From Deltaproteobacteria bacterium (GTDB lineage: Bacteria > Bacillota > Desulfotomaculia > Desulfotomaculales > JAGUVT01), in contig JAGUVT010000016.1 in NCBI GenBank assembly GCA_020062745.1, positions 1 through 62,782 of the forward strand: DNA of 62,782 nt, written 5' to 3'. A model generated the notes under the pieces. The model had not been told where the DNA came from. It saw nothing but the letters and a program-made list of their open reading frames with translations, and did not search any database. The position numbers and the translations under genes are program-made. Positions 1 to 62,782 of the stretch are shown piece after piece; position 1 is the stretch's first letter; each line of letters begins with the position of its first letter.

Positions 1-60
1 CACAAGTATCTAAAGTCAATACAAAACGGTGGCTATGCATTTTGACCATTTTCAAAAAGG

Positions 61-700
61 TTGTTTGAACGAATATCCTACAAAAAGTTGACACCGTCAA
101 TATCTCTTTGTTATTTCCGGAAATGGAAAAACCATGATATAATAAGCTTCAACTGGTTTACTGATGATGAACGTTATCAGCAGACCTTTCACCTCCGGGA
201 GGATGAAACATGGAGACTGCTCTGCGAAGATCTGGAAATTCACTTCCTGGAACTAGCAAAAGTAAAAAAACTAGACCGGCAGCCGAAAGACGCGCTGGAA
301 GCCTGGCTGATGTATTTAAACAATCTGGAAGGAAAAGAAATGGAGGCGATCGCGATGTAAAAACCCGGCCATTCAAAAGGCCTTGACCATCGAGGAAGCT
401 TTCTGGCGCAGCGAGCGGGAGCGCAGGCTCTACGAACTGCGGGAGAAGGCGTTGCGTGATGAATTGGTAATGATGGCAGGGGCCAGGGCGGAAGGGAGAA
501 CCGAGGGGAGAACCGAAATGGCTCAAGAAGCCATCTGCAAGCACTTTGAAGCGAGGTTCGGAGAATCTTCCCTGGATTTACAGAAAGAAGTTAAGCAACT
601 CACCAATCCGGAAGTTCTGGCTGAAATCACGAATAAGATTTACACAGCCGCCTCACTGGACGACGCCCGGGTCATCATTGAGGAGGCGCCGGACGATTAG
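61..700 (+). pseudogene. Rpn/YhgA-like (PD-(D/E)XK transposase_31 family) recombination-promoting nuclease remnant; C-terminal half only, split over two frames
   Basis: ORFs 61-360 and 383-700 show family-typical C-terminal motifs (IHFLELAKVKK, LEAWLMYL, EGRTEGRTE). An in-frame stop at 43-45 means no nuclease domain lies upstream. The frame changes between 360 and 383. Confidence 0.6.
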
Positions 701-803
701 CTTGTTCTCATGAGCACTCATACCCCTTGTTAGCATCACGACAAGGGGCGACTTCTTTTGCGGCGGAAACTTGCCCCATGGCGCCACCTGCTGTTATGGT
801 TGC
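586..803 (+). repeat. Copy 1 of a ~218-bp direct repeat (3' end of the Rpn-like gene plus its terminator hairpin); partner at 6079-6296
   Basis: Aligned by eye with 6079-6296 at roughly 85-90 percent identity, including the hairpin CCCCTTGT-N10-ACAAGGGG. Confidence 0.85.
723..748 (+). terminator. Hairpin CCCCTTGT/ACAAGGGG downstream of the Rpn-like remnant
   Basis: 8-bp GC-rich stem with a 10-nt loop, followed by CGACTTCTTTTG; duplicated at 6226-6251. Confidence 0.45.
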
Positions 804-979
804 CCCGAAAGGCTAATAACAAAGTCATTATTTCTTTGGAGTTTGGATTTTCCTCACGAGCAGGAGTTTTTCGGTAGATTGCGCAGGATGAACTGATTAG
901 CGAGACAATCTCCGATGGAAGTTGCTTCGGCCAGCCAGCCCAAAGCAATGGATGTAAATCCAATACTCAGATCTAAACA

Positions 980-1006
980 CAAACAATAGAACCGTCCCCC
1001 TGTTTG
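980..1006 (+). repeat. 27-bp repeat CAAACAATAGAACCGTCCCCCTGTTTG; direct partner at 8170-8196
   Basis: 25/27 identity with 8170-8196, same orientation. Confidence 0.8.
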
Positions 1007-1047
1007 TTCTAAAAAAAATATATGAGGTTCTGAGCAACGGCAGGGGA

Positions 1048-1836
1048 TTACCCTTCACCGGCGGCCCGTTCTGCCGTCAGGTACAGAGCCAGCAACTGGC
1101 CGCGCCGCTTGATCCCGAGCTTGGCGAAGATATTTTGCAGGTGCATTCTGACGGTATTTACCGAGATTTTTAAACTCTCCGCGATTTCCCGGTTCGCTAA
1201 CCCGGTCAAAACCATTTGCACGACATCGAGTTCGCGAGGGGTGAGGGATTCAAAAGAAAACCCCGGAACGTTGAGGGCAGGCCGTTCCCGGGAACTCCAA
1301 AACCGGCCGTGTGCTGCTTCCGCCAGGGCGTGGCGCCACTGCAGCCAGTTCAGCAGGTGGGGGTAAAGGATTTGCAGCGCCTGAACGTCCTCCGGACGGA
1401 AGTTGCCGGTTGATTTATCCCGGTAAAGGCAGAGCATGGCAAAGCCGGTCCGCCCTTTTTTTATGTTCAAACCCAGCAGGTAATGGGTGTGATAGGTTTG
1501 GAGAAAATCATTATAATATTCGCTTCGCCGCGTCCATTCCCCGTACTTAAGCAGATCCGTACTGCGGGCAACTAATAAACCACTGTCCCGGTGGGCCTGA
1601 AGAACCTCATCCAGATGAATATAGTAATTCAGGTAAGGTTTAATTGATTCAGCCGGAGTATCCAACCGGGCGAACTTTTCTTGAGGAAGACCGGTTAAAG
1701 GATCAATTAGCCCGAAGTTCGCCCCGTCAAACCAGATCAGGCGGCGAAGCTCCTGGAGAACTATCCGGCGCATTTCGTCAATATCTTGAGTGGCGCCGAT
1801 GACGGCGACAAGATCGAGGATTTTTTTGAACTGCAC
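1048..1836 (-). CDS. LuxR-family transcriptional regulator (C-terminal HTH, N-terminal sensory domain of unclear type)
   Basis: C-terminus LTPRELDVVQMVLTGLANREIAESLKISVNTVRMHLQNIFAKLGI is a canonical LuxR/GerE HTH. Confidence 0.85.
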   Translation of the reverse strand: MQFKKILDLVAVIGATQDIDEMRRIVLQELRRLIWFDGANFGLIDPLTGLPQEKFARLDTPAESIKPYLNYYIHLDEVLQAHRDSGLLVARSTDLLKYGEWTRRSEYYNDFLQTYHTHYLLGLNIKKGRTGFAMLCLYRDKSTGNFRPEDVQALQILYPHLLNWLQWRHALAEAAHGRFWSSRERPALNVPGFSFESLTPRELDVVQMVLTGLANREIAESLKISVNTVRMHLQNIFAKLGIKRRGQLLALYLTAERAAGEG

Positions 1837-2158
1837 GTAAAACCACTTCCCATGAATATTGAGCTTCCCTGCAGCTCAATTATAATACAAAAAAACTATT
1901 TTCTAATACTTTTGGATGTATACTGGAAGATTTATTTTTAGTAAAATTACATTGCCTTCCTAACAAAAGGAAGGGGTTGATGATCGGATTTTCGGACGGT
2001 TGGACTCTGTGTTCAAGTACTGGGGTGATCCTGCAAAATGACATGAACAAGGCTTTTGTGAATTGGGAAAGCATTCATTATTCCTGGTTACAGCTTCGGA
2101 CTAACCTTAAAACCGGTCCATCCAAGCGAACTTTGCACTTTTTTTGGAGGAGGGTAAT

Positions 2159-2707
2159 ATGCGTACAAAACGGTGTCTGGCGCTTTTGACTTTTTGTGTG
2201 CTTCTGTTTGTCGCAGGCTGCGGGGGATCCGGCAAGACCGTCGCGCCGCAGGGGGATGCCGGGGGAGCAAAGAAGACGGCCAAGGGACTTGTTGACCCAT
2301 GCGCGCTGCTGACCAAAGCCGAGGCTGAGGCCGCCCTGGGGGAGCAGGTTAAGGAGCCTGAGTTTACGGATACCAAGAATCCGCTGGGGCAGAAGCTATG
2401 CTTGTATTCACCCGTTTCGGAGAAAGCAAAGAGGTTCATCCAGTTATCTGTGGTGCAAAACGAGGGCATGGGGAAGAGCCTGCGTGACCAGGGGTACAAC
2501 GTAGAGCAGCTTTATGAGGAAACAAAGAATAACCTTACGGATGCGAAGCCCGTATCCGGCATAGGGGACGGGGCGTTCTGGGGTACCAACGGCCTCCATG
2601 TCTTAAAGGGGAACTTTTACCTCAACATCAGCGTAGGCAACACCAGCATTCCGCAAAACCTGGAACTGGCAAAGGGTCTTGCGGAGAAAGTCGTACCCCG
2701 GCTATAG
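2159..2707 (+). CDS. Hypothetical lipoprotein
   Basis: GGAGGAGGG RBS then ATG at 2159. Signal peptide with lipobox LLFVAGC. No recognisable catalytic motif. Confidence 0.7.
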   Translation: MRTKRCLALLTFCVLLFVAGCGGSGKTVAPQGDAGGAKKTAKGLVDPCALLTKAEAEAALGEQVKEPEFTDTKNPLGQKLCLYSPVSEKAKRFIQLSVVQNEGMGKSLRDQGYNVEQLYEETKNNLTDAKPVSGIGDGAFWGTNGLHVLKGNFYLNISVGNTSIPQNLELAKGLAEKVVPRL

Positions 2708-2804
2708 CATTGAAGCGGGTCGTTTGCCTCGCAGGCCGCTCTCCTTGATAGAAGGCAAGGATAGAATACCTTAAAAATCATAAAAGTAAAAGGAAGGTGA
2801 AAAG

Positions 2805-5055
2805 ATGAAATCGCGAAACAAAAGGACTTGTTTATTGATCCTGGCGATGCTGTTGCTTTCTTTGATCCCCGTTCCGGCGGGGGCGATTAACCCGCAGCCC
2901 GAGCCGCCGGGAGTGCCTGGCGCGATCAGTGTGTTTGTTGACGGGTCCCCCCTGACGATGGATGTGGCGCCGCTTATCGAACAGGGCCGCACGCTGGTTC
3001 CCCTGCGGGCGATCTTCGAGGCGCTGGGCGCCACGGTGGATTGGAACGAGGCAACCCGTACCGTGACCGGCAAAAAGGGCGCCACGACGATTAAGCTGGT
3101 TGTGGGGCTAGAAAGCGCCTACGTTAACGATAAACCCGTAACCCTTGATGTTCCCGGGAGGATAATCAATGGCCGGACGTTGGTCCCTTTGCGCTTCGTC
3201 AGTGAGTCGCTGGGTGCAGGTGTTGCCTGGGATGGGGCTGCCCGGAGGGTAACCATCTCTACCGCCGGAAGCCCCGTCGTTCCCGGGGTGACACAGGAGA
3301 CACCCGGGCTGCCGGGTTTTTCGAACGGGACGCAACCACCTCTTGCATCCGGCGATCTTGCCCGGCTGCTGCCGGCGTACTTAAAGCTTTCCGCCAACGA
3401 CAAAAGATTTGACGCCGCCTTTATCTACCAGGATAAGCTGCTGGCCAAGCCGCTGGACAAGAGCCTGATCCTGTCCTCGCTCCCCCAAAAACTGGATTAC
3501 TCCCCGTATCTTACCCTGACCGGAAACCAGGACGGCTGGGGCGGGTGCATAGGCCGCTCCATTGTGCATACCATCGACATCTTGAAGGAGATGGAGCATC
3601 CCTACTCCCCGGATTTCTCTTTCTGGTACCTCCATGCCCGCCAGGCTCAGTTGCTGGAAAGCGGGGCGCCGGACAGTATTGTTTCCAAGACCCTCCTGGA
3701 GAACCACGGCCTTTCCTCCGAAGTAACCATGCCCACGGATTATGACCCGGCCGAGTTGATTTACGATGGTCAAGGCAACCCGGTGAAATGGGATTATAGC
3801 GCCATGCCTCAGCCCACTGCGGCCGTCAATACCGAGGCGGGCCTCTACCGGGTGAAGCTCTTCAGCGACCCCGTCACCCCGGCCGTGGACGGGGTGAAGA
3901 GCCTGCTTTGCCGCTACGGTCCCGTAATCGCCGGCGGGCCCCTGCCGCTGCTCCTGGGGCCGAACCCGCCGGGAAGGCCACTGCATTACCATTGTGGGCT
4001 TTGACGACAGCCTGGATGTTTTCAAATGCCTGAACAGCTGGGGGGATACCTGGGGGCCGAATGGGAACGGTTTCTTTAATATGCCGTACAACCAACTGAC
4101 TGAGAACTTTGACTGGGTCAGGTACTTCGAGAACTGCCCCTCCGACCGTTCCGCCACCGGTCACGCTTACACCGCCCGGATCCGGATCCGCCACCAGAAC
4201 GAGCGTAACGACCTCACCGTAAAAATCGGGGTGGATGGCAAGGAGCCGCTGGTAGTGTGGAACCGGCCCAACGACGAACCCAAACCGCATCCTTACGACA
4301 ACAGCAAGGAACTCTTCATTGATGTGCCGCTGCCGGCCTATGCCCCGTCCAACTGGCCTCCGGGTTATTACCACCGGTGGTACGTAGAGGTTACGGATGG
4401 CGTAAAAGACAACCTGACCGCTCAAATCAAGGAAATCACCCTGGCCAGGCTTTACCACAACCCCGGCAACCTTACCGTGGGCAAATTTCAAACGGAGACT
4501 TATGTTCCCGAACAAACGAATATCACGGTTCCCGACGGCGGAAGCGTAAAGGTACACATTCCCGGCGCCAACCCTGCGAAGCCGCCGCTCGCGCCGCAAA
4601 TTCATTCTTCCTACACGCTGACCATCGAGCCGGGCCAAACTTCCGTGCTGCCGGGCAATCCAGTAACCCTGCAGGGGAAGCTTACCGTCAGCGCCATTGC
4701 TGGTCAAAGTTCCCCGGCCGCGGGGAGGGAAATCCGCATTTACAAATATATCGGGGACCCCTGCGTGAATAAACCCGGCCAATGGGCCATGGTCATTATG
4801 GCTACCCCGGTGAACGCTCCGCCGGATGCGGGAAAAATTTTTACCGGCTCCGACGGGACCTATACTGCAAGCCTTACACCTTCCGCCGGAAGGCACATCT
4901 ATGCGGCCGCCCTGGTTGACCAGAACGGCAAGGTGCTGGCTTCCAGCGGGGAAGCAGTAGTGAACGCAGGCCTGTCGCAATTGAAATTGCCGCAGGTTGA
5001 ATTATATCAACAATTCCCCGAAACAATTCCGGGGCCTGGTCCAATCATGGAATAA
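2805..5055 (+). pseudogene. Secreted stalk-domain (copper amine oxidase N-terminal-like) plus papain-like C1 cysteine peptidase plus C-terminal beta-sandwich domains, interrupted by one frameshift
   Basis: ORF 2805-4004 has a signal peptide, stalk repeats (GRTLVPLR x2) and the catalytic Cys context NQDGWGGCIGRS. The catalytic His context EGHCITIVGFDD...NSWGDTWG continues in the frame of ORF 3994-5055. The frame switches around 3965-3975. Confidence 0.75.
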
Positions 5056-5248
5056 CCTGACTTTAAGGATCTTGAACATGGGCAACCGTTAACACGATTA
5101 CGGTAATTTGCCGAAAAGTTTACTATAAGGAGTATGTACAGGTAAGAATAACAAGCTGGCGTCCGGCATGGACGTTATCTACAGGGTGAAAATTTTTATC
5201 GAAAAGCGGACGGAAAGCTAAAATTTAAAATCGAGATCATATGGAGGA

Positions 5249-6013
5249 ATGAAAATGCTAAAGAACTTGAAGAATTTAAAGATGTTCATGGCCGGGTTTC
5301 TAGCCTGTTTGATGCTAACGGGTCTTTTATCAGCCGCTTTTGCTGCCGAAGATCTGAGCGTCCAGGCAATTTTGAGCAATGCCATCAAGCTGAAATTGAA
5401 CGGAAAGGACTGGACGCCGCAGGACCCCGCGACGGGGGACTATTACCGGCCTATTGTTTACAACAGCAGAGCGTACCTGCCCGTGCGGGCGGTGGTCGAG
5501 GCAGCGGGGATACCGGTGGATTACGACAGCGCTACCAAAACGATCTGGATCGGCGGTAAGAATGATGTGCTGCAAGTAAACGATACAATTTACTATAAAG
5601 ACGATTACGGTACCATCATCACCACCGACGAAGCCACGCTCACTTCCCCGGATAGAGCTTACAAATGGGGGGTAACCAACGACAAGGACCTGAGCATGCA
5701 GTACTTCAACTTTTACTTAAAGCCGAACGGGAAATACCAGCAGTTCCGCGCTTCTTTCTTCCTGGACAGCAGCGCCAAAGACGCTTTAACCGTAAACATC
5801 AGAAAAGAAAGCCGCGATGGTGAGGTGCTCAAGTCTATTGTCCTGCAGCCGGGTGAAACGCTTTCCGATGTGGATGTGGGCATCGGCGGCATAAACCAGA
5901 TCTACATTGAGGCAAACTTCCGGATCAACCACGGGACGATCAAAAAGTTGATCGTCGGCGAGCCTGTTTTTTACAACGGCGCCCTGCCCGCGAAAACACC
6001 GGTCCGGAGTTAG
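5249..6013 (+). CDS. Secreted stalk-domain protein with a C-terminal NPCBM-like beta-sandwich
   Basis: Signal peptide FLACLMLTGLLSAAFA. Stalk motif RAYLPVRAVVEAAGIPVDYD. The C-terminal pattern resembles carbohydrate-binding NPCBM modules (weak). Confidence 0.65.
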   Translation: MKMLKNLKNLKMFMAGFLACLMLTGLLSAAFAAEDLSVQAILSNAIKLKLNGKDWTPQDPATGDYYRPIVYNSRAYLPVRAVVEAAGIPVDYDSATKTIWIGGKNDVLQVNDTIYYKDDYGTIITTDEATLTSPDRAYKWGVTNDKDLSMQYFNFYLKPNGKYQQFRASFFLDSSAKDALTVNIRKESRDGEVLKSIVLQPGETLSDVDVGIGGINQIYIEANFRINHGTIKKLIVGEPVFYNGALPAKTPVRS

Positions 6014-6078
6014 CCGGGAAACTTCCCTTACAAACCAATTTTCAACCCGCAGGCACGGGCATCACCCAGAAATGGTAG

Positions 6079-6296
6079 AGAAGTTAAGCAACTTACCAAT
6101 CCGGAAGTTCTGGCTGAAATAATAAATAATATCTGCACAGCCGCCTCACTGGACGACGCCCGGGCCATCATTGAGGAGACATCGGACGATTAGCTTGTTT
6201 TCGTGAGAACTCACGCCCCTTGTTAGCATCACGACAAGGGGCGATTTCTTTTGTGGCGGAAACTCACCCCATGGCGCCACCTGCTGTCGTGGTTGC
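6079..6296 (+). repeat. Copy 2 of the ~218-bp repeat; retains only the last ~37 codons of an Rpn-like gene (EVKQLTNPEVLAEIINNICTAASLDDARAIIEETSDD*) plus the hairpin
   Basis: Aligned by eye to 586-803. Confidence 0.85.
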
Positions 6297-6460
6297 TACG
6301 AAGCTGGCAGTCGAAAAATTTGAAAAAGGGAACCCGGGGCCGTTTAAATTCGTCTACAATAACATGAAGACATGTCTTCGTCCGATTTAATCAAGAAAAT
6401 AGCCCTTCATATATTTTCATTTTCTGCATTTTCTACCCGGAACCCTGCACATGCATCCTG

Positions 6461-7441
6461 CTATTCTTGCCCGGCAACTGCTCCTAAAACAGCCGCGGAA
6501 ACCGCCGGGTTATCCTGCAATTTCAAAAGATCGGCCGGCTTGCCGCAAACTACCAGGCCGTAATAAAGAATGCCGTTCTGCTGCAAATAATCTGCGGTGC
6601 GTTTAAGCGTCCGGGAATAATGGCTGGGAATTTTGCTTAAACCCCGTAGTTGTTCGGGAAATTTCTCTTCGGTATACTGCCGCGGGTCTCCATCCCAAAG
6701 ACCTCCGCGGGGAAGGCCCACCAGCCCGTGGGAGCGGACAGGCGCCTTTGCAATTTCCTCTTCGCTGTAGGCGGAGATGGCGCCCCAGAACGGCTCCACC
6801 CCGGGAGGCAGCAGGGCCTCCATTTCCTCCCTGGTAAGCAGGCGGTTGAAGGACAGGGCCATTTCCACCGTGTTTTTAGCGGGTATCCCGGTCAGTTGGT
6901 CGAACTGGCGGGGGATTTGTTCGTGAGGTACCGACGGGTGGTAAAATTTTAACCGCGGTACCACGCCGGGGAGCAGGTATTCCCGGTCCTCCTCACTGGG
7001 TCCGGCTTGGTTCCCCACCCTGATAAAGGTATGGTCCGGATCCCAGGATATTTCCCCGCCCCAAATCTGGTAGTCCACCACGGAGGTACCAACGTAAACG
7101 GGGCGGTTGCCGACCATCCGGACCAGGATATATTCCTGTTGCTGCCCCAGCCAGCCTACATCATGCCAGGGGCCGCGGACGGCAATGGTGTTCGGGGAGC
7201 TATAGCGGATCAGGTATGGGTAAAAACTATCGATCCGGTTTTGCTGAGCATTGAGAATGAGTCTGGTGGATATGACAAGGAATGCAAAACCGGCTACCAG
7301 CACCCCCAGGGCAATCAGGACAGTGCGCAGACTGCTGCGCCAGCGTACCTGGCGCAGAAATCGCTCCTCATCTAAAAATACCTGTTCTTTTTCGCTTGCG
7401 ATTGGCTCTTCCAAAATTTCCCGCCCTTTTTCACTCATCAT
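6461..7441 (-). CDS. Anti-sigma factor (single-pass membrane protein with an extracytoplasmic domain)
   Basis: Start overlaps the stop of the upstream ECF sigma (GGGAGGGTTGATGATGA). TM segment LRTVLIALGVLVAGFAFLVIS. Position is typical of a sigma/anti-sigma pair. Confidence 0.7.
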   Translation of the reverse strand: MMSEKGREILEEPIASEKEQVFLDEERFLRQVRWRSSLRTVLIALGVLVAGFAFLVISTRLILNAQQNRIDSFYPYLIRYSSPNTIAVRGPWHDVGWLGQQQEYILVRMVGNRPVYVGTSVVDYQIWGGEISWDPDHTFIRVGNQAGPSEEDREYLLPGVVPRLKFYHPSVPHEQIPRQFDQLTGIPAKNTVEMALSFNRLLTREEMEALLPPGVEPFWGAISAYSEEEIAKAPVRSHGLVGLPRGGLWDGDPRQYTEEKFPEQLRGLSKIPSHYSRTLKRTADYLQQNGILYYGLVVCGKPADLLKLQDNPAVSAAVLGAVAGQE

Positions 7442-7920
7442 CAACCCTCCCAAAGTTTTGTGTATGCCACTTTAAATTTTTGCCTGGCCCTGAAGAGCTT
7501 CACCTTTACGGCGCCGGGATCTGTCTTCAGCGCTGCGCTAATTTCTTCCGTGGTCAGGCCGAGGTTATACTTAAGCGTCAGCAGGACCCGCTCAGGTGGA
7601 TCCAGGCGGTTCAGCGCGGCAGCCACCGCCTCTTTCGCCTCCCCGGCGAGCACGGCTTCCTCCGGCCCCACCGCTCCGTCTGCCAGTTCTTCCGCGGCGA
7701 AGTCAACCAGCATTACTCCTTTTTTCGTCCGGCGCAGCCAGTCAATATATTTGTGACGGGCCACGGTGAAAAGCCAGGCCTTTAATTTTCCCGGCCGCAC
7801 CCCGTCCAGATGGAGATAGACTGCTATCAACGCCTCCTGGGCCAGATCCTCGGCGTCTTCCCGGGCCAGCCCCAGACCGCTGAAGTAGCGGTAAATCAAC
7901 CGGTGTAACTCTTGCCACAA
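7441..7920 (-). CDS. ECF-type RNA polymerase sigma-70 family factor
   Basis: Region 2 (DAEDLAQEALIAVY, WLFTVARHKYIDWLRR) and region 4 (LKYNLGLTTEEISAAL) motifs. Confidence 0.9.
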   Translation of the reverse strand: MWQELHRLIYRYFSGLGLAREDAEDLAQEALIAVYLHLDGVRPGKLKAWLFTVARHKYIDWLRRTKKGVMLVDFAAEELADGAVGPEEAVLAGEAKEAVAAALNRLDPPERVLLTLKYNLGLTTEEISAALKTDPGAVKVKLFRARQKFKVAYTKLWEG

Positions 7921-8041
7921 TTAGCGTCTCTCCTTAAGGAGCTTTTTGCCGGCCGGCATGACCCGGCGTGGTGCTCTTGAAGAAAGAATTACTTCTCATT
8001 CTATAAAGACGTTGGAAATCAAAAAAGGTTACAGAATAATT

Positions 8042-8140
8042 TTACAAAAAAAGATGAGGCATGACCACCTTGTCACACAATGCCTTCTCACGTAGTTCAT
8101 AGAGCATGCACTCCCGCTCGCTGCGCCAGGAAGCTTTCTC
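8042..8140 (-). pseudogene. Third Rpn-like gene fragment, inverted orientation (EKASWRSERECMLYELREKALCDKVVMPHLFL*)
   Basis: The reverse complement aligns by eye at ~80 percent with 392-480 (EEAFWRSERERRLYELREKALRDELVMMA). Confidence 0.7.
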
Positions 8141-8169
8141 ACTGCGGAGTTATTTTCGGATCCAAACGG

Positions 8170-8213
8170 CAAACAATGGAACCGTCCCCCTGTTTGCCCG
8201 TCCCCCTGTTTGC
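8170..8213 (+). repeat. Second copy of the 27-bp repeat, followed by a tandem duplication of CCGTCCCCCTGTTTGC
   Basis: CAAACAATGGAACCGTCCCCCTGTTTG then CCCGTCCCCCTGTTTGCCCGG. Confidence 0.8.
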
Positions 8214-8227
8214 CCGGCTAAAAATAC

Positions 8228-8256
8228 TTGCGTTTGGCTGAAATTAAATGTAAAAT
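8228..8256 (+). promoter_or_regulatory. Candidate sigma-A promoter for tRNA-Ser/SRP RNA (TTGCGT-17-TAAAAT)
   Basis: Hexamers and 17-nt spacing read directly; about 40 nt upstream of the tRNA 5' end. Confidence 0.4.
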
Positions 8257-8297
8257 AACTATTGCACAAAAACTTATAAATGATTTTAAAAGTCCAT

Positions 8298-8387
8298 GGA
8301 GAGATGGCCGAGTGGATGAAGGCGCACGCCTGGAGAGCGTGTGGACGGGAAACCGTCTCGTGGGTTCGAATCCCACTCTCTCCGCCA
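8298..8387 (+). tRNA. tRNA-Ser (anticodon GGA), encoded CCA end
   Basis: Manual cloverleaf. Acceptor GGAGAGA/TCTCTCC. Anticodon stem CACGC/GCGTG with loop CTGGAGA. Long variable arm GACGG-GAAA-CCGTC. T arm GTGGG-TTCGAAT-CCCAC. Discriminator G then CCA. Confidence 0.93.
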
Positions 8388-8397
8388 TTATAATTTT

Positions 8398-8666
8398 GGC
8401 CGTGCTAGGCGGGGAGGTAGCGGTGCCCTGTACCCGCAATCCGCTATAGCGGGGTTGAATTCTTGCCCGAGGGTTTGGCTTGTGGGGCCCGACCTGTGTA
8501 AGGGGTGTTGACGGTTGGGTCTTGTGCGACGGAGGTTCCTGAACCGTGTCAGGTCTTGACGGAAGCAGCACTAAGGGAAGCCCTCCGGGTGCCGCAAGGG
8601 TGCCTGACCTGAGCTACCTGTGCAGGTAACGCCCGGAAGTCATTATTCGACGGCAGGTGCACGGCC
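8398..8666 (+). ncRNA. ffs: Signal recognition particle RNA, long Bacillus-type (scRNA)
   Basis: The 5' GGCCGTGC pairs with the 3' GCACGGCC. An Alu-domain-like 5' part is present. The conserved domain IV motif GTCAGGTCTTGACGGAAGCAGCACTAAGG is present. Position directly upstream of dnaX matches Bacillus. Confidence 0.9.
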
Positions 8667-8698
8667 TATTAAGAATTTTAGCAGGTAAGACATAGAAG

Positions 8699-8732
8699 GT
8701 CGGATTGGGGAGAACCCCAGTCCGATGTTTTA
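8699..8732 (+). terminator. Hairpin terminator after SRP RNA
   Basis: GTCGGATTGGGG-AGAA-CCCCAGTCCGAT followed by GTTTTAT. Confidence 0.6.
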
Positions 8733-8816
8733 TATTCCGGTTTTTAAACCTGGAAAAGGAAACGGCTGCTAAAATGGCGAAGTAATTACCCTAAAGTACT
8801 GGTAGGGAAAGTGATT

Positions 8817-10544
8817 ATGAGCTATCTGGCTCTTTACCGGGAGTACCGGCCTCAAACATTTCGAGAAATTGTCGGGCAGGAGCATGTTACCCGTACCCTG
8901 CAAAATGCTGTGAAAGGTAACCGGGTTGCCCACGCCTACCTTTTTTGCGGTTCCCGGGGCACCGGTAAAACCACCAGCGCCAAGGTGTTGGCCAAAGCGG
9001 TAAACTGCCTGCAGGGGCCGGATCCGGAACCGTGCAATGAGTGTACCAACTGCCGGGCTGTTACCGAAGGAGTGGCGGTTGATGTTGCCGAGATAGATGC
9101 TGCTTCGAACCGGGGCATCGACGAAATCAGAGACCTTCGGGAGAAGGTCCAGTTTGCCCCTTCTACCGGCCGGTACCGGGTTTATATTATAGATGAAGTG
9201 CATATGCTGACTAATGAAGCTTTTAATGCTCTTTTAAAAATATTGGAAGAGCCGCCCGGTCATGTAATATTTATCCTGGCCACTACTGAACCGCGCAAAG
9301 TTCCCCTTACCATCCTGTCTCGTTGCCAGCGGTTTGATTTTAGGCGCATTGGTATTGGTGACATTATCAATAAACTTAAAGAGGTGGTTGAAAAAACCGG
9401 TTTGGCTGCAGAAGAAGAGGCTTTAAGGCTGATTGCCAGGGCTGCCGAAGGCAGTTTGCGGGACGCTTTAAGTATGCTTGATCAGGCGGCGGCTTTAGGC
9501 GGGAATTTGATAACTGTTGAAGAGATTCACAATATCCTGGGAACTGTGCGGATGGATGTTTTGAACCAGGTAGCCGGCCACCTGGCGGCCGGTGAATCCG
9601 GGCCGGTTTTGCAGTTGGTGGGCAGGTTGTATAAAGAGGGTAAGGACCTGCGCCTTTTTGCCAGTGACCTGGCCGGTTTTTTGCGGACTTTACTTTTGCT
9701 CAAGATTTCTCCGGCTACACTGACAGATGAGTATTCTCCGGCAGAACTTTTATCACAGGTGGAGTTGTTTGAACAGGAACAGTTGATGTATATTCTGGAT
9801 ATTTTGACTGGGGCCGAGCAGGATATGAAGTGGAGTAACCTGCCCAACCTGGTTCTGGAGCTGGCGCTTGTTAAGGCCTGCCGGATGGAGTGGCGGGTTG
9901 ATACCGGTTCCCTGGCCGGGCGGTTGGCCAGACTGGAAGAAGCGGTGTTTTTGGGAGGAGAGAAAGAACTCAAATTACAGCCGTCTGGTAACAAGCATAG
10001 CGAACCCGTTGGGTTTATTCCTGCAAGGGAACCACATATCAATGTTGTTAAAGATTCTTGCAGCAAGCATAGCGAACCCGTTGATTTTATTCCTGCCGGG
10101 GAAATCCAGGCTGCCGCGACTATAGAGGCGCCGGTTTTCCCGGGCCGGGATGATCAAGCGGCGGAAGACGCGGCAATTACTCTGGAAACAGTTAAAAGCG
10201 CCTGGACTGATTTGGTCAAAAAAGTTAAGGAAGAGCGGATTCCTCTCTATGGTAGTTTTGTAAAAGCGGTGCCTGTGGAGGTAAAAGGGGGGCAATTGAT
10301 CATCGGTTTTGCGGAAGATGCCCGGCTGGCAAAAGAACGGGTTGAACAGGAGGATAATAAAAGATACCTGGAGCAGTTGCTGAGAAAATTTTTTGACGGC
10401 GAGTGGCATCTCAGTTGTATTTTTGGTGCCGGGGGGAAACCGCCTGAAGCGCGCCCTACTCTGGCTGAAGAGGCCTTGCGCCGTTTTGGCGGGGAAGAGG
10501 TTGAATTGAATAGTGATGGCGGACCTGGCGGAAGAATTTTTTAA
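8817..10544 (+). CDS. dnaX: DNA polymerase III subunit gamma/tau
   Basis: YRPQTFREIVGQEHV, Walker A GSRGTGKTT, zinc module CNECTNC, SRC motif LSRCQRF. ATG at 8817 (GTG at 8811 is also possible). Confidence 0.97.
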   Translation: MSYLALYREYRPQTFREIVGQEHVTRTLQNAVKGNRVAHAYLFCGSRGTGKTTSAKVLAKAVNCLQGPDPEPCNECTNCRAVTEGVAVDVAEIDAASNRGIDEIRDLREKVQFAPSTGRYRVYIIDEVHMLTNEAFNALLKILEEPPGHVIFILATTEPRKVPLTILSRCQRFDFRRIGIGDIINKLKEVVEKTGLAAEEEALRLIARAAEGSLRDALSMLDQAAALGGNLITVEEIHNILGTVRMDVLNQVAGHLAAGESGPVLQLVGRLYKEGKDLRLFASDLAGFLRTLLLLKISPATLTDEYSPAELLSQVELFEQEQLMYILDILTGAEQDMKWSNLPNLVLELALVKACRMEWRVDTGSLAGRLARLEEAVFLGGEKELKLQPSGNKHSEPVGFIPAREPHINVVKDSCSKHSEPVDFIPAGEIQAAATIEAPVFPGRDDQAAEDAAITLETVKSAWTDLVKKVKEERIPLYGSFVKAVPVEVKGGQLIIGFAEDARLAKERVEQEDNKRYLEQLLRKFFDGEWHLSCIFGAGGKPPEARPTLAEEALRRFGGEEVELNSDGGPGGRIF

Positions 10545-10562
10545 TCAGGAGGATGATGGCTG

Positions 10563-10880
10563 ATGATGGGCGGTAACATGAATAAAATGATGAAGCAGGT
10601 ACAAAAGATGCAGCAGGACATGGTTAAACTACAGGAAGAACTTGGTAACCGGACGGTAGAAAGCTCCGTTGGGGGCGGTGCGGTAAAAGTGGTGGCCAGC
10701 GGCAAAAACGAGATTCTTTCCGTGGAAATCAAGCCCGAGGCGGTTGATCCTGAGGATGTAGAAATGCTTCAGGATTTAGTCAGGGCGGCTGTTAACGAAG
10801 CTCTGCGCCTGGCTCAAGAGATGGTTTCCCAGGAGATGAGCAAGCTGACCGGCGGCTTGAAGATACCGGGGTTGTTTTAA
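10563..10880 (+). CDS. ybaB: Nucleoid-associated protein YbaB/EbfC
   Basis: [15 protein letters not shown]...GGLKIPGLF is collinear with Bacillus YaaK. AGGAGG lies 10 nt upstream. Confidence 0.95.
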
Positions 10881-10883
10881 GTG

Positions 10884-11483
10884 ATGAATTATTATGCCAG
10901 ACCCGTTGCCCATCTGATCGATGAGTTGGCCAGGCTACCGGGTGTGGGGCCGAAAACGGCACAACGCCTGGCGTTTTATCTTTTGAATGCCCCGGCGGAG
11001 GTTGCCCGGAACCTGGCCCGGGCGGTAGTTGAGGCCAGGGATGCTATCCGCTATTGTTCGGTTTGCGGGAATCTTACTGATGCGGATACCTGCCTGATTT
11101 GCCGGGATGATCGCCGCATCCGGGCTATTCTCTGCGTGGTAGAACATTCCCGGGACGTGGTGGCGATGGAGAAGACGAGGAGTTTCAAAGGTCTTTATCA
11201 TGTTTTACAGGGAGTAATTTCGCCTATTGACGGAATCGGGCCGGAACAGTTGGCTGTGAAGGAACTTATACAGCGGCTGGGAAGCGGGGAAGTACAGGAA
11301 GTGGTCCTGGCCACCAATCCAAGTGTAGAAGGGGATGCCACGGCTTTGTACCTGGCCAGGCTGATAAAACCGCTGGGGCTTAAGGTGACCCGGATTGCTT
11401 ACGGGCTGCCGGTGGGAGCGGACTTAGAGTATGCTGATGCGATTACTCTGGGGAAGTCGCTTGAAGGAAGACAGGAAATTTAA
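10884..11483 (+). CDS. recR: Recombination protein RecR
   Basis: LPGVGPKTAQRLAFYLL HhH, C4 zinc finger CSVCGNLTDADTCLIC, Toprim. Confidence 0.96.
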   Translation: MNYYARPVAHLIDELARLPGVGPKTAQRLAFYLLNAPAEVARNLARAVVEARDAIRYCSVCGNLTDADTCLICRDDRRIRAILCVVEHSRDVVAMEKTRSFKGLYHVLQGVISPIDGIGPEQLAVKELIQRLGSGEVQEVVLATNPSVEGDATALYLARLIKPLGLKVTRIAYGLPVGADLEYADAITLGKSLEGRQEI

Positions 11484-11550
11484 CAGGCATATATTTCATT
11501 CTAATCCATATAAATCATTAAATTTAAATTTCGGGGAGGTGCTTTGTGGA

Positions 11551-11817
11551 TTGGAATGGAAAATGGTTTTATCCGGACTGGTCGGCTTGTTATTTCTTTA
11601 CTTTTTGGGGACGGTTTTTGTACAACCCTTGCGGTTTCTCCTCCGCCTGGCGGTCTGTGTCCTGGTCGGCGGGGCTTTACTGGCTGTTATTAATCTGGCA
11701 TTTGGATATTACGGGCTGCATGTTGCCATTAACCCGGTTACTCTTTTGACAGCCGGGATTTTACAGGTTCCCGGAGTGGTTTTGCTGGTGTTGATTAATT
11801 ACTTTATTTTGGCTTGA
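11551..11817 (+). CDS. bofA: Pro-sigma-K processing inhibitor BofA
   Basis: The C-terminal INPVTLLTAGILQVPGVVLLVLINYFIL matches the BofA signature. Two TM segments. Start is TTG 11551 or ATG 11563, after GGGGAGG. Confidence 0.85.
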   Translation: MEWKMVLSGLVGLLFLYFLGTVFVQPLRFLLRLAVCVLVGGALLAVINLAFGYYGLHVAINPVTLLTAGILQVPGVVLLVLINYFILA

Positions 11818-11861
11818 CGGAACGGACTTTTTACAATATACTTAATACCTAACCAACGGGT

Positions 11862-11891
11862 GGAACAGCCGGACGCTGTTCCGATTTTTTT
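11862..11891 (+). terminator. Rho-independent terminator after bofA
   Basis: GGAACAGC-CGGAC-GCTGTTCC followed by GATTTTTTT. Confidence 0.8.
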
Positions 11892-11907
11892 ATTGAGGGG
11901 ACGTTGT

Positions 11908-12573
11908 TTGTTGGGACGGGTTGTAGAAGCTTATATTGGTGAGTATGCCAGCGGCAAAAGCGAAAATGCTGTGAACCGGGCCCTGGAGTTGAATGACCGG
12001 GGGCGGCCGGTTACGCTGGTCGACCTGGATATTGTAGAGCCGTTTTATACTTTGCGGCCGTTAAAGAAAGAACTGTCTGCCCGCGGCATTGCTGTGATTG
12101 CGTGGGAAACCGGGAGAACCATCGGCCTTGGAGAAACCGGTACGCTCATAAAACCAGGAGCCAGATGGGCGTTGCGCCGTCCTGGAGACATTATTCTTGA
12201 CGTGGGCTACGGAATAGGGGGAAGCAGAACTTTGAACCTGCTGGAGGGTGCCGGTTCCGATCCGGACTTAAAGATATTGGCTGTAATTAATGTGTCGCGC
12301 CCTTTAACTGCTTCAGTGGAAGATATTGTAGAGTATGTGAGCCAACTGGGTCGGGTGGATGGGCTGATTAATAATACCCACCTTGGTGATGAAACCGGGC
12401 TTGCAGTAGTACAGGAGGGGGCAGGAGTGGTTACTGCTGCGGCCCGGCTGTTGGGGTTGCCTGTAGTGGCCACTTCAGTAGTGGAGGAACTGGCCGGGGT
12501 CATCGGCGCACAGGATTGTATGGGTAACCCGGTACGGGTAATTACCAGGCACATGCATAAAGCGTTATGGTAG
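11908..12573 (+). CDS. Conserved P-loop NTPase of unknown function (SIMIBI/MinD- or GPN-like)
   Basis: N-terminal Walker A GEYASGKSE and VDLDIVEP. The start is placed after the bofA terminator and GAGGGGA RBS (TTG 11908/11911); the listed ORF start 11860 lies inside the terminator. Confidence 0.6.
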   Translation: MLGRVVEAYIGEYASGKSENAVNRALELNDRGRPVTLVDLDIVEPFYTLRPLKKELSARGIAVIAWETGRTIGLGETGTLIKPGARWALRRPGDIILDVGYGIGGSRTLNLLEGAGSDPDLKILAVINVSRPLTASVEDIVEYVSQLGRVDGLINNTHLGDETGLAVVQEGAGVVTAAARLLGLPVVATSVVEELAGVIGAQDCMGNPVRVITRHMHKALW

Positions 12574-12629
12574 CATTTAAAAGTGCTCACAAAAAAATGC
12601 TTACAGGCATAAAGATAATATTGATCTTT

Positions 12630-12705
12630 GTTTAGCCGTTAGCGGTCGGCAGTTAGCTTTTTAGCATTACTCTTATATGGTCGATAGCCAAAGGCTGAAA
12701 GCTTA
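12630..12705. repeat. Intergenic repeat locus L1 (inverted pair of module-B-like units)
   Basis: GCCGTTAGCGGTCGGCAGTTAGC and CGATAGCCAAAGGCTGAAAGC resemble the GCTGATAGCTGACGGCTGAAAG units seen at other loci. Confidence 0.5.
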
Positions 12706-12755
12706 ATTTCTTTGTAATCCCTGCGGCTTCTAATTTAAAAGGTGGGTTGGCGTCG

Positions 12756-12977
12756 GTGGTTGAAAACTGTCTTTTTTGCCGGCAGCAAAGGCCGGTTACC
12801 GGGGAGGGTCTTCTGATCAGGGGGTATTTTATCTGTGCGGCATGTGAAGCGAAGATTACCTTGCTTTACAGGGAAGACCCCGATTATGATTTTTATTTGA
12901 ACGGTTTGAAAAAAATCTGGCATTCGCCTGGGGACGGGAACTGTGAAATAATGGCGGAAGAGTTCCGGTTATGGTAA
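12756..12977 (+). CDS. csfB: Anti-sigma-G/F factor Gin (CsfB)
   Basis: CLFC...CAAC zinc motif and DPDYDFYLNGLKKIW match Bacillus CsfB (DPDYAFYVKKLKSI). Syntenic position. Start is GTG 12756 or TTG 12747. Confidence 0.85.
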   Translation: MVENCLFCRQQRPVTGEGLLIRGYFICAACEAKITLLYREDPDYDFYLNGLKKIWHSPGDGNCEIMAEEFRLW

Positions 12978-13072
12978 AATAACAACACCTGGATATAAAA
13001 ATGCTTTTGCTTTTTTAAGAAAAAAACCGTTAACTTCGTAGCCCTCAAACTTCTCTGGCGGGAGGTTTGTTT

Positions 13073-14533
13073 TTGGCTCTTGAGCAAAACAGCGCTCCAT
13101 TGTTTGAAGCGTTGTGGCTTTATAACAGTAAAGGAACTGCCCACCTGCATACGCCGGGGCACTGCCGGGGCAGGGGCATACCTGAAACACTGGCTTCTTT
13201 TACCGGCCGGGCCGTATACAGTCTGGATTTGACGGAATTGCCGGGACTGGATGACCTGCATAATCCGGGTGGGGTCATTGCCCAGGCCCAGGCGCTGGCT
13301 GCCGCTGCTTTCGGCGCCGATCACACTTTCTTTTTAGTAAATGGTACAACGGCGGGTATACAGGCACTGTTATTGGCGACGGTTGGAGAGGGCGCAGTAA
13401 TTTTACCCAGAAACATGCACCGTTCGGTCCTCGGCGGGCTGATCCTGTCCGGCGCCAATCCGGTATACATGGTGCCGCCGGTTTTTCCCGGGTTTGGTTT
13501 TGCCGCGAGTATTACCCCGGAGCAACTGAAGGTGGCTCTGGCGGAATATCCTGAGGCGCGGGCAGTAATGATGGTGCATCCAAATTATTACGGTGTGGCA
13601 GGTGACCTGCCGGCGCTGGTTTCTGCTGTTCACGAAGTGGACAAACCCTTGCTGGTGGATGAGGCTCACGGGGCCCATTTGCGCTTTCATCCCGCCCTGC
13701 CGCCCGATGCCCTTTCGGCGGGCGCCGATGCTTCGGTACAGAGCACTCACAAACTGGGAGGTGCTTTGACTCAGGCCTCAATGCTGCATTTGAAGGGTTT
13801 CCGCCTGGACCGGGAACGGGTAGCTGCCGCCCTTAGGTATCAGCAGACAACCAGTCCGTCTTATATTTTAATGGTATCGCTGGATCTGGCCCGCCAGCAA
13901 CTCGCCCTGCACGGCCGGCCGCTGCTGGAACGGACTGTTGAACTGGCTGAAAAAACCAGAAGAAGGCTGGCTGCTATCAAAGGCCTTGTGGTTCTGGGGC
14001 CGGAACATGCGGGTAAGGCCGGAACATGTGTTTTTGATCCCACCCGGCTGGTAATTTGTGTGCGCGGCCTTGGTTTAAGCGGCTACCAGGTACATGAAAT
14101 GCTGGCCCGGCGCTACCAGGTACAGGTAGAGATGGCTGACTGGCATGATATTGTGGCCCTGGTTTCAATCGGGACTGCTGCCGGGGACTGCGAGCGCCTG
14201 GTGCAGGCAATGGCTGATATTGCCTGCCGGGAAGCCCGGCCGGCGGGAGTAACGGACTTTGCCGTTCCGGAAATGCCGGTATCCTATAAGAAGCAGATAA
14301 AACCCAGGGAAGCATGGTTTGCCCCGTCTTGCCGGGTTCCTCTGGCAGAAGCGAAAGGCCGGATCAGTTCTGAAATGGTTGCAGTTTATCCGCCTGGTAT
14401 CCCGGTGCTCTGTCCGGGTGAAGAAGTAACCGGGGAGGTTTATGAATATTTATCAGTTGTATGGCAAAAGGGTATCCCCTGTCAGGGACCTGGAGACCAA
14501 ACGCTCGCTACTTTAAAAGTTGTGGTAGAATAG
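13073..14533 (+). CDS. PLP-dependent Orn/Lys/Arg decarboxylase family protein (YaaO-like)
   Basis: HTPGH, STHKLGG (PLP lysine). Syntenic with Bacillus yaaO upstream of tmk. TTG 13073 lies 7 nt after GGAGG. Confidence 0.9.
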   Translation: MALEQNSAPLFEALWLYNSKGTAHLHTPGHCRGRGIPETLASFTGRAVYSLDLTELPGLDDLHNPGGVIAQAQALAAAAFGADHTFFLVNGTTAGIQALLLATVGEGAVILPRNMHRSVLGGLILSGANPVYMVPPVFPGFGFAASITPEQLKVALAEYPEARAVMMVHPNYYGVAGDLPALVSAVHEVDKPLLVDEAHGAHLRFHPALPPDALSAGADASVQSTHKLGGALTQASMLHLKGFRLDRERVAAALRYQQTTSPSYILMVSLDLARQQLALHGRPLLERTVELAEKTRRRLAAIKGLVVLGPEHAGKAGTCVFDPTRLVICVRGLGLSGYQVHEMLARRYQVQVEMADWHDIVALVSIGTAAGDCERLVQAMADIACREARPAGVTDFAVPEMPVSYKKQIKPREAWFAPSCRVPLAEAKGRISSEMVAVYPPGIPVLCPGEEVTGEVYEYLSVVWQKGIPCQGPGDQTLATLKVVVE

Positions 14534-14537
14534 GAAC

Positions 14538-15182
14538 ATGAAGGGTAAATTAATTGTTTTTGAAGGTATTGACGGTTCCGGTAAAACCACCCAGATGCAA
14601 ATTCTGGGGAGAAGGCTGGAGCGTCAGGGGTTCCCGGTGGTATATACCAGGGAGCCTGGTGGTACACGAGTGGGCGAGTCAATCCGGGGCATCCTTTTGG
14701 ACCCGCTGTACAGGGAGATGGAACCGCAAACTGAGGCCTTGCTTTACGCTGCTGCCCGGGCCCAGCACGTGGCCCAGTTGTTGCAGCCGGCTCTGGCGGC
14801 TGGAAAAGTAGTTTTATGTGACCGGTTTTTAGGTTCCAGTCTGGCTTACCAGGGTTTCGGCCGGGGCCTGTCGCTGGAGTTCATCGACCATATTAACAAT
14901 CTGGCTACTGGCGGGCTGAAACCGGACCTGGTACTTATTTTTGATTTATCGCCTTGTTTATGCTTAAAAAGGATTGGCGCGCAGGTAAATGAACTGGATC
15001 GTTTGGAAAGGGAAGAAATGGCTTTTCACCGGCGGGTGCGGGAAGGCTACCTTACCCTGGCCCGGCGTGAACCAGCCTGCTGCCGGGTTATCGACGGCCG
15101 GCAGACGGTGGAGCAGGTGCACGAAACGGTATGGAGAGAAGTAGAAAGATTTTTGCGTGAGGCTAATGCGGGAAATAAGTAG
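14538..15182 (+). CDS. tmk: dTMP (thymidylate) kinase
   Basis: FEGIDGSGKTTQ P-loop, TREPGGT, DRF motif. Confidence 0.96.
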   Translation: MKGKLIVFEGIDGSGKTTQMQILGRRLERQGFPVVYTREPGGTRVGESIRGILLDPLYREMEPQTEALLYAAARAQHVAQLLQPALAAGKVVLCDRFLGSSLAYQGFGRGLSLEFIDHINNLATGGLKPDLVLIFDLSPCLCLKRIGAQVNELDRLEREEMAFHRRVREGYLTLARREPACCRVIDGRQTVEQVHETVWREVERFLREANAGNK

Positions 15183-16029
15183 TGTTCTGGAAAATGCTCT
15201 GGTAAATGAGCGGATAACGCATGCCTACCTTTTTGTCGGCCCGGAAGACGCCCGCAAAGAGGAAATAGCCATGGCCTTTGCCCGGGCGCTGCTCTGTTTT
15301 TCGGTGCAAGCGGGCAGAGCCTGTGGAGTATGCCGGGATTGCCGCCAGGCAGAACATGTTAAACATCCCGACCTGCATATTGTGCAGCCGGCCGGGGCAA
15401 CAATAAAAATCGAGCAAATTCGTGCTGTTCAACAAACCGTATTTTACCGGCCGTACCAGGGCAAGCGGCAGGTTTACCTGATCAAGCAGGCCGATACCAT
15501 GACTGTGCAGGCTGCTAATTGCTTTTTGAAGACGCTGGAGGAGCCGCCGGAAGAGGTGGTTTTTATTTTACTTGCCACCTGGCTGCATGCCCTGCTGCCT
15601 ACAGTCCGGTCGCGTTGTCAGCAATTTTTTTTACCGCCGGCAGTGTCTGCCGGTATTTCCAAAGATGAATGGCTCATGACCGGCGAATTGGCGGAAAGGT
15701 TGTATGAGGCAAGCGCGATGGAGGCTCTTGGTCTGGCGGAAAAAGTGGCGGAAAAGAAGGAAACAGTAGTTACCTGCCTGAATCTGTTGGCCTTGTGGTA
15801 CTTTGACCTGTTACTGTGGCAGGAAACAGGTGACCCGGAGTTGCTGGCTAATCCGGATCGTATGTTGAATGTTGAAAAAGAAGCGGTCCGTTATCCGAAA
15901 AGATGTCTGGTGCATTGTATCGAAGAGATTGAGAAGGCTAAAGAAAGGTTGTCAGCCAATGCCAACACCAGATTAGTTCTGGAGGTGCTGCTGTTGCACC
16001 TGGCTGGTATGGCTAAAAGGAGGTATTAA
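15166..16029 (+). CDS. holB: DNA polymerase III subunit delta prime
   Basis: HAYLFVGP, zinc module CGVCRDCRQ, FLKTLEEPP, SRCQ. Confidence 0.93.
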   Translation: MREISSVLENALVNERITHAYLFVGPEDARKEEIAMAFARALLCFSVQAGRACGVCRDCRQAEHVKHPDLHIVQPAGATIKIEQIRAVQQTVFYRPYQGKRQVYLIKQADTMTVQAANCFLKTLEEPPEEVVFILLATWLHALLPTVRSRCQQFFLPPAVSAGISKDEWLMTGELAERLYEASAMEALGLAEKVAEKKETVVTCLNLLALWYFDLLLWQETGDPELLANPDRMLNVEKEAVRYPKRCLVHCIEEIEKAKERLSANANTRLVLEVLLLHLAGMAKRRY

Positions 16030-16035
16030 CGGTCT

Positions 16036-16746
16036 TTGCTGGCAGTGGCGATACGTTTTAAAAAGGCTGGTAAAATTTATTTTTTTGATCCTGGCGGACA
16101 CAAGCTGGCAGCGGGTGAGGGAGTTATAGTTGAGACGGCCAGGGGGATAGAATACGGACGGGTAGTTATGGAACCCGGCGAAGTGCCTGAAGAAGAAGTG
16201 ACGACTCCTTTGAAGAAAGTAATCAGGAAAGCTACCGCAGAAGATTATCAGCAGGTAAAAGCCAATCAGGAAAAAGAAGAAAGAGCGTTTCAAGTATGTC
16301 TGGAAAAAATAGCTCACCATAACTTGCCGATGAAACTGGTGAATGTGGATCAGACCTTTGACGGCAGTAAAATAGTTTTCTATTTTACTGCCGACGGCCG
16401 GATTGATTTTCGTGAGTTGGTTAAAGACCTGGCTTCTGTGTTCAGAACCAGGATTGAATTAAGACAGATCGGCGTACGTGACGAGGCTAAAATGATCGGG
16501 GGGCTGGGTTGTTGCGGGCGGGAATTATGTTGTTCGGCATGGCTCTCGGATTTTACTTCGGTATCGATTAAAATGGCCAAGGGGCAAAATCTTTCTCTCA
16601 ATCCGACCAAGATATCGGGTATCTGCGGACGATTGATGTGCTGTTTAAAATACGAGTGTGATGCTTATGAAAACGGCATGGAAGGCTTTATGGAAGAGAA
16701 TGGTGTGGTGATTGCTCCCAACGGGGAGAATAACAGCGAACCGTAA
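16036..16746 (+). CDS. ricT: PSP1-domain regulatory iron-sulfur protein RicT (YaaT)
   Basis: IRFKKAGKIYFFDP and the C-terminal cysteine cluster GCCGRELCCSAW...CGRLMCCLKYE. Confidence 0.93.
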   Translation: MLAVAIRFKKAGKIYFFDPGGHKLAAGEGVIVETARGIEYGRVVMEPGEVPEEEVTTPLKKVIRKATAEDYQQVKANQEKEERAFQVCLEKIAHHNLPMKLVNVDQTFDGSKIVFYFTADGRIDFRELVKDLASVFRTRIELRQIGVRDEAKMIGGLGCCGRELCCSAWLSDFTSVSIKMAKGQNLSLNPTKISGICGRLMCCLKYECDAYENGMEGFMEENGVVIAPNGENNSEP

Positions 16747-16764
16747 TAGCTGTATCTTCTCATT

Positions 16765-16848
16765 GTCATTGCGAGGAGTGAAACGACGAAGCAATCTCAA
16801 GGGCAACATTCGTAAGTATGGGATTGATTCGCTGCGGCTCGCAATGAA
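16765..16848. repeat. Intergenic repeat locus L2 (complete module A)
   Basis: GTCATTGCGAG...CGAAGCAATCTC...GGATTGATTCG...CTCGCAATGAA, a nested palindrome. It fills the ricT-rsmI spacer, where Bacillus has yabA-yabB-yazA. Confidence 0.85.
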
Positions 16849-16886
16849 AGAAAGGTTATTTTTCAGGAGAGCGCTGTTTTAAGAAG

Positions 16887-17756
16887 GTGAGAATCTTGTC
16901 AGGGGAAGCGAAAGGGACGCTGTACCTTTGTGCCACGCCAATCGGCAATCTTGAGGATATTACCCTGCGGGTATTGCGGATACTGCGGGAGGTTGACTTG
17001 ATAGCTGCTGAAGATACCCGGCACACCCGGAAATTGCTCAGTTATTACCGCTTATCCACCCCCCTGACCAGTTATCACCAGCACAACCGCGGGCAAAAAG
17101 GCGAACACCTGCTCCGGCTTTTGCTATCCGGCAAACAGATCGCGCTGGTATCGGACGCCGGCATGCCCGGCATATCCGATCCCGGCGCCGACCTGGCGGC
17201 TCAGGCTATCGCGTCGGGTATACCGGTAGTGCCGCTGCCCGGCGCCAGTGCTGCCGTTACTGCCCTGGTGGTTTCCGGCTTGCCGTGCGCTACTTTTGTT
17301 TTTGAAGGTTTCCTGCCGGCAACCGGAAAAAACCGCCGCAGCAAACTGGTCCGGCTTGCGCAAGAAAACCGGACCATGATTTTTTATGAATCGCCGTACC
17401 GTCTTTTGGAAACCCTGGCCGATTTGTTGGCTATTTTTGGCAACCGCCGGATAGCTGTAGCCAGGGAGTTGACCAAGCAGCATGAGGAAGTGGTGCGGGG
17501 AACGGTGCAGGAATTGCTGGAATATTTCCGTGGGCATATCCTTCGGGGGGAGTTTACGCTGGTGGTCGCCGGCCGTGCGAATGATGTGCCGGATACCGTC
17601 TGTTACCCGGAAAAGAGCCCGGCAGAAATTGTAGCATTTCTGGAGGCATCTGGTATGGACCGGCGACAGGCCTTGCGTGAAGCGGCCCGGCAATGTGGGC
17701 TGCCGAAAAGGGAAATTTATAAGGTGATGATACGGGAAAAAGAAGGAGAGAAATGA
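16887..17756 (+). CDS. rsmI: 16S rRNA (cytidine1402-2'-O)-methyltransferase
   Basis: GTLYLCATPIGNLEDITLR, AEDTRHTRKLL, SDAGMPGISDPG. Confidence 0.95.
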   Translation: MRILSGEAKGTLYLCATPIGNLEDITLRVLRILREVDLIAAEDTRHTRKLLSYYRLSTPLTSYHQHNRGQKGEHLLRLLLSGKQIALVSDAGMPGISDPGADLAAQAIASGIPVVPLPGASAAVTALVVSGLPCATFVFEGFLPATGKNRRSKLVRLAQENRTMIFYESPYRLLETLADLLAIFGNRRIAVARELTKQHEEVVRGTVQELLEYFRGHILRGEFTLVVAGRANDVPDTVCYPEKSPAEIVAFLEASGMDRRQALREAARQCGLPKREIYKVMIREKEGEK

Positions 17757-17759
17757 AAA

Positions 17760-17780
17760 AGAGAGACCTTAGGTCTCTCT
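17760..17780. terminator. Bidirectional hairpin between rsmI and abrB
   Basis: AGAGAGACC-TTA-GGTCTCTCT, with a T-run on the minus-strand side. Confidence 0.6.
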
Positions 17781-17802
17781 TTCACGGAATTGCTTTTTAC
17801 GT

Positions 17803-18057
17803 TTAAATTGCTTTGGCGTTTTCAAACATGGCCAGGGCGCAGTCATGGCAAACCATTTTACCCCGGTAATACTGTACATTTCCTGCATTGCCACAGAAAA
17901 CGCAGGCCGGTTCATATTTCTTGAGAATGATTTTCTCGTTGTCGACGTAAATTTCCAGAGCATCTTTTTCGTCGATACCCATTGTACGCCGCAATTCGAT
18001 TGGGATAACTACCCGACCCAATTCGTCAACTTTTCTGACAATCCCGGTAGATTTCAC
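17803..18057 (-). CDS. abrB: Transition-state regulator AbrB (SpoVT/AbrB swapped-hairpin domain) with a Cys-rich tail
   Basis: VKSTGIVRKVDELGRVVIPIELRRTMGIDEKDALEIYVDNEKIILKKY is near-identical to Bacillus AbrB. GTG at 18057 follows GGAGGGGAAAGAGGA. The tail has CVFC...CHDC. Confidence 0.93.
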   Translation of the reverse strand: MKSTGIVRKVDELGRVVIPIELRRTMGIDEKDALEIYVDNEKIILKKYEPACVFCGNAGNVQYYRGKMVCHDCALAMFENAKAI

Positions 18058-18211
18058 TCCTCTTTCCCCTCCTTTTCTCGTCATAATTCGACACAGAAGT
18101 AAATTTTATTACAAGTAAATGGTACCAACGGTTCCATTAAAAGTCAACATTTTTAGCAAAAAATTTTTAAAAAATTTTTATTGAAGGTGCTGCCGACAGG
18201 GAGTGTATAAC

Positions 18212-18241
18212 TTGACAAGTTCTGCTGGTTTCGTTTAGAAT
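18212..18241 (+). promoter_or_regulatory. Candidate sigma-A promoter for metG (TTGACA-18-TAGAAT)
   Basis: Hexamers read directly, about 75 nt upstream of the metG start. Confidence 0.45.
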
Positions 18242-18316
18242 TAGTTTGTGCAGCCTCTGCCGCTTAGTAAATTGTCTGGCAGGGGTTTGTCTTTTAAAAA
18301 AGAAAGAGGGAGAATT

Positions 18317-19936
18317 GTGCCTAAACCGACTTTTTATATCAGCACTCCTATTTATTACCCAAGCGACAATTTGCATATCGGACATGCTTATACTACTGTA
18401 GCGGCTGATGCCATGGCCCGTTTCAAACGGCTTACCGGCCACGATGTCTGGTTTTTGACCGGTTCGGACGAACATGGCCAGAAGATCGAGCGGGCGGCCA
18501 GGGCGAAGGGAGAAACCCCGCAGGGGTATGTGGATAAAATCGTAGAAGGGTTCAAATATCTTTGGACCCGGTTGGAGGTTAATTACAGCGATTTTATCCG
18601 TACCACCGAGGAGCGCCACAAGCGGGTGGTATCGGCAATCTTCCAGAAGCTTTACGATCAGGGAGATATTTACAAGGCCGGCTATGAAGGCTGGTACTGC
18701 ACGCCTTGTGAGACATTCTGGCCGGAGGGCAGGCTAGTGGAAGGCAACTGCCCGGACTGCGGGCGGCCGGTGGAACTCCTGCAGGAAGAGAGCTATTTTT
18801 TCAAGATGTCCAATTATGCCGGCCGGATCCTGCAGCACATCGAAACCCACCCCGGCTTTATCCAGCCTGCCAGCCGCCGCAATGAGATGATCAGTTTCAT
18901 TAAGAGCGGCCTGGAAGATCTGTGTGTCTCCCGCACCACTTTTAACTGGGGTATACCGGTTCCTTTTGACCCTAAACACGTCATTTATGTATGGGTGGAT
19001 GCTTTAACGAACTACATTTCAGCTCTCGGTTACGGTACGGAGGATGACGGCCTGTTTCGGAAGTACTGGCCCTGTGATGTGCATCTAGTCGGGAAGGATA
19101 TCGTGCGTTTTCACAGTATTATCTGGCCGGTTATTTTAATGGCGGCCGGGGTTGAACTGCCCAGGCAAGTAGTCGGCCACGGGTGGCTTCTTCTGGAAAG
19201 CGGCAAGATGTCCAAATCCAGGGGCAATGTGGTAGATCCCCTGGTTCTTATCGACCGGTACGGTGTGGATGCCGTCCGCTATTACTTGCTGCGGGAGATG
19301 CCTGTCGGCAGCGATGCCTATTACTCGGAAGAATTGCTGGTGAAACGCATTAATACGGATCTGGCCAATGATTTGGGGAACCTGGTCAGCCGTACAATAG
19401 CAATGATTGAAAAGTATTTCGATGGAAAAATAAAGGAACCCGCCGCTCCTGAAGAACTTGATCAGGAATTGATTGAACTGGCGGGGCAGGTTCCGGCTCA
19501 GGTGGAAGAACTGATGGACCGGCTGGAAATTGCCGATGCGCTGGCAGCCATCTGGCGCCTGGTGGGCCGGGCCAACAAGTATGTGGAAGAAACTGCCCCC
19601 TGGGCGCTGGCTAAAAACCCGGCCAGCCGGTCCCGCCTGGCCACCGTTTTGTATAACCTGGCGGAAAGCCTGCGCCTGATTGCCATTATGACCGGGTCTT
19701 TCATGCCTTTGTTGCCGCAAAGGATATGGTCTCAGTTAGGCATAGCCGATCGTCCGGAACTGCAATCCTGGGACTCGCTGGCCTGGGGGAGATTACCCTT
19801 CGAGAGAGATGAAACTGTGGTTGTAACTACGGCTGAGTCAAAACTAAGTGCTCCTGCCCCTTCGGTTATAACGGTTAAACGGGGGGAACCGTTGTTTCCT
19901 CGCATCGACCCGGCTTCTTTGGCTGGCGGAGGATAG
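18317..19936 (+). CDS. metG: Methionine--tRNA ligase (short form, no C-terminal EMAP/tRNA-binding domain)
   Basis: HIGHAYT (HIGH), KMSKSRGN (KMSKS), zinc knuckle CTPC...CPDCG. GTG at 18317 follows GAGGGAG. Confidence 0.96.
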   Translation: MPKPTFYISTPIYYPSDNLHIGHAYTTVAADAMARFKRLTGHDVWFLTGSDEHGQKIERAARAKGETPQGYVDKIVEGFKYLWTRLEVNYSDFIRTTEERHKRVVSAIFQKLYDQGDIYKAGYEGWYCTPCETFWPEGRLVEGNCPDCGRPVELLQEESYFFKMSNYAGRILQHIETHPGFIQPASRRNEMISFIKSGLEDLCVSRTTFNWGIPVPFDPKHVIYVWVDALTNYISALGYGTEDDGLFRKYWPCDVHLVGKDIVRFHSIIWPVILMAAGVELPRQVVGHGWLLLESGKMSKSRGNVVDPLVLIDRYGVDAVRYYLLREMPVGSDAYYSEELLVKRINTDLANDLGNLVSRTIAMIEKYFDGKIKEPAAPEELDQELIELAGQVPAQVEELMDRLEIADALAAIWRLVGRANKYVEETAPWALAKNPASRSRLATVLYNLAESLRLIAIMTGSFMPLLPQRIWSQLGIADRPELQSWDSLAWGRLPFERDETVVVTTAESKLSAPAPSVITVKRGEPLFPRIDPASLAGGG

Positions 19937-19943
19937 GTTTTAA

Positions 19944-20720
19944 ATGGGAGATTTGTTGCTTTTTGACACCCACACCCACCTCGGCGATCCGGATTTTGAC
20001 CAGGACCGGGCCCAGGTAATTGACCGGGCTGTGGTTGCCGGCCTGGTTAATATTATAAACGTGGGCTACGACCTGGAATCGGCCCGGTGGTCAGTGACCC
20101 TGGCAGAGGAGTATGATTTTATTTACGCTGCCGTGGGCATTCACCCTCATGAAGCGGCGAAGGTTCCCCCGGACTATCTTGCTGTGTTGGAGCAGTTGGC
20201 CGCCCACCCGAAGGTAAAAGCACTGGGTGAAATGGGTCTGGATTATTACCGCAATCTTTCCCCGCGACCGGTTCAGCAGCAGGTATTCAGGGAACAACTG
20301 GCGCTGGCCAGGGAATTGGATTTACCGGTTGTCATCCACGACCGGGACGCTCATGGGGATGTTCTTAAGCTTTTATGCCGGGACGGTGCGGGGCGGGCCG
20401 GCGGGGTAATGCATTGTTTTTCCGGCAGTTGGGAAATGGCCGGGGAATGTATTGATCTGGGGTTTTACATTTCTATTGCCGGGCCGGTGACTTTCCCGAA
20501 CGCTGCCCGGCTGAAAGATGTTGCCGCCCGTGTACCCTTGGATCGCCTGCTGCTGGAAACCGACGCCCCTTACCTTACCCCGGTTCCGTACCGGGGGCGG
20601 CGCAACGAGCCGGCCAATGTCCGCTGCGTGGTGGAGGAAATAGCCCGGCTTAAAGGGATGAATCCGGATGTGCTGGGCGGGGCGGTTGTGGAGAACGGCC
20701 GGCGCCTGTTCAGGATTTAA
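19944..20720 (+). CDS. tatD: TatD-family metal-dependent DNase/hydrolase (YabD)
   Basis: FDTHTHL, GEMGLDY, VIHDRDAH, ETDAPYL. Confidence 0.93.
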   Translation: MGDLLLFDTHTHLGDPDFDQDRAQVIDRAVVAGLVNIINVGYDLESARWSVTLAEEYDFIYAAVGIHPHEAAKVPPDYLAVLEQLAAHPKVKALGEMGLDYYRNLSPRPVQQQVFREQLALARELDLPVVIHDRDAHGDVLKLLCRDGAGRAGGVMHCFSGSWEMAGECIDLGFYISIAGPVTFPNAARLKDVAARVPLDRLLLETDAPYLTPVPYRGRRNEPANVRCVVEEIARLKGMNPDVLGGAVVENGRRLFRI

Positions 20721-20739
20721 AAGGGTGGAAGGGTTGTAA

Positions 20740-21267
20740 ATGAACAAGGGGCTATTGCTGGTGTTTACAGGGGACGGTAAAGGGAAAACTACGGCTGCCC
20801 TGGGAATGGCTTTAAGAGCGTGGGGGCAGGGGATGAAAGTTTTAGTCCTTCAATTTATCAAAGGCAGATGGGAGTCCGGTGAATTAAAAGCGGCTGAACG
20901 GTTAGGTCCTGGTTTTGCAATCAGGCAACTGGGCGGTGGGTTTACTCGCGACCCTGCCGGCCAGGTGCTGGAAGAGCACCGGGAGATTGCCCAAAAGGCG
21001 CTGTTATTTGCCCGTGACAAACTGAAGGCCGGAGATTACGACATGGTCATTCTAGATGAAATTCTTTATGCCCTAAAGTTTGGCCTGATTTCTTTAGAGG
21101 AAGTCCTTGTGCTTGTTTCTGAAAAGCCGGAAAACCTGCACCTGGTTTTAACTGGCCGCAATGCCCCGCCGGAAATTATCAGACAGGCCGACCTGGTGAC
21201 TGAGATGCGGTCAGTCAAGCACCATTTTGCCAGCGATATTCCGGCCCAAATGGGAATAGAATTTTAA
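20740..21267 (+). CDS. cobO: Cob(I)yrinic acid a,c-diamide adenosyltransferase (CobO/BtuR type)
   Basis: VFTGDGKGKTTAALGMALRAWGQG, VLQFIKG, LDE. Confidence 0.88.
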   Translation: MNKGLLLVFTGDGKGKTTAALGMALRAWGQGMKVLVLQFIKGRWESGELKAAERLGPGFAIRQLGGGFTRDPAGQVLEEHREIAQKALLFARDKLKAGDYDMVILDEILYALKFGLISLEEVLVLVSEKPENLHLVLTGRNAPPEIIRQADLVTEMRSVKHHFASDIPAQMGIEF

Positions 21268-21443
21268 TCACCTTTTGCCGGGAGGGCAAATATAATTAAT
21301 GGGGTAATATACGCGTGTCATATTGTGTTGTATATCCGGTGAATTTTTGTGGCCTTAAAAGGAAGGAATTTTTGGTTTGATTGTAGAACTAACTAAATGG
21401 TCTGGTTTTATGAAAGCCGGTTTGTTGGTAAGGGAGGTGTTTC

Positions 21444-22454
21444 ATGGGGTGGAGTGTTATCAAGCGGGCAAGGAAGGAAACCCTTAAAGAAAAACCCGGG
21501 CGCCGGGGTATTTTGTTCATATGGGCAGTGGTGGTTTTAGTAGCAGGAGGGTTATTGTTTGCAGGCTATGCCTGGGCGCAAAAGTCGGTGGTTCTTGTTA
21601 TTGACGGGCAGGAAAAAGAAATACATACTTTTGCCTACAAAGTAAGCGGCGTCTTGAGGGGACAGGGTATAATCCTGAGTGAAAAAGACGAAGTGACTCC
21701 CGGTTTGGTTGATCCGGTCGAAGATGGTATGGTAGTAGTGGTGAGCAAGGCGGTGCCGGTTAACATCGCTGTAGATGGCCGTGAATTTCAGGCCATGACC
21801 TGCCGTCGGAAGGTAGCCGAGGTGCTTTCCGAGTATGGTGTTAACCTTGACCCGGCAGACGAGGTTAACCCTACCCTGGACACAGAAGTGGTTGCCGGCA
21901 TGGAGATTGTGATAACCAGAGTGAGTACCGGGTTGGAGTATAAGGATGTGCCTGTTGTATACAACACCAGGCGAAATTATACTGCGGAACTGCCTCCAGG
22001 CGCCATGCAGGTGGTACGCGGAGGAGAAAACGGTATCAAGCGCCAGTGGTGGCAGGTTACCTATCGTGATGGCCGGGAGGTTGAGCGATCCCTAACAAAG
22101 CAGGAAATTTTAAAGCCGCCGGTTGACCGGCTATTGCGGGTAGGGAGCGAGCTGATTGTCTCCAGGGGAGGGGAACCGCTCCGTTATTCCCGGGTTTTGG
22201 AGATGCTGGCTACGGCTTATACTTATACCGGGAATAATACAGCATCCGGTAAGCCGCCTCATTTTGGCGTGGCGGCAGTTGATACCCGCGTTATACCAAT
22301 GCATACCAGGCTTTATGTGGAAGGATACGGCTATGCTGTTGCCCTGGACCGGGGCGGCGCCATAAAAGGAAACCGTATCGACCTATTTTATGAAACCGGT
22401 GCAGAAGCCAGAAGATGGGGCGTGCGCAAGGTAAAGGTTTATATTTTAGAGTAG
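21444..22454 (+). CDS. YabE/RpfB-like cell-wall protein (DUF348 repeats, G5, C-terminal 3D domain)
   Basis: N-terminal TM, repeated DUF348-like units, G5-like middle, and the 3D-domain motif ATAYTYTGNNTASG...GGAIKGNRIDLF. Confidence 0.85.
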   Translation: MGWSVIKRARKETLKEKPGRRGILFIWAVVVLVAGGLLFAGYAWAQKSVVLVIDGQEKEIHTFAYKVSGVLRGQGIILSEKDEVTPGLVDPVEDGMVVVVSKAVPVNIAVDGREFQAMTCRRKVAEVLSEYGVNLDPADEVNPTLDTEVVAGMEIVITRVSTGLEYKDVPVVYNTRRNYTAELPPGAMQVVRGGENGIKRQWWQVTYRDGREVERSLTKQEILKPPVDRLLRVGSELIVSRGGEPLRYSRVLEMLATAYTYTGNNTASGKPPHFGVAAVDTRVIPMHTRLYVEGYGYAVALDRGGAIKGNRIDLFYETGAEARRWGVRKVKVYILE

Positions 22455-22589
22455 CCACCCATCAATATTTTTGAAGTTGGGAGCGAAAAGCTCCTTTTTG
22501 TTTTGCCCGGAATGTGGAATAATAGAAAGGGGATAACAAAAGGATGTCGAATTACCTCAAGGGCAGGATCTTATGAAGGGGATCGGGCA

Positions 22590-23468
22590 ATGAATAATCT
22601 GGCTTCCGTGGCCGGTACGCGGGCACTGTTGAACAGTTATGGTTTTCGTTACCGGAAGAGTTTAGGCCAGAATTTTCTGGTTGATGCCGGTATTATTCAG
22701 AAAATTGTCGATACTGTTGAACCGGCCCCAATGGATGTGGTTATAGAAATCGGTCCCGGTCTGGGAACTCTTACCAGGCAGATAGCCAGGCGTGTAAGGA
22801 TGCTACTGGCGGTGGAGATTGATCCCCGCCTGTTGCCGATACTGGCAGATACTCTAAGCGGATATAATCATATCGAGATAATTCAGGGTGACGCTTTGGA
22901 GATTGATTTTGATCACCTGGTGGCGGCTAAAACGGCAAGTGAATTTGGGCAGGAAGGCAAGCCGTATAAACTGGTAGCCAACCTGCCCTATTATATTACC
23001 AGCCCGCTCCTGACCCGTCTGGTACTGGAGCGATTTAACATGTCTATGATGGTAATCATGGTACAACAGGAGGTAGCAGCTCGTTTAACGGCCGCGCCGG
23101 GGAACAAGAGTTATGGGTCGCTAAGTGTGCTTATCCAGTATTTTACGGAGCCGGAGCTGGTTTTTCAGGTGCCCCGGACGGCGTTCCATCCTTCACCGGG
23201 AGTGGATTCGGCTGTTGTGCAGCTGCGGGTTCGACCGGAACCGGCGGTGAGCGTTCTGGATGAAGCTCTTTTCTTTAAGGTGGTGAGGGCATCCTTTGCC
23301 CGGCGCCGCAAAAACATCCTGAATGCTTTGAGTGGCGCGATGGGTGGGATTTCTAAAGAGAAATGGCGTATAATACTGGAAAAGGCCGGTATAGATCCGG
23401 GGCGTAGAGGAGAAACTTTTAGTCTTACTGAGTTTGCTACAGTGGCCGATATGATCAAGGTCCTTTAA
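22590..23468 (+). CDS. rsmA: 16S rRNA (adenine1518/1519-N6)-dimethyltransferase
   Basis: KSLGQNFL, EIGPGLGTLT, NLPYYITSP. The ATG at 22590 is preferred over the listed 22503 start. Confidence 0.95.
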   Translation: MNNLASVAGTRALLNSYGFRYRKSLGQNFLVDAGIIQKIVDTVEPAPMDVVIEIGPGLGTLTRQIARRVRMLLAVEIDPRLLPILADTLSGYNHIEIIQGDALEIDFDHLVAAKTASEFGQEGKPYKLVANLPYYITSPLLTRLVLERFNMSMMVIMVQQEVAARLTAAPGNKSYGSLSVLIQYFTEPELVFQVPRTAFHPSPGVDSAVVQLRVRPEPAVSVLDEALFFKVVRASFARRRKNILNALSGAMGGISKEKWRIILEKAGIDPGRRGETFSLTEFATVADMIKVL

Positions 23469-23485
23469 GGAAAGAGGAGAAAAAA

Positions 23486-23956
23486 GTGCATTTTATCAGT
23501 CCTTCCAAAGGAAGAATGAACTTTGAAGAAATGATGACGGATATAACCGGTTATATTAAAGGGCTCCCCACCTCGCTGTATAAAATTATTATTGGTACCG
23601 ACTCACAGGTGAAAAGTGAGACCTCATTTATTACTGCTGTTATTGTGCACCGTATTGGCAAAGGAGCGCGTTATTATTACCATAAAAAAACCCACCGCAA
23701 GATAAAAAGCCTGCGCCAGAAAATTTTTCACGAGACCTCTTTAAGTTTGGAACTGGGGGGAATGGTGGCCAGGTTTTTTGCCAGAAGCGGCTATGAAGAC
23801 ATGAAGGTGGAGATTCATATTGATGTCGGCAATAATGGTGAGACTAAAGATCTAATTCGTGAAGTGGTAGGTATGGTTACCGGCAGCGGTTTCCGGGCCA
23901 GGATCAAGCCGGATGCTTACGGCGCATCCAGCGTAGCGGATAAACACACCAAGTAA
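23486..23956 (+). CDS. YkuK-family RNase H-like protein (DUF458)
   Basis: SPSKGRMNFEEMM...IIGTDSQV...TAVIVHRIGKGARYYY...LRQKIFHETSLSLE is collinear with Bacillus YkuK as I recall it. Confidence 0.75.
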   Translation: MHFISPSKGRMNFEEMMTDITGYIKGLPTSLYKIIIGTDSQVKSETSFITAVIVHRIGKGARYYYHKKTHRKIKSLRQKIFHETSLSLELGGMVARFFARSGYEDMKVEIHIDVGNNGETKDLIREVVGMVTGSGFRARIKPDAYGASSVADKHTK

Positions 23957-23973
23957 ATAAATTGCCACAATAT

Positions 23974-24768
23974 TTATGATATTTTAAGAAACTCCTCCAG
24001 CAAATCCCAGCGCCTTTCCAGGTGGTATCCGATGTATTCTTTTTGGCCGTCTGACCGGCAGCGTTTTTCGCTGCGGTGCAGGCAGAAAGCTTCCAGGTAG
24101 TCCCCGATAATTGTTTCGGCCACGAGCCGGGCATGTTCGGGGTCTTTTTCCGGTGAGCCGAGCATTTTATGCGGAATGACAGTACCTACTGCTACGGTCA
24201 GGCGCTGCCTGGCGGCCAGGGCCAGGGTTGCAGGGGGGATGGCCAGTTCCCGGAAAGGGATAGCCTGCAGCAGGCGCCGGGAAACGGCATGCGGTCCGTG
24301 GGAAGGGGAAGCGGCGCCGATGGTTTTGAACAGGCCGGCTTCCTTGTTGAATTCCTGCCGGATTTGCAAAAGATACCTGGCCAGAGAAGAGAGTTTTCTG
24401 GGGTAGTTCTCAGGGTAGCAATCGGTCAGGGCCAGGTCGGCTTCTTTCCGGATGATTAGATCAAGCAAGCCCCCAAGGTTTTCCGCAATGTCTCCGCTCA
24501 TATCCCCGTCGAGGAACAATACGCCGGTTGCCCCGCGGTCAAAGGCCAGCTTTGCTCCGATCGCCCTGGGGATATCAATGCCGAGGGCTTGTTTATAGTG
24601 TACCGGGGTGATATTAAAATAGAGAAATTTTTTAACTTTTTCCAGGGAGTTGTCGGTACACCCGTTGATAACCGGTATGATCAGATCGACGGGCAGGGAT
24701 GAAAGAGTGCGGATCACTTTTTCCAGTTGGGGCGCTTCGTTTCTGGCCGGAACGACGGCTGCGAACAT
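23974..24768 (-). CDS. GT-A fold glycosyltransferase family 2-like protein
   Basis: VVPARNEA start motif and DGD (DxD-like). GGGAGG RBS. Confidence 0.55.
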   Translation of the reverse strand: MFAAVVPARNEAPQLEKVIRTLSSLPVDLIIPVINGCTDNSLEKVKKFLYFNITPVHYKQALGIDIPRAIGAKLAFDRGATGVLFLDGDMSGDIAENLGGLLDLIIRKEADLALTDCYPENYPRKLSSLARYLLQIRQEFNKEAGLFKTIGAASPSHGPHAVSRRLLQAIPFRELAIPPATLALAARQRLTVAVGTVIPHKMLGSPEKDPEHARLVAETIIGDYLEAFCLHRSEKRCRSDGQKEYIGYHLERRWDLLEEFLKIS

Positions 24769-24878
24769 GGCATCCTCCCGCTCTTTTTAACATTATATGG
24801 TAAATTAAGGGAAATGTTGCTGGCCGCTGGTACATTACTCGAACCCCCTCATAATATGTTTTAAAGGGGGGTATTTCC

Positions 24879-25754
24879 ATGGATAAAATAAAAATAGGGG
24901 ACATTGTGGGCCGTAAATCTTACAGCTCCGATATTTTTTTTAAGGTAATCGATCTTTTCCCCGAAGCAGACGGCAGAAAGCACGCTCACTTAAAAGGCCT
25001 GCACTTGAGGCTTTGTGCCCGGGCGCCGGTAGATGACCTGGTTAAAATTGAGCCGTCCGCTCTGGCCGCTTACCTGGTCGAGCAGACTAAAAAAAACAAC
25101 GAGCGCCTGCACCGGATATTTACCAGGCGCATGCAGGAAAAGGAATTTTTTATGGGCCGGGCGGTTAAAAAAGATCAGAAACAGGTGGAAGGGTTTGATG
25201 TGCCGGGCCGGGTGCTGCATCTGGACGGAGACAAAGATTATCTGGAACTCTGCCTTACCACCTATAAACAACTGGGCATTCCGGCTGATGGCTACAATGT
25301 TCAGGAAGAAAACCAGCCAGCCGAAGTGGGGAAGCTTTTGGAAAAGCACCATCCGGACCTGCTGGTGCTGACCGGACATGACGGGTTTATCAAGGGAAAA
25401 AAGGATTTTACCGATGTTAACAATTACCATTCTTCAGGATTTTTTGTGGAGGCAGTAAAAAAAGCCCGCCTTTATGAAAAGAGCATGGATGATCTGGTTA
25501 TTTTTGCCGGCGCCTGCCAGTCCCATTATGAATCTATTTTAAACGCCGGCGCCAATTTTGCCAGTTCACCCCGGAGGGTAATGATTCATGCCTACGATCC
25601 TGTTTTTGTAGTAGAGAAAATAGCCTACACTTCAATTTACGACCCGATTTCTATTAAAGACATCATAGCCGGAACTATTACCGGGTTTGACGGCATAGGC
25701 GGTCTGGAGACCCGCGGCAAGTACCGCCTCGGCATACCGAAATCACCTTATTAG
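24879..25754 (+). CDS. yabG: Sporulation-specific peptidase YabG (U57)
   Basis: LVLTGHDG, NYHSS, IFAGACQSHYE, GGLETRGK. Syntenic after ksgA. Confidence 0.9.
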   Translation: MDKIKIGDIVGRKSYSSDIFFKVIDLFPEADGRKHAHLKGLHLRLCARAPVDDLVKIEPSALAAYLVEQTKKNNERLHRIFTRRMQEKEFFMGRAVKKDQKQVEGFDVPGRVLHLDGDKDYLELCLTTYKQLGIPADGYNVQEENQPAEVGKLLEKHHPDLLVLTGHDGFIKGKKDFTDVNNYHSSGFFVEAVKKARLYEKSMDDLVIFAGACQSHYESILNAGANFASSPRRVMIHAYDPVFVVEKIAYTSIYDPISIKDIIAGTITGFDGIGGLETRGKYRLGIPKSPY

Positions 25755-26015
25755 ACGCTCATGCTGCGTTGCGGCACCAGCAGTGGAATGAAAATGCTGT
25801 ATGTCGTTGCGAGGATAAGCCGAAGCCGCGAGCGAAGCGTGGCGGGTAGCGACGAAGCAATCTTAAGGGCAACGTTTGCGAGTATGAGATTGCTTCGCGA
25901 GAAGCACTCGCAATGACACAGTAAGGGGTCATTTTCAGGGTAGGGTAGGCTCGGAATTCAGGAGATAGAAGTCAGAATTGAATGGCTGTTAGCTGATGGC
26001 TGACGGCTTAATTTT
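25754..26015. repeat. Intergenic repeat locus L3 (C block, full module A, tail, module B)
   Basis: GACGCTCATGCTGCGTTGCGGCACCAGC..., GTCGTTGCGAG...CGAAGCAATCTT...GAGATTGCTTCG...CTCGCAATGAC, GGGGTCATTTTCAGG, GCTGTTAGCTGATGGCTGACGGCT. Confidence 0.85.
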
Positions 26016-26085
26016 TTTCAGAGGGAACTTTTAGGCTGTTTTGATCGTCTAACTAATAAACGGAAAAAGAAGGGATGTCGCCGTT

Positions 26086-28032
26086 ATGAAAAAGGGTAAA
26101 GTGGTTTTGTTTTCTTTCTCGGCGGTGATTTTTGTGGCTATGGTGCTGGCCGGATTGTCGCCGGAGAATTCGGACGCAGAGCGGCTGAAAAAGTTTTCTT
26201 CTTACGAGGAACTGAATCGTTACATTGAAACCAGCGTGACGGTGTTTAGATCCAGGAGTCAAAAATCCTTGCCTGAAACAATGACGGCGCCGGCAGCCGG
26301 CTTGGGGCTGGATGATTCTGTCGGGCAGGCGGAGGAAAACGCCATGGACAGCGCGGCGGTGGATTTTTCCACCACGAACGTGCAGGTTGCCGGTGTGGAT
26401 GAAGCTGACATTGTAAAGAGCGATGGAAAGTATCTGTATCTGGTTTCCGGTAAAAAAGTGGCTATTGTCGAGGCCTACCCGCCTGAAGGGGCAAAAATTT
26501 TGGCCGAAGTGGGGCTGGAAGGAGAGCCGTGCGGTATATTTATCAATCAAGACAGGATGATTGTTTTTACCAGGCGCTGGTCTTTACAAGAGTCGCTGGA
26601 GGTTAAAGTGTACGACGTGGCCGACCGGGCGAACCCGGTATTGAAAAGGGAGGCTTTGGTAAACGGCGGTTACCTTAATTCCCGGATGATTGGTGATTAT
26701 ATTTATGTTATTGCCGCCGTCCCGGTCAACCTGCCCGGACTGGCGGGTTATCCCGGCGGGAAGGTAAACCTGCCGGAGATAATTATAGACGGCCGTACCG
26801 TTGCTGTACCGGCGACGGACGTTTACTACTTTGATTACCCCGATTATGCCTACCGGTATACGGTAATGCTTTCCTTGAATGCCCGGGACGAGAGCCGGGA
26901 AGTAACTACAAAAACCTTTTTAACCGGCGTCACGCAAAATATTTTTGTTTCGCAGAAAAACATTTACCTGACCGGCTTCAAAATGCCCGAATTCCATCCG
27001 CTGCGGGATGAGACGGACCGGGTGGCGCTGCCGCTGCCTCCGGGCGGGATCCGGGAAGTGGGTAAAACAGTGGTGCACAAGCTTTCCATAGCAGACGGCG
27101 GGATAGAATACAAATCCCAGGGCGAGGTGCCCGGTCAAGTTTTAAACCAGTTTTCCATGGATGAACACCGGGGGTTTTTTAGAATTGCCACCACGGCGGA
27201 TGGTTTCGGGGCGGAGGGAATGACCAGGGTTAACAATATTTATGTTTTGGATGAAAAGATGAATATGGCTGGTCGGCTGGAGGGGCTGGCGCCGGGAGAA
27301 AGAATTTACGCGGCGCGGTTTATGGGCGATAGGGCCTACCTGGTCACGTTCCGGCAGGTGGATCCCCTGTTTGTGGTGGACTTAAAGGATCCATACAGCC
27401 CGAAAGTCCTGGGGGAATTGAAGATACCCGGTTATTCGGATTACCTGCACCCATACGACGAAAACCATCTGATCGGCGTCGGCAGGGAAGTGGCGGCGGT
27501 TCCTCTACCGGAGCCTCTGCGGGAGTCGCGGGGCGAGGCTCAGCCCTCCGTGGCGATTGTACCTCCACCCGTGCGGCCGCAGGGGGTGAAAATAGCCCTT
27601 TTTGATGTCAGCGACCCGGGAAAACCGAAAGAAATGGCTAAATACGTGGTGGATAAACAATGGTCGGATTCTTCCGCCTTGCGGGATCATAAGGCGTTTT
27701 TGTTCAGCCGGGCGAAGAACTTGCTGGTGCTTCCCATCTCATACGCAGTGCTGCTGGCAAACCCTGATGGTTGGGAAATAGCTCCCTATTACCGGAACTG
27801 GCAGGGGGCGTATGTATTTGACATTTCTTTGGACGGGGGAATAGTCCTGAAGGGACAGGTAGGGCACGGAGAAGACGGCGCGGTATCTATACAGAAAACC
27901 GGTCATGCGGTAAGCAGGGAGGTAAGAAGATCTCTTTATATCGACCGGATACTATATACAATTTCCGATAAAATGGTCAGGATGAACGACCTGGAAAGCC
28001 TGGAGGCGGTAAACCAGGTTGACCTGCAGTAA
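26086..28032 (+). CDS. Secreted beta-propeller domain protein (Beta_propel/COG4880-like)
   Basis: Signal anchor. VAGVDEADIVKSDGKYLY, NQFSMDEHRGFFRIATT, ARFMGDRAYLVTFRQVDPLFVVDL, PGYSDYLHPYDENHLIG. Confidence 0.85.
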   Translation: MKKGKVVLFSFSAVIFVAMVLAGLSPENSDAERLKKFSSYEELNRYIETSVTVFRSRSQKSLPETMTAPAAGLGLDDSVGQAEENAMDSAAVDFSTTNVQVAGVDEADIVKSDGKYLYLVSGKKVAIVEAYPPEGAKILAEVGLEGEPCGIFINQDRMIVFTRRWSLQESLEVKVYDVADRANPVLKREALVNGGYLNSRMIGDYIYVIAAVPVNLPGLAGYPGGKVNLPEIIIDGRTVAVPATDVYYFDYPDYAYRYTVMLSLNARDESREVTTKTFLTGVTQNIFVSQKNIYLTGFKMPEFHPLRDETDRVALPLPPGGIREVGKTVVHKLSIADGGIEYKSQGEVPGQVLNQFSMDEHRGFFRIATTADGFGAEGMTRVNNIYVLDEKMNMAGRLEGLAPGERIYAARFMGDRAYLVTFRQVDPLFVVDLKDPYSPKVLGELKIPGYSDYLHPYDENHLIGVGREVAAVPLPEPLRESRGEAQPSVAIVPPPVRPQGVKIALFDVSDPGKPKEMAKYVVDKQWSDSSALRDHKAFLFSRAKNLLVLPISYAVLLANPDGWEIAPYYRNWQGAYVFDISLDGGIVLKGQVGHGEDGAVSIQKTGHAVSREVRRSLYIDRILYTISDKMVRMNDLESLEAVNQVDLQ

Positions 28033-28080
28033 TTTCCGGGTTTTTTAAGCAAAATTTGTTTTGAAAAAAACCATATTTCA

Positions 28081-28200
28081 CCTGAAAATCGCCCTTTTTG
28101 TCATTGCGAGCCGCCCTCATATGTCATTGCGAGCGCCTCCCGCGAAGCAATCTCATTGACCCGAAGGGGATTGCCGCGGGCTTAAAGCCCTCGCAATGAC
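28081..28200. repeat. Intergenic repeat locus L4 (tail plus module A with a duplicated left terminus)
   Basis: CCTGAAAATCGCCCTTTTTGTCATTGCGAG, a second GTCATTGCGAG at 28123, CGAAGCAATCTC, and CTCGCAATGAC at 28190. Confidence 0.85.
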
Positions 28201-28260
28201 GCAGGGTGTGCTGACATTTTCATTCTTTGCGGCTGTGCCGCGCAAAGGCGGCATGAGTGT

Positions 28261-28704
28261 CTACCCTGCCGGGTTTTCCGTTGCAATTGTTGCGTCTGCC
28301 AGATCCAAGTCCTTTTCGCTGTTTTCATTCTGGTGCGCCTTTGCTTCCGTTACCAGTTCGCCCCACTTTTTTTTAAGGTCGCCGGTTACCCCTTTTACTT
28401 TATCGGCTGCGGCGAGACCGGTCCCGACGGCGGTTACTCCCGCCGCATGCAATTTTTCTTTGACCGGCGACGGCGCTTGTTCTTGCCGGGTCCTGGCGTC
28501 GGCTATGATGTCGCTGAAACCCTCATTTAGTTTGTAGCCCAGGCTCTTGATTTCATCCGAGGTGGCCAGGACAGTTTTAATGCCTGCCACCATTAACCCC
28601 CGCATACCTTTCCTTACCGCCGGACTGGCGATAATACCGGCAGCCAGGCCGAATAATAGAAGATGCCATGGAGACATTCCTGTCGCGTTGAAACGTCTTA
28701 ACAT
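28261..28704 (-). CDS. Small membrane protein, DUF5132-like (family assignment tentative)
   Basis: GGAGGC RBS. One TM helix (WHLLLFGLAAGIIA) then an amphipathic region ending NEGFSDIIADAR. Collinear with the C-terminal part of the divergent neighbour. Confidence 0.55.
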   Translation of the reverse strand: MLRRFNATGMSPWHLLLFGLAAGIIASPAVRKGMRGLMVAGIKTVLATSDEIKSLGYKLNEGFSDIIADARTRQEQAPSPVKEKLHAAGVTAVGTGLAAADKVKGVTGDLKKKWGELVTEAKAHQNENSEKDLDLADATIATENPAG

Positions 28705-28767
28705 AAATATTGCCTCCGAAATGATTTTAGAAAAATTTTACCATTCGGGACCCTTGGTGTCAATATT

Positions 28768-28811
28768 TTAACATAAATTTAACATAAATTTAACATTAAG
28801 TTAACAATCGA
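28768..28811 (+). repeat. Four tandem 11-bp units TTAACA(T/A)(A/T)A(A/T/G)(T/C) with exact 11-nt phasing
   Basis: TTAAC starts at 28768, 28779, 28790 and 28801, in the divergent intergenic region. Confidence 0.85.
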
Positions 28812-28844
28812 GGCGAGTATTTTGCGTAACATTTGTCCGATAGA

Positions 28845-28873
28845 TTGACTATGCGGTATTTAAATGCTAAAAT
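28845..28873 (+). promoter_or_regulatory. Candidate sigma-A promoter TTGACT-17-TAAAAT for the gene at 28917
   Basis: Hexamers and spacing read directly, immediately downstream of the 11-bp repeat array. Confidence 0.5.
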
Positions 28874-28916
28874 ACTAAATGTTTACAATATTCTGGTGTT
28901 CAGGAGGTTTTCTATT

Positions 28917-29525
28917 TTGAGGCGCGGATTAAGAAGCCGGGCGCAAAGTCCTTATTATCTTGAGGAGCTGAAGGAGGAACTGCTGGCTGATTTGGAGGAA
29001 GAACTGGAGAACCGGAGCTACAGGAGGCGGCGTTATTCCAGGCGGGATCTCATGCGGCTGCGTAGTGAGCTTTTCCGGGAATTGAAAGCAGTACGGGCCA
29101 TTGAAAACCGGATGCAGCGCCCGCGCAGCCCGGAAGTGCGCGATTTGATGCGGGAAATTATCGATCTGGCCGGCGAGCAGGGGATGACTATGGACGAGCT
29201 GTACAGCGTTTTTCCCCAACTGGGCCGGACCTCGCCGGGAGCGAGGGTGGCCGGTTTTTTTCAGTCGCGGGGCGGATTGATGGTTTTATTGGCCCTGCTG
29301 GCGCTGCTGGCCGTTCCTTCAACCAGGCAGAAGGTGAGTTCCTTATTGAAGAAAATAATGGCCGAGGCCGGGGAGTTGACCGGCCAGCTCAAGGGTTTTA
29401 TTGCCCGCATGGGGGAGGGAATCGAGGATATCATTGCCGAGGCGCAGTTTGAAAGGATAAAGGACACGGTTGAAAGCGCTGTAAATGAGGAAAATGGCCA
29501 TCCGGATAACGAACAGGGGGTGTAG
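28917..29525 (+). CDS. Membrane protein with an Arg/Glu-rich N-terminal region and a DUF5132-like C-terminal part
   Basis: AGGAGG lies 9 nt before TTG 28917. TM helix LMVLLALLALLAV followed by ...GEGIEDIIAEAQ, paralogous to 28261-28704. Confidence 0.55.
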   Translation: MRRGLRSRAQSPYYLEELKEELLADLEEELENRSYRRRRYSRRDLMRLRSELFRELKAVRAIENRMQRPRSPEVRDLMREIIDLAGEQGMTMDELYSVFPQLGRTSPGARVAGFFQSRGGLMVLLALLALLAVPSTRQKVSSLLKKIMAEAGELTGQLKGFIARMGEGIEDIIAEAQFERIKDTVESAVNEENGHPDNEQGV

Positions 29526-29526
29526 G

Positions 29527-29760
29527 ATGAACCGGCTGGAGTTGATTGAAGCCAAGCTGGGCGAGGCGCTGGCGTTGGTCCGCGAGGCTGTTGAGCACAG
29601 TGTGGAGGCGATGGGAGAGAACTCCGAATCTGAGCGCAGGGTGGCGCTTTTATGGGAGGATTTTTTAGGTGAGTTTTTTTCGTATTTAAAACAAAAAAGC
29701 AAAGAGAAGAAACGTAATTTACTGGGAATCGTGTCTTTCGCCAGGATCTGGCGGCGGTAG
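29527..29760 (+). CDS. Hypothetical small protein, translationally coupled to the upstream gene
   Basis: ATG at 29527 directly follows the upstream stop, preceded by GGGGGTG. 77 aa with a helical, basic C-terminus. Confidence 0.4.
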   Translation: MNRLELIEAKLGEALALVREAVEHSVEAMGENSESERRVALLWEDFLGEFFSYLKQKSKEKKRNLLGIVSFARIWRR

Positions 29761-29921
29761 GGTAATAGTAGCATATGACGGAACAAGCGGCCTGGAAAGT
29801 ACCACACCGGCCGGGCATGGCGTTTTCATGAAGGAGTTTTTTAGTGCTGCTATTGGCGTGGATTGATGATGACTGGATAATTTTTCTGGTAAAATTTCTA
29901 GATGCTTGTTATTATTAAGAT

Positions 29922-31289
29922 ATGAAGTATATAAAGCCGGCCGGGAAAGGACATGAAGAGTTGAAAGCGTTCAGATTTACACCGCTTTTTATCCTGCTGG
30001 TCCTGCTGCCGCTGCTTTTGCTTTCAACTGCTCCGGTCCGGGCGGACCGGCAGTTGGGAAAAGTGGTTGTGCTCACGGTGGACGGGCCTATCGTGCCGGT
30101 GGTCGCCGCTTACCTGGAGCGGGGCATCGGCCTGGCCGAACAGCAGGGCGCCGTATGTGTTATTGAGTTGAACACGCCCGGCGGTCTTTACCAGTCCACC
30201 CAGAAAATCGTAGGCCGTATTTTAAATGCCGGGGTGCCGATAGTGGTCTACGTTTCCCCGCAAGGGGGCTGGGCTGCTTCTGCCGGTACCTTTGTTACTG
30301 TTGCTGCTCATTATGCGGCAATGGCGCCGGGCAGCCGGATTGGAGCTGCCCACCCGGTAACGGTTGGCGCGGATGAAAAGGTGAGCGTGCCGACTGAGAA
30401 AATTACCGAAGATGCAGCGGCCTGGATTCGTTCCCTGGCCCAGATGAGAGGCAGAAATATCCGGGCTGCCGAACTGGCTGTACGGGAAAGCAGGTCTCTT
30501 TCCGATCAGGAGGCGCTGGAAAACCGGTTGATTGATGCCTGTGCCCGTGATTTGGAGGAACTTCTGGATAAAATAAACGGGAAAGAAGTTACTTTACAGG
30601 ACGGCCGGAAGGTAATTGTAAATACTCAAAATGCTGAACGCCGGCTGGCAGCAATGAATTTGCGGGAAAAGTTTCTTTTAGCTATCAGCAACCCGGAAAT
30701 TGCCTATTTGTTTTTTACTTTGGGAATGCTTGGCTTAATGGTGGAAATTTATAACCCCGGCGCTGTTTTCCCGGGGGTTGTCGGCGGGCTCGGACTTTTG
30801 CTGGGGCTTTACGGCCTGGGTACGCTTGACGCTTACTGGGGAGGTATTTTGCTGCTGATCCTGGCCTTCGGTCTTTTCGTGGCGGAGGCGTTTGTAGTCA
30901 GCCACGGGTTGCTGGGTACCGGCGGGCTGGTCTCTTTTGTGCTGGGCTCCATGCTTCTTTTTACAGGAGGCGTCCCTGGTTTGCGGGTCAATCCCTGGCT
31001 CATTGTTATGAATACCCTGTTTTTTGCCGCGTTGCTGGCGCTGCTGGTGACGGCTGTTGTGCGCGGACAAAGACGGAGGGTAATTACCGGATTGGAGGGA
31101 ATAATCGGTCAGGCGGCTGTTGCCCGCACACCGCTTTCGCCGGAAGGAACGGTGTTTTACGGCGGCAGCTTGTGGAATGCGGTATCTGAAGAGGGGTGGT
31201 TGGAAAAAGGGGAGAAGGTAATTATTACCGGCGTGGAAGGGTTGCTATTGCGGGTAAGAAAAAAAGACGGGGCCGGCCCGGAAGAGTAA
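29922..31289 (+). CDS. nfeD: NfeD-family membrane-bound ClpP-class serine protease
   Basis: ClpP-like N-domain (NTPGG, SAGTF), multi-TM middle, C-terminal OB-fold NfeD domain. Followed by a stomatin gene. Confidence 0.88.
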   Translation: MKYIKPAGKGHEELKAFRFTPLFILLVLLPLLLLSTAPVRADRQLGKVVVLTVDGPIVPVVAAYLERGIGLAEQQGAVCVIELNTPGGLYQSTQKIVGRILNAGVPIVVYVSPQGGWAASAGTFVTVAAHYAAMAPGSRIGAAHPVTVGADEKVSVPTEKITEDAAAWIRSLAQMRGRNIRAAELAVRESRSLSDQEALENRLIDACARDLEELLDKINGKEVTLQDGRKVIVNTQNAERRLAAMNLREKFLLAISNPEIAYLFFTLGMLGLMVEIYNPGAVFPGVVGGLGLLLGLYGLGTLDAYWGGILLLILAFGLFVAEAFVVSHGLLGTGGLVSFVLGSMLLFTGGVPGLRVNPWLIVMNTLFFAALLALLVTAVVRGQRRRVITGLEGIIGQAAVARTPLSPEGTVFYGGSLWNAVSEEGWLEKGEKVIITGVEGLLLRVRKKDGAGPEE

Positions 31290-31320
31290 ATTTTTACCAC
31301 TATAAAATTCTTTTAATAGT

Positions 31321-31343
31321 TTCTCGGTGTTCTCTGTGGCTAA
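31321..31343. repeat. Intergenic repeat locus L5 (module D fragment)
   Basis: TTCTCGGTGTTCTCTGTGGCTAA; the reverse complement resembles GCCACAGAGGGCACAGAAAACAC at 39262. Confidence 0.45.
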
Positions 31344-31372
31344 ATTAATTTCTTAAGGAGGTTTTTGAAGAA

Positions 31373-32143
31373 ATGGAAGTTTTCTCGGCGGTTTTTATTC
31401 TGGTGGTAGTTTTTATGCTGCTTGCTGCAACAATTAAGATTGTCCAGGAGTACGAGCGGGGCGTGATTTTTCGCCTTGGCCGCTGTGTCGGGGCCCGTGG
31501 ACCGGGACTGATTATTTTAATTCCGATTATCGAGCGGATGCAAAAGGTTGACTTGCGGGTAATCACCATGGATGTACCGTCCCAGGAGGCCATTACCAGC
31601 GATAATGTTACCATCAAGGTAAACGCTATTGTGTACTTTCAGGTGATCAACCCGGTGCAGTCAGTGGTTAACGTGCTTGACTTCATTCAAGCCACTTCGC
31701 AGCTTTCTCAGACCACCCTGCGCAGTGTCATGGGTCAGTCCGAGCTGGATGAAATACTTTCCAAGAGGGAAGAAATCAATCAGCGTCTGCAAAAGACTAT
31801 TGATGAGGGCACCGAACCATGGGGAATTAAGGTAAGCCTGGTAGAAATCCGCGATTTGGAACTGCCGTCCACCATGCAGCGGGCCATGGCCGCGCAGGCA
31901 GAGGCCGAGCGGGAACGGCGGGCTAAAATAATTCATGCGGACGGCGAGTACCAGGCTGCCGAGAGGCTGGCTGAAGCCGCCAGAATCATCGCGCGGGCTC
32001 CGGCCGCCTTGCAACTGCGTTATCTCCAGACGTTACGGGAAATCAGCACTGATAAGTCCAGTACGATAGTATTTCCTTTGCCGGTAGATTTACTGACGCC
32101 TTTTGTTAAACATCTGTCGAAGGGAGAAAAGCCAGAGGGCTAA
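31373..32143 (+). CDS. SPFH/Band-7 stomatin-like protein
   Basis: [17 protein letters not shown], and an [17 protein letters not shown] coiled region. Classic NfeD-stomatin operon. Confidence 0.93.
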
Positions 32144-32166
32144 CCAGGATTGTCTTGACTTAACCC

Positions 32167-32293
32167 GGCGAAGCCTTAAAGCAGTCTCTCATGTGAAGAA
32201 CACAGAAGTCAGAGTCCAGGAGCCAGTAGAAAAGTTCTATTTCTACTTAATTTTTACTGCTGACTGCTGAATGCTTATGGCTGATAGCTTATG
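32167..32293 (+). repeat. Intergenic repeat locus L6 (modules E, D-like, B)
   Basis: GCGAAGCCTTAAAGCA, ...GTTCTATTTCTACTTAATTTTTACTGCTGACTGCTGAATGC, GCTGATAGCTTATG; homologous to L7. Confidence 0.8.
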
Positions 32294-33436
32294 TTAAACC
32301 AGATACCCCTGCTTTAAGTTGAAGATAATTTCTTCGACGTCTTCGCCCCGCCCTTGTATATGCTGTAACAGCTTTTCTATCCGGCTCCGCTTTACTGGGT
32401 GGTGGATGTCGCTTAAACCGTTATAGTGGCCGGTCCGCCTGCCCAGCCGGTAGATCAGCCTTTCTTCCGGCGGCAGGGAAAGGTACCGGTTGATTACGTT
32501 TAGCATTTTCTCTTTGTCCTCCGGCAGTTTGCCTTCAACTTCTGGCAGGAGATTTTCGATGTGATCGCTCAAGAGGTTGCTGTCAACCTTTAATTCCTTG
32601 AGGAATTCGGCTATTTCCATAACCACTTCATCGTCGGTGAGCAATTCAAACTCACCGCTCTTGTACTTTCCATATAAGGGCAAGTCTTCTCTCAATACCA
32701 GGCTCCGCAGGCGGATAAAGTCCGGGTTTATCTCGTTGAGTACCCGGGCTGTTTCACGGGCGTGTTCCTGCGACCATTTTCTTCCCCCCAGCCCCGGCAT
32801 AACATACTCCGACAGAGAGATCCCGGCAGCCACGACATTTTGTCCGGCCCGGATGTGTTCTTCGGCGGTGGCTCCTTTCAGGACGTACTTCAGCACTTCA
32901 TCGTGGCCGCTTTCAATGCCGATGTGCAGCCTGGAAAGCCCGGCGGCGTGAATTTCTTTTAATTCCTCCAGGCGCTTGCGGGCGGTTACTTTTGAGCTTC
33001 CGTAGGAAGTGATCCGGTCAATCGAGGGCAGCGTTTGCTTTAAAAATTTCAGCACTTCTACCAGATCAGGGGTACGCAGGATGATGCTGTTGGCGTCCTG
33101 CAGGAATACCGTCCGGCCGCCGAAGTACAGCCACAGCGCCACTACCCGGAAACTATCGTTGGGCGGGTTTTCGTAGACACGTGCCGCCGCTTCTTTAGTG
33201 TTCCCTCCCCATCCCGTTCTCCAGGAGAGAGCGCTTATCTTTTCTTGAATTATCTTTACCGTTTCAATATCCTTTTTTATTTCCTCCACTGTTCTCAGTG
33301 AGAACTTTTTCCCCTTGTTTGTAGTACAAAACTCGCACCTGTTCCAGGGACAGCTTCTAGTCAGACGGAGGAGCAGGGAATGAGCTTCACTGGGTGGCCG
33401 GGAAGGCCCCAGTTCATAGCGTGGATATTCTTCCAT
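32294..33436 (-). CDS. Radical SAM domain protein of unknown function with CX4CX2C cluster spacing
   Basis: RSCPWNRCEFC near the N-terminus, and a TIM-barrel-like core (FLQDANS, HIGIESG). Confidence 0.8.
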   Translation of the reverse strand: MEEYPRYELGPSRPPSEAHSLLLRLTRSCPWNRCEFCTTNKGKKFSLRTVEEIKKDIETVKIIQEKISALSWRTGWGGNTKEAAARVYENPPNDSFRVVALWLYFGGRTVFLQDANSIILRTPDLVEVLKFLKQTLPSIDRITSYGSSKVTARKRLEELKEIHAAGLSRLHIGIESGHDEVLKYVLKGATAEEHIRAGQNVVAAGISLSEYVMPGLGGRKWSQEHARETARVLNEINPDFIRLRSLVLREDLPLYGKYKSGEFELLTDDEVVMEIAEFLKELKVDSNLLSDHIENLLPEVEGKLPEDKEKMLNVINRYLSLPPEERLIYRLGRRTGHYNGLSDIHHPVKRSRIEKLLQHIQGRGEDVEEIIFNLKQGYLV

Positions 33437-33614
33437 TAGAAAGGCTCCCTCTTTTCTTGAATGCTTAATTCAAGTATAGCACAACCAGGCGTATTTAGTC
33501 ATGAATATTTTACCGCGCCGGTGGTGTGGTAATGAATCCTTGATTTAGCCAAGTCGGTGCCCCTTTTTTAAGTCCTGCATATGATGGGTTAAGGTTCACT
33601 TTAGGAGGGGTTTT

Positions 33615-34619
33615 ATGGACAGATATTTTGACGCTTTAAAGAGAAATAGAAGGAAAATTTTACGCCTGGATAACGTGGTTGGTGTGGGTGTCGGGTATAA
33701 GCAGGTGGGAACGACTACTACCGACCAGCCGGCACTGGTTGTTTATGTTAAAAAGAAGCATCCGGTAAAAAACCTGGTTAGAAGCCATGTTGTTCCGAAG
33801 CAGTTAGACGGCCTGGCAACCGATGTAGTGGAAATCGGCACGGTCAGGATGCTGGTCAGTCGTACCGAAAAAGAACGCCCGTGTCAGCCGGGGGTAAGCA
33901 TCGGTCATTATCAGTCGACGGCGGGAACCCTGGGGGCGATAGTTAAGGATAAGGCTACCGGTAAAATGATGATTTTATCCAACAATCATGTGCTGGCCAA
34001 CGCTACTACCGACCGGGACGCCCGGGCCAAGGTGGGCGATCCGATCCTGCAGCCCGGCCCTTATGATGGAGGTACTTTAGCCGAACGGATCGGTGCTTTG
34101 GAAAGGTTTATTCCGTTGCAAAAAAGTGAGGTTCCGGCCGAATGTCCGATGGCAGTTAGTGTTGCCCGCAGCACCAACCTGTTTTTACAGTTATTCAGGC
34201 CGGATTATAAGTTTCGCATGGTAAAACAACTGACAGTCGAAAATGTTGTCGACTGTGCCCTGGCCCGGCCGGATTCATCCCGCATGGTACAGCCGGCTAT
34301 TTTGGAAATCGGCGAGGTAACTGGAGTAGCAGAAGTAAAACCCGGCCAGACGGTGCAGAAAAGCGGGCGCACGAGCGGTGTTACCAAGGGTATTGTAAAA
34401 ACCGTCGGGACTACCCTGGAGGTAGAGATGAAAGATAACGAGACAATCATGTTTTCCGACCAGGTGGTTGCCGACATGGTTTCCCTGCCGGGCGATAGCG
34501 GGTCGCTGGTATTGGATGAAGAACGGAGGGCGGTAGGACTTCTTTTTGCTGGTTCGGACAAAATTACGGTTTTTAACCGGATTCAAAATGTGGTTGAGAA
34601 ACTGGCTGTAGAGTTTTAG
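33615..34619 (+). CDS. Chymotrypsin-fold (S1 family) serine peptidase with an N-terminal pro-like region
   Basis: Catalytic contexts SNNHVLA (His), VDCALAR (Asp), PGDSGSLV (Ser). Confidence 0.8.
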   Translation: MDRYFDALKRNRRKILRLDNVVGVGVGYKQVGTTTTDQPALVVYVKKKHPVKNLVRSHVVPKQLDGLATDVVEIGTVRMLVSRTEKERPCQPGVSIGHYQSTAGTLGAIVKDKATGKMMILSNNHVLANATTDRDARAKVGDPILQPGPYDGGTLAERIGALERFIPLQKSEVPAECPMAVSVARSTNLFLQLFRPDYKFRMVKQLTVENVVDCALARPDSSRMVQPAILEIGEVTGVAEVKPGQTVQKSGRTSGVTKGIVKTVGTTLEVEMKDNETIMFSDQVVADMVSLPGDSGSLVLDEERRAVGLLFAGSDKITVFNRIQNVVEKLAVEF

Positions 34620-34623
34620 TACA

Positions 34624-34779
34624 GCGAAGCCTTAAAGCAAGCTCTCAGTTCTATTTCTACCTAATTCTTACCGCTGACTCCTGACCGAATTCTTTCTTTA
34701 TGCTGATAGCTGACGGCTGACAGCTCATATGGGATTGTTTCGCGAAAAGCGCTCGCAATGACAAAAGGGTTATTTTCAG
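34624..34779 (+). repeat. Intergenic repeat locus L7 (modules E, B, half module A, tail)
   Basis: GCGAAGCCTTAAAGCA, GTTCTATTTCTACCTAATTCTTACCGCTGACTCCTGAC, GAATTCTTTCTTTATGCTGATAGCTGACGGCTGA, CTCGCAATGAC, AAGGGTTATTTTCAG. Confidence 0.85.
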
Positions 34780-34798
34780 ACTAGAGGAGGCGAGTGAA

Positions 34799-35110
34799 GT
34801 GACCGATAACCTGGGAGTGGTGAGAGGAGTGGCGCTGTCTTTCCTGGGGAAAGATATTCCGGCTCTCGGCCCGCGATTCCAGAAAAAAGAAGAAGCCATT
34901 AAAGTAGCCCGGCAGTACCTCAAAAGAATTAGTGAAGTGACGGGCGGTATCAGGCGGGCGCCGGTGCAAATTTCTCTTGGCCGGCAGCAAGATGGACGTT
35001 ATTTTCTGATCTTGCAAACTGCCGGTAAAGCCATGGAAAGGCTTGATAATATTGATGAACTGCTGATAAAAAGATTTCGGAAAGGGTTAAAAAAAACTTT
35101 TTTATTCTGA
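34799..35110 (+). CDS. Hypothetical protein
   Basis: GAGGAGG lies 8 nt before GTG 34799. 103 aa with no recognisable motif. Confidence 0.5.
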   Translation: MTDNLGVVRGVALSFLGKDIPALGPRFQKKEEAIKVARQYLKRISEVTGGIRRAPVQISLGRQQDGRYFLILQTAGKAMERLDNIDELLIKRFRKGLKKTFLF

Positions 35111-35460
35111 CCTGTTTTGTTGAGGAAGCAGACAGCGAACTGGAATGCCTGGCCCTTACCGAAGGTCTGGGAGTAGTGTTTTATACATCGGGCTGGAAAC
35201 TGTAACTCGTATGCCTGTGTGAAATTGTTGCCCTCAACGTCCGGGCATTTCTGGTGAGATTTAACAACAACCTGTATTTTGCTGTTTTTAATTAATCTTG
35301 TAACTAATTCAATAATTATATAATGCTCATCATTGCTGAACAGAGATTATTAATGTTGCCGGTGTAACCGTTTTATATTAGACTAGCTATAAGCTATGAT
35401 TGGACGAGCCTTTTATTTGCATACAGTTAGAATTTATAAAGGAAAGGGGTTTAATTTAAT

Positions 35461-36426
35461 TTGGGAAAGAGATTAAGTAAGCACAACGTAGTGATTATGT
35501 TTTTCTTGCTATTATCGTTTTTGTTTGCGGCCTTTAATGTTACCGGTGTTTCAGCCGGTACACCTCAAGTTGCCTTGACTGCAGATGAACAACAAATGGT
35601 TGAATTGATTAACCGGCACCGGGTTGCTGTGGGGCTTCAGCCGTTTCAGGTGGACATGATTTTAACACAAGTAGCCAGGTTAAAAACTCAGGATATGCTG
35701 GAGCAAGGCTATTTTGCCCACCAATCTCCCACTTACGGGTCTCCTTTTGAAATGATCAGAGCGGCTGGATTACAATATCGCTATGCTGGTGAAACACTGG
35801 CAATGGCTCCTTCTGTTGAAGCGGCGTTCAGTGCAGTAAAAAGTGGCCGTAACGTATTAAGCGACAAATTTGACCGGATCGGTATTGGTATTGCTGCCAG
35901 AGGATCTTCCCGGGTGTTTACTTTGCTTTTTACCGGTGGTCAGAAATCGGTTTCGTGGCAACTGAACCTGCAGCCGGCGCCGCAACCGGTTATCCAGCCT
36001 GTTCCGCAGCAACCTCAACCGGAGCCTGTTCCTTTGAATGACGGGTTAAGCGCTGACGAGCGACAGATGTTGAATCTTGTCAATCAGGAGCGGGTTGCCG
36101 CCGGCCGGCAACCTTTACAGGTAGACATGGCTCTGGTTAAACTGGCCCGCCTGAAAGCGCAGGACATGATTGACAAGGGTTATTTTGACCACCAGTCTCC
36201 CACTTACGGCTCTCCCTTTGAAATGATCCAGGCAGCCGGGATAGAGTACCGCTATGCCGGGGAGAACCTGGCCGGCGCTCCTACGGTGAACAGCGCTCAC
36301 GAAAACCTGATGAATTCTTCCGGCCACCGGGCCAATATTTTAAATGCCAATTACACAAAAACAGGAATCGGGATAGTTGACGGGGGACCGTACGGTAAGA
36401 TGTTTGTCCAGTTGTTTACCGGCTAG
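35461..36426 (+). CDS. Secreted protein with two CAP/SCP (YkwD-like) domains joined by a Pro/Gln linker
   Basis: Signal peptide. Duplicated block (L.ADE.QM..L.N..R...G.QP.QVDM....AR.K.QDM...GYF.HQSPTYGSPFEMI.AAG..YRYAGE.LA). Only the second copy keeps SGHRANIL. Confidence 0.85.
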   Translation: MGKRLSKHNVVIMFFLLLSFLFAAFNVTGVSAGTPQVALTADEQQMVELINRHRVAVGLQPFQVDMILTQVARLKTQDMLEQGYFAHQSPTYGSPFEMIRAAGLQYRYAGETLAMAPSVEAAFSAVKSGRNVLSDKFDRIGIGIAARGSSRVFTLLFTGGQKSVSWQLNLQPAPQPVIQPVPQQPQPEPVPLNDGLSADERQMLNLVNQERVAAGRQPLQVDMALVKLARLKAQDMIDKGYFDHQSPTYGSPFEMIQAAGIEYRYAGENLAGAPTVNSAHENLMNSSGHRANILNANYTKTGIGIVDGGPYGKMFVQLFTG

Positions 36427-36445
36427 GAGGGTTTTTATTAAGATT

Positions 36446-36515
36446 TCACTTCTTCTGAATTCTGAATCCTGACTGCTGAATTCTTTCTTTATGCTGAAAG
36501 ATGATTGCTGACCGC
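36446..36515. repeat. Intergenic repeat locus L8 (module-B-like)
   Basis: CTGAATTCTGAATCCTGACTGCTGAATTCTTTCTTTATGCTGAAAGATGATTGCTGACCGCC shares GAATTCTTTCTTTATGCTGA with L7. Confidence 0.7.
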
Positions 36516-36633
36516 CAGGTCAGATTAAAAAAGGGGATTAAAAGTCCTCTTTTTTCCTTTTTTAAGGGGTAAATCACATTTTTTTCTGCCGCTCATATAT
36601 TAATGTAGAAAATTATTGAAAGGAGGAACAGGC

Positions 36634-38160
36634 ATGAATGGAGTAACGGAACGCCTCAGGGTAAACCAGGTGATTGCAGAAAATACCGCCCAGGCCGTAG
36701 TGCGGGGGAAAATTATGGTGCCGGATGCGAAACCTGATGTGGATAAAATTCTTTCCACTGATAAATCGGTCAAGGTAAAAAAAGTGGAAATTGTTAAAGA
36801 CAAGGTTATTGTAGCAGGAACCCTGTCTGTACAGGTTGTTTATGTTGCTTTGAAGCCGGATCAGGCTGTTCACCATATGTGGGGAGAGATTCCTTTTACG
36901 GCTTTTGTAGACGTTGAAGGCGCGGAACCGGGGATGGAATACTATGTTAAGCCAACCGTGGAAGATTTAAGCATATCCCGCAGTGCGGATAATCCGCGGA
37001 AATTTGATGTAGTGGCAGTGTTGAGCATTTTCGCCAAGGTTACCGATGTAGAAGAAGTAGATGTAATGGTTGAAGCGCCGGAGGGCGCCGAGGCCACGAC
37101 GGAAAAATTTAAGGTGGAACATGTTATCGGCAGCGGGACCAAGCAGGTTGTGGTCAGCGAGGAGTTCGACATACCCGATGAAAAGCCGGACGTGGAAAAA
37201 ATTCTGAATGTGGATGCCGAAGCCACCATTACCGGCAAGCGGATTGTGAAAAACAAGGTGATTGTTGATGGAGAAGTGCGGCTGCAGGTAATGTACGTGG
37301 CGCTGAAACCGGAACAACCGGTCCATGACCTGCACAAGACCTTGAAATTCGGCGACTACATTGATGTAAAGGGCGCCGAGCCGGGCATGAACGCCCGGGT
37401 GCGGGCGGTGGTGGAGAGCGCTGAAGTAGAGCCGGTAGAGGACCCGAAGCTTTCGGCCGATGTGGTTTTGAAGCTTATCGCCAATGTTACCCAGACCAGG
37501 CAGGTGGATGTGGTAGTTGATATCAAGGACATGGAAACAACCAAGCGGAAACTGAAACTGGACGAGGTGGTGGGTGAAGACACTACGCAAGTTATTTTGC
37601 GGGATACCGCGGAGATTCCCGATCCCAAACCGGATGTGGCCAAGGTTATTGAAACCAAGGTAGATAAGGTGGATATTACCGATACCAGTGTGATCAAGGA
37701 CAAGGTGCTGATCAAGGGCGCGGTGGAAGTACAGGTTATTTATGTGAGCGATAAGCCGGACCAGGCGGTTCACGTTCTGCACCGCCGGCTGAACTTCCGT
37801 ACTTTTATCCCCATACCCGGCGCCGCTCCGGGAATGGATGTAGATGTGAAGTCAATGGTGGAATTTGTTGAGGCCAAACCGGAAAATACCAATTTGAACA
37901 TTGAAGTGGTGTTGAAGCTTATGGCCAAAGTTACGGAAATGATGCAGCGGGAAGTGGTTGTTTCGGCGGAAGGGCCTCCTACTTGCAAGCCGGGCGAGAT
38001 TATCAGCTACACGGTGAAAGCAGGGGATACCCTTTCGGCAATTGCCGGCCGGTACGGCACTACGGTGAATAAAATACTGGAGCTGAATCCCGGGATTACC
38101 AATCCGGATGTTATTGACGTCGGCCAGGTGATCAAAGTGCCCTGCGAGGCAAAAGGTTAA
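36634..38160 (+). CDS. SipL-like spore morphogenetic protein: three DUF3794/SPOCS repeats plus a C-terminal LysM
   Basis: AGGAGG lies 7 nt before ATG 36634. Three ~150-aa repeats each begin PD.KPDV.K(I/V). The C-terminal LysM is [30 protein letters not shown]...[10 protein letters not shown]. Confidence 0.65.
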
Positions 38161-38186
38161 ATTTTAATTTTGAGGAGGTTTGAAAA

Positions 38187-39239
38187 ATGGCAATAACTGA
38201 ATACTTCTACACCGAATCGCAGCCGGTAAGGTGCCTTGAGATTAAAGTGCCGGTTGTAGTGGCAAAAACAAATATAGAAGTAGCGGTGGATGTCATCAAG
38301 GATATGCCCGAACTGGTTTTAAAGGTTGACAGAATTGAAGCTACTGTACGCGACTTGAAAGGCAAGCCGTTTTTTGTCGAAGAGGTCAGCCCCGGTGAGT
38401 ATGAACTGGTGCCGATGAAAGACAAAGAAAGAAATGTGCTGGTAAAGAAAGTTGTGGTCAGCGGCACTCTGCACAAACAAATTTTTTACGTTAACAAAAA
38501 CAACGAATCGAAACACGTTGGAGAAGATGTGCCTTTTACTAAGCTGGTGGAATTGCAGGAACTGAAACCCGTGCAAAACAAGAAAGACGTTTTTGTCCAG
38601 TTTCATAACGTGGATGCCGAAGTCAACTGGGAACTGCCCCGGGCCAGCCGGCTGCACCAGACCGGTATTATTGAAATGACGGTCAAAGTGGTGGAAGACC
38701 GCCAGATTTTTGTGCAGACCTGCCCGACGCCGGGTGTAGTTCCGCCGGGTAACCTGCTTAAAGACGGCGGCCTGGAAATCTGGGCCGACCCCACTCACCC
38801 CGTCTTCTGGGGGGCCAGCAACGTTGCCCGGTGCGATATTGCCCACAGTGGCTCCTACTCTGCCGAGCTGGGCGCCTTATCTCCCATTCGGCCGGCTTCC
38901 CTCTACCAGATGGTGACCACGGGCATTATGGGCGGGCGCCAGTACCGGCTTAGCTTCTGGGCCAGGGAAAACAAAAAGGACGGCATGATGCCGGTAAGCG
39001 CTTTCGTGTTAAACGCCGAGGTGGTTTTCTTCAACCAGCACGGAGTCCAGGTGGGTATCGGCTCGCAGGTGGTACCCAGCGGGCAGGTGCCGGAAACCAA
39101 TTTCACGCAAATCCAGTTTGTTACCCATATGACTGATGACAGCGTGGCCTCCGCCCTGGTGCGGTTTACCTATGTGCCGGAACCCGGGAATACCAACATG
39201 GTGAAAATCGATGACGTGATCCTGGAAAGCTTGCCGTAG
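38187..39239 (+). CDS. DUF3794/SPOCS-like N-terminal domain fused to a C-terminal jelly-roll (CBM4_9-like) domain
   Basis: The N-terminal half resembles the repeats of the upstream gene (VVVSGTLHKQIFYV). The C-terminal pattern WADP...SGSYSAELG...YRLSFWAR...VKIDDVILE is typical of CBM-like beta-sandwiches. Confidence 0.55.
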   Translation: MAITEYFYTESQPVRCLEIKVPVVVAKTNIEVAVDVIKDMPELVLKVDRIEATVRDLKGKPFFVEEVSPGEYELVPMKDKERNVLVKKVVVSGTLHKQIFYVNKNNESKHVGEDVPFTKLVELQELKPVQNKKDVFVQFHNVDAEVNWELPRASRLHQTGIIEMTVKVVEDRQIFVQTCPTPGVVPPGNLLKDGGLEIWADPTHPVFWGASNVARCDIAHSGSYSAELGALSPIRPASLYQMVTTGIMGGRQYRLSFWARENKKDGMMPVSAFVLNAEVVFFNQHGVQVGIGSQVVPSGQVPETNFTQIQFVTHMTDDSVASALVRFTYVPEPGNTNMVKIDDVILESLP

Positions 39240-39260
39240 TAATTCAACAGAGAAAATTTT

Positions 39261-39316
39261 AGCCACAGAGGGCACAGAAAACACAGGCTCTTAAGTCCTC
39301 TGTGAACTCTGTGGCA
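39261..39316. repeat. Intergenic repeat locus L9 (module D inverted pair)
   Basis: GCCACAGAGGGCACAGAAAACACAGG...CCTCTGTGAACTCTGTGGC between convergent genes; it may also act as a terminator. Confidence 0.7.
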
Positions 39317-39322
39317 AAAGTT

Positions 39323-39718
39323 TTAAGTCTTTGGCTCCCCGGTAGTTGAACCTGTTTCAGTGCCGGGCGGTTTTTTGCTTACGGGGGCGCCTCCCAGGAG
39401 GCCGCCCAGCATTTGCATCATGCCGGTCAGTTCCTTTTGCCCGATACCCTGGTTTTTCAAAAGGTTTAGCAGTGCTGCCGGATCAATTTTGTCTCCCACC
39501 AGGCCGGCGAGCCCGGCCAGACTTTCCATGCCGCTGCCGGCCGTTGTTTTGGTTCCGGCAGCCAATTTTCTGTCGATTAAATTAATAATTCCCAGGAGGT
39601 TAATCAGGCTAAGCATTATCAGCGTGTTGCCCGATTCACCCCCTTGTTTTGATATGGTTTCCAAAAGCCGAAAGGCAGTTTCTTCCAGGCTTTTGTTGTC
39701 CTGACTCTGTTCAGACAT
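39323..39718 (-). CDS. Hypothetical small protein P1 (Gly/Leu-rich; paralogous N-terminal motif with P2)
   Basis: GGGGG RBS then ATG (39718 or 39724). Motif TLIMLSLINLLGIINLID. Confidence 0.55.
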   Translation of the reverse strand: MSEQSQDNKSLEETAFRLLETISKQGGESGNTLIMLSLINLLGIINLIDRKLAAGTKTTAGSGMESLAGLAGLVGDKIDPAALLNLLKNQGIGQKELTGMMQMLGGLLGGAPVSKKPPGTETGSTTGEPKT

Positions 39719-39875
39719 ATCCATACCCCCATATTTAACTAAAGTCAACTAAATATATGCAGCGTTTTGCGAAACTTGCCTGAAATAAAGGTCTGTGCAC
39801 CCGGTAAATTTTTGTTGCCGGATGAATATATATTTAACAGTAAGATTTACCGGAAGGGTAAAGGAGTGGTGTTGT

Positions 39876-40307
39876 TTGAGCGGCGGGCTGGCCGGGCTGG
39901 TTTATCGGATTTTGGATGGGCCGGCGGCAAAAAGCGCGGACCAGGAAACCCTGCTTATTGCTTTAAGCGCGTTGAATCTTGCCGGCATTTTAACTGCCCT
40001 GGACCTCTGCAGCCGGGATATTGCGGCGCCGGTTCGGGTTACCGGGGCAGGGACCGGTCAGGTGACGGATACCGGCGGTAATTTACGAGCAGTTGATTTT
40101 ACCCCCGCCCTGCCGGGCCATTCGACCGGCTGTGTCTTAAGCAGACCGGAACTTTCCAGGGGAGCCGGGGTGAAAAAGAGAGAAAGAGGGTTACCGGCCG
40201 GAAAAGAAAGCGGTACCGGGAAAACTCCGGCCGGTACCGGTTCCGGCCGCACGGCGCCGCGGGTAATAAGGTGGGCCGGCTGGGATGAAAAAACTAAACC
40301 GTTATGA
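39876..40307 (+). CDS. Hypothetical small protein P2 (paralogous N-terminal motif with P1)
   Basis: AAGGAG lies 9 nt before TTG 39876. Motif TLLIALSALNLAGILTALD. Low-complexity Gly/Thr/Arg C-terminal half. Confidence 0.45.
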   Translation: MSGGLAGLVYRILDGPAAKSADQETLLIALSALNLAGILTALDLCSRDIAAPVRVTGAGTGQVTDTGGNLRAVDFTPALPGHSTGCVLSRPELSRGAGVKKRERGLPAGKESGTGKTPAGTGSGRTAPRVIRWAGWDEKTKPL

Positions 40308-40313
40308 CCCTGC

Positions 40314-40381
40314 CGGCGAAGCGAATCAGTCCCGTATGAGCTTTCAGCCGTCAGCTATCAGCATAAAGCCCTCGCAATGAC
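40314..40381. repeat. Intergenic repeat locus L10 (module B in reverse orientation, half module A)
   Basis: CTTTCAGCCGTCAGCTATCAGCATAAAG then CTCGCAATGAC. Confidence 0.8.
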
Positions 40382-40404
40382 AATTGGAGGTTCGCTTTAG
40401 AAAG

Positions 40405-40443
40405 AATTAAGCCCGCCTGTCTGATCTGCAGGCGGGCTTAATT
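40405..40443. terminator. Bidirectional hairpin terminator
   Basis: AATTAAGCCCGCCTG-loop-CAGGCGGGCTTAATT, a 13-15 bp stem flanked by A/T on both sides, between convergent genes. Confidence 0.8.
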
Positions 40444-40453
40444 AATTTAATGC

Positions 40454-40717
40454 TTATGTATCCGTGTTTTGATACGGTTTTGCGGTCGGTTCTTCATTAT
40501 CGGCCGTTGGTTTGGTTTTTATTTCCTGGCCGGTTTTGTTTCCGGCCTGCTGGGACTGGGCAATTGACATTACCACGGCGTGGAAATTGTCGAGACCTTC
40601 TTTAATGCTTTTAATGGATTCTTTGGTGGTTGAAATAAGGGAACCCAAATGTTCCAGCTTCTTTTCAGCTTCTGGTTGATTGGCCAGTAAAAAAAGGATG
40701 GCGAGCAACCGATGCAA
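40454..40717 (-). CDS. Hypothetical small protein P3
   Basis: GAAGGAAGGAG RBS; TTG at 40717 (or 40726). Hydrophobic N-terminus LLAILFLLA then a helical, acidic/basic tail. Confidence 0.45.
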   Translation of the reverse strand: MHRLLAILFLLANQPEAEKKLEHLGSLISTTKESIKSIKEGLDNFHAVVMSIAQSQQAGNKTGQEIKTKPTADNEEPTAKPYQNTDT

Positions 40718-40912
40718 ATTTCCCAACTCCTTCCTTCTCAGGTTTTTAGTATTCGCAACTGTTCAGCGGCCGGCAATCAACCGCTGATATAATCATTAAT
40801 ATCCTATGATTTTTTTCCTTGATCGGTACCAAAGCAAAGAATCAGGTTTTTTGGGTTAAATTAATAAGGTGTTGATTAATCTTCTTTATTAAAAAAAGAA
40901 AGGAGTTTTGGT

Positions 40913-41359
40913 GTGGGGGTTAAAGTTTTATCGCTTGTTATAGCGTCTCTGGCGGGGGTGGCCATGGCGGTCCAGGGTTCCATCAACTCTGCCCTGGGTA
41001 AAATAATTGGTTTGTGGGAAACTACTTTTATTGTGCACCTGGTTGGGCTGGTGCTGGTAACGTTTTTGTTGTTTGGCTGCAAGCTGGGTGACGGCTGCTG
41101 GGATCGGTTTTTTCAAGCACCCTGGTACGCTTATCTGGGTGGAGTGCTGGGTGTGCTGATTATTTACGGCGTGGTCCGTAGTATTCCCCAAGTGGGTGTG
41201 GCGCCGGCTACAACCGCGATAATTCTCGGACAGGTTTTCACAGCCAGCTTGGTGGACCATTTCGGTCTTTTCGGCATGCAAAAAATCTCTTTTAGCTGGT
41301 ACGACGGGTTGGGTACCTTGCTCATGGCCGGCGGCGCCTGGCTGTTACTTAAACAGTGA
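40913..41359 (+). CDS. DMT-superfamily transporter, DUF606 (YdcZ-like)
   Basis: 148 aa with about 5 TM segments. N-terminal AGVAMAVQGSINSALG motif. Confidence 0.75.
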   Translation: MGVKVLSLVIASLAGVAMAVQGSINSALGKIIGLWETTFIVHLVGLVLVTFLLFGCKLGDGCWDRFFQAPWYAYLGGVLGVLIIYGVVRSIPQVGVAPATTAIILGQVFTASLVDHFGLFGMQKISFSWYDGLGTLLMAGGAWLLLKQ

Positions 41360-42076
41360 ATGTAATGCCAGGATGGAAACAAACCCCGCCAGTATTCCCG
41401 TCCCGGCTGCAAAGCGGTTTTGCCGCATGGATTCGGGAATCAGTTCAACCGGCACGATGTAACCCATAGCCCCAGCGGCAAAAGCCAGTATAAAGCCGAT
41501 GAGATTATCGGAAATGCTGATTATTACCAACCCTAAAATAACACCCAAGGGAGTTATCAAGCTGATCAAGGCGCTTAGGACAGCCACCTGTTTTGCTTCC
41601 AGGCCGCCGAAGCGGAGAGGAACTGCGGCCGCCATTCCCTCTGGAATGTTATGCAACCCAATGGCCAATACCAGGAGAGACCCCAGTTTTTCACTGGTTT
41701 CAAAGGCGGCGGCGATGGCCAGTCCTTCCGGCAAGTCATGTATGGCGATGCCGGCAGCAATCAGGTAGCCTATTTTTAAATATTTGTTACTGTAAGATGA
41801 GAAGTAGTGAAAGTTGTTGAGAAGCATATCCAGAGCGTACATAAGGCCGGCTCCCCCCCAGAAACCGGTTAGTGCTGTTTTAAAGTTGCTGTGCTGGTAA
41901 GCTGAGGGTAAAAGGTCGCATAGAATTACGGCCGTCATAATGCCGGCAGCCAGCCCGGGCAAGAAAGAGAGGGTGCTTGGGCGCATCCTGCCGAACCTTA
42001 TTGTGATCATGGTTCCGGCTAAAGTGCCGAGTCCGGCTGCCAGCCCCATCAGGACGGCCCCCACCCGTGCTCTCAC
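41345..42076 (-). CDS. ZIP-family divalent metal transporter (ZupT-like)
   Basis: IAIHDLPEGLAIA and GLHNIPEGMAAA signature helices. Confidence 0.9.
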   Translation of the reverse strand: MRARVGAVLMGLAAGLGTLAGTMITIRFGRMRPSTLSFLPGLAAGIMTAVILCDLLPSAYQHSNFKTALTGFWGGAGLMYALDMLLNNFHYFSSYSNKYLKIGYLIAAGIAIHDLPEGLAIAAAFETSEKLGSLLVLAIGLHNIPEGMAAAVPLRFGGLEAKQVAVLSALISLITPLGVILGLVIISISDNLIGFILAFAAGAMGYIVPVELIPESMRQNRFAAGTGILAGFVSILALHSLFK

Positions 42077-42139
42077 CTGCCTGTTAAATTAGGTGTTCAG
42101 ACTATCTTATTAGATGAAACGCAGGGGTATGTGTAAATT

Positions 42140-42673
42140 TCAGTTGGGGATGATAATCGGTTGGCCGGGATAGATCCGGTCGGGGTCTGTAAGATTATTG
42201 ACCTGGATAATTAAATCCAGCGGCCGGCTGTATAAGCTGGCAATTTGCCATAATGTTTCGCCCGGCCTGACCGTGTGTACTTTGCCGGCAGGCGCCACCT
42301 GCGGCTGGCCGGTGCCGCCTGCTGTAACAGTTATTACCACTGGTGCTCCGACGTTCACCAGGGGGAACAATTCCTCCACGTCTCTGTTGTGCATACGGAT
42401 ACAACCGTTGGAAACATAACCGCCGATAGAGGCGGGATTGTTTGTACCGTGAATACCGTAGACCCCGTCCGGAATGCTTAAGCCCAGCCAGCGGCTGCCG
42501 AGGGCGCCGCCCGGGTTAAGTATTTTATTGATCACTTTATAACTGCCGATCGGAGTAGGTGTAGACGATTTTCCTACTCCTACCGGGTAGGTTTTTACCG
42601 GGCGTTCGCTTTCGTGGAAAGTGAGCTGCCGGTGATAAGTATTAACTGTAACGTGACTGCCGTAAGCGCGCAT
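42140..42673 (-). CDS. L,D-transpeptidase (YkuD domain) with a C-terminal LysM
   Basis: GIHGTNNP...SNGCIRM catalytic motif. LysM HTVRPGETLWQIASLY...NLTDPDRIYPGQPIIIP. Confidence 0.92.
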   Translation of the reverse strand: MRAYGSHVTVNTYHRQLTFHESERPVKTYPVGVGKSSTPTPIGSYKVINKILNPGGALGSRWLGLSIPDGVYGIHGTNNPASIGGYVSNGCIRMHNRDVEELFPLVNVGAPVVITVTAGGTGQPQVAPAGKVHTVRPGETLWQIASLYSRPLDLIIQVNNLTDPDRIYPGQPIIIPN

Positions 42674-42759
42674 TTTTTTAAGCCCCCTTTTTTGTAATGC
42701 TTAGACGAACCCCCAACGCTATTGTAAGTTTTTTAATAAATATTTTATGAAAGTTTTGG

Positions 42760-42787
42760 TTGGATATCACCTTTTCTAATTTATAAT
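42760..42787 (+). promoter_or_regulatory. Candidate sigma-A promoter for ispE (TTGGAT-16-TATAAT)
   Basis: Hexamers read directly, 40 nt upstream of the ispE start. Confidence 0.45.
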
Positions 42788-42827
42788 GAAAACATGGTAA
42801 ACTTGAGGAAGATTATTCTGGTGGAAG

Positions 42828-43691
42828 GTGTTTATTTTGCTGGTGGTAAAAGCGCACGCCAAGATTAATTTTACCCTGGACATTCTGGGCTTAAGGGCAG
42901 ATGGTTATCATGAGGTAGAAACGGTTATGCAGTCCGTGGCCTTACATGACCTTCTGGAGTTTTTCCCTACATCCGGAGGAACCGCCCTGACGGTAGAAGG
43001 GGAAGGAGTTCCGGCGGGTGAGGACAACCTGGCGTACCGGGCTGCCGAATTGCTTCGCAGTCATACCGGAACCGGAAAAGGGGTACGGATCAGGCTGGTT
43101 AAAGTCATTCCGGCGGCGGCCGGGCTGGGCGGCGGTTCTGCTGATGCGGCGGCTGTCTTGCAAGCGTTAAATTTGCTGTGGGATTTAAACCTTGACTGGC
43201 CGGAGTTATTATCACTGGGGAAAAAGTTGGGGGCGGATGTTCCTTTTTGTCTGGTTGGCGGTACTGCTCTAGCTCGGGGCATTGGTGAACTGGTTGAGCC
43301 TTTACCGCCGGCCCCGGTTATGGGACTGGTGCTGGTAAAGCCGCCTTTTACTGTATCAACGGCAACTGTTTATCGAAATTTTGACCCTGGTCACGCTGGA
43401 AGGCGGCCGGATAATATGGCTATGATTAAGGCTATAAAGAAAAAAAATATTTCCGGAATTGCCGCCGGTCTGGGCAATGTGCTGGAGCCAATTACTACAG
43501 CCATGCACCCGGAAATCTATATTATTAAAGAAAAACTGCTGGCTGCCGGTGCTATTGGGGCGCTTATGTCGGGCAGTGGTCCTACGGTATTTGGTATAAC
43601 CGGTACTGATTTAGAGTCTGCTTACCGGATAGCCGGGCGATTTTTTCAGGAAAATGAGCAATTGTTGGTAACATCGACCTTTGTCGGTTAA
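42828..43691 (+). CDS. ispE: 4-diphosphocytidyl-2-C-methyl-D-erythritol kinase
   Basis: KAHAKINFTLDILG, GHMP motif PAAAGLGGGSADAAA. Confidence 0.95.
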   Translation: MFILLVVKAHAKINFTLDILGLRADGYHEVETVMQSVALHDLLEFFPTSGGTALTVEGEGVPAGEDNLAYRAAELLRSHTGTGKGVRIRLVKVIPAAAGLGGGSADAAAVLQALNLLWDLNLDWPELLSLGKKLGADVPFCLVGGTALARGIGELVEPLPPAPVMGLVLVKPPFTVSTATVYRNFDPGHAGRRPDNMAMIKAIKKKNISGIAAGLGNVLEPITTAMHPEIYIIKEKLLAAGAIGALMSGSGPTVFGITGTDLESAYRIAGRFFQENEQLLVTSTFVG

Positions 43692-43780
43692 ATTTAACAG
43701 GGTTGCAGGAGTTTTATAAATGAGTATAAAATATATAATAGGTGATAATTACGTAGCATTTTTTCAAGGGGGAGTGATTA

Positions 43781-44473
43781 TTGGATAAGCCCAGGCTGGT
43801 GCCGATCCGGCTGGATAATTATAAGCCTTTACGGGAACTGGTGTTTGAGTCCCTGCGGGAGGCGATTATTGAGGGGCGCTTAAAACCAAATGAGCGATTG
43901 ATGGAAATCCAGTTGGCCGAAGAAATGGGAGTCAGCCGTACCCCGGTGCGGGAAGCTCTCAGGAAGCTCGAACTGGAGGGTTTTGTGGTAATGGTTCCCC
44001 GCAAAGGGGCCTATGTGGCCGGCATATCAATGAAAGATATTGTCGATGTTTTTGAGGTCCGGGCGGCCCTGGAGGCACTGGCTGCCGGGCTGGCAGCGGA
44101 ACGTATTACCGAAGAAGAGCTAGATCAGTTGGAACGGTATCTGGTGCAGATATACGAGCTGAGTGAGGGAGATAATATCAATGCCATTGTGGAAGGAGAT
44201 ACCAGTTTTCATGATGTTATGTACCGGGCCAGCCGCAACCAGAGGCTGGTGCAGATCATAACCCACCTGCAGGAGCAAATCCAGCGCTTCCGTATGACTT
44301 CTCTTTCCCAGCCGGGCCGTACCAGGGTGGCCCTGGAGGAACACAAAAAAATTGTCGATGCGGTAGCTGAACGAAACGTGGAACTGGCTCAGCATCTGGC
44401 CCGGGAACATATTGAAAACGCCGAGCAGAGCCTGTTGAATACCTTAAAAGAGGGGAAGGAAACAGATGGTTGA
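43781..44473 (+). CDS. GntR-family transcriptional regulator (FadR/FCD subfamily)
   Basis: wHTH LAEEMGVSRTPVREALRKLELEG plus a helical FCD C-domain. Confidence 0.92.
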   Translation: MDKPRLVPIRLDNYKPLRELVFESLREAIIEGRLKPNERLMEIQLAEEMGVSRTPVREALRKLELEGFVVMVPRKGAYVAGISMKDIVDVFEVRAALEALAAGLAAERITEEELDQLERYLVQIYELSEGDNINAIVEGDTSFHDVMYRASRNQRLVQIITHLQEQIQRFRMTSLSQPGRTRVALEEHKKIVDAVAERNVELAQHLAREHIENAEQSLLNTLKEGKETDG

Positions 44474-45224
44474 CGCGGTTGTTTTAGCCGGGGGCCTTAA
44501 CAACGGCCGCTTAAAAAAATGCAGCCCGGCCCGTTTTGAGGCGTTGATAACCATTGGTACGAGGGCTATGGTTGATTATGTGGTTCATGCTTTACAGCAT
44601 TGCCCCCGTGTCGGCCGGATAGTGGTTGTCGGTCCGGCAGAAGAACTGGCTTTCCGCTTTAATAGCGGAGCGGTAAACGTTGTTGCTGCCAGGGATGGCA
44701 TTATTAAGAACATTGAAGCAGGGCTTGAGTGTTTGCCTGAAGCGAAACGGGTACTCCTGGTAACTTCCGATATTCCTCTCTTAACTGCCGGTATCGTGGA
44801 AAACTTTTTGAATCTTTGCGGTGCTATGGATGCCGACCTGTATTACCCCGTTGTCTCTCGCTCGGCGGTAGAAAGACGTTTTGCGTCGGCCAGGCGAACT
44901 TATGTGGCGCTAAAAGAAGGAGTTTTTACCGGCGGCAACCTGTTTTTGGTCAACCCGGCTGCTTTTGCCTGTTGTGTTGGGAAAGGAGAACAGTTGATTG
45001 ATTTGCGTAAAAGCCCGCTTAAACTGTCCCGCTTGTTGGGGGGCGGGTTTATGTTAAAGTTTTTGTTCCGCTTTCTGACTATTGGCGAAGTGCAGGAAAA
45101 GGTTTCTCAGTTACTGGGTATAAAAGGTGTTGCTGTTATTTCTAATGATCCCGAAATAGGGGTGGATGTGGATAAACCAGGCGATTTAGATCTGGTTACC
45201 CGTATTCTGGAAACTGCCAGATAG
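44466..45224 (+). CDS. Nucleotidyltransferase (MobA-like NTP_transf_3) family protein
   Basis: AVVLAGGLNNG N-terminal motif and TSDIPLL. The start overlaps the gntR stop (ATGGTTGA). Confidence 0.75.
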   Translation: MVDAVVLAGGLNNGRLKKCSPARFEALITIGTRAMVDYVVHALQHCPRVGRIVVVGPAEELAFRFNSGAVNVVAARDGIIKNIEAGLECLPEAKRVLLVTSDIPLLTAGIVENFLNLCGAMDADLYYPVVSRSAVERRFASARRTYVALKEGVFTGGNLFLVNPAAFACCVGKGEQLIDLRKSPLKLSRLLGGGFMLKFLFRFLTIGEVQEKVSQLLGIKGVAVISNDPEIGVDVDKPGDLDLVTRILETAR

Positions 45225-45397
45225 TCATTAGATGTGTCTCCGGCATAGATTAGTTTAGAATATAAAGCCGGGGGTGTTGAGAGATCGAGATCAAGGAGGT
45301 ATCAACGAAAGAAGATTTTTTCCGGTTTTGCCGGTTTGCCCGGGGAGGTTCTTTAAGGACTCTGGCCAGGAAGTTTAATCCGCATCTGAACCCGTCT

Positions 45398-46294
45398 TTG
45401 CAGCACATAGAAGCACAACCTTTCCTGGCTATAAGGGGCAAGCAGTTAGTTGGCTGCCTTACAGCCAGTACGCATAGTTTATTTCCTGATGAGAAGGCGG
45501 GGTTTTTTGGGTATTTTAAGATAGTTGATGATTACGAGGCAGGGAGTAGACTGTTGGAATCCGCAGCAGAGTGGCTGGCGGTCCGGGGCAGGGAACTGAT
45601 GATCGGGCCGGTAAACCTTTCGCCTTACGAACAGATGGGTCTTTTAGTAGAGGGCTTCGATCAACCGGCGCGGTTTATGATGCCTTACAACCCGCCTTAT
45701 TACGTTGATTTTTTTGAGAAAGCGGGGTTTCTTAAAGAGGCAGACTTTTACTCTTATTACTGTAGTCTTGATCAGCCCGTTCCGGCCAGACTGGTCCGGA
45801 TTGCCCGGCGGGCCGGGCGGGTGGCAGGGCTGAAAGTGCGTCCGGTTGACTTTTCTAAACTGGAAGGGGAGGGAGAAAGATTTTCTTTTATTCATAACGA
45901 GGCAATGAGGGCAACCTGGGGTTTTATTCCTCTTTCTTCAGCCGAAGGGATTGCTGTTTTGCGTGGTTTGCGTTTGTTTGCCGATCCGTCCATGATTTTA
46001 TTTGCCGAGGTTGACGATCACGCTGTTGCCTTATGTATGACTTTACCCGACCTTGATCCAAAGATGAAAACTGCCCGGCTGGCAGTGCTGGCGGTAGTTC
46101 CCGAATACCGCTTCAGGGGTTTGGAAGCGTTGTTGATTTTAGAAAGTTTAACGGTTTTACGTCGGAAAGGTTTTGTTGCGCTGGAAATTTCTTTGGTAGG
46201 GGAGGATAATATTATGGTAAAACGGATTATTGCCAACTTGCTGGGGGAGATGATAGCGAAGCGATACCGGGTTTACCGGAAAACTATTTTATAA
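45398..46294 (+). CDS. GNAT-like acyltransferase family protein (conserved unknown); the frame is open upstream to 45281
   Basis: Motifs MIGPVNLSPYEQMGLLVEGF, MPYNPPYYVDFFEKAGF. The upstream in-frame EIEIKEVSTKEDFFRF looks like the genuine N-terminus but has no ATG/GTG/TTG. Confidence 0.65.
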   Translation: MQHIEAQPFLAIRGKQLVGCLTASTHSLFPDEKAGFFGYFKIVDDYEAGSRLLESAAEWLAVRGRELMIGPVNLSPYEQMGLLVEGFDQPARFMMPYNPPYYVDFFEKAGFLKEADFYSYYCSLDQPVPARLVRIARRAGRVAGLKVRPVDFSKLEGEGERFSFIHNEAMRATWGFIPLSSAEGIAVLRGLRLFADPSMILFAEVDDHAVALCMTLPDLDPKMKTARLAVLAVVPEYRFRGLEALLILESLTVLRRKGFVALEISLVGEDNIMVKRIIANLLGEMIAKRYRVYRKTIL

Positions 46295-46326
46295 AAAACA
46301 GAAGAATCTTTAAGTGAGGAGTTCGA

Positions 46327-47727
46327 GTGGTGGAAAAATTCACTGCTTTTCAGGAGGCCGTTGTCCGTGCATGCCCGCAAGCCATTCTGGCTGTTGATGA
46401 GAACCTGGTGGTCAGGATTCTTAACCGGTCTGCTGAAAAGCTCCTGGGAGTCGAAAGCGCTGGTATTGTTGGACGTCATGTTGGTGAGGGAGGTTTTCTG
46501 GGCCAGAGCGTTTTTCAGGATTTACAGGAAACCGTGCAGACCGGGGAAGATCACAACAGCTCTTACTACCTGTTCAACGAGGAAGGACAGCGGGTTTTAG
46601 TTAACCTGCATACCAGCAGGATTGCTGACGGGGATGGGAACTGTCTAGGGGCCATGCTTGTTATAGAGGAACCAGCTTCCGGCATTGACTGCAGGCAATT
46701 TGAGTTAATATTGGATTGTATTGAAGAGGGAGTAATTGTTATTGATGCCGACCAGAGGGTGGTTATTTTTAACCGGGCCGCAGGAGAATGTTATAGTTTG
46801 GAAAGCAGGAACGTTGTCGGCCGTGATTTTGCTGAGGTTCTTTCGGTTGTGCCGCTAGAAGATCAGTTGGTCATTCGTACTGTGACTTTAGGTGAAGAAT
46901 TCAGTAAATACCACCATAGTTATGTGGTTGGGGGCCGGAGGCGTAGTTTTGTCAGTGATACGGCCAAGCTTACCGATGAAAAGGGTAAACTAACCGGGGC
47001 TATCCAGGTTTTTCGTGAAATAACTGCTTTGCAGGAACAGGAAAGGGTGGAGAACGCCGAAAGGCTTACCCTTATAAAACAAATAGCTTTCGGGGTGGCC
47101 CATAATATGCGTAATCCCCTGACCTCGGTAAGGGGATTTGTCCAGGTCGTGCAGGAAAAAGCTGCTGAGAATGCGATCAGTGATATTTCAGAATTTGCCA
47201 GGGTTGCTCTAAAAGAAATCGACCGGGTCAATGAATTGATCGGGGACTTTTTACACCTGGCTGATACTTTTGAAGTGCGCAAAGAGCCGGCGAATATAAA
47301 CAGCCTGCTGGATAGTATCTATGTTTTTATTAAAGGCAAAGCAGCTCTTTCCGGGGTAGTAGTGACCAGGGAGCCGGCCAGAGAATTACCATCTGTTAGT
47401 GTTGATGTAGTCCAAATAATTCAGGTATTCTTCAGCATTATCGACAATGCTCTGGAAGCCATGCAGGCGGGCGGACAACTAACGATTAGAACTTATTACC
47501 TGTCGCATGAGAATAAGGTCGGCATCGATTTTAGCGATACCGGTCCGGGGATTCCTGCCCATCTGCTTAAGGATATTTTTAACCCCTTTTTTGTTGTCAG
47601 GGAAGAAGGTACAGGCTTTGGCCTGGCCATTGCCAATAAAATTGTTTTCGAGCATGGCGGGGAACTGAAAGTAAAGAGCGAAGTAGGCAAAGGAACCACT
47701 TTTAGTGTTTACCTTCCCGTTCAGTAA
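46327..47727 (+). CDS. Cytoplasmic sensor histidine kinase (two PAS domains, HisKA, HATPase_c), orphan
   Basis: H-box FGVAHNMRNPLTSVRG, N-box IDNALEAM, G-boxes DTGPGIP and GTGFGLAI. No TM helix and no adjacent response regulator. Confidence 0.9.
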   Translation: MVEKFTAFQEAVVRACPQAILAVDENLVVRILNRSAEKLLGVESAGIVGRHVGEGGFLGQSVFQDLQETVQTGEDHNSSYYLFNEEGQRVLVNLHTSRIADGDGNCLGAMLVIEEPASGIDCRQFELILDCIEEGVIVIDADQRVVIFNRAAGECYSLESRNVVGRDFAEVLSVVPLEDQLVIRTVTLGEEFSKYHHSYVVGGRRRSFVSDTAKLTDEKGKLTGAIQVFREITALQEQERVENAERLTLIKQIAFGVAHNMRNPLTSVRGFVQVVQEKAAENAISDISEFARVALKEIDRVNELIGDFLHLADTFEVRKEPANINSLLDSIYVFIKGKAALSGVVVTREPARELPSVSVDVVQIIQVFFSIIDNALEAMQAGGQLTIRTYYLSHENKVGIDFSDTGPGIPAHLLKDIFNPFFVVREEGTGFGLAIANKIVFEHGGELKVKSEVGKGTTFSVYLPVQ

Positions 47728-47789
47728 ATTACAGAAGCTTTAAAGGATGTCATTTAACAATAAAAAGGAGCGGTTACAGTTAAGGAGAG

Positions 47790-49019
47790 ATGGTTGGGTT
47801 GGTAGAAAAAGCACCTACCTTGAATAAAGTTTTAAAGGCCAGACAAAATCTGGCTGGTGTGGCTTACCATACCCCGCTGGATTATTCCCGTACTTTTAGT
47901 GAGTTAACCGGCAATACCGTTTACTTGAAACTGGAAAACATGCAGAAGACCGGTTCATTTAAAATCAGGGGTGCTTATAATAAGATTTTAAACCTGACCG
48001 AGGGAGAACGGGCCCGTGGTGTAATTGCTGCTTCTGCTGGTAATCATGCCCAGGGGGTAGCCTGTGCTGCTGCCCGGGCCGGCATTAAAAGCACCATTGT
48101 AATGCCGGAGGGGGCTCCAATTTCTAAAGTGATGGCCACCCGCGGGTATGGCGCCCAGGTGGTTTTGAGCGGGAGGGATTACGATGACGCCTACCAGCAG
48201 GCACAGGCGTTGCAGCAGGAAACAGGGTCTGTTTTTATTCATGGTTTTGACGACTTAGAAGTCATTACCGGGCAGGGTACTATTGCTTTGGAACTGCTGG
48301 ATGATCTGCCGGATGTGGAAGCAGTGCTGGTGCCTGTAGGAGGTGGCGGATTGATTGCCGGCATTTCTTTTGGCTTGAAGCAGCTTAAACCCCGGACGCG
48401 GATTATTGGTATACAGGCTGCCGGCGCCCCGGCTGTATGTCTTTCCTTCCAGGAAGGCCGGCTGCATGAGAGTTCATCAACCAGTACTTTTGCCGATGGG
48501 ATAGCCATCAGAAAACCCGGGCAGGTTACTTTTAACTTAATCCGTCATTATGTAGATGAAATGCTTACGGTTACCGATGAGGAAATTGCCGGAGCTATTT
48601 TAATGCTGTTGGAACGGTCTAAAATTGTAGTGGAAGGGGCCGGGGCGGTTGGGCTGGCCGCCCTTTTGCAAAGAAAAACGGGCTTAAACGGGGTTAAAAC
48701 GGCAGTTGTTTTAAGCGGCGGCAATATTGATATGAATATTATATCGATCATTATTGAGCGGGGTCTGGTAAATTCCGGCCGTTATGTTATCCTGCATACC
48801 ATTATTGATGATAAGCCCGGCAGTTTGCAGAAACTGCTGGCAGTGATAGCTGAAACCAGGGCTAATGTAATTGCAGTTAAACACGACCGCATTAATCCCA
48901 CCGTTCCCTTAAAACAGGCAGAAGTAAGGTTAACCCTGGAAACAAAGGACCGGGACCATATTAAGCAAATCAGAACTGCCCTGGCAGAATCCGATTACGA
49001 GACAGAAATAATTTCTTAA
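47790..49019 (+). CDS. ilvA: Threonine ammonia-lyase (biodegradative-length IlvA/TdcB type with a C-terminal ACT-like domain)
   Basis: PLP lysine motif QKTGSFKIRGA, SAGNHAQG, GGGGL. The start may be TTG 47799. Confidence 0.9.
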   Translation: MVGLVEKAPTLNKVLKARQNLAGVAYHTPLDYSRTFSELTGNTVYLKLENMQKTGSFKIRGAYNKILNLTEGERARGVIAASAGNHAQGVACAAARAGIKSTIVMPEGAPISKVMATRGYGAQVVLSGRDYDDAYQQAQALQQETGSVFIHGFDDLEVITGQGTIALELLDDLPDVEAVLVPVGGGGLIAGISFGLKQLKPRTRIIGIQAAGAPAVCLSFQEGRLHESSSTSTFADGIAIRKPGQVTFNLIRHYVDEMLTVTDEEIAGAILMLLERSKIVVEGAGAVGLAALLQRKTGLNGVKTAVVLSGGNIDMNIISIIIERGLVNSGRYVILHTIIDDKPGSLQKLLAVIAETRANVIAVKHDRINPTVPLKQAEVRLTLETKDRDHIKQIRTALAESDYETEIIS

Positions 49020-49030
49020 ACCATATTTTT

Positions 49031-49059
49031 CCCTGGCAAAAAGGAGGAATTTGCCAGGG
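49031..49059 (+). other. Perfect 10-bp inverted repeat CCCTGGCAAA/TTTGCCAGGG with loop AAGGAGGAA
   Basis: Read directly, between ilvA and spoVG. No T-tract follows. Confidence 0.6.
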
Positions 49060-49110
49060 AATGTAGAAAAATTGTGTAATTTATGGTTTTTAAGGAAGGT
49101 GAAAGGGTTG

Positions 49111-49365
49111 GTGGAGGTTACCGATGTCAGGATAAGGAAGGTTTTAGCCGGTGGAAAAATGAAGGCTGTTGTTTCGGTGATTTTAAACGATGCTTTTGCG
49201 GTTCATGATGTAAAGATAGTGGAAGGACGAAGCGGGCTTTTTGTAGCAATGCCCAGCCGTAAAAACGCAAACGGGGAATTTCGCGATGTGGCGCACCCGA
49301 TTACCTCTGCGGCCCGTGCTTTAATTCAGGATGCTGTATTGGAGGCATATACTAAAGTTACTTAA
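49111..49365 (+). CDS. spoVG: Septation/sporulation regulator SpoVG
   Basis: EVTDVRIRKV...GLFVAMPSRKNANGEFRDVAHPITSAARALIQDAVLEAY is collinear with Bacillus SpoVG. GTG 49111 (or TTG 49108). Confidence 0.95.
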   Translation: MEVTDVRIRKVLAGGKMKAVVSVILNDAFAVHDVKIVEGRSGLFVAMPSRKNANGEFRDVAHPITSAARALIQDAVLEAYTKVT

Positions 49366-49490
49366 AGAGAGTAAAAGGCTCTCTTTTTTTATCATTATTT
49401 TGGCTGGTGAAACTTTTTACGGAAGAAGGAAAAGAAAACTTTTTGTTGAATGGGTAATAATACATAAAAACGTTAAGGAGATTGCTCTTT

Positions 49491-50855
49491 ATGCAACTGG
49501 CAGCAGTAATTCTGGCGGCCGGTAAAGGTACCCGGATGAAGTCAAAACTGCCAAAAGTTTTGCATAAGCTTTGCGGCCGGCCGATTATTGATTATGTTTT
49601 AGATGCTGTTCTTGCTGCCGGTATTGAAAAAGTTATAGTGGTGACCGGTTACGGGGCGCCGGAAGTTGCCCGGGTTTTGGGAGACCGGGCGGGAACAGCC
49701 CTTCAAGCGGAGCAGTTGGGTACCGCTCATGCCCTCCAGCAAGTCTACCCATATATAAAAGGTTTCCCCGGCCGATTGCTGGTTCTTTGTGGTGACACCC
49801 CTTTAATTTCCCCCCATACCTTTACTGATCTGGTTAAACAGCATATAGCTCTTGGCGCTTCGGCTACTATGCTGACAACGGAAATTCCGGATCCTGGCGG
49901 GTACGGCCGGGTAATCCGGGACGAGCAGGGCCGGGTGGTGCGGATTGTCGAACAAAAAGACGCCACTGCGGAGGAACTGCTGATCCGGGAGGTTAATACG
50001 GGCATATATTGCTTTGATGTGGCGGGACTCTTTGAATCTTTAGCTGAAATTTTGCCTGCCAATGCCCAGAAGGAATACTACCTTACCGATGTTATCGGGC
50101 TTTACGTGCGCCGGGGATTGGTTGTTGGCGCCGTAACGGCGGATTTCCGGGAAACCATGGGAATCAACGACCGCCGGCAGTTGGCCGCTGTGGAAGCCGT
50201 AATGCGCCGGCAGGTGCTGGATGACCTGATGGATTCCGGTGTTACGGTTATAGATCCCGCTTCTACTTTTGTCGACCGACAGGTCCGGATCGGGCAGGAT
50301 ACTGTAGTTTATCCTTTTACTTTTGTTGAAGGTAAAACAGTGATTGGTGAAGATTGCGTTATCGGGCCGGGTGCCCGGCTGGTTAATGCCCGGATCGGAA
50401 ACAACGTGACGATTCAACACTCCATAATTACGGATAGTGAGATAAACGACGGCGCATCGGTTGGCCCCTTTGCCTGTATTCGCCCGGAAACCGTGATTGG
50501 GCGAGGGGTCAGGGTGGGTAATTTTGTTGAGGTCAAAAAATCCGTAATTGGGAACAACAGCAAGGTGCCTCATTTAAGTTATGTGGGCGATGCCACTATC
50601 GGTGAAAACGTCAATATCGGGGCAGGCACTATTACCTGTAATTACGATGGTGAAAATAAGTGGCCTACCCGTATCGGGGACGGCGCTTTCGTCGGCAGCA
50701 ACACCAACCTGGTGGCGCCGGTAGAAGTGGGTCCCGGGGCGATCATCGGGGCGGGCTCCACCATAACCAAGGATGTTCCGGCCGGCGCCCTGGGCGTGGA
50801 GCGGGCCCGCCAGTCCGTCATTCCGAACTGGGCGGCTAAAAAGAAAAAGAGATAA
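49491..50855 (+). CDS. glmU: Bifunctional UDP-N-acetylglucosamine pyrophosphorylase / GlcN-1-P acetyltransferase
   Basis: AVILAAGKGTRMKS and C-terminal left-handed beta-helix hexapeptide repeats. Confidence 0.96.
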   Translation: MQLAAVILAAGKGTRMKSKLPKVLHKLCGRPIIDYVLDAVLAAGIEKVIVVTGYGAPEVARVLGDRAGTALQAEQLGTAHALQQVYPYIKGFPGRLLVLCGDTPLISPHTFTDLVKQHIALGASATMLTTEIPDPGGYGRVIRDEQGRVVRIVEQKDATAEELLIREVNTGIYCFDVAGLFESLAEILPANAQKEYYLTDVIGLYVRRGLVVGAVTADFRETMGINDRRQLAAVEAVMRRQVLDDLMDSGVTVIDPASTFVDRQVRIGQDTVVYPFTFVEGKTVIGEDCVIGPGARLVNARIGNNVTIQHSIITDSEINDGASVGPFACIRPETVIGRGVRVGNFVEVKKSVIGNNSKVPHLSYVGDATIGENVNIGAGTITCNYDGENKWPTRIGDGAFVGSNTNLVAPVEVGPGAIIGAGSTITKDVPAGALGVERARQSVIPNWAAKKKKR

Positions 50856-50979
50856 GACGCTTATGTCGCGTTGCGGCACCAGCGTAAAGGATGAAAATGA
50901 CGCATGTCATTGCGAGGGCTATTAAGCCCGTGGCAATTTCTACTAATGGACAATGTGCTGAAAACTGACTGCTGACGGC
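50856..50979. repeat. Intergenic repeat locus L11 (C block, left half of module A, module B)
   Basis: GACGCTTATGTCGCGTTGCGGCACCAGCG...GAAAATGACGCATGTCATTGCGAGG and CTGACTGCTGACGGCT. The C block is near-identical to 25754-25812. Confidence 0.85.
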
Positions 50980-51009
50980 TTGATTAAACTGTTTGGGGGT
51001 AGGCTTAAA

Positions 51010-51957
51010 ATGTTTTCGGACAACAAAAGGCTTAAAATATTTGCCGGTAACGCAAATACCGGGCTGGCCGAAGAAATTGCCCGCTACCTGGGCGTGACCA
51101 TTGGCGCTGCCGAGATAAAGCGGTTCAGCGATGGAGAAGTACAGGTGAGAATTAATGAAAGCGTCCGCGGCGCCGATGTTTTTGTCATCCAGCCTACCTG
51201 CAACCCGGTCAACGAAAATTTGATGGAACTGCTGGTCATGGTGGACGCCATCCGGCGCGCTTCAGCCCGGCGGATAACTGCGGTGCTGCCTTATTACGGC
51301 TATGCCAGGCAGGATCGCAAGACCAGGGCCCGAGACCCGATTACAGCCAAGCTGGTGGCCAACATCCTGGTTGCCAGCGGCGCCAGGCGGGTAGTCTGCA
51401 TGGACCTGCACGCCGGCCAGATTCAGGGCTTTTTTGATATTCCGGTGGATCACCTGCCCGGCGTGCCGATCCTGGCCGAATATATTTTACAAAGCCAGTT
51501 GAAAGAAGTAGTGGTAGTGTCGCCGGACCTGGGCAGCGTCACCAGGGCCAGGGATCTGTCCGAGCGTATCGGCGCCCCGATTGCCATTATCGACAAGCGG
51601 CGGCCCGAGCCCAATGTAGTGGAAATTACGAATATAATCGGCGCCATTCAAGACAAGACGGTAGTGATGATTGACGACCTGATTGACACGGCGGGTACCA
51701 TTACCAAGGGGGCAGCAGCTTTAAAACAATGGGGGGCGAAGGATATTTATGTCTGCTGTACCCACGCCGTGCTTTCCGGACCTGCTGTACAACGGCTGGC
51801 GGAAGCGCCGATCAAGGAAGTGGTGGTGACCAATACGATCCCGGTACCGAAAGAAAAAATGATTGACAAGATCAAAGTGCTTTCGGTAGCCCCTTTGCTG
51901 GGCGAAGCCATTATCCGCATTTATGAGGATCTGTCGGTAAGCAAATTATTTGACTAG
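51010..51957 (+). CDS. prs: Ribose-phosphate pyrophosphokinase
   Basis: [22 protein letters not shown] loop [12 protein letters not shown]. Confidence 0.96.
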
Positions 51958-51961
51958 GGGG

Positions 51962-52450
51962 ATGGAAATGCTTAAAGAACCGGAAAGGTATTTTTTTGAG
52001 GATTTGGCAATCGGGGATAAAGTCGTTTCGCCCGGCCGGACGGTGACGGAAGCGGATATAGTCGTGTTTGCCGGTCTTTCCGCGGACTACATGCCTCTTC
52101 ATACTGACGCCGAGTTTTCCAAAAAATCAATTTTTGGGGAACGGGTGGCTCACGGGTTGCTTGGCCTGATTATAGCTTCCGGGTTGTTTACCAGGACAGA
52201 GTTGTCGGCCGGGATGAGAGAAACGGCACTGGCGTTGCTGGGTATCAACTCATGGAGATTTTTAGGGCCGATTAAGATCGGTGATACCGTTCATGTCGAA
52301 GTTGAAGTGGCGGAAAAGAGGGAGACAAGCAACCCCGGTCGGGGAATTGTTACTTTTAAAAGGCGGCTGATCAATCAGAGAGGGGAGATAGTGCAGGAGG
52401 GTGAAACACCGATGATGTTACGCAGAAAGGAGAAGAGTAATGAGAGTTAA
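51962..52450 (+). CDS. MaoC-like (R)-specific enoyl-CoA hydratase/dehydratase (hot-dog fold)
   Basis: TVTEADIVVFAGLSADYMPLHTD...FGERVAHG hydratase-2 motif region. Confidence 0.85.
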   Translation: MEMLKEPERYFFEDLAIGDKVVSPGRTVTEADIVVFAGLSADYMPLHTDAEFSKKSIFGERVAHGLLGLIIASGLFTRTELSAGMRETALALLGINSWRFLGPIKIGDTVHVEVEVAEKRETSNPGRGIVTFKRRLINQRGEIVQEGETPMMLRRKEKSNES

Positions 52451-53183
52451 AGATCGGGTAGCGATAATTACCGGCTCCGGCAGCGGTATCGGCAGGGCCA
52501 CGGCACACCGGCTGGCGGAGGAAGGAGCGAAAGTGGTAATCACGGATATTGTTGAAGAACGGGCAGCAAGTGCAGCGGCGGAAATTACGAGTAAAGGCGG
52601 CACGGCTATAGCAGTAAAGGCGGATGTATCGAAGAGCAGTGAGGTCGAAAACCTGATCAACAAAACCATTGAGGCTTTCGGCCGGATCGACATTCTGGTG
52701 AACAACGCCGGTTTTACTGTTGACGCGCTTATCAAAAACATGACTGAGGAAATGTGGGATGCGGTGGTGGATACCTGCCTCAAGGGGGCGTTTTTGTGTT
52801 CCAAATTTGCTTCTAATTATATGATCGAACAGAATTACGGGAAGATTGTGAACATTTCATCACGAGCCTACCTCGGTAATCCCGGCCAGGCCAATTATTC
52901 CTCGGCCAAGGCGGGGATAGTCGGCCTGACCCGCTCCCTGGCTTTGGAGCTTGGCCGCTATAACATCAACGTAAATGCTGTTGCGCCCGGCATGGTCAAT
53001 ACTGAAGGGCTTAAGAGCCACCCGAAATATGATTTCTTAATTGAACGTTCGATAAAGAACACTCCTCTGAAACGTGTCGGTGAACCGGTGGATATAGCCA
53101 ATGTCATACTATTCCTGGTTTCCGATGAATCTTCTTATATCACCGGCGACGTACTGCATGTAACCGGCGGAAGATACGCCTGA
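52440..53183 (+). CDS. Short-chain dehydrogenase/reductase (FabG-like)
   Basis: TGSGSGIGRA, NNAG, catalytic YSSAK. Confidence 0.9.
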   Translation: MRVKDRVAIITGSGSGIGRATAHRLAEEGAKVVITDIVEERAASAAAEITSKGGTAIAVKADVSKSSEVENLINKTIEAFGRIDILVNNAGFTVDALIKNMTEEMWDAVVDTCLKGAFLCSKFASNYMIEQNYGKIVNISSRAYLGNPGQANYSSAKAGIVGLTRSLALELGRYNINVNAVAPGMVNTEGLKSHPKYDFLIERSIKNTPLKRVGEPVDIANVILFLVSDESSYITGDVLHVTGGRYA

Positions 53184-53207
53184 GAGTATTCACGCCTGTA
53201 GAGATTG

Positions 53208-53250
53208 TCGAAAATCCCTGTTTTATCGTTGCGAGCGACCTTGAGGCGAG
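53208..53250. repeat. Intergenic repeat locus L12 (tail plus degenerate left half of module A) inside the catabolic cluster
   Basis: GTCGAAAATCCCTGTTTTATCGTTGCGAGCGACC, compared with CCTGAAAATCGCCCTTTTTGTCATTGCGAGCCGCC at 28081. Confidence 0.65.
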
Positions 53251-53283
53251 CCCCGATCATCATTTTGGCTTCTGGAGGTTTAT

Positions 53284-55098
53284 ATGCAAAACGGTGTAAA
53301 TGATATAAGTGGGATATATGAAGTGCTGGAGAGGCGGTTCAGCTTGCCCCGGAACGAGGGTACCGATAAGATTTGTTCGCTGCCTGAAGCAGTTAGAAAG
53401 CATGTGCGGCCCGGGATGGCCCTTCATTTCGGGCAAAATGGGGCGAGGTGGCCGGCAGCTGCTGTTTTCGAGGTGGCCAGGCAGTTCTGGGGCACAAAGC
53501 CGGATTTCACCCTGGTCGGCATTTCAATGAATGTTGTGCAGTCCGTGCTGGTGCACGGCGGGCTGGTAAAAAAACTTGTAACCACGTATTGCGGCGATCC
53601 TTACAACACCCCTGCTCCGAACGGTGTCTACCAGCGGGTTTACCTGGACGGTTCGGTGGAAATAGAGAACTGGACCATTCTTACCCTTCCCCTGCGCCTG
53701 AAAGCTGCTGCCATGGGCGTCGCTTATACCACTACAAACTCTATTATCGGCAGCAGTATGGAAGAAGAAAATAGCGAAAAGGGATTGTTCAAGGTGGTTG
53801 AAGACCCCTTCGGAAGCGACAGGAAAGTAGGTCTGATGCCTGCCCTGTACCCGGACTTGAGTTTTGTGCATGGCTGGGCTGCCGACCGCTACGGTAATAC
53901 GCTTATTCTTTCTCCATCGGCTGAAAATACATTTGGCGCTATGGCCAGCAGGAACGGCGTGATAGTTACCGCAGAAAAAATAGTTGACACTGAATATATA
54001 AGAAAGAACGCTCACCTTATGGCATTGCCCGGTGATTATGTACGGTGTGTTTGTGAGGCGCCGTTTGGAGCTCACCCATCGGGCATGGTAAATATCGGCC
54101 TGCCTGATTTTGATGGATATGCAGAAGACTATGATTTTGTGGACGGCGGCCGGATGGCTTCAAAAGACCCGGAAAGTTTTGAGCGGTGGGTGCGGGAGTG
54201 GGTGCTGGGCTGTGAGGATCACCAGGCCTATCTCCGCAAGCTGGGCGCCGACCGGATCCTCTACTTGAAGGGGAAAAGCCACGCCGACGCCTGGCGTTAT
54301 GATCTCAGCGTTATTAGCGAGGAGATTGCCGCCGGTTCCTACACCGCCCTGGAAATGGCGCTGGTAGCGACGGGGCGGGAGATAAAGAAGAGGATAAAGG
54401 CCGGTAATTTGAGGACCATCCTGGCCGGCGCCGGTATTGCCAACCTGGGTACCTGGCTGGCCTACTACGACTTGAAGGCGGAAGGGTACGACGTGGAGTT
54501 AATGGCGGAGGTGGGGCTTTACGGTTATAACCCGCGGCCTTTGGATCCCGCTGTTTTTAACCAGCGGAATTTCTTCACCTGTAAGGCGTTGACTGATACC
54601 CACACCTTGATGGGGATTTATATGAGCGGCGCCAATAACCGCTGTCTCGGCGTGCTGGGGTTCGGCCAGATCGACAAAAAGGGAAACATCAATACCACCA
54701 AAATACCGGGTAAGACTTATATTGCGGGCTCCGGCGGAGCCAATGACATTGCCAGCAATGTGCGTGAGATTGTGGCCGTGGGCACTCAGGATAAAAGAAG
54801 GTTTTTAGACCGCGTTTCTTATGTTACTTCACCCGGCGAAAGGGTGAGGACGCTGGTTTCCGACCTCGGAATTTATGAAAAATTACCGGGTGAGGATGAG
54901 TTTACCCTGACGGCGTACTTTCCTGCCGGAAGGTTCTCTTCAGTAGAGGAAAACGTGCGCCATATAAAGGAAAACTGCGGCTGGGACTTGAAAGTGGCGC
55001 GAAACCCTGCCGGAATCAAACCGCCGGCCGGAGAAGAGCTGATCATGCTTCGCCTGTTTGATCCGCGGCGGCACTTTCTGGGCGAGCCGGCTTCATGA
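53284..55098 (+). CDS. Family I CoA-transferase, fused alpha-beta (glutaconate CoA-transferase GctA/GctB-like)
   Basis: The N-half resembles GctA (KICSLPEAVRKHVRPGMALHFG...LRLKAAAMG). The C-half resembles GctB (AGAGIANL, MAEVGLYG, LGFGQIDKKGNIN, AGSGGANDIA). Confidence 0.8.
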   Translation: MQNGVNDISGIYEVLERRFSLPRNEGTDKICSLPEAVRKHVRPGMALHFGQNGARWPAAAVFEVARQFWGTKPDFTLVGISMNVVQSVLVHGGLVKKLVTTYCGDPYNTPAPNGVYQRVYLDGSVEIENWTILTLPLRLKAAAMGVAYTTTNSIIGSSMEEENSEKGLFKVVEDPFGSDRKVGLMPALYPDLSFVHGWAADRYGNTLILSPSAENTFGAMASRNGVIVTAEKIVDTEYIRKNAHLMALPGDYVRCVCEAPFGAHPSGMVNIGLPDFDGYAEDYDFVDGGRMASKDPESFERWVREWVLGCEDHQAYLRKLGADRILYLKGKSHADAWRYDLSVISEEIAAGSYTALEMALVATGREIKKRIKAGNLRTILAGAGIANLGTWLAYYDLKAEGYDVELMAEVGLYGYNPRPLDPAVFNQRNFFTCKALTDTHTLMGIYMSGANNRCLGVLGFGQIDKKGNINTTKIPGKTYIAGSGGANDIASNVREIVAVGTQDKRRFLDRVSYVTSPGERVRTLVSDLGIYEKLPGEDEFTLTAYFPAGRFSSVEENVRHIKENCGWDLKVARNPAGIKPPAGEELIMLRLFDPRRHFLGEPAS

Positions 55099-55152
55099 AG
55101 AAAGCAAAATATAATGTATGGCTCCAAAATATTGAGATAGGAGGAGAGAAAA

Positions 55153-55911
55153 ATGAGGTTTAAGGGGAAAGTAGCTATTGTTACCGGTTCGGCCGGCGCC
55201 GGGATCGGTCAAGCCTGTGCCCGGTCTTTTGCGAAGGAGGGGGCCGGCGTGGTTATAGCCGACCCGAACTCCAAGAGAACGTTTCAGGTGGCCGAGGCGA
55301 TTAAGAAAGACTATGGGGTGGAGACATTAGGTGTGGTCTGCGATGCGAGCAACAAAGAGCAGGTCGAAGAGATGGTCAAAAAAACAGTTGAAAAATTCGG
55401 CCGGGTCGACATTCTGGTCAATAACGCCGGCCGGGAACTCCTGGCCCAATGCGTGGATATGACCGATGAGCAGTGGAATGTGGTAATTGGCGTCTGTCTT
55501 TACGGCACCTTTTTCTGTACCAGGGCGGTCCTGCCTTATATGATCAAGCAGAATTACGGGCGGCTGGTGCACATTTCTTCCGTGGCCGGGTTTGTCGGAA
55601 TGGATGACGGGGAGAGCCATTATTGTGCGGCAAAGGCGGCTATCATGGGATTCTCACGGGCGGTTGCGGCGGAAACGGCAAAGTACAATATTACCTCTAA
55701 TGTAATAGCTCCGGGGCTGATCATGAATGAGTTTTTAAAACGGATTTACCCTCCGGAAGTGCTGCAGAAGTGGCATACCATGATTCCGAAAGGAAGGCCG
55801 GGAAAACCGGAGGACATAGCCAACGCGGTTTTGTTTTTTGCTGCTGAGGAATCGGAATATATCACCGGCGACATACTTACTGTGGCCGGTGGTTTTTACA
55901 TGCACCAGTAG
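55153..55911 (+). CDS. Short-chain dehydrogenase/reductase, second paralog
   Basis: TGSAGAGIGQA, NNAG, catalytic YCAAK. Confidence 0.9.
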   Translation: MRFKGKVAIVTGSAGAGIGQACARSFAKEGAGVVIADPNSKRTFQVAEAIKKDYGVETLGVVCDASNKEQVEEMVKKTVEKFGRVDILVNNAGRELLAQCVDMTDEQWNVVIGVCLYGTFFCTRAVLPYMIKQNYGRLVHISSVAGFVGMDDGESHYCAAKAAIMGFSRAVAAETAKYNITSNVIAPGLIMNEFLKRIYPPEVLQKWHTMIPKGRPGKPEDIANAVLFFAAEESEYITGDILTVAGGFYMHQ

Positions 55912-55949
55912 ATACTGCTGAGAGTTAAAGAAACGGGGGTTTAAGTTAT

Positions 55950-57059
55950 ATGGATCAACAAAAGGCAGAAAAATTGCTGGCTGATGCCAGTGAAGCGCTA
56001 AAGGCCGGGTATTACGATGAGTCTTACCGCCTTTTTAAAGAAGCGCTGGCAATATATAAAAACCTTGGTGATGAGCAGAAAGCTGGTCAGTGTGAATTGG
56101 AAGCGGAAGAAGTGAAAAGTAAAAGCGCAGGATGCGCTCCACTGCCGGCGGTGGATTACCATGCGCATCCTGTTTTCCGTTCAACCTTGAAAAAAGACCC
56201 GCCTCTTTACATGGCGGCGCGGCATTTTCGTTTGAAAGACGAAGTGGTGCCTGAGAACATCGCTGACATGGTCCGGCATATGGATGAAGGCAACGTAGAA
56301 AAAGCGGTGATCATGGCGCTGGACACCACGGCGTCTGATCACTGGGCTTTTCAGGGCCAGTTTTTAACCAACGATGGTGTGGCTGAAATAGTAAAAACGT
56401 ATCCGGACCGGTTTATCGGTTACGGCGCAGTAGATCCCAGGCGGCCGGACGCAGTGGAAGAAGTCGAGCGCTGTATTAAAGAGCTGAAATTTAAAGGGAT
56501 GAAATTTCATCCCGGGGCAGTGAGGCTGTACCCTAACGACGAGAAGTATTTTTACCCGATCTATGAAAAATGTGTAGAACTGGGGGTTCCCGTGCAGAGC
56601 CACTGCGGTACCACCGGTCTTTATTTTACCAAAATCAAGTATACCATGCCGCTGGGTTATGATGACGTGGCGGTGGATTTCCCCACCTTGAAACTGGTGC
56701 TTTTGCATTTTGGTATTGGCGGGTGGCATGATCAGGCGATGTCGGTGGCCTTCCGGCACCCCAATGTTTACATTGATATATCCGGCGCTTCGCCGCGGAT
56801 CATTCCGCAAAGTATAATTCTGGCGGCCAACACGCCTTTTTATCAGGACAAGATCATCTTTGGGACGGACTATCCTTTTGTGGGCATGGCCCAGTGGTTT
56901 TCTACTTTTAACAAAGTGCTCAAAGATGTCTGGACGCCTGAAACCAAACGGAAAGTGCTCCGGGAGAATGCTCTCGGCCTGCATGAGAAGCCGCCGGTGT
57001 CGCCGCTGGACATCCTGCGTAAAGAAGGTATTGATGTGCCGCCGGAGGCTAAAAGGTAG
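55950..57059 (+). CDS. Amidohydrolase_2 (ACMSD/LigW/LigI-type metal-dependent hydrolase/decarboxylase) with a ~70-aa TPR-like N-terminal extension
   Basis: VDYHAHP, KFHPG, QSHCG, HFGIGGW, FGTDYPF. The N-terminus is AGYYDESYRLFKEALAIYKNLGDEQKAG. Confidence 0.8.
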   Translation: MDQQKAEKLLADASEALKAGYYDESYRLFKEALAIYKNLGDEQKAGQCELEAEEVKSKSAGCAPLPAVDYHAHPVFRSTLKKDPPLYMAARHFRLKDEVVPENIADMVRHMDEGNVEKAVIMALDTTASDHWAFQGQFLTNDGVAEIVKTYPDRFIGYGAVDPRRPDAVEEVERCIKELKFKGMKFHPGAVRLYPNDEKYFYPIYEKCVELGVPVQSHCGTTGLYFTKIKYTMPLGYDDVAVDFPTLKLVLLHFGIGGWHDQAMSVAFRHPNVYIDISGASPRIIPQSIILAANTPFYQDKIIFGTDYPFVGMAQWFSTFNKVLKDVWTPETKRKVLRENALGLHEKPPVSPLDILRKEGIDVPPEAKR

Positions 57060-57067
57060 ACAGACGT

Positions 57068-57196
57068 ACAGCTGACGCGGCGATAGCAATGAGTAAAACA
57101 TATTGCCTCCCTGGTGTTATTGTGGGGGCAAAGCCAAAAAGCAATCTTGAACTGATAGCTTATATGGGGTCGCTTCGCCTTAAGGCTCGCAATGAC
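57068..57196. repeat. Intergenic repeat locus L13 (modules B-like, inner A, right terminus of A) inside the catabolic cluster
   Basis: AGCTGACGCGGCGATAGC, AAAAGCAATCTTGAACTGATAGCTTAT, CGCTTCGCCTTAAGGCTCGCAATGAC. Confidence 0.75.
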
Positions 57197-57248
57197 AAGA
57201 AAAAAGGTTTTTGAAGGCAACGCACTTAAGATATTGAGGGGGAAGCTT

Positions 57249-58400
57249 ATGGACTTTGAACTTACTGACGAGCAAAAGATGCTTAAAAGCAACGTGCGCC
57301 GGTTTTTAGAAAAAGAGGTTCAGCCCCTGGTCGACCAGTACGAGCGTTCCGCGACGCCTGTATCGAGGGATATAGTCAAGAGGCTTTTGCCGTTTGGTTA
57401 TATCGGCGGCATGCTGCCGGAAGAAGCCGGCGGTTATGGTATGGACTATACCACTTATTTTTTATTAATCGAGGAACTTTCCCGGACATGGCCTTCCTTA
57501 CGGGCGGCCGTCGGAATTACCAATCACATGTTAACGTATATTTACGAGTACGGAACCGGGGAACAGCGGGAGAAATTTGTCGGGCCGCTGGTAAGGGCCG
57601 ACAAGATGGGATTTTTTGCCCTTACCGAGCCTAACGTAGGGTCGGATGCTTCTGCCGTGGAGACGACTGCTGTGCAGCAGGGCGACGAGTGGATTTTGAA
57701 TGGCACGAAAATGTTTATTACCAACGGGCAGGACGGTGAAACCGGCATTGTTATCGCCCAAACCGACAAGGCTAAAGGAAGTAAGGGCATAACCGCTTTT
57801 ATCGTGGAAAAAGGCAAAACCAGCTATAAAACCAGGCCGATTGAAAAAATCGGGATGCATTGTTGCCCCACAGTGGAAATGGTCTTTGAAGACGCACGGG
57901 TACCGGCGGAAAATATACTTGGGGGGATCGGTAATGGTTTAAAGTTGGGGCTAAAGTTTTTAAACAGTGCCCGGGCCATGGTGGCTTTTATCAGTGCCGG
58001 GGTGGCGCAGGGTTGTGTCGATGCGGCTGTCAAATATGCCAAGGAACGAATCCAGTTTGGTAAGCCGATTGGCAGTTTTCAACTGATCCAGAGTAAAATT
58101 GCTGAAATGCTCACCCTGACATCTGCCATGCGCCTTTTAGGTTTGCAGGCTTCTTACCTGTTGGATAAAGGGAGACCCTGCCAGGTAGAAGCGTCTATGG
58201 CCAAGCTTTTTTCTACCGATGCTGTGCTCAAAGTAGCTGAAATGGCTATTCAGATTCACGGCGGGTACGGGTGCAGCATGGAGTTTCCGGTAGAGCGTTA
58301 TTATCGTGACATGAGACATTTTACCATTGCTGAAGGAACCAATGAAATCCAGCGCCTGATTATCGGGCGGGAGGTGTTGGGTATTCCGGCATTCAAATAG
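57249..58400 (+). CDS. Acyl-CoA dehydrogenase
   Basis: MDFELTDEQKML start, FALTEPNVGSDAS, QIHGGYG, catalytic-base context AEGTNEIQRL. The listed 57192 start reads out of the repeat. Confidence 0.93.
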   Translation: MDFELTDEQKMLKSNVRRFLEKEVQPLVDQYERSATPVSRDIVKRLLPFGYIGGMLPEEAGGYGMDYTTYFLLIEELSRTWPSLRAAVGITNHMLTYIYEYGTGEQREKFVGPLVRADKMGFFALTEPNVGSDASAVETTAVQQGDEWILNGTKMFITNGQDGETGIVIAQTDKAKGSKGITAFIVEKGKTSYKTRPIEKIGMHCCPTVEMVFEDARVPAENILGGIGNGLKLGLKFLNSARAMVAFISAGVAQGCVDAAVKYAKERIQFGKPIGSFQLIQSKIAEMLTLTSAMRLLGLQASYLLDKGRPCQVEASMAKLFSTDAVLKVAEMAIQIHGGYGCSMEFPVERYYRDMRHFTIAEGTNEIQRLIIGREVLGIPAFK

Positions 58401-58420
58401 GGTTTTAAGGGGGGAAGTTT

Positions 58421-59566
58421 ATGCTGCCGTTTGAAGGAGTACGTGTAGTCGATCTTACTGCGTTGCTGCCCGGCCCCTTTTGTTCGATGATTTTATGCGA
58501 CCTGGGCGCCGAGGTGATTAAAATTGAGAGGCCTGCCGGGGGGGACCCCGGAAGGGCGATGATCCCGGCGCTTTTTTCCGCCGTTAATCGTGGGAAGAAA
58601 AGCCTTACCTTAAATTTGAAGGATGAAAAGGGTAGAAAGGCGCTCGAAAAACTGGTTGAAAAAGGTGACGTTTTTCTGGAGGGGTTCCGGCCCGGCGCCG
58701 TCGACAGGCTGGGCTTCGGCTATAATAAAGTTAAAGAGATGAACCCGCGCCTGGTTTACTGCTCCATTTCCGGCTACGGGCAGAACGGGCCTTACCGGGA
58801 TCTGCCGGGGCATGACGTCAACTACCTGGGAGTGGCCGGCACACTATATTTCAGCGGCGAACCGCAGGGGCCCCCAGCGGCTTCCGGCGGGGTTCAGATA
58901 GCTGATTTGTGCTCTTCTATGTATGCCGCCGTGGCTGTAATGGCCTCCCTGCGGCAGAGGGACAAAACCGGTATGGGTGATTATCTGGACGTATCCATGA
59001 CCGAATGCGCTCTGGCCTGGGCGGGGCCGCGTATTGCCGAGTTTTACGGCCTGAATTGCCCGCCCAAAGAAAAATACATGGGGCGCGGTGCTTACGGGGT
59101 TTATGAAGCCAGGGATGGAAAGTATTTTACCCTGGGTTGTGTGGAGGAGCACTTTTGGCAGAGCCTCTGTCGTTTGCTGGGTCTCGAAGAGATGGCTAAA
59201 AGTGAAAAATACGGCAGTTGGCTGCGCCGTAACGCGCTGGCGGATGAAATCGATCCGGTATTAAAAGAGATATTTTTACAAAAAGACCGGGATGAATGGC
59301 TGGATTTAATGAACAAGGCAGATATTCCGTGCGGGCCGGTTAATGCTCCCCAGGAATTGTCAAACGATCCCCATCTGGCCGCCAGGGGTGTGATCAGCCA
59401 GGCGGAGGAACACCCGTTGATTGCCTTTCCGGTAAAATTTGACCGCCTGCAAATGAAGCCGAAGGGACCGTTGCCGAAACTGGGAGAGCATACGGAAGAA
59501 ATCCTGACCGGTCTTGGTTACGGGCCGGATGAAATCGCCAGAATGAGAACCGCCGGCGTTATTTAA
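58421..59566 (+). CDS. Family III CoA-transferase (CaiB/BaiF/Frc type)
   Basis: GVRVVDLTALLPGPFCSMILCDLGAEVIKIE, GFRPG, SISGYGQNGPY, HDVNY. Confidence 0.93.
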   Translation: MLPFEGVRVVDLTALLPGPFCSMILCDLGAEVIKIERPAGGDPGRAMIPALFSAVNRGKKSLTLNLKDEKGRKALEKLVEKGDVFLEGFRPGAVDRLGFGYNKVKEMNPRLVYCSISGYGQNGPYRDLPGHDVNYLGVAGTLYFSGEPQGPPAASGGVQIADLCSSMYAAVAVMASLRQRDKTGMGDYLDVSMTECALAWAGPRIAEFYGLNCPPKEKYMGRGAYGVYEARDGKYFTLGCVEEHFWQSLCRLLGLEEMAKSEKYGSWLRRNALADEIDPVLKEIFLQKDRDEWLDLMNKADIPCGPVNAPQELSNDPHLAARGVISQAEEHPLIAFPVKFDRLQMKPKGPLPKLGEHTEEILTGLGYGPDEIARMRTAGVI

Positions 59567-60428
59567 TGAGCGTAAAGTTTCTATTATTTTGATCCGGGTC
59601 GGTTGGCCCGGATTTTTCTTCTGCTCCCGGCCCGGGTTTTTCTTGCTCTTTGCCGTTTTTTGCCTGTTTTTCTTCTGTCCCCTTTTCTTTTAGTCTCCCC
59701 TTTACTTTCTCCAGGCGCTTATTGATCTTGTCATTAATATTCCTGGCGTTCTGGACGGCGATATTCCGCCAGCGGCTGCCGGCTTCATTGATGCTTTTTA
59801 CAAAATCTTGTAAACCGCTGTCGAGTTTAGCAATGTTTTCTATAGCTTCATTAGTGGTAATTATCGCTTCCCTGCCGATGGTCCGGACATGATTGATGTC
59901 CAGCAAAGCCCGGCCTTTAAGGGTACTGTTGATAAAACTGCCCGAAATTTCCAGGCCGGTAATATTGCCGGTAAGCGGATCCAGCCGGTATTCATCGGCA
60001 AAGCCCAGAAAGGTACCGTTTTCAGCTACAATTCTGGCACCGATGATGCTCGCCTTTTCTTTTACCAGTTTGATAATATCGGGCAGGTTCGGGCTTCTTT
60101 CCAAACCATTGGATTTTTCAATGGTAATGGCGTCATTACCGATGCTGTGGATCTTTTGGAAAGGTATGAACTTCTGTTCTTTAAACCAACCTTTTTGCTC
60201 AATGATCAGGGCGGCCAATGTTTTCCGGACTGGATCGACAACCAGACCCCGCACGGAACCCACCTGCAAGCCCTCCGCCAGGCTGATCAGCGGCAATGAT
60301 ATAAGCTGTTTGCTTTTCCGCACTGGTTTCGCCTCCTTCAGGTCGAGACTTATCTTTTTTGATGGAAATAGCTTTTGGTAATAATATGCTCCGGAAAGAA
60401 TGGTTATGACAAAAAAAGGAATAAACAA
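59559..60428 (-). CDS. Membrane-anchored protein with two PRC-barrel domains and a Lys/Glu-rich tail
   Basis: SLAEGLQVGSVRGLVVDP and IIGARIVAENGTFLGFADEYRLDP are PRC-barrel-like. The start is uncertain: TTG 60428 after GGAAAGAG is preferred, because the listed ATG 60689 would overlap pth by ~190 nt. Confidence 0.6.
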   Translation of the reverse strand: MFIPFFVITILSGAYYYQKLFPSKKISLDLKEAKPVRKSKQLISLPLISLAEGLQVGSVRGLVVDPVRKTLAALIIEQKGWFKEQKFIPFQKIHSIGNDAITIEKSNGLERSPNLPDIIKLVKEKASIIGARIVAENGTFLGFADEYRLDPLTGNITGLEISGSFINSTLKGRALLDINHVRTIGREAIITTNEAIENIAKLDSGLQDFVKSINEAGSRWRNIAVQNARNINDKINKRLEKVKGRLKEKGTEEKQAKNGKEQEKPGPGAEEKSGPTDPDQNNRNFTLIK

Positions 60429-60497
60429 TAAAAACTCTTTCCACTTTTGCTTTATCCGGGTTACAATGTTGAGGATGGAAAAGCAGAGGTGGCGAGT

Positions 60498-61085
60498 ATG
60501 AAATTGCTTGTCGGCCTGGGCAACCCGGGCCGGGAATATGTCGGCACCAGGCACAATATGGGATTTATGGTTATTGACCGGCTGGCGTCGATTTTGGAGG
60601 CGCCGGTAAAAAAGCGGCTTTTTCGGGCTTTGACCGGCCGGGGAGAGTTGGCCGGGGAAGAAATAATCCTGGCCAAACCGCAGACCCATATGAACTTGAG
60701 CGGGGAAGCGGTAGGGGCCCTGTTAAACTGGTACAAGCCGGGTTTTTCCAACCTCCTGGTTATATATGACGACCTGGACTTGCCGGCGGGACGCCTGCGG
60801 TTGCGTCCGCGGGGAGGAGCGGGTGGTCACAAAGGGATGCAGTCGATAATTCAGGCTCTGGGCACGGATGTTTTTCCCCGCCTGAGGGTGGGTATCGGCA
60901 GGCCGCAGGAGCCCTGTGCCGGAGCAGATTTTGTGCTGAAGCGGTTTGCCCCGGAGGAGACTGAAAAATTTGCCGGCATTGTAGAGGTTGCTGCCGAAGC
61001 TGTCCGGTGTTTCATATGTGAGGGGTTGGAACAGGCGATGAACCGGTATAACCGGTATAATAATTCAGATAATGTATATATTTAG
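60498..61085 (+). CDS. pth: Peptidyl-tRNA hydrolase
   Basis: MKLLVGLGNPGREYVGTRHNMGF, YDDLDLP, GGHKGM. Confidence 0.96.
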   Translation: MKLLVGLGNPGREYVGTRHNMGFMVIDRLASILEAPVKKRLFRALTGRGELAGEEIILAKPQTHMNLSGEAVGALLNWYKPGFSNLLVIYDDLDLPAGRLRLRPRGGAGGHKGMQSIIQALGTDVFPRLRVGIGRPQEPCAGADFVLKRFAPEETEKFAGIVEVAAEAVRCFICEGLEQAMNRYNRYNNSDNVYI

Positions 61086-61155
61086 TGGTTCTGCAGTAAG
61101 ATAAAGGATAAAGGTTTTAGTAATGTTTTAAGTAATAGGAGCAATATTATTATTG

Positions 61156-61383
61156 ATGAAAGTCTACTATATTTGTGAATGCTGTGAAGCTTTAGTGAAG
61201 GAAGTCGAAGTTTCTTCCCTGGGAACAAGTGATCCGGTTGACGGCTTGACCGGGCAGGAATGCTGCGCTAGAATAGAAGATACCGATTTCAACGGGGTTT
61301 TTTTAGTTACTCTTTGTGATGACTGTAGAGAATCCCTGCAGGGGAGAAGCGAGTCTTTTTACTACGGATTGCTGTTAAATTAG
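61156..61383 (+). CDS. fin: Anti-sigma-F factor Fin (YabK)
   Basis: YYICECC...LCDDCRESL is collinear with Bacillus Fin (YYCRHCG...ICEDCQEAL). Syntenic between pth and mfd. Confidence 0.85.
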   Translation: MKVYYICECCEALVKEVEVSSLGTSDPVDGLTGQECCARIEDTDFNGVFLVTLCDDCRESLQGRSESFYYGLLLN

Positions 61384-61417
61384 TGACGGCTTAAGTAGTG
61401 TGTGCTGCAGGCAACCG

Positions 61418-61460
61418 AAGCAATCTCAATGCTGACGGCTGAAAGATTGCTGCGTTCCCG
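61418..61460. repeat. Intergenic repeat locus L14 (inner module A palindrome plus module B core)
   Basis: CGAAGCAATCTCAATGCTGACGGCTGAAAGATTGCTGCG. Confidence 0.7.
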
Positions 61461-61633
61461 GCGCTTTTAGTCCCGGTCAATAGCGAAGGGGTTGCTTTAA
61501 ATAATGAAACCTGGTTTTTCGACGGGCTTGTAAGTAAGGCTTTTGTGGTAAAAGGGCTTTAGCCTGGTTTGGCTTAAAGCTCTTTTTGGCATGTATTTAA
61601 GCCGCTAAATTTATTAATGGGGTTTTTAGTTTA

Positions 61634-62782
61634 ATGCGCGGTTTGCTCAAGCCACTGGAGGCTGCCCCGGAGTTCGGCAGCCTGGTGCAGGGGTTGGCGA
61701 AAAAATTTAAACAGCAGATGGTTTTTGGCTTGTCCGGATCCCAGCGTAGTTACCTGATAGCCGGGCTGGCAGCAAAAGTTAAGAGTCCGGTGCTGATTGT
61801 CACCACCGGCGAGCAGGAGGCTTTAGCCCTGGATGAAGATTTAAAAAGTCTTTTACCGGGCATGACGGTATGCCATTTTCCGGTGCTGCAACTGCAGCCT
61901 TACCATGTTCTGGCCAGAAGCAGGGAAGTAGCGGCGCAGCGGCTGCAGGTGATGGAGAAGCTTTGCCGGGGAGAGCAAATAGTGGTGATTGCGCCGGTGG
62001 AAGCTTTGTTGCGGCGCCTGGTTCCCCCGGCGGAATTCCGGAAAGCAGCTTTTTGCCTGTCAATCGGTGAGCGGGTAGAACCGGCCTTGATTTGCCGGAA
62101 ATTATTGGATCAGGGGTACGAGCGGGTGGAACTGGTGGAGAACCGGGGCCAGTTTGCCGTGCGGGGCGGGCTCCTTGATTTGTTTCCAATGACTGCCCAT
62201 CTTCCTGTACGCCTGGAGTTTTTTGATGATGAAATCGACTCCATGCGTTTTTTCGAGGCAACTAACCAGCGCTCGGTTGAGCGGCTGGAGCGGATAGAAG
62301 TTTTTCCGGCTCGGGAGATGGTAGTTGGCGACCGGGTCTGGGAAACTGCCCGTGTGGCGTTGACGGCGGAATATGAAAGCCAGTTACGCCGGTTGAAGCG
62401 GGCCGGCAACGTTGAGGGGATGCAGCAACTGACTGCCTGGGTGGCAGAAATCCTGGAGAACAGGGGTGAAATAGAACAATACCTGCCGTATTTTTACCGC
62501 GAGGTCGTTTCTTTGTTGGATTACCTGCCGGCAGGGGCGCCGGTACTGGTAGATGAACCGGGGCGGGCCTGGGAAGTGGTAGAAGCCATCCAGCGGGAAA
62601 GGGCGGAAACCTATTCCGAGCTGCTGATCAAAGGGCAGGTATTGCCTTCCCAGTTTCAAGGCTGTATGGATCTGCAACAATTGCAGAAAGCTTTTGCCGG
62701 TTGTCTAGTTGTTTATTGTTCCCTTTTGCCCCGCACCCCTCGCTATCTGGAACCGGAAAAGGTGGTAAGTTTCCCCGCCAAA
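61634..62782 (+). CDS. mfd: Transcription-repair coupling factor, N-terminal part (runs off the window)
   Basis: Open frame from ATG 61634 to the window end. UvrB-homology region: GLSGSQRSYLIAGL, VENRGQFAVRGGLLDLFP, RLEFFDDEIDSMRFF. Confidence 0.93.
   Translation, partial: MRGLLKPLEAAPEFGSLVQGLAKKFKQQMVFGLSGSQRSYLIAGLAAKVKSPVLIVTTGEQEALALDEDLKSLLPGMTVCHFPVLQLQPYHVLARSREVAAQRLQVMEKLCRGEQIVVIAPVEALLRRLVPPAEFRKAAFCLSIGERVEPALICRKLLDQGYERVELVENRGQFAVRGGLLDLFPMTAHLPVRLEFFDDEIDSMRFFEATNQRSVERLERIEVFPAREMVVGDRVWETARVALTAEYESQLRRLKRAGNVEGMQQLTAWVAEILENRGEIEQYLPYFYREVVSLLDYLPAGAPVLVDEPGRAWEVVEAIQRERAETYSELLIKGQVLPSQFQGCMDLQQLQKAFAGCLVVYCSLLPRTPRYLEPEKVVSFPAK

Follow-up and report, generated by a model that had tools for sequence, protein, structure and literature searches.

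A putative new sequence class of intergenic palindromic repeats, probably Ssn-related motifs, in an uncultured Peptococcaceae bacterium

The palindromic repeats described here are real, and have multiplied in the gene spacers of their host, an uncultured, Gram-positive Peptococcaceae bacterium. The window, meaning the whole stretch of DNA that was analysed, is an entire metagenome contig of 62.8 kb. Judged from its sequence, the main repeat (module A) is very likely a stem class of the Ssn-related motif (SRM), that is, a CGTC-tagged REP, and a predicted target of the GIY-YIG nuclease Ssn. The sequence class is probably new, and the kind of repeat is one already described.

Across both strands of the whole window there are 11 matches to the outer terminus GTCATTGCGAG at up to one mismatch, compared with 0.68 +/- 0.84 in shuffled sequence, where 0 of 100 shuffles reached 11. 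Nine of these are exact (plus strand 16765, 28100, 28123 and 50906; minus strand 25907, 28190, 34752, 40371 and 57186), at precisely the positions given by the first-pass annotation. It had also listed three near-exact copies, two of which differ by one mismatch (16838, minus; 25803, plus), whereas the third, ATCGTTGCGAG at 53225, has two mismatches and belongs to a degenerate arm. The spacers, 13.4% of the window, hold all of the copies, which are thus non-coding as had been proposed, and the inner palindrome CGAAGCAATCT..AGATTGCTTCG and the tail CCTGAAAAT..CCCTT were likewise found. Counted by locus (Table 1), eight carry module A sequence, one has the inner palindrome only (61416-61454) and six have only modules B, D or E, consistent with the "14 or more" reported earlier.

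Table 1. Repeat features of the window, in order of position
Coordinates	Strand	Feature	Details
12634..12708		Module B-like heptamer stretches	Upstream of csfB (gin)
16764..16867		Module A, full inverted pair	ricT-rsmI spacer; long arm 16765-16796 (+), short arm 16822-16848 (-), tail AGAAAGGTTATTTTTCAGG 16849-16867
25755..25801	+	Module F	Directly 3' of yabG stop codon; ACGCTCATGCTGCgttGCGGC hairpin and GAATGAAAATG (outermost stem half)
25802..25939		Module A, full inverted pair	Long arm 25803-25862 (+), short arm 25888-25917 (-), tail 25919-25939 (..TCATTTTCAGG)
25984..26018	+	Module B	GCTGTTAGCTGATGGCTGACGGCT, then T-run; terminator-like
28078..28110		Reversed tail and orphan outer terminus	CCTGAAAATCGCCCTTTTT; GTCATTGCGAG (28100-28110)
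28122..28201		Module A, full inverted pair	Arm 28123-28152 (+); arm 28169-28200 (-) with side hairpin GGC-TTTAA-GCC
28205..28260	-	Module F	Abuts stop codon of minus-strand gene 28261-28704
31321..31353	-	Module D	..CTCTGTGGC; inverted partner of the 39249 copy
32233..32294	+	Module B array	CTGACTGCTGAATGCTTATGGCTGATAGC; downstream of module E 32168-32183
34624..34639	+	Module E	GCGAAGCCTTAAAGCA; second copy 32168-32183
34702..34724	+	Module B, tandem heptamers	GCTGATA GCTGACG GCTGACA GC
34733..34780	-	Module A, single arm and tail	GTCATTGCGAG-CGCTTTTCG-CGAAACAATC (34733-34763), tail AAAGGGTTATTTTCAGA; immediately 5' of the gene 34799 ribosome-binding site
36442..36515	+	Module B-like array	CTGAATTCTGAATCCTGACTGCTGA
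39249..39322		Module D palindrome	GCCACAGAGGGCACAGAAAACACAG ... CTCTGTGAACTCTGTGGC
40321..40381	-	Module A, single arm	Module B copy (40343-40365) in variable position; outer terminus 40371-40381
50856..50904	+	Module F	Directly 3' of stop codon of gene 49482-50855
50905..50938	+	Module A, single arm	TGTCATTGCGAG-GGCTATTAAGCC-CGTGGCAATT; side hairpin GGC-TATTAA-GCC
50957..50985	+	Module B	GCTGAAAACTGACTGCTGACGGCTTGATT
53210..53260	+	Degenerate arm (low confidence)	ATCGTTGCGAG.. (2 mismatches); tail-like GAAAATCCCTGTTTT before the arm
57154..57196	-	Module A, single arm	GTCATTGCGAG-CCTTAAGG-CGAAGCGACC; inner half diverged
61416..61454		Inner palindrome only	CGAAGCAATCT..AGATTGCTGCG; module B fragment in loop; without outer termini

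The repeated unit is an "arm" of 26-60 nt that reads, 5' to 3', Y-GTC-ATTGC-GAG-(variable insert)-CGAA-GCAAT-C-Y.., the insert being a hairpin that usually has a GNA triloop. When single-stranded, an arm is able to form a hairpin whose 5-bp foot (ATTGC/GCAAT) is followed by an internal loop rich in G and A and, at the distal end, by a mini-hairpin that varies. Among partner arms, which the scan left unconstrained, 75 of 82 have Y at position -1, the blocks GTC, ATTGC and GCAAT-C are conserved at about 0.7-0.96, and the tail is C-A-G. Inserts at the variable position measure 5 nt to upwards of 25 nt, are self-complementary and differ from copy to copy (CCGCC..GGCGG, GACCGGCA..TGCCGGTC and CCCCGATGT..ACATCGGGG, for example); the long arm at 25803-25862 holds a 39-nt insert there. 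Short arms follow G-CGNAG-C (N being A in 31, C in 14, T in 7 and G in 4) and match d(GCGNAGC), a mini-hairpin motif on record for DNA (PMC13037366). Arms are mostly arranged as inverted long/short (heterotypic) pairs, which places one arm on each strand, and same-orientation arrays (locus L009) and single arms also occur. The inverted pairs fold stably as ssDNA (z = -3.2 for 16764..16867, -3.7 for 25802..25939 and -5.7 for 28122..28201) and can take the form of a long hairpin or of a 3- to 4-way junction, whilst for single arms, with a foot stem of just 5 bp, no stable fold is predicted (z about 0, nearest-neighbour DNA parameters).

Arms flank a 96-aa GIY-YIG ORF in the seed locus L059 and in all six homologues tested (L149, L159, L169, L170, L171 and L172), with the downstream arm beginning at or just past the ORF stop in four of these seven loci (L059, L149, L159 and L170); all of the tested nuclease genes are at least 67% identical to the seed, so this association covers one subfamily. 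The encoded protein is 44% identical to N. gonorrhoeae SsnA in an ungapped alignment of 89 aa (E = 2e-26), and its Y9, Y20 and E67 align with the catalytic Y6, Y17 and E64 of SsnA. Since the arms flank an SsnA-like gene with aligned catalytic residues, they are probably SRMs. The Neisseria ssnA gene is itself flanked by seven exact copies of NTS, and arms and NTS have flanks in common (CGTCAT..hairpin..ATCYRG), the 3' tails in the window reading ATC-Y-Y-A and not ATCYRG. As the published degenerate SRM string has no match in the window or among 172 arms, membership rests on the shared flanks and on the protein link. Both the SRM-ssn association and its biochemistry have been published (Chenal et al., Nat Commun 2025, PMC11893778): SsnA depends on the GTC upstream of the palindrome to cut and on the C that immediately follows the palindrome to bind, and the hairpin loop is dispensable and extendable. 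The arms carry both elements, and the earlier suggestion that they are binding sites therefore appears right in kind.

Imperfect palindromes in inverted pairs, lying without target duplication in spacers downstream of genes, are also the architecture of classical REPs/REPINs, which would here owe their mobility to a RAYT, an IS200-like Y1/HUH transposase, with its gene in another part of the genome. This is very unlikely, as the tag of the arms is (C/T)GTC rather than GTAG, the gene between arms in 7 of 7 loci encodes a GIY-YIG protein, another enzyme family, and Di Nocera 2013 (PMC3733652) found none of the tyrosine transposase genes to lie between CGTC repeats. Single-sequence phmmer found no E. 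coli RayT-like ORF in the window or in about 0.9 Mb surrounding 170 arms of more than 100 genomes, in agreement with the first-pass remark that the window lacks a RAYT, and this fits CGTC REPs, which are not RAYT-associated. The accompanying label "REP/MITE-like" survives in its first half, given the CGTC/TGTC tag, AT stem start, short unpaired tail and pairing, but not in its second. MITEs, as deletion derivatives of a DDE insertion sequence with the terminal inverted repeat GTCATTGCGAG..CGAAGCAATC, would share the inverted termini, the length of 70-120 nt and the many copies, and at locus L044 a DDE transposase gene does lie between arms. Target-site duplication is, however, missing in 90 of 95 full elements, the spacing of the blocks (5 to >25 nt, with self-complementary inserts) is unlike the footprint of a dsDNA transposase, and single arms and same-orientation arrays exist. 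No transposase gene directly bounded by arms with target duplications was seen, and the L044 insertion sequence carries terminal repeats of its own and lies where two neighbouring pairs meet, for which reasons it is read as an insertion into the repeats; a MITE origin is exceedingly improbable.

If the arms are SRMs, a small Ssn-family nuclease with a single GIY-YIG domain, its gene lying outside the window, would by homology bind the hairpin only as ssDNA and nick it a few nucleotides 5' of the GTC tag, and inverted pairs would offer one predicted cuttable arm on each strand. The nuclease gene occupies the central loop of full arm-ssn-arm units, of which the ORF-less pairs appear to be non-autonomous derivatives. 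The arms would be points of cleavage in DNA that transformation, conjugation, repair or replication leaves single-stranded, and such cleavage would modulate recombination, as shown for Neisseria NTS, while the unit would spread selfishly through an ssDNA route.

A primary role in RNA, as 3'-UTR hairpins acting in termination, exonuclease protection or relative operon expression, as with E. coli REPs, would agree with the location of module A, which occurs only between same-direction or convergent genes and in none of the roughly six divergent spacers of the window. Three composite units also begin right after a stop codon, and the pairs fold stably. Such a role is nonetheless improbable, as no T-run follows any arm and a terminator scan flags only module B at 25984, so that the terminator function proposed at first pass is not upheld for module A; single arms are oriented both with and against transcription (3 against 3), and Rfam has no match at gathering or E-value threshold. 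RNA hairpins typically have GNRA or UNCG tetraloops, whereas the arms have GNA triloops. In addition, NTS in RNA form is not bound by SsnA (PMC11893778). The arms may have a secondary effect on RNA.

The scan found the arm in at least 12 phyla. A relative, L146, whose TatD is 82% identical to that of the window, has units in the cobO-yabE and yabE-ksgA spacers, both of which are empty in the window; this difference in orthologous spacers, a comparison that the first-pass annotation had proposed, suggests recent mobility of the units. There are no units in 20 kb of syntenic P. thermopropionicum sequence. The earlier claim that the element in the ricT-rsmI spacer replaces a missing syntenic gene is supported by comparison with P. 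thermopropionicum: the window lacks yabA, its RicT falls about 60 aa short, and only 18 nt separate the stop from the element. An alternative is that the lineage once possessed an Ssn unit, since lost, and that the arms are now functionless relics. The 62.8-kb window, L146 and the syntenic parts of L147 and L148 all lack an ssn gene or relic, many copies are single, truncated or diverged (53225, 57154 and 61416), and the elements are identical between two strains that are themselves 99.8% identical. This reading is unlikely, however, given that nine of the 11 outer termini match the 11-mer exactly, three full pairs remain intact, the differing occupancy of the window and L146 points to activity since their split, and 81% of genomes with >200 SRMs in a published survey have an ssn homologue (PMC11893778).

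The Peptococcaceae lineage has added to the core an outer stem (TGAAAATG/CATTTTCA) and a hairpin, module F (GACGCTCATGCCGC...), absent from the earlier description. Module F abuts stop codons at 25755, 28260 (minus) and 50856, in keeping with the observation that some elements start at stops, and core, outer stem and module F make up a unit of about 170-200 nt that is present or absent at orthologous spacers. By alignment, the tail and module F alone form a fixed composite with module A, so the idea of one modular family does not hold. Modules B (CTGA-NNN x3, 5 matches against 0 expected), D (GCCACAGAG, 3 against 0.17) and E (a 16-mer, 2 against 0.1) are intergenic and above chance, but do not travel with module A in other phyla; they are separate repeats co-located with it, and the link between B and A is local to the host lineage. 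Module B consists of two to four tandem CTGA-Y-R-G heptamers (CTGATAG CTGACGG CTGACAG, for example) in a handful of copies, some being a hairpin with a T-run, and is presumably comparable to the cyanobacterial STRR heptamers. It shares the CTGA core and the period of the TAACTGA direct repeats, (TAACTGA)n (MacGregor, Front Microbiol 2015, PMC4679880), but its units are GC-richer, degenerate and few, and some form a hairpin with a T-run. At L074 (Planctomycetota), CTGATAA CTGATAA CTGACTA adjoins an arm. An ATG within CAATGAC of the arm at 57154..57196 gives ORF 57192 a false early start, and a 50-aa IMG gene (..IASPVARNDK..) across an L146 element is one direct case of the suspected mis-annotation as tiny ORFs.

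Module A is real and of a kind already known, which is a refuting outcome that the first-pass annotation itself had named. With SRMs and the Neisseria NTS/dRS3 (PMC11893778) it shares the (C/T)GTCAT tag, an imperfect palindrome with ATT at the start of its stem, the C right after this palindrome, the ATC-Y.. tail, a variable and dispensable loop, intergenic copies numbering hundreds in some genomes, and an IS-like repeat-gene-repeat layout around a single-domain GIY-YIG gene of about 95 aa. It differs in its stem, which is ATTGC/GCAAT with a GAG/CGAA internal loop and distal mini-hairpin where NTS has a contiguous TTCCCGCG/CGCGGGAA, in the usual heterotypic long/short inverted pairing, in the Gram-positive, Peptococcaceae-related host, and in the extra outer stem and module F around the core. 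CGTC-tagged REPs (Di Nocera, De Gregorio, Rocco, BMC Genomics 2013, PMC3733652) likewise have a CGTC/TGTC tag at one end, an A-T stem start and a short, unpaired CCA-like tail, are mostly paired, often as heterodimers, across spacers of 20-100 nt of which some are structured, occur where neighbouring genes run in the same direction or converge, lack a RAYT, and coexist as several classes in one genome. As described, however, CGTC-1 to -4 have contiguous stems of 8-9 bp and loops of 4-5 nt, unlike the interrupted stem and highly variable insert seen here, and CGTC REPs were reported from five phyla, mostly Alphaproteobacteria, compared with at least 12 phyla for the arms. From the REP/REPIN/BIME system with RAYT (Bertels and Rainey 2011) the arms are set apart by enzyme (GIY-YIG rather than HUH/Y1), by tag (GTC rather than GTAG) and by the putative status of Ssn transposition. 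Both are nevertheless small imperfect palindromes forming ssDNA hairpins recognised by a small nuclease whose gene they flank, with the inverted pair as the spreading unit and no target duplication, and the two arm types with their heterotypic pairing resemble the Y and Z REPs of E. coli.

Module A, the hairpin repeat unit or arm that recurs in the gene spacers of the window, adds both a new stem class and a new host lineage to a known system, the CGTC-tagged REPs or Ssn-related motifs (SRMs; Chenal 2025) served by Ssn GIY-YIG ssDNA nucleases. The window is one complete metagenome contig of 62.8 kb, assigned to a Peptococcaceae/Pelotomaculum relative by its TatD homologues, and its gene order is that of the Firmicute region dnaX-recR..csfB..tmk-holB-ricT-rsmI-metG-tatD..ksgA..yabG. 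The terminus GTCATTGCGAG was found in nine exact copies, or 11 copies with up to one mismatch, against a shuffle mean of 0.68, and 0 of 100 shuffles reached 11. All copies are intergenic, with spacers making up 13.4% of the window according to a simple gene map. The search reproduced every GTCATTGCGAG coordinate in the first-pass annotation, including those of the near-exact copies, but the copy at 53225 carries two mismatches. The inner palindrome, the CCTGAAAAT/CCCTT tail and modules B, D and E that it had described were each recovered as well, all intergenic and more frequent than chance.

Arms of the module A class and their arrangement in the window
Feature	Position	Strand
Full inverted pair	16764-16849	.
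Full inverted pair	25802-25918	.
Full inverted pair	28122-28201	.
Single arm	34733-34763	-
Single arm	40321-40381	-
Single arm	50905-50938	+
Single arm	57154-57196	-
Orphan terminus	28100	
Degenerate pieces (two)	53225; 61416	

The arms follow the formula Y-GTC-ATTGC-GAG-[variable]-CGAA-GCAAT-C. Among the 11 window termini the tag is exactly GTCAT in nine, TTCAT in one and GTCGT in one, and the base preceding the tag is Y in 75 of the 82 unconstrained arms of other genomes. An ATTGC..GCAAT foot is present throughout, with GCAAT-C closing eight of the ten window arms; the arm at 50906 has GCAATT in its place and that at 57154 has GCGACC. The 3' tail is C-A-G in other genomes and Y-Y-A in the window, which fits ATCYRG in part. 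The variable position is occupied by self-complementary inserts of 5 to >25 nt (96 distinct inserts among 172 arms). In long arms these are unlike in sequence from copy to copy, and short arms are G-CGNAG-C with N free, giving the d(GCGNAGC) mini-hairpin. The 95 full elements have a median length of 85 nt (range 69-195 nt), nearly always combine one long (GAG-G..) with one short (GAG-C..) arm, and have a flanking base pair of Y..R. As ssDNA, the full pairs fold into long hairpins or three- to four-way junctions (z -3.2 to -9.3); for single arms, no stability is predicted by nearest-neighbour rules. The preference for a GNA triloop lends indirect support to structure at the DNA level. In a Chloroflexus MAG (L009, 1290-1956), arms were also observed in same-orientation arrays with a period of 50-51 nt and identical spacers, which is tandem amplification rather than inverted pairing.

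A scan of one genome per species with the exact pattern GTCATTGCGAG-N5-25-CGAAGCAATC (21 specified bases) matched at least 120 stretches, and among the matches listed the arm is present in at least 12 phyla. These matches include Bradyrhizobium, Sphingomonas, Pedobacter, Chryseobacterium, Microcoleus, Chloroflexus, Anaerolineae, Desulfobacterota, Planctomycetota, Patescibacteria, Zixibacteria, Omnitrophota, Helicobacter rodentium and Sporomusa malonica, many of the genomes being isolates with finished sequence. BLAST matches to the element were also obtained in replicons of Novosphingobium, Methylosinus, Methylocystis, Calothrix and Legionella, with at least 40 element places on a single 1.76-Mb replicon. 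A metagenome scan for orthologous spacers using a 648-aa beta-propeller protein returned solely non-syntenic homologues (36-52% identical), and arms were near-absent in the ~270 kb flanking these distant homologues. With hosts as different as Bradyrhizobium, Chloroflexus, Pedobacter, Helicobacter, Patescibacteria and the Peptococcaceae relative of the window, the arm class ranks among the most widespread short bacterial repeats. Other SRM classes were seen nearby in some genomes: one (GTCATTCCGGG..) directly abuts an arm of the window's class at ~3311-3460 of L035, and NTS-type TGTCATTCCCGCGAAAGCGGGAATCCAG repeats (NTS being the Neisseria version of the SRM) lie beside or near such arms in L013, L105, L085 and L092.

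The link to Ssn, a small GIY-YIG ssDNA nuclease, comes from ORFs sought in the gaps between distant arm pairs. At the seed locus L059 (Planctomycetota), a 96-aa GIY-YIG ORF fills the central loop of the element exactly, and homologues of its protein (65-74% identical, 95-99 aa) occur in several phyla. All six independent homologue loci (L149, L159, L169, L170, L171 and L172) likewise have the GIY-YIG gene bounded by arms of the window's class, and in four of the seven loci (L059, L149, L159 and L170) the downstream arm begins at or just past the GIY-YIG stop codon. In Chryseobacterium (L064), the repeat downstream of a more distant homologue belongs to another class, GTCATTCCGCAGGAATC. The L059 protein matches N. 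gonorrhoeae by tblastn (E = 9e-17, 93% of the query), and BLASTP against gonococcal SsnA gives 44% identity over an ungapped 89 aa (E = 2e-26), with Y9/Y20/E67 aligned to SsnA Y6/Y17/E64. Pfam assigns it PF01541 alone. By these measures it is an SsnA homologue as defined previously (E < 1e-10, >75% of length, single ~94-aa GIY-YIG domain; Chenal 2025), and the identity of the gonococcal ssnA is confirmed by seven exact NTS copies flanking the gene. The ssnA sequence was recovered from a mislabelled plasmid record: two 2.17-Mb Neisseria gonorrhoeae chromosomes, NZ_CP119140.1 and NZ_CP119142.1, are filed as plasmids in PLSDB.

No ssn gene or relic was found in the window, in the locus of its close relative L146, or in L147 and L148, the ricT-rsmI spacer included; an Ssn enzyme presumably acts on the window copies in the Peptococcaceae host. 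That Bacillus has a GIY-YIG gene, yazA, in its ricT-rsmI spacer was considered as a hint of such a relic and dropped. The closest solved structures to the partner protein are of the UPF0213/YazA type, but this match is weak (E = 4e-4), so the coincidence is not evidence. In the window (16036-16886), the element in this spacer begins 18 nt past the ricT stop and yabA is missing. RicT itself stops five codons past the last residue aligning with that of P. thermopropionicum, a syntenic relative (236 aa vs 297 aa). The shortened RicT and the missing yabA may reflect an element-associated deletion.

Several other identities were considered for the elements. Membership of a known RNA family is rejected, as Rfam gave matches at the gathering threshold solely to SRP RNA and tRNA-Ser, and the elements had no covariance-model match at E up to 10. 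Pfam searches of the translated elements were negative, the 11-mers, longer strings and peptide translations matched primers at most in full-text literature, and no T-run follows any window arm. A REP/REPIN-RAYT system is made very unlikely by the tag, which is GTC and not GTAG, and by the lack of a RayT-like ORF: E. coli RayT had no match among all ORFs of 120 loci (~0.9 Mb, near 170 arms) or of the window, in agreement with the earlier reading that the window lacks a RAYT. The first-pass annotation had also offered MITE-like elements; a DDE-type MITE implies a fixed terminal repeat and target duplications. Evidence against this option is that spacing within the supposed terminal repeat varies and that target duplication is absent in 90 of 95 full elements. 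A DDE gene in a Patescibacteria MAG (L044) was rejected as an autonomous partner, having its own terminal repeats and sitting at a junction of two pairs. It belongs to a DDE-type IS at 556-1838 with terminal repeat TAATTAGTACCCTAATGGTTGAT and a 325-aa ORF, located exactly where adjacent pairs meet; here an IS has used the repeats as its target, which is also reported of REPs.

Alignment of the window with L146 defined a composite unit of ~170-200 nt, GACGCTCATGCCGC-gtt-GCGGC..GAATGAAAATG..TAT-[core pair]-A-AAAGGG-T-ATTTTCAGG, in which TGAAAATG/CATTTTCA make up an additional outer stem. The F end of the unit (GACGCTCATGCCGC), a hairpin module, starts immediately past the stop codon of three unrelated window genes (25752-25757, 28258-28263 and 50853-50858). 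YabG is equally long in L146, where F is missing, so its stop codon does not come from the element. The abutment may reflect target choice or selection.

Comparison of orthologous spacers for presence and absence, a check proposed with the initial observation, pointed to mobility. In L146, TatD is 82% identical and gene order is the same, and both the cobO-yabE spacer and the yabE-ksgA spacer contain units; in the window these two spacers (176 nt and 48 nt) are element-free. At the yabG spacer, the elements are built differently in the two. In P. thermopropionicum, the 20 kb in synteny with the window has no elements, and the strain sets L149-L158 and L159-L168, as well as the window against L002, showed no insertions or deletions in the elements. 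L002 is a 14-kb contig from another metagenome that is 99.8% identical to window 18196-32169, with identical elements. Units thus differ in occupancy between relatives and are identical between 99.8% strains, suggesting that the family was active after the split and is stable in the short term. The sole indel in the 14 kb is a one-unit difference in an 11-nt tandem repeat (TTTAACATAAA) at ~28756-28800, in the divergent promoter spacer 28705-28832. Nucleotides 1-98 of L002 are identical to window 2-99, through either a rearrangement or the joining of sequences during assembly at a contig end. The first 8 kb of the window is the site of another duplicated or mobile segment, containing a direct repeat of 224 nt (586-809 and 6079-6302, 89% identical) that resembles a CDS 3' end with a terminator hairpin, and an inverted repeat of 81 nt (392-472 / 8060-8140, 83%) with copies ~7.6 kb apart.

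As to how the ORF-less units spread, we infer, tentatively and with more doubt than conviction, that the long/short pairs and the ~190-nt composite units could be non-autonomous mobile elements copied in trans by Ssn. If so, arm-ssn-arm would open a third route next to those of the DDE and HUH enzymes, as the first transposon-like element in bacteria to depend on a GIY-YIG ssDNA nuclease; one stem class would have reached at least 12 phyla by horizontal spread with its 21-nt recognition sequence kept nearly invariant, and the abutment of composite units to stop codons would reflect target choice. The filled and empty spacers of close relatives, together with the stop-abutting units, offer a tractable case for the spread of Ssn repeats, a question left open in the 2025 paper.

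The remaining modules are treated as separate co-located repeats, and did not accompany arms in other phyla except for a heptamer run in L074. Module B consists of consecutive CTGA-Y-R-G heptamers, one copy being terminator-like, and resembles the TAACTGA repeats described in Beggiatoaceae, cyanobacteria and Bacteroidetes (PMC4679880). Module D is a CACAGAG-based palindrome, and module E a 16-mer in two copies. For annotation, the elements yield spurious small ORFs and false starts, e.g., 57192: an ATG within CTCGCAATGAC (57186-57196) is a false upstream start, inside the repeat, of ORF 57192-58400. A 50-aa gene called by IMG in L146 (MPPSTAPAQKMKMSSHPTVIAMAKARSNLLQMDEIASPVARNDKKGGNLE, 8309-8461) spans an element, matching the remark in the first-pass annotation that such repeats become tiny ORFs.

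In Neisseria, ssnA encodes a 94-aa protein with a single GIY-YIG domain. NTS (CGTCATTCCCGCGMAVGCGGGAATCYRG, a portion of dRS3) and related SRM hairpins lie on either side of the gene, in an IS-like repeat-gene-repeat layout (Chenal 2025, PMC11893778). SsnA is strand-specific, binds the hairpin solely as ssDNA, with dsDNA and RNA neither bound nor cut, and cleaves a few nt upstream; three bases 5' of the palindrome are needed for cleavage, binding depends most on the C right after it, and the loop is replaceable (PMC11893778). SRMs are defined by a tag HGTCWY directly 5' of the palindrome, an imperfect inverted repeat of 20-50 nt and an ATCYRG tail (PMC11893778). The arms share the HGTCWY-type tag, the AT start and the C after the palindrome, with a partial tail fit in the window, and the repeat-ssn-repeat layout holds for the arm class in seven loci of other genomes. 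However, the published SRM string, HGTCWYN(0-2)YYVSBRHN(0-5)WNVSBRGN(0-2)RNCYNB, had no match in the window (random expectation 0.33), in the 172 arms or in eight GIY-YIG loci, yet it does pick up the NTS-type repeats in L013, L105, L085 and L092. It misses the arms because it requires 'YY' where the arm stem starts TG. Surveys using it would therefore undercount SRMs and score some ssn genes as repeat-less. The arm class and its cognate Ssn would form a defined enzyme/site pair, potentially a site-specific ssDNA nuclease with a new specificity, whose loop naturally takes large inserts.

CGTC-tagged REPs (Di Nocera 2013, PMC3733652) have a stem opening with AT and a CCA tail, are mainly paired, often as heterodimers, and occur without a transposase. 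The arms agree in tag, A-T stem start, short tail, heterodimer pairs and lack of an adjacent transposase. The window host, on the other hand, is Gram-positive, unlike those in the published SRM description. The arm stem also departs from that of SRM/NTS in being interrupted: its foot pairs over 5 bp, a G/A internal loop comes next, and the distal hairpin is variable. The arms have five contiguous pairs where CGTC families 1-4 are described with a contiguous stem of 8-9 bp and a loop of 4-5 nt.

Follow-up and report, generated by a model that had tools for sequence, protein, structure and literature searches.

The GctAB-like fold is found both in CoA-transferases, such as GctAB of Acidaminococcus fermentans, YdiF, ASCT and SCOT, and in enzymes of alicyclic or branched acyl-CoA catabolism whose genes adjoin those of SDRs and reductases, namely AibAB of Myxococcus, which is a decarboxylase, and IpdAB, the COCHEA-CoA ring C hydrolase of steroid catabolism. 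IpdAB is without an equivalent of the catalytic Glu54 of GctB (Gly57 in the RHA1 beta subunit) and has no transferase activity (PMC5380842). Cleavage of a C-C bond has also been characterised in the Amidohydrolase-2 family, in which the ring-A hydrolase SRAH opens a cyclic 1,3-diketone as a free, non-CoA substrate; a ligase or transferase then converts the acid product to its CoA ester, which an acyl-CoA dehydrogenase oxidizes before hydration (PMC11780191). In the thn operon, the enzyme most favoured for hydrolytic ring opening is ThnN, of putative function (PMC12016498). The locus described here, which combines genes of these types, lies in a 62.8-kb stretch of DNA (hereafter the window) with the following features:

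50980 to 51957, + strand: prs (ribose-phosphate diphosphokinase), upstream anchor (NF002320, 480 bits)
51962 to 52450, + strand: MaoC-type (R)-specific enoyl-CoA hydratase, 162 aa (PF01575, 87 bits)
52440 to 53183, + strand: SDR1, predicted NAD-dependent (3R)-hydroxyacyl-CoA dehydrogenase of BbsD/MFE-2 type (PF13561, 234 bits)
53284 to 55098, + strand: CoAT1, fused alpha-beta family I CoA-transferase of GctAB type, 604 aa (PF01144, two stretches)
55153 to 55911, + strand: SDR2, second NAD-dependent SDR (PF13561, 215 bits)
55950 to 57059, + strand: AH2, long-form Amidohydro_2 metal-dependent enzyme, 369 aa (PF04909, 161 bits)
57249 to 58400, + strand: ACAD (acyl-CoA dehydrogenase), 383 aa (PF02771, PF02770, PF00441)
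58421 to 59566, + strand: CoAT3, family III (CaiB/BaiF/Frc) CoA-transferase (PF02515, 363 bits)
59591 to 59614, + strand: terminator-like hairpin (10-bp stem, 6 GC pairs, T-rich tail)
59559 to 60689, - strand: PRC-barrel domain gene, conserved downstream anchor outside the island (PF05239, 37 bits)
60447 to 61085, + strand: pth (peptidyl-tRNA hydrolase; PF01195, 223 bits)
from about 61601, after pth: mfd (UvrB_inter; the open frame runs past the window end)

The seven co-directional + strand ORFs between 51962 and 59566 (coordinates verified), in the order MaoC, SDR1, CoAT1, SDR2, AH2, ACAD and CoAT3, all carry predicted Pfam domains with scores well over the gathering threshold, which bears out the gene set claimed by a first-pass annotation. 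The same annotation placed them, co-directional and tightly spaced, between prs and pth; they are indeed co-directional, but the minus-strand PRC-barrel gene lies between the island and pth. MaoC starts 4 nt after the prs stop codon and overlaps SDR1 by 11 nt, and a scan of 49-62 kb revealed no terminator-like site between prs and MaoC. The hairpin, 25 nt past the last island gene, has the longest stem and is the top-listed + strand site in that scan; the transcription unit probably ends there. We infer that the seven genes are co-transcribed as one operon-like catabolic module, the transcript probably being shared with glmU-prs or starting directly behind it.

In Pelotomaculum-type relatives both the upstream ispE-prs block and the downstream block of PRC, pth and mfd are conserved, and the prs-PRC interval holds different, unrelated cargo, which supports the proposed insertion into prs-pth synteny. 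The PRC-barrel ORF probably has an internal true start, and PRC genes encoding 260-289 aa precede pth at the same place in L170 and L171. The island thus fills a variable slot between prs and PRC/pth as cargo specific to its lineage. The host is a Pelotomaculum-related spore-former of the deep subsurface. The absence of ctc, which had been read as part of the insertion, stands for the window, where a probe-based search did not find ctc/L25, but it is not specific to the island, as one island-free relative is without ctc and another has it.

The same genes are clustered in Peptococcaceae SCADC1_2_3, Desulfotomaculum UBA9916, Bacillota MAGs, Desulfobacterales and metagenome contigs, and no assigned pathway was found for the cluster homologues. 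The description of the island as thiolase-less is correct for the window, where tblastn and Pfam annotation of the remainder detected no thiolase, DUF35, crotonase or ETF genes; these 62.8 kb are the only portion of the genome visible, and a thiolase or ETF may be encoded beyond them. However, in seven of the nine loci with a CoAT1 at least 55% identical, a thiolase is found together with DUF35 no more than 8 kb away, frequently amid the same genes, so the absence is a local peculiarity. ETF genes were found alongside only in a distant Azoarcus cluster. Adjacency of CoAT1 and AH2, or of SDR2 and AH2, recurs across phyla (L001, L003, L005, L006, L009, L011-L013 and L089-L091), whereas three close clusters (L002, L007 and L008) possess CoAT1 with AH2 absent, and two long-form AH2 loci (L092 and L094) are without any partner genes; the pairing of CoAT1 with AH2 is frequent, not obligatory. 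The best reading of these sequence comparisons is that the window holds a rearranged version, without thiolase and DUF35, of a widespread, uncharacterised cluster type.

Each of the enzymes comes from a common family, the cluster type is found in many aerobes and anaerobes, and relatives carry thiolases and, in Azoarcus, ETF too, as would be expected if this were an ordinary truncated beta-oxidation operon served by a housekeeping thiolase and ETF encoded elsewhere, with AH2 and CoAT1 in generic roles (e.g., CoA recycling). We consider this unlikely, given that the conserved thiolases of the relatives are of the DUF35-partnered SCP-x type (bulky or branched substrates) and not FadA-type, that long-form AH2 proteins, which have N- and C-terminal extensions of their own, make up a tight, cluster-specific subfamily (at least 64% identity), and that two CoA-transferases and two SDRs are kept under strong purifying selection.

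This selection acts on the island genes generally, with dN/dS values against the sister species of 0.035-0.07 (SDR2, 0.035; AH2, 0.043; CoAT1 against L005, 0.069). All seven ORFs are intact, catalytic motifs and residues included, and have good ribosome-binding sites, and the gene order is identical in a deep-subsurface metagenome contig, 99.8% identical and from an independent sample. It is therefore extremely unlikely that the island is a decaying, non-functional remnant following loss of DUF35 and thiolase, even though the arrangement MaoC-SDR1-[100 nt]-CoAT1 looks like a deletion when set against the MaoC-SDR1-DUF35-thiolase-CoAT1 order of L002, L007 and L008, and Pfam annotation of the 62.8-kb window revealed no regulator or transporter in or around the island. 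In the sister species an MFS transporter gene lies within the cluster.

The MaoC translation carries the hydratase Asp/His motif ADYMPLH; among solved structures it is most closely related to 1q6w and to the hydratase domain of PaaZ, and it shares 58-66% identity with MaoC genes of related clusters. The longest ACAD ORF runs from 57192, but 57249, preceded by a good ribosome-binding site, is most likely the start, giving a 383-aa protein that matches its homologues in length; it has its catalytic Glu within AEGT, shares 70% identity with its L001 counterpart and best matches the butyryl-CoA dehydrogenases 4l1f and 5ol2 and the glutaryl-CoA dehydrogenase 3mpi in the PDB. CoAT3, which shares 56-61% identity with its counterparts in L001, L006 and L090, had been likened to BbsEF, but is nearer to SUGCT (9br7, 4e-65) than to BbsF (3e-37) or BbsE (8e-33). 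Nor does the pair of SDRs correspond to BbsCD, as had been suggested. SDR1 (best PDB matches 2et6, 3e-75, and BbsD 7pcs_B, 2e-70) contains TGxxxGxG, NNAG and S..Y...K motifs with an Asp closing beta2, and SDR2 (2et6, 7e-69; BbsD, 1e-51), 45% identical to SDR1, also has complete catalytic motifs. Both are thus catalytically complete and BbsD-like; they are non-adjacent, and in relatives they sit in different gene modules, SDR1 directly 5' of DUF35-thiolase and SDR2 adjoining CoAT1 or AH2 (L003, L004, L005, L089, L090 and L091). Even in RHA1 pRHL3 and Azoarcus pAZKH, the gene immediately before that of the fused transferase encodes an SDR. By their sequences, SDR1 and SDR2 look like active BbsD/MFE-2-type dehydrogenases from separate gene modules.

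CoAT1 falls in a distinct family with at least 1,593 members, none characterised, and, unlike GctAB, combines the alpha and beta halves in a single 604-aa chain of Gct type (PDB matches GctA, 6e-25, and GctB, 1e-13). The LMAEVG context noted for its catalytic Glu is present: E409 aligns with Glu54 of GctB (IVESGL), and both E409 and the oxyanion-type motif GSGGAND, which CoAT1 has in common with GctAB, YdiF, ASCT and SCOT, are invariant across 19 aligned family members, Rhodococcus and Azoarcus homologues included. The predicted model also folds like these enzymes (GctA TM 0.83; YdiF E 7e-25). The first-pass annotation had proposed a thiolase-independent pathway with C-C cleavage by the CoA-transferase-fold or the amidohydrolase enzyme; in one form of this model CoAT1 acts as an IpdAB-like retro-Claisen or retro-aldol hydrolase and performs the cleavage. 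The low identity of CoAT1 to GctAB (only about 25-28%, about 28% in the alpha half), its weaker matches to IpdA (2e-8) and AibA (5e-11), the SDR adjoining it (cf. IpdF in the ipd regulon), the OYE-type reductases in L001, L003 and L086 and the lack of a thiolase in the window are in keeping with such a role, and IpdAB and AibAB share the fold family. Nevertheless, the analogy fails at the diagnostic residue, as the Glu that IpdAB has lost, along with CoA transfer (PMC5380842), is invariant in the CoAT1 family; in addition, the structural neighbours are genuine transferases, and a thiolase and DUF35 stand beside CoAT1 in seven of the nine close loci, which together make such a role very unlikely. 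Because Glu409 is retained, sequence and model speak for true CoA transfer by CoAT1, as a Glu-dependent family I enzyme, and against retro-Claisen hydrolysis.

Four AH2 residues are invariant, namely H71 in the HxH motif, H218, H253 and D307, and a fifth, H73, is nearly so. Its N-extension, previously called TPR-like, has no TPR Pfam match and is predicted to form three helices (residues 2-61, pLDDT > 90; 93.5 for the whole model); a C-terminal tail is also present. In structure AH2 most resembles 3irs, itself uncharacterised; ACMSD-type decarboxylases, LigJ and LigI come next, and so AH2 may be either a hydrolase or a decarboxylase. The suggestion that an Amidohydro_2 enzyme cleaves a C-C bond is plausible by analogy with the beta-diketone ring hydrolase SRAH (PMC11780191), which is like AH2, by description, in its Pfam-level family and its size of about 40 kDa. 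The oxidation that precedes ring opening is carried out by the molybdoenzyme 1-TDH in SRAH clusters, whereas the island has an SDR, and SRAH genes are reported only from denitrifying proteobacteria. No Sterolibacterium or related named protein occurs among the 120 best AH2 homologues, so SRAH and AH2 are probably distant. BamU is a further putative precedent for C-C cleavage by an enzyme such as AH2.

Were AH2 a decarboxylase, the pathway could have a CtfAB/Adc-like ending: CoAT1 would free the beta-keto acid from the 3-oxoacyl-CoA made by SDR1, passing the CoA to an incoming acid, and AH2 would decarboxylate it to a ketone, which SDR2 may interconvert with an alcohol, no thiolase being needed. 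This would explain both why CoAT1 and AH2 are adjacent and why thiolase has been lost locally, and agrees with the matches of CoAT1 to 3-oxoacid CoA-transferases and with the non-oxidative decarboxylases that, 3irs aside, are the characterised structural relatives nearest AH2. It seems quite improbable, however, as the ACMSD-family matches use aromatic or vinylogous acids (2,3-dihydroxybenzoate, 5-carboxyvanillate, gamma-resorcylate, ACMS), no member is known to act on a simple beta-keto acid, and a thiolase is found beside CoAT1 and AH2 in most relatives.

The evidence is in line with the general idea that the pathway handles an unusual acyl-CoA, dicarboxylic or alicyclic, and we give roughly an even chance to a more specific reading, in which an (R)-specific beta-oxidation-like module is combined with an SDR2-CoAT1-AH2 unit, the latter opening or trimming an oxo compound and converting the product to a thioester. 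From the enzyme classes we infer that the substrate of the cluster type would be a bulky, branched, dicarboxylic or alicyclic acid, degraded in an (R)-specific beta-oxidation-like cycle. The SDR2-AH2-CoAT1 unit would act first, with SDR2 oxidizing a hydroxyl to give a beta-dicarbonyl or oxo compound, metal-dependent AH2 hydrolytically cleaving (or decarboxylating) this free, non-CoA compound and CoAT1 thioesterifying the resulting carboxylate. Dehydrogenation by ACAD, (R)-hydration by MaoC and oxidation by SDR1 would then yield a 3-oxoacyl-CoA, while the SUGCT-like CoAT3 might activate a dicarboxylate or shift CoA between carboxyl groups. Final thiolysis, for which relatives have the SCP-x-type thiolase and its DUF35 partner, would be supplied elsewhere in the genome or replaced.

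[quoted passage not shown] Unlike thn, the window is without aryl-CoA reductase genes, and ThnP is described as a CoA-transferase/acetyl-CoA hydrolase-type enzyme without the usual Glu (PMC11659651; PMC6849830) and therefore not of family III, unlike CoAT3. Compared with the bbs/bns systems for beta-oxidation of benzylsuccinate and naphthyl-2-methylsuccinate (BbsEF, BbsG, BbsH, BbsCD, BbsAB), the island has a MaoC-type hydratase instead of a crotonase, a single family III transferase nearer to SUGCT than to BbsEF, no inactive BbsC-like partner and no BbsAB equivalent in the window, and its family I transferase and Amidohydro_2 genes are without a bbs counterpart. What the island has in common with bbs/bns is the overall logic, which leads from a family III CoA-transferase through ACAD, hydratase and SDR to a thiolase with a DUF35/OB-fold partner, and the DUF35-thiolase pairs of the island's relatives resemble BbsAB.

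Judged by its sequence, the segment at 51962-59566 is a real, functional and well-delimited island, a variant of a beta-oxidation-like catabolic cluster, and nothing in it demands new chemistry. ORF reading of the window placed seven co-directional genes here on the plus strand, and a Pfam scan matched exactly the identities that the first-pass annotation had predicted for all seven:

50980-51957, plus strand, prs, upstream flank
Island gene 1, plus strand, MaoC hydratase (PF01575)
Island gene 2, plus strand, short-chain dehydrogenase SDR1 (PF13561/PF00106)
Island gene 3, plus strand, CoAT1, fused family I CoA-transferase of 604 aa (two PF01144 CoA_trans stretches, 77.5 bits)
Island gene 4, plus strand, second short-chain dehydrogenase SDR2 (SDR family)
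Island gene 5, plus strand, AH2 (PF04909 Amidohydro_2, 161 bits)
Island gene 6, plus strand, acyl-CoA dehydrogenase, ACAD (PF02771/PF02770/PF00441)
Island gene 7, plus strand, CoAT3, family III CoA-transferase (PF02515)
59559-60689, minus strand, PRC-barrel gene between the island and pth
60447-61085, plus strand, pth, downstream flank
From about 61601, mfd, after pth

None of the seven island proteins reached an NCBIfam equivalog cut-off, and AH2 matched no NCBIfam model. The genes are spaced as tightly as first described: prs and MaoC lie 4 nt apart, MaoC and SDR1 overlap by 11 nt, and the later gaps are 100, 54, 38, 189 and 20 nt. A Shine-Dalgarno-like sequence precedes every island start, and that of ACAD favours the start at 57249. 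In a scan of 49-62 kb, a terminator-like hairpin directly 3' of CoAT3 (59591-59614) had the longest stem and topped the plus-strand list, and no terminator-like site lay between prs and MaoC. The PRC-barrel ORF shares 8 nt with the 3' end of CoAT3, spans this hairpin and overlaps the start of pth; since its homologues in relatives are 260-289 aa long, against 376 aa in the window, it is probably over-extended at the N-terminus. Its protein has a C-terminal tail rich in Lys and Glu.

Elsewhere the window shows the housekeeping genes that spore-formers typically have near the origin (tRNA-Ser, SRP RNA, dnaX, recR, tmk, holB, metG, tatD, ksgA, yabG, sipL, ispE, spoVG, glmU, prs). In Rfam and tRNA scans of the window the only matches were the SRP RNA and tRNA-Ser, both far from the island on its upstream side; the island had no riboswitch or leader in its vicinity. 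At 8298-8664, the large bacterial SRP RNA comes immediately after tRNA-Ser(GGA), with dnaX and recR downstream of the pair, an arrangement that is standard in Firmicutes. Thiolase, crotonase and ETF genes, reported as missing from the island, are absent from the entire window, as is DUF35 (tblastn and Pfam annotation of the remaining ORFs); the same annotation found no transporter, dedicated regulator or OYE reductase. Remnants of DUF35 or thiolase were not detected in the window by tblastn, and direct reading of the 100 nt between SDR1 and CoAT1 and of the 189 nt between AH2 and ACAD revealed nothing recognisable.

Both SDRs carry TGxxxGxG, NNAG and S..Y...K, together with an Asp after beta2 that suggests use of NAD; the catalytic Glu of ACAD stands within AEGT, the MaoC hydratase motif ADYMPLH can be read in translation, and CoAT1 has both EVGL and GSGGAND. 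Against the sister species L005, whose CoAT1 is 91% identical, dN/dS was 0.069 for CoAT1, 0.035 for SDR2 and 0.043 for AH2. Because the catalytic signatures are all present and dN/dS lies at 0.035-0.069, the island is, on these signatures, not a decaying remnant; it lacks the thiolase pair and yet is under strong purifying selection. In L005 a 421-aa ORF (1768-3033, minus strand), MFS-transporter-like by translation and absent from the window, lies between CoAT1 and SDR2. Two in-register stretches, of 70 nt (52642-52711/55361-55430) and 45 nt (52817-52861/55536-55580), have 80-82% nucleotide identity between SDR1 and SDR2 despite only 45% overall protein identity; either conserved motifs or an earlier gene conversion between the two paralogues could account for this.

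Homologues of Prs placed the organism beside Pelotomaculum and other Desulfotomaculaceae (85-88% identity), and the surroundings of the island were compared with those in three Pelotomaculum-type relatives (L169-L171). The upstream block (ispE, GntR/FCD regulator, NTP_transf_3, histidine kinase, PALP, spoVG, glmU, prs) is conserved in all three, and so are minus-strand PRC, pth and mfd on the downstream side wherever the relative's contig extends far enough. The interval from prs to PRC differs in each genome (51958-59558 in the window, 9949-15772 in L170, 9949-14941 in L171). A Pelotomaculum genome that retains ctc/L25 has two MFS transporters there, together with PilZ and HSP90, and a metagenome contig without ctc has a gerA germinant-receptor operon. 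The proposed insertion into prs-pth synteny thus holds, and the island is cargo in a variable slot of Pelotomaculum-type genomes. The absence of ctc had been coupled to the insertion; ctc is indeed lacking here, but among the window, the Pelotomaculum genome and the metagenome contig only one has ctc/L25, and as its presence varies among island-free relatives the loss is not tied to the island. A GntR/FCD regulator gene (43781-44473) follows ispE, where Bacillus has purR; being conserved in the island-free relatives L169-L171, it is not the island's own. A mobile-element origin was considered and rejected: no direct repeats flank the island (the sole notable repeats are the SDR1/SDR2 paralogue segments), no tRNA is near it (the only one in the window is at 8298), Pfam found no integrase or transposase in the window, and base composition does not shift (GC 0.49-0.55 in the island, 0.42-0.55 in the flanks). 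The order prs-MaoC-SDR1-CoAT1-SDR2 is kept in an 11-kb deep-subsurface metagenome contig that is 99.8% identical.

Among the species-level genomes with a member of the CoAT1 family are Peptococcaceae bacterium SCADC1_2_3, Desulfotomaculum UBA9916, Bacillota MAGs, Desulfobacterales, Syntrophaceae/Smithellaceae, Dehalococcoidia and Rokubacteria. Three gene orders recur around CoAT1 in the closest loci:

L001, L006, L009 (Peptococcaceae/Desulfotomaculum; CoAT1 67-68% identical): [thiolase-DUF35-ECH-thiolase-DUF35]-SDR-CoAT1-AH2-SDR1-DUF35-thiolase-ACAD-CoAT3, the SDR before CoAT1 being undetected in L009
L003, L090, L091: SDR1-DUF35-thiolase-MaoC-ACAD-SDR2-CoAT1-AH2-MaoC', then ACAD' (L003) or CoAT3 (L090, L091); L003 adds a flavodoxin-like gene between ACAD and SDR2
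L002, L007, L008 (Desulfobacterales): ACAD-MaoC-SDR1-DUF35-thiolase-CoAT1-AMP ligase

Across the nine distinct loci with a CoAT1 at least 55% identical, thiolase and DUF35 both occur within 8 kb in seven, ACAD in seven, an SDR in seven and AH2 in four. The idea of a thiolase-less pathway therefore stands for the window, which has no thiolase, but not for most of these close relatives, in seven of which thiolase and DUF35 sit beside CoAT1. Taking DUF35 and thiolase out of the Desulfobacterales arrangement would give an order like the MaoC-SDR1-(100 nt)-CoAT1 of the window. A looser architecture is found in aerobes and denitrifiers, on the aerobic actinobacterial catabolic plasmid pRHL3 of Rhodococcus jostii RHA1 (L172, record 180331-190945; thiolase-OB fold-ACAD-ECH-ECH-SDR-fused CoAT, 40% identical to CoAT1) and on pAZKH of Azoarcus KH32C (L173; SDR-CoAT-ECH-SDR-ACAD, then ETF beta and alpha and, further on, thiolase; 35% identical). 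These cores have regulators nearby (in RHA1, GntR and TetR), as well as ETF and a DcaP porin. In the literature we found no assigned pathway for the cluster type, for Peptococcaceae SCADC or for the RHA1 pRHL3 cluster, and no published function of the RHA1 pRHL3 or Azoarcus pAZKH cluster. Methylmalonyl-CoA-mutase-like genes lie beside two CoAT1 clusters (L002, 13632-15741, minus strand, adjoined by a B12-binding subunit gene; L087, 18122-19777, minus strand), a possible hint that some versions of the pathway rearrange a carbon skeleton.

The two halves of CoAT1 match GctA (residues 29-329) and GctB (residues 353-598), and its closest solved relatives are GctA (6e-25), GctB (1e-13), AibA (5e-11), fused 3-oxoacid/acetate:succinate transferases and IpdA (2e-8). 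The first-pass annotation had pointed to an LMAEVG context in the beta half for a catalytic Glu, and the residue is there: HMMER aligned E409 (MAEVGL) to Glu54 of GctB (IVESGL), the beta-half catalytic Glu that forms the enzyme-CoA thioester. E409 and GSGGAND are invariant in 17 diverse family members and also in the Rhodococcus RHA1 and Azoarcus homologues. In the AlphaFold model (pLDDT 77, loop 410-445 at low confidence) the best Foldseek matches were YdiF (7e-25), ASCT and SCOT, with GctA at TM 0.83, all of them genuine transferases. At least 1,593 proteins make up the family; uncultured anaerobes are the source of nearly all of them, and the members are named just 'glutaconate CoA-transferase' or 'CoA-transferase'. 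At one locus (L085, 1498-6899) a nuo (complex I) operon is directly preceded by four tandem CoA_trans genes, two of them fused (about 590 aa) and two forming a split alpha/beta pair, a local expansion of the family. It had been proposed that a protein of this fold cleaves a C-C bond as IpdAB does. The study that established a ring-hydrolase role for IpdAB argued against transferase function on two grounds, the loss of the Glu (Gly57 in the RHA1 beta subunit) and the lack of CoA transfer (PMC5380842). CoAT1 retains the Glu that IpdAB lost and so, by that criterion, is predicted to be a family I CoA-transferase and not an IpdAB-like hydrolase. The genomic partners of IpdAB are echA20 (crotonase hydrolase), ipdC, ipdF and fadA6, whereas the window lacks crotonase, OYE reductase and thiolase, leaving SDR adjacency as the only feature common to the two neighbourhoods. 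With the Glu and the transferase fold kept and the IpdAB-type partners missing, an IpdAB-like function was rejected.

Long-form AH2 proteins (368-376 aa) make up a tight subfamily (at least 64% identity), extended by about 65 aa of helical sequence at the N-terminus and by a tail of about 25 aa at the C-terminus; short-form homologues of about 280 aa fall to 33-48% identity to the long form. The N-extension had been called TPR-like, an assignment we rejected, as no Pfam TPR match was obtained and the model (pLDDT 93.5) gives three helices. AH2 has the TIM barrel of PF04909 enzymes and their metal ligands, an N-terminal HxH, further His residues and the Asp of strand 8: H71 (HxH), H218, H253 and D307 are invariant in the alignment and H73 nearly so. 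All structural neighbours are PF04909-type enzymes. The uncharacterised BB4693 (3irs) is the closest solved protein in sequence and in fold alike; after it come ACMSD-type decarboxylases, LigJ hydratase, LigI-like lactonases and, as a weak match, the C-C hydrolase LigY. Long-form AH2 adjoins SDR2 and/or CoAT1 in nine loci (L001, L003, L004, L005, L006, L009, L089, L090, L091) and is without these partners in L092 and L094; in L011-L013 a homologue only 37% identical likewise follows CoAT1. An SDR lies directly upstream of 7 of 54 short-form genes. Short forms 36-42% identical (P0153, P0154, P0167) come from Ca. Syntrophoarchaeum butanivorans, Syntropharchaeales and Baldrarchaeia, archaea that are alkane-oxidising or related. 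Homologues on annotated plasmids are named only 'amidohydrolase family protein'.

SDR1 is closest among solved proteins to the (3R)-hydroxyacyl-CoA dehydrogenase 2et6 (3e-75) and to BbsD (2e-70), and SDR2 matches the same two (7e-69 and 1e-51). In relatives SDR1 travels with MaoC, DUF35 and thiolase, and SDR2 with CoAT1 and AH2. Together with MaoC, the SDRs would make up a beta-oxidation set with (R) specificity, similar in kind to the MFE-2, bbs and steroid side-chain systems. ACAD is similar to ETF-dependent butyryl- and glutaryl-CoA dehydrogenases.

On the most economical reading of these data, the island is a two-part module that breaks down an unusual carboxylic acid. ACAD, MaoC and SDR1 would form the (R)-specific beta-oxidation set, which the DUF35-partnered thiolase completes in relatives, while in the SDR2-AH2-CoAT1 unit AH2 would cleave or trim a free oxo or beta-dicarbonyl intermediate and CoAT1 would thioesterify the resulting acid without ATP; CoAT3 may activate a dicarboxylate or reposition CoA. 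The thiolase pair has been lost in the window, and either the rest of the genome would supply a thiolase or the hydrolytic step would be enough in this lineage. A pathway defined by the absence of thiolase, with cleavage by a transferase-fold protein, as first suggested, is not supported in view of the thiolase of the relatives and the retained Glu, and the lesson for annotation is that the missing thiolase here points to local loss and not to new chemistry. A bolder reading, which we consider unlikely, takes SDR2-CoAT1-AH2 as a hitherto unrecognised module with which strict anaerobes would cleave C-C bonds hydrolytically and re-activate the product, and which would make thiolase dispensable in the window's lineage: the SDR would make a beta-dicarbonyl, the metal-dependent AH2 would open the ring or chain of the free compound, and CoAT1 would restore the thioester without ATP. 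If true, the triad would play in strict anaerobes the part of SRAH and of the reaction proposed for ThnN, and could serve alicyclic substrates such as terpenoids, naphthenic acids and steroid-derived rings. Cleavage of rings and chains of alicyclic and polycyclic compounds without O2 is only partly understood. The cluster type is widespread (Peptococcaceae, including an alkane-degrading culture, Desulfobacterales, Syntrophales, Chloroflexi) and holds two large uncharacterised families, the fused GctAB-type transferase and the long-form Amidohydro_2 protein, and it therefore offers concrete, expressible candidate enzymes for anaerobic ring cleavage.

C-C cleavage by the amidohydrolase, also raised in the first-pass annotation, is a plausible role for AH2 and now has an experimental precedent in SRAH of Sterolibacterium denitrificans, a characterised Amidohydrolase-2 that hydrolyses the cyclic 1,3-diketone of steroid ring A as the free compound, its acid product then undergoing CoA activation 'by a ligase/CoA transferase', ACAD dehydrogenation and hydration (PMC11780191). 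Genes for SRAH and 1-TDH have been reported only from denitrifying proteobacteria, and strict anaerobes may therefore use another route (PMC11780191). The naphthalene degrader N47 has, side by side in its thn operon, thnN (a hydrolase of the amidohydrolase superfamily), thnO (ACAD) and thnP, which encodes an intramolecular CoA-transferase (PMC12016498, PMC11659651); ThnN 'remains the best candidate' as the enzyme that opens ring I (PMC12016498), and its Geobacter homologue BamU is induced on benzoate (PMC12016498, PMC11659651, PMC1924859). The link of AH2 to SRAH (WP_154715975.1), ThnN (N47_E41360) and BamU (Gmet_2147) is one of Pfam family and pathway logic only; of the named proteins in the best 120 AH2 matches, none comes from their organisms.

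The bbs system had been offered as a precedent for two paralogous SDR subunits, and here the likeness fails. It has adjacent BbsCD genes for an active and an inactive SDR, BbsC being an inactive pseudo-enzyme subunit, whereas the window has two complete SDRs whose genes are separated by CoAT1, and neither gave a BbsC match passing 1e-40. A BbsCD-like active/inactive heteromer was rejected because both SDRs are BbsD-like, catalytically complete and travel with different partners. CoAT3 is nearest to SUGCT-type dicarboxylate transferases (4e-65; BbsF 3e-37, BbsE 8e-33), a single family III gene in place of the heteromeric BbsEF. The bbs thiolase BbsAB, with its DUF35/Zn-ribbon OB-fold partner, is lacking in the window and has its counterpart in seven of the nine close relatives.
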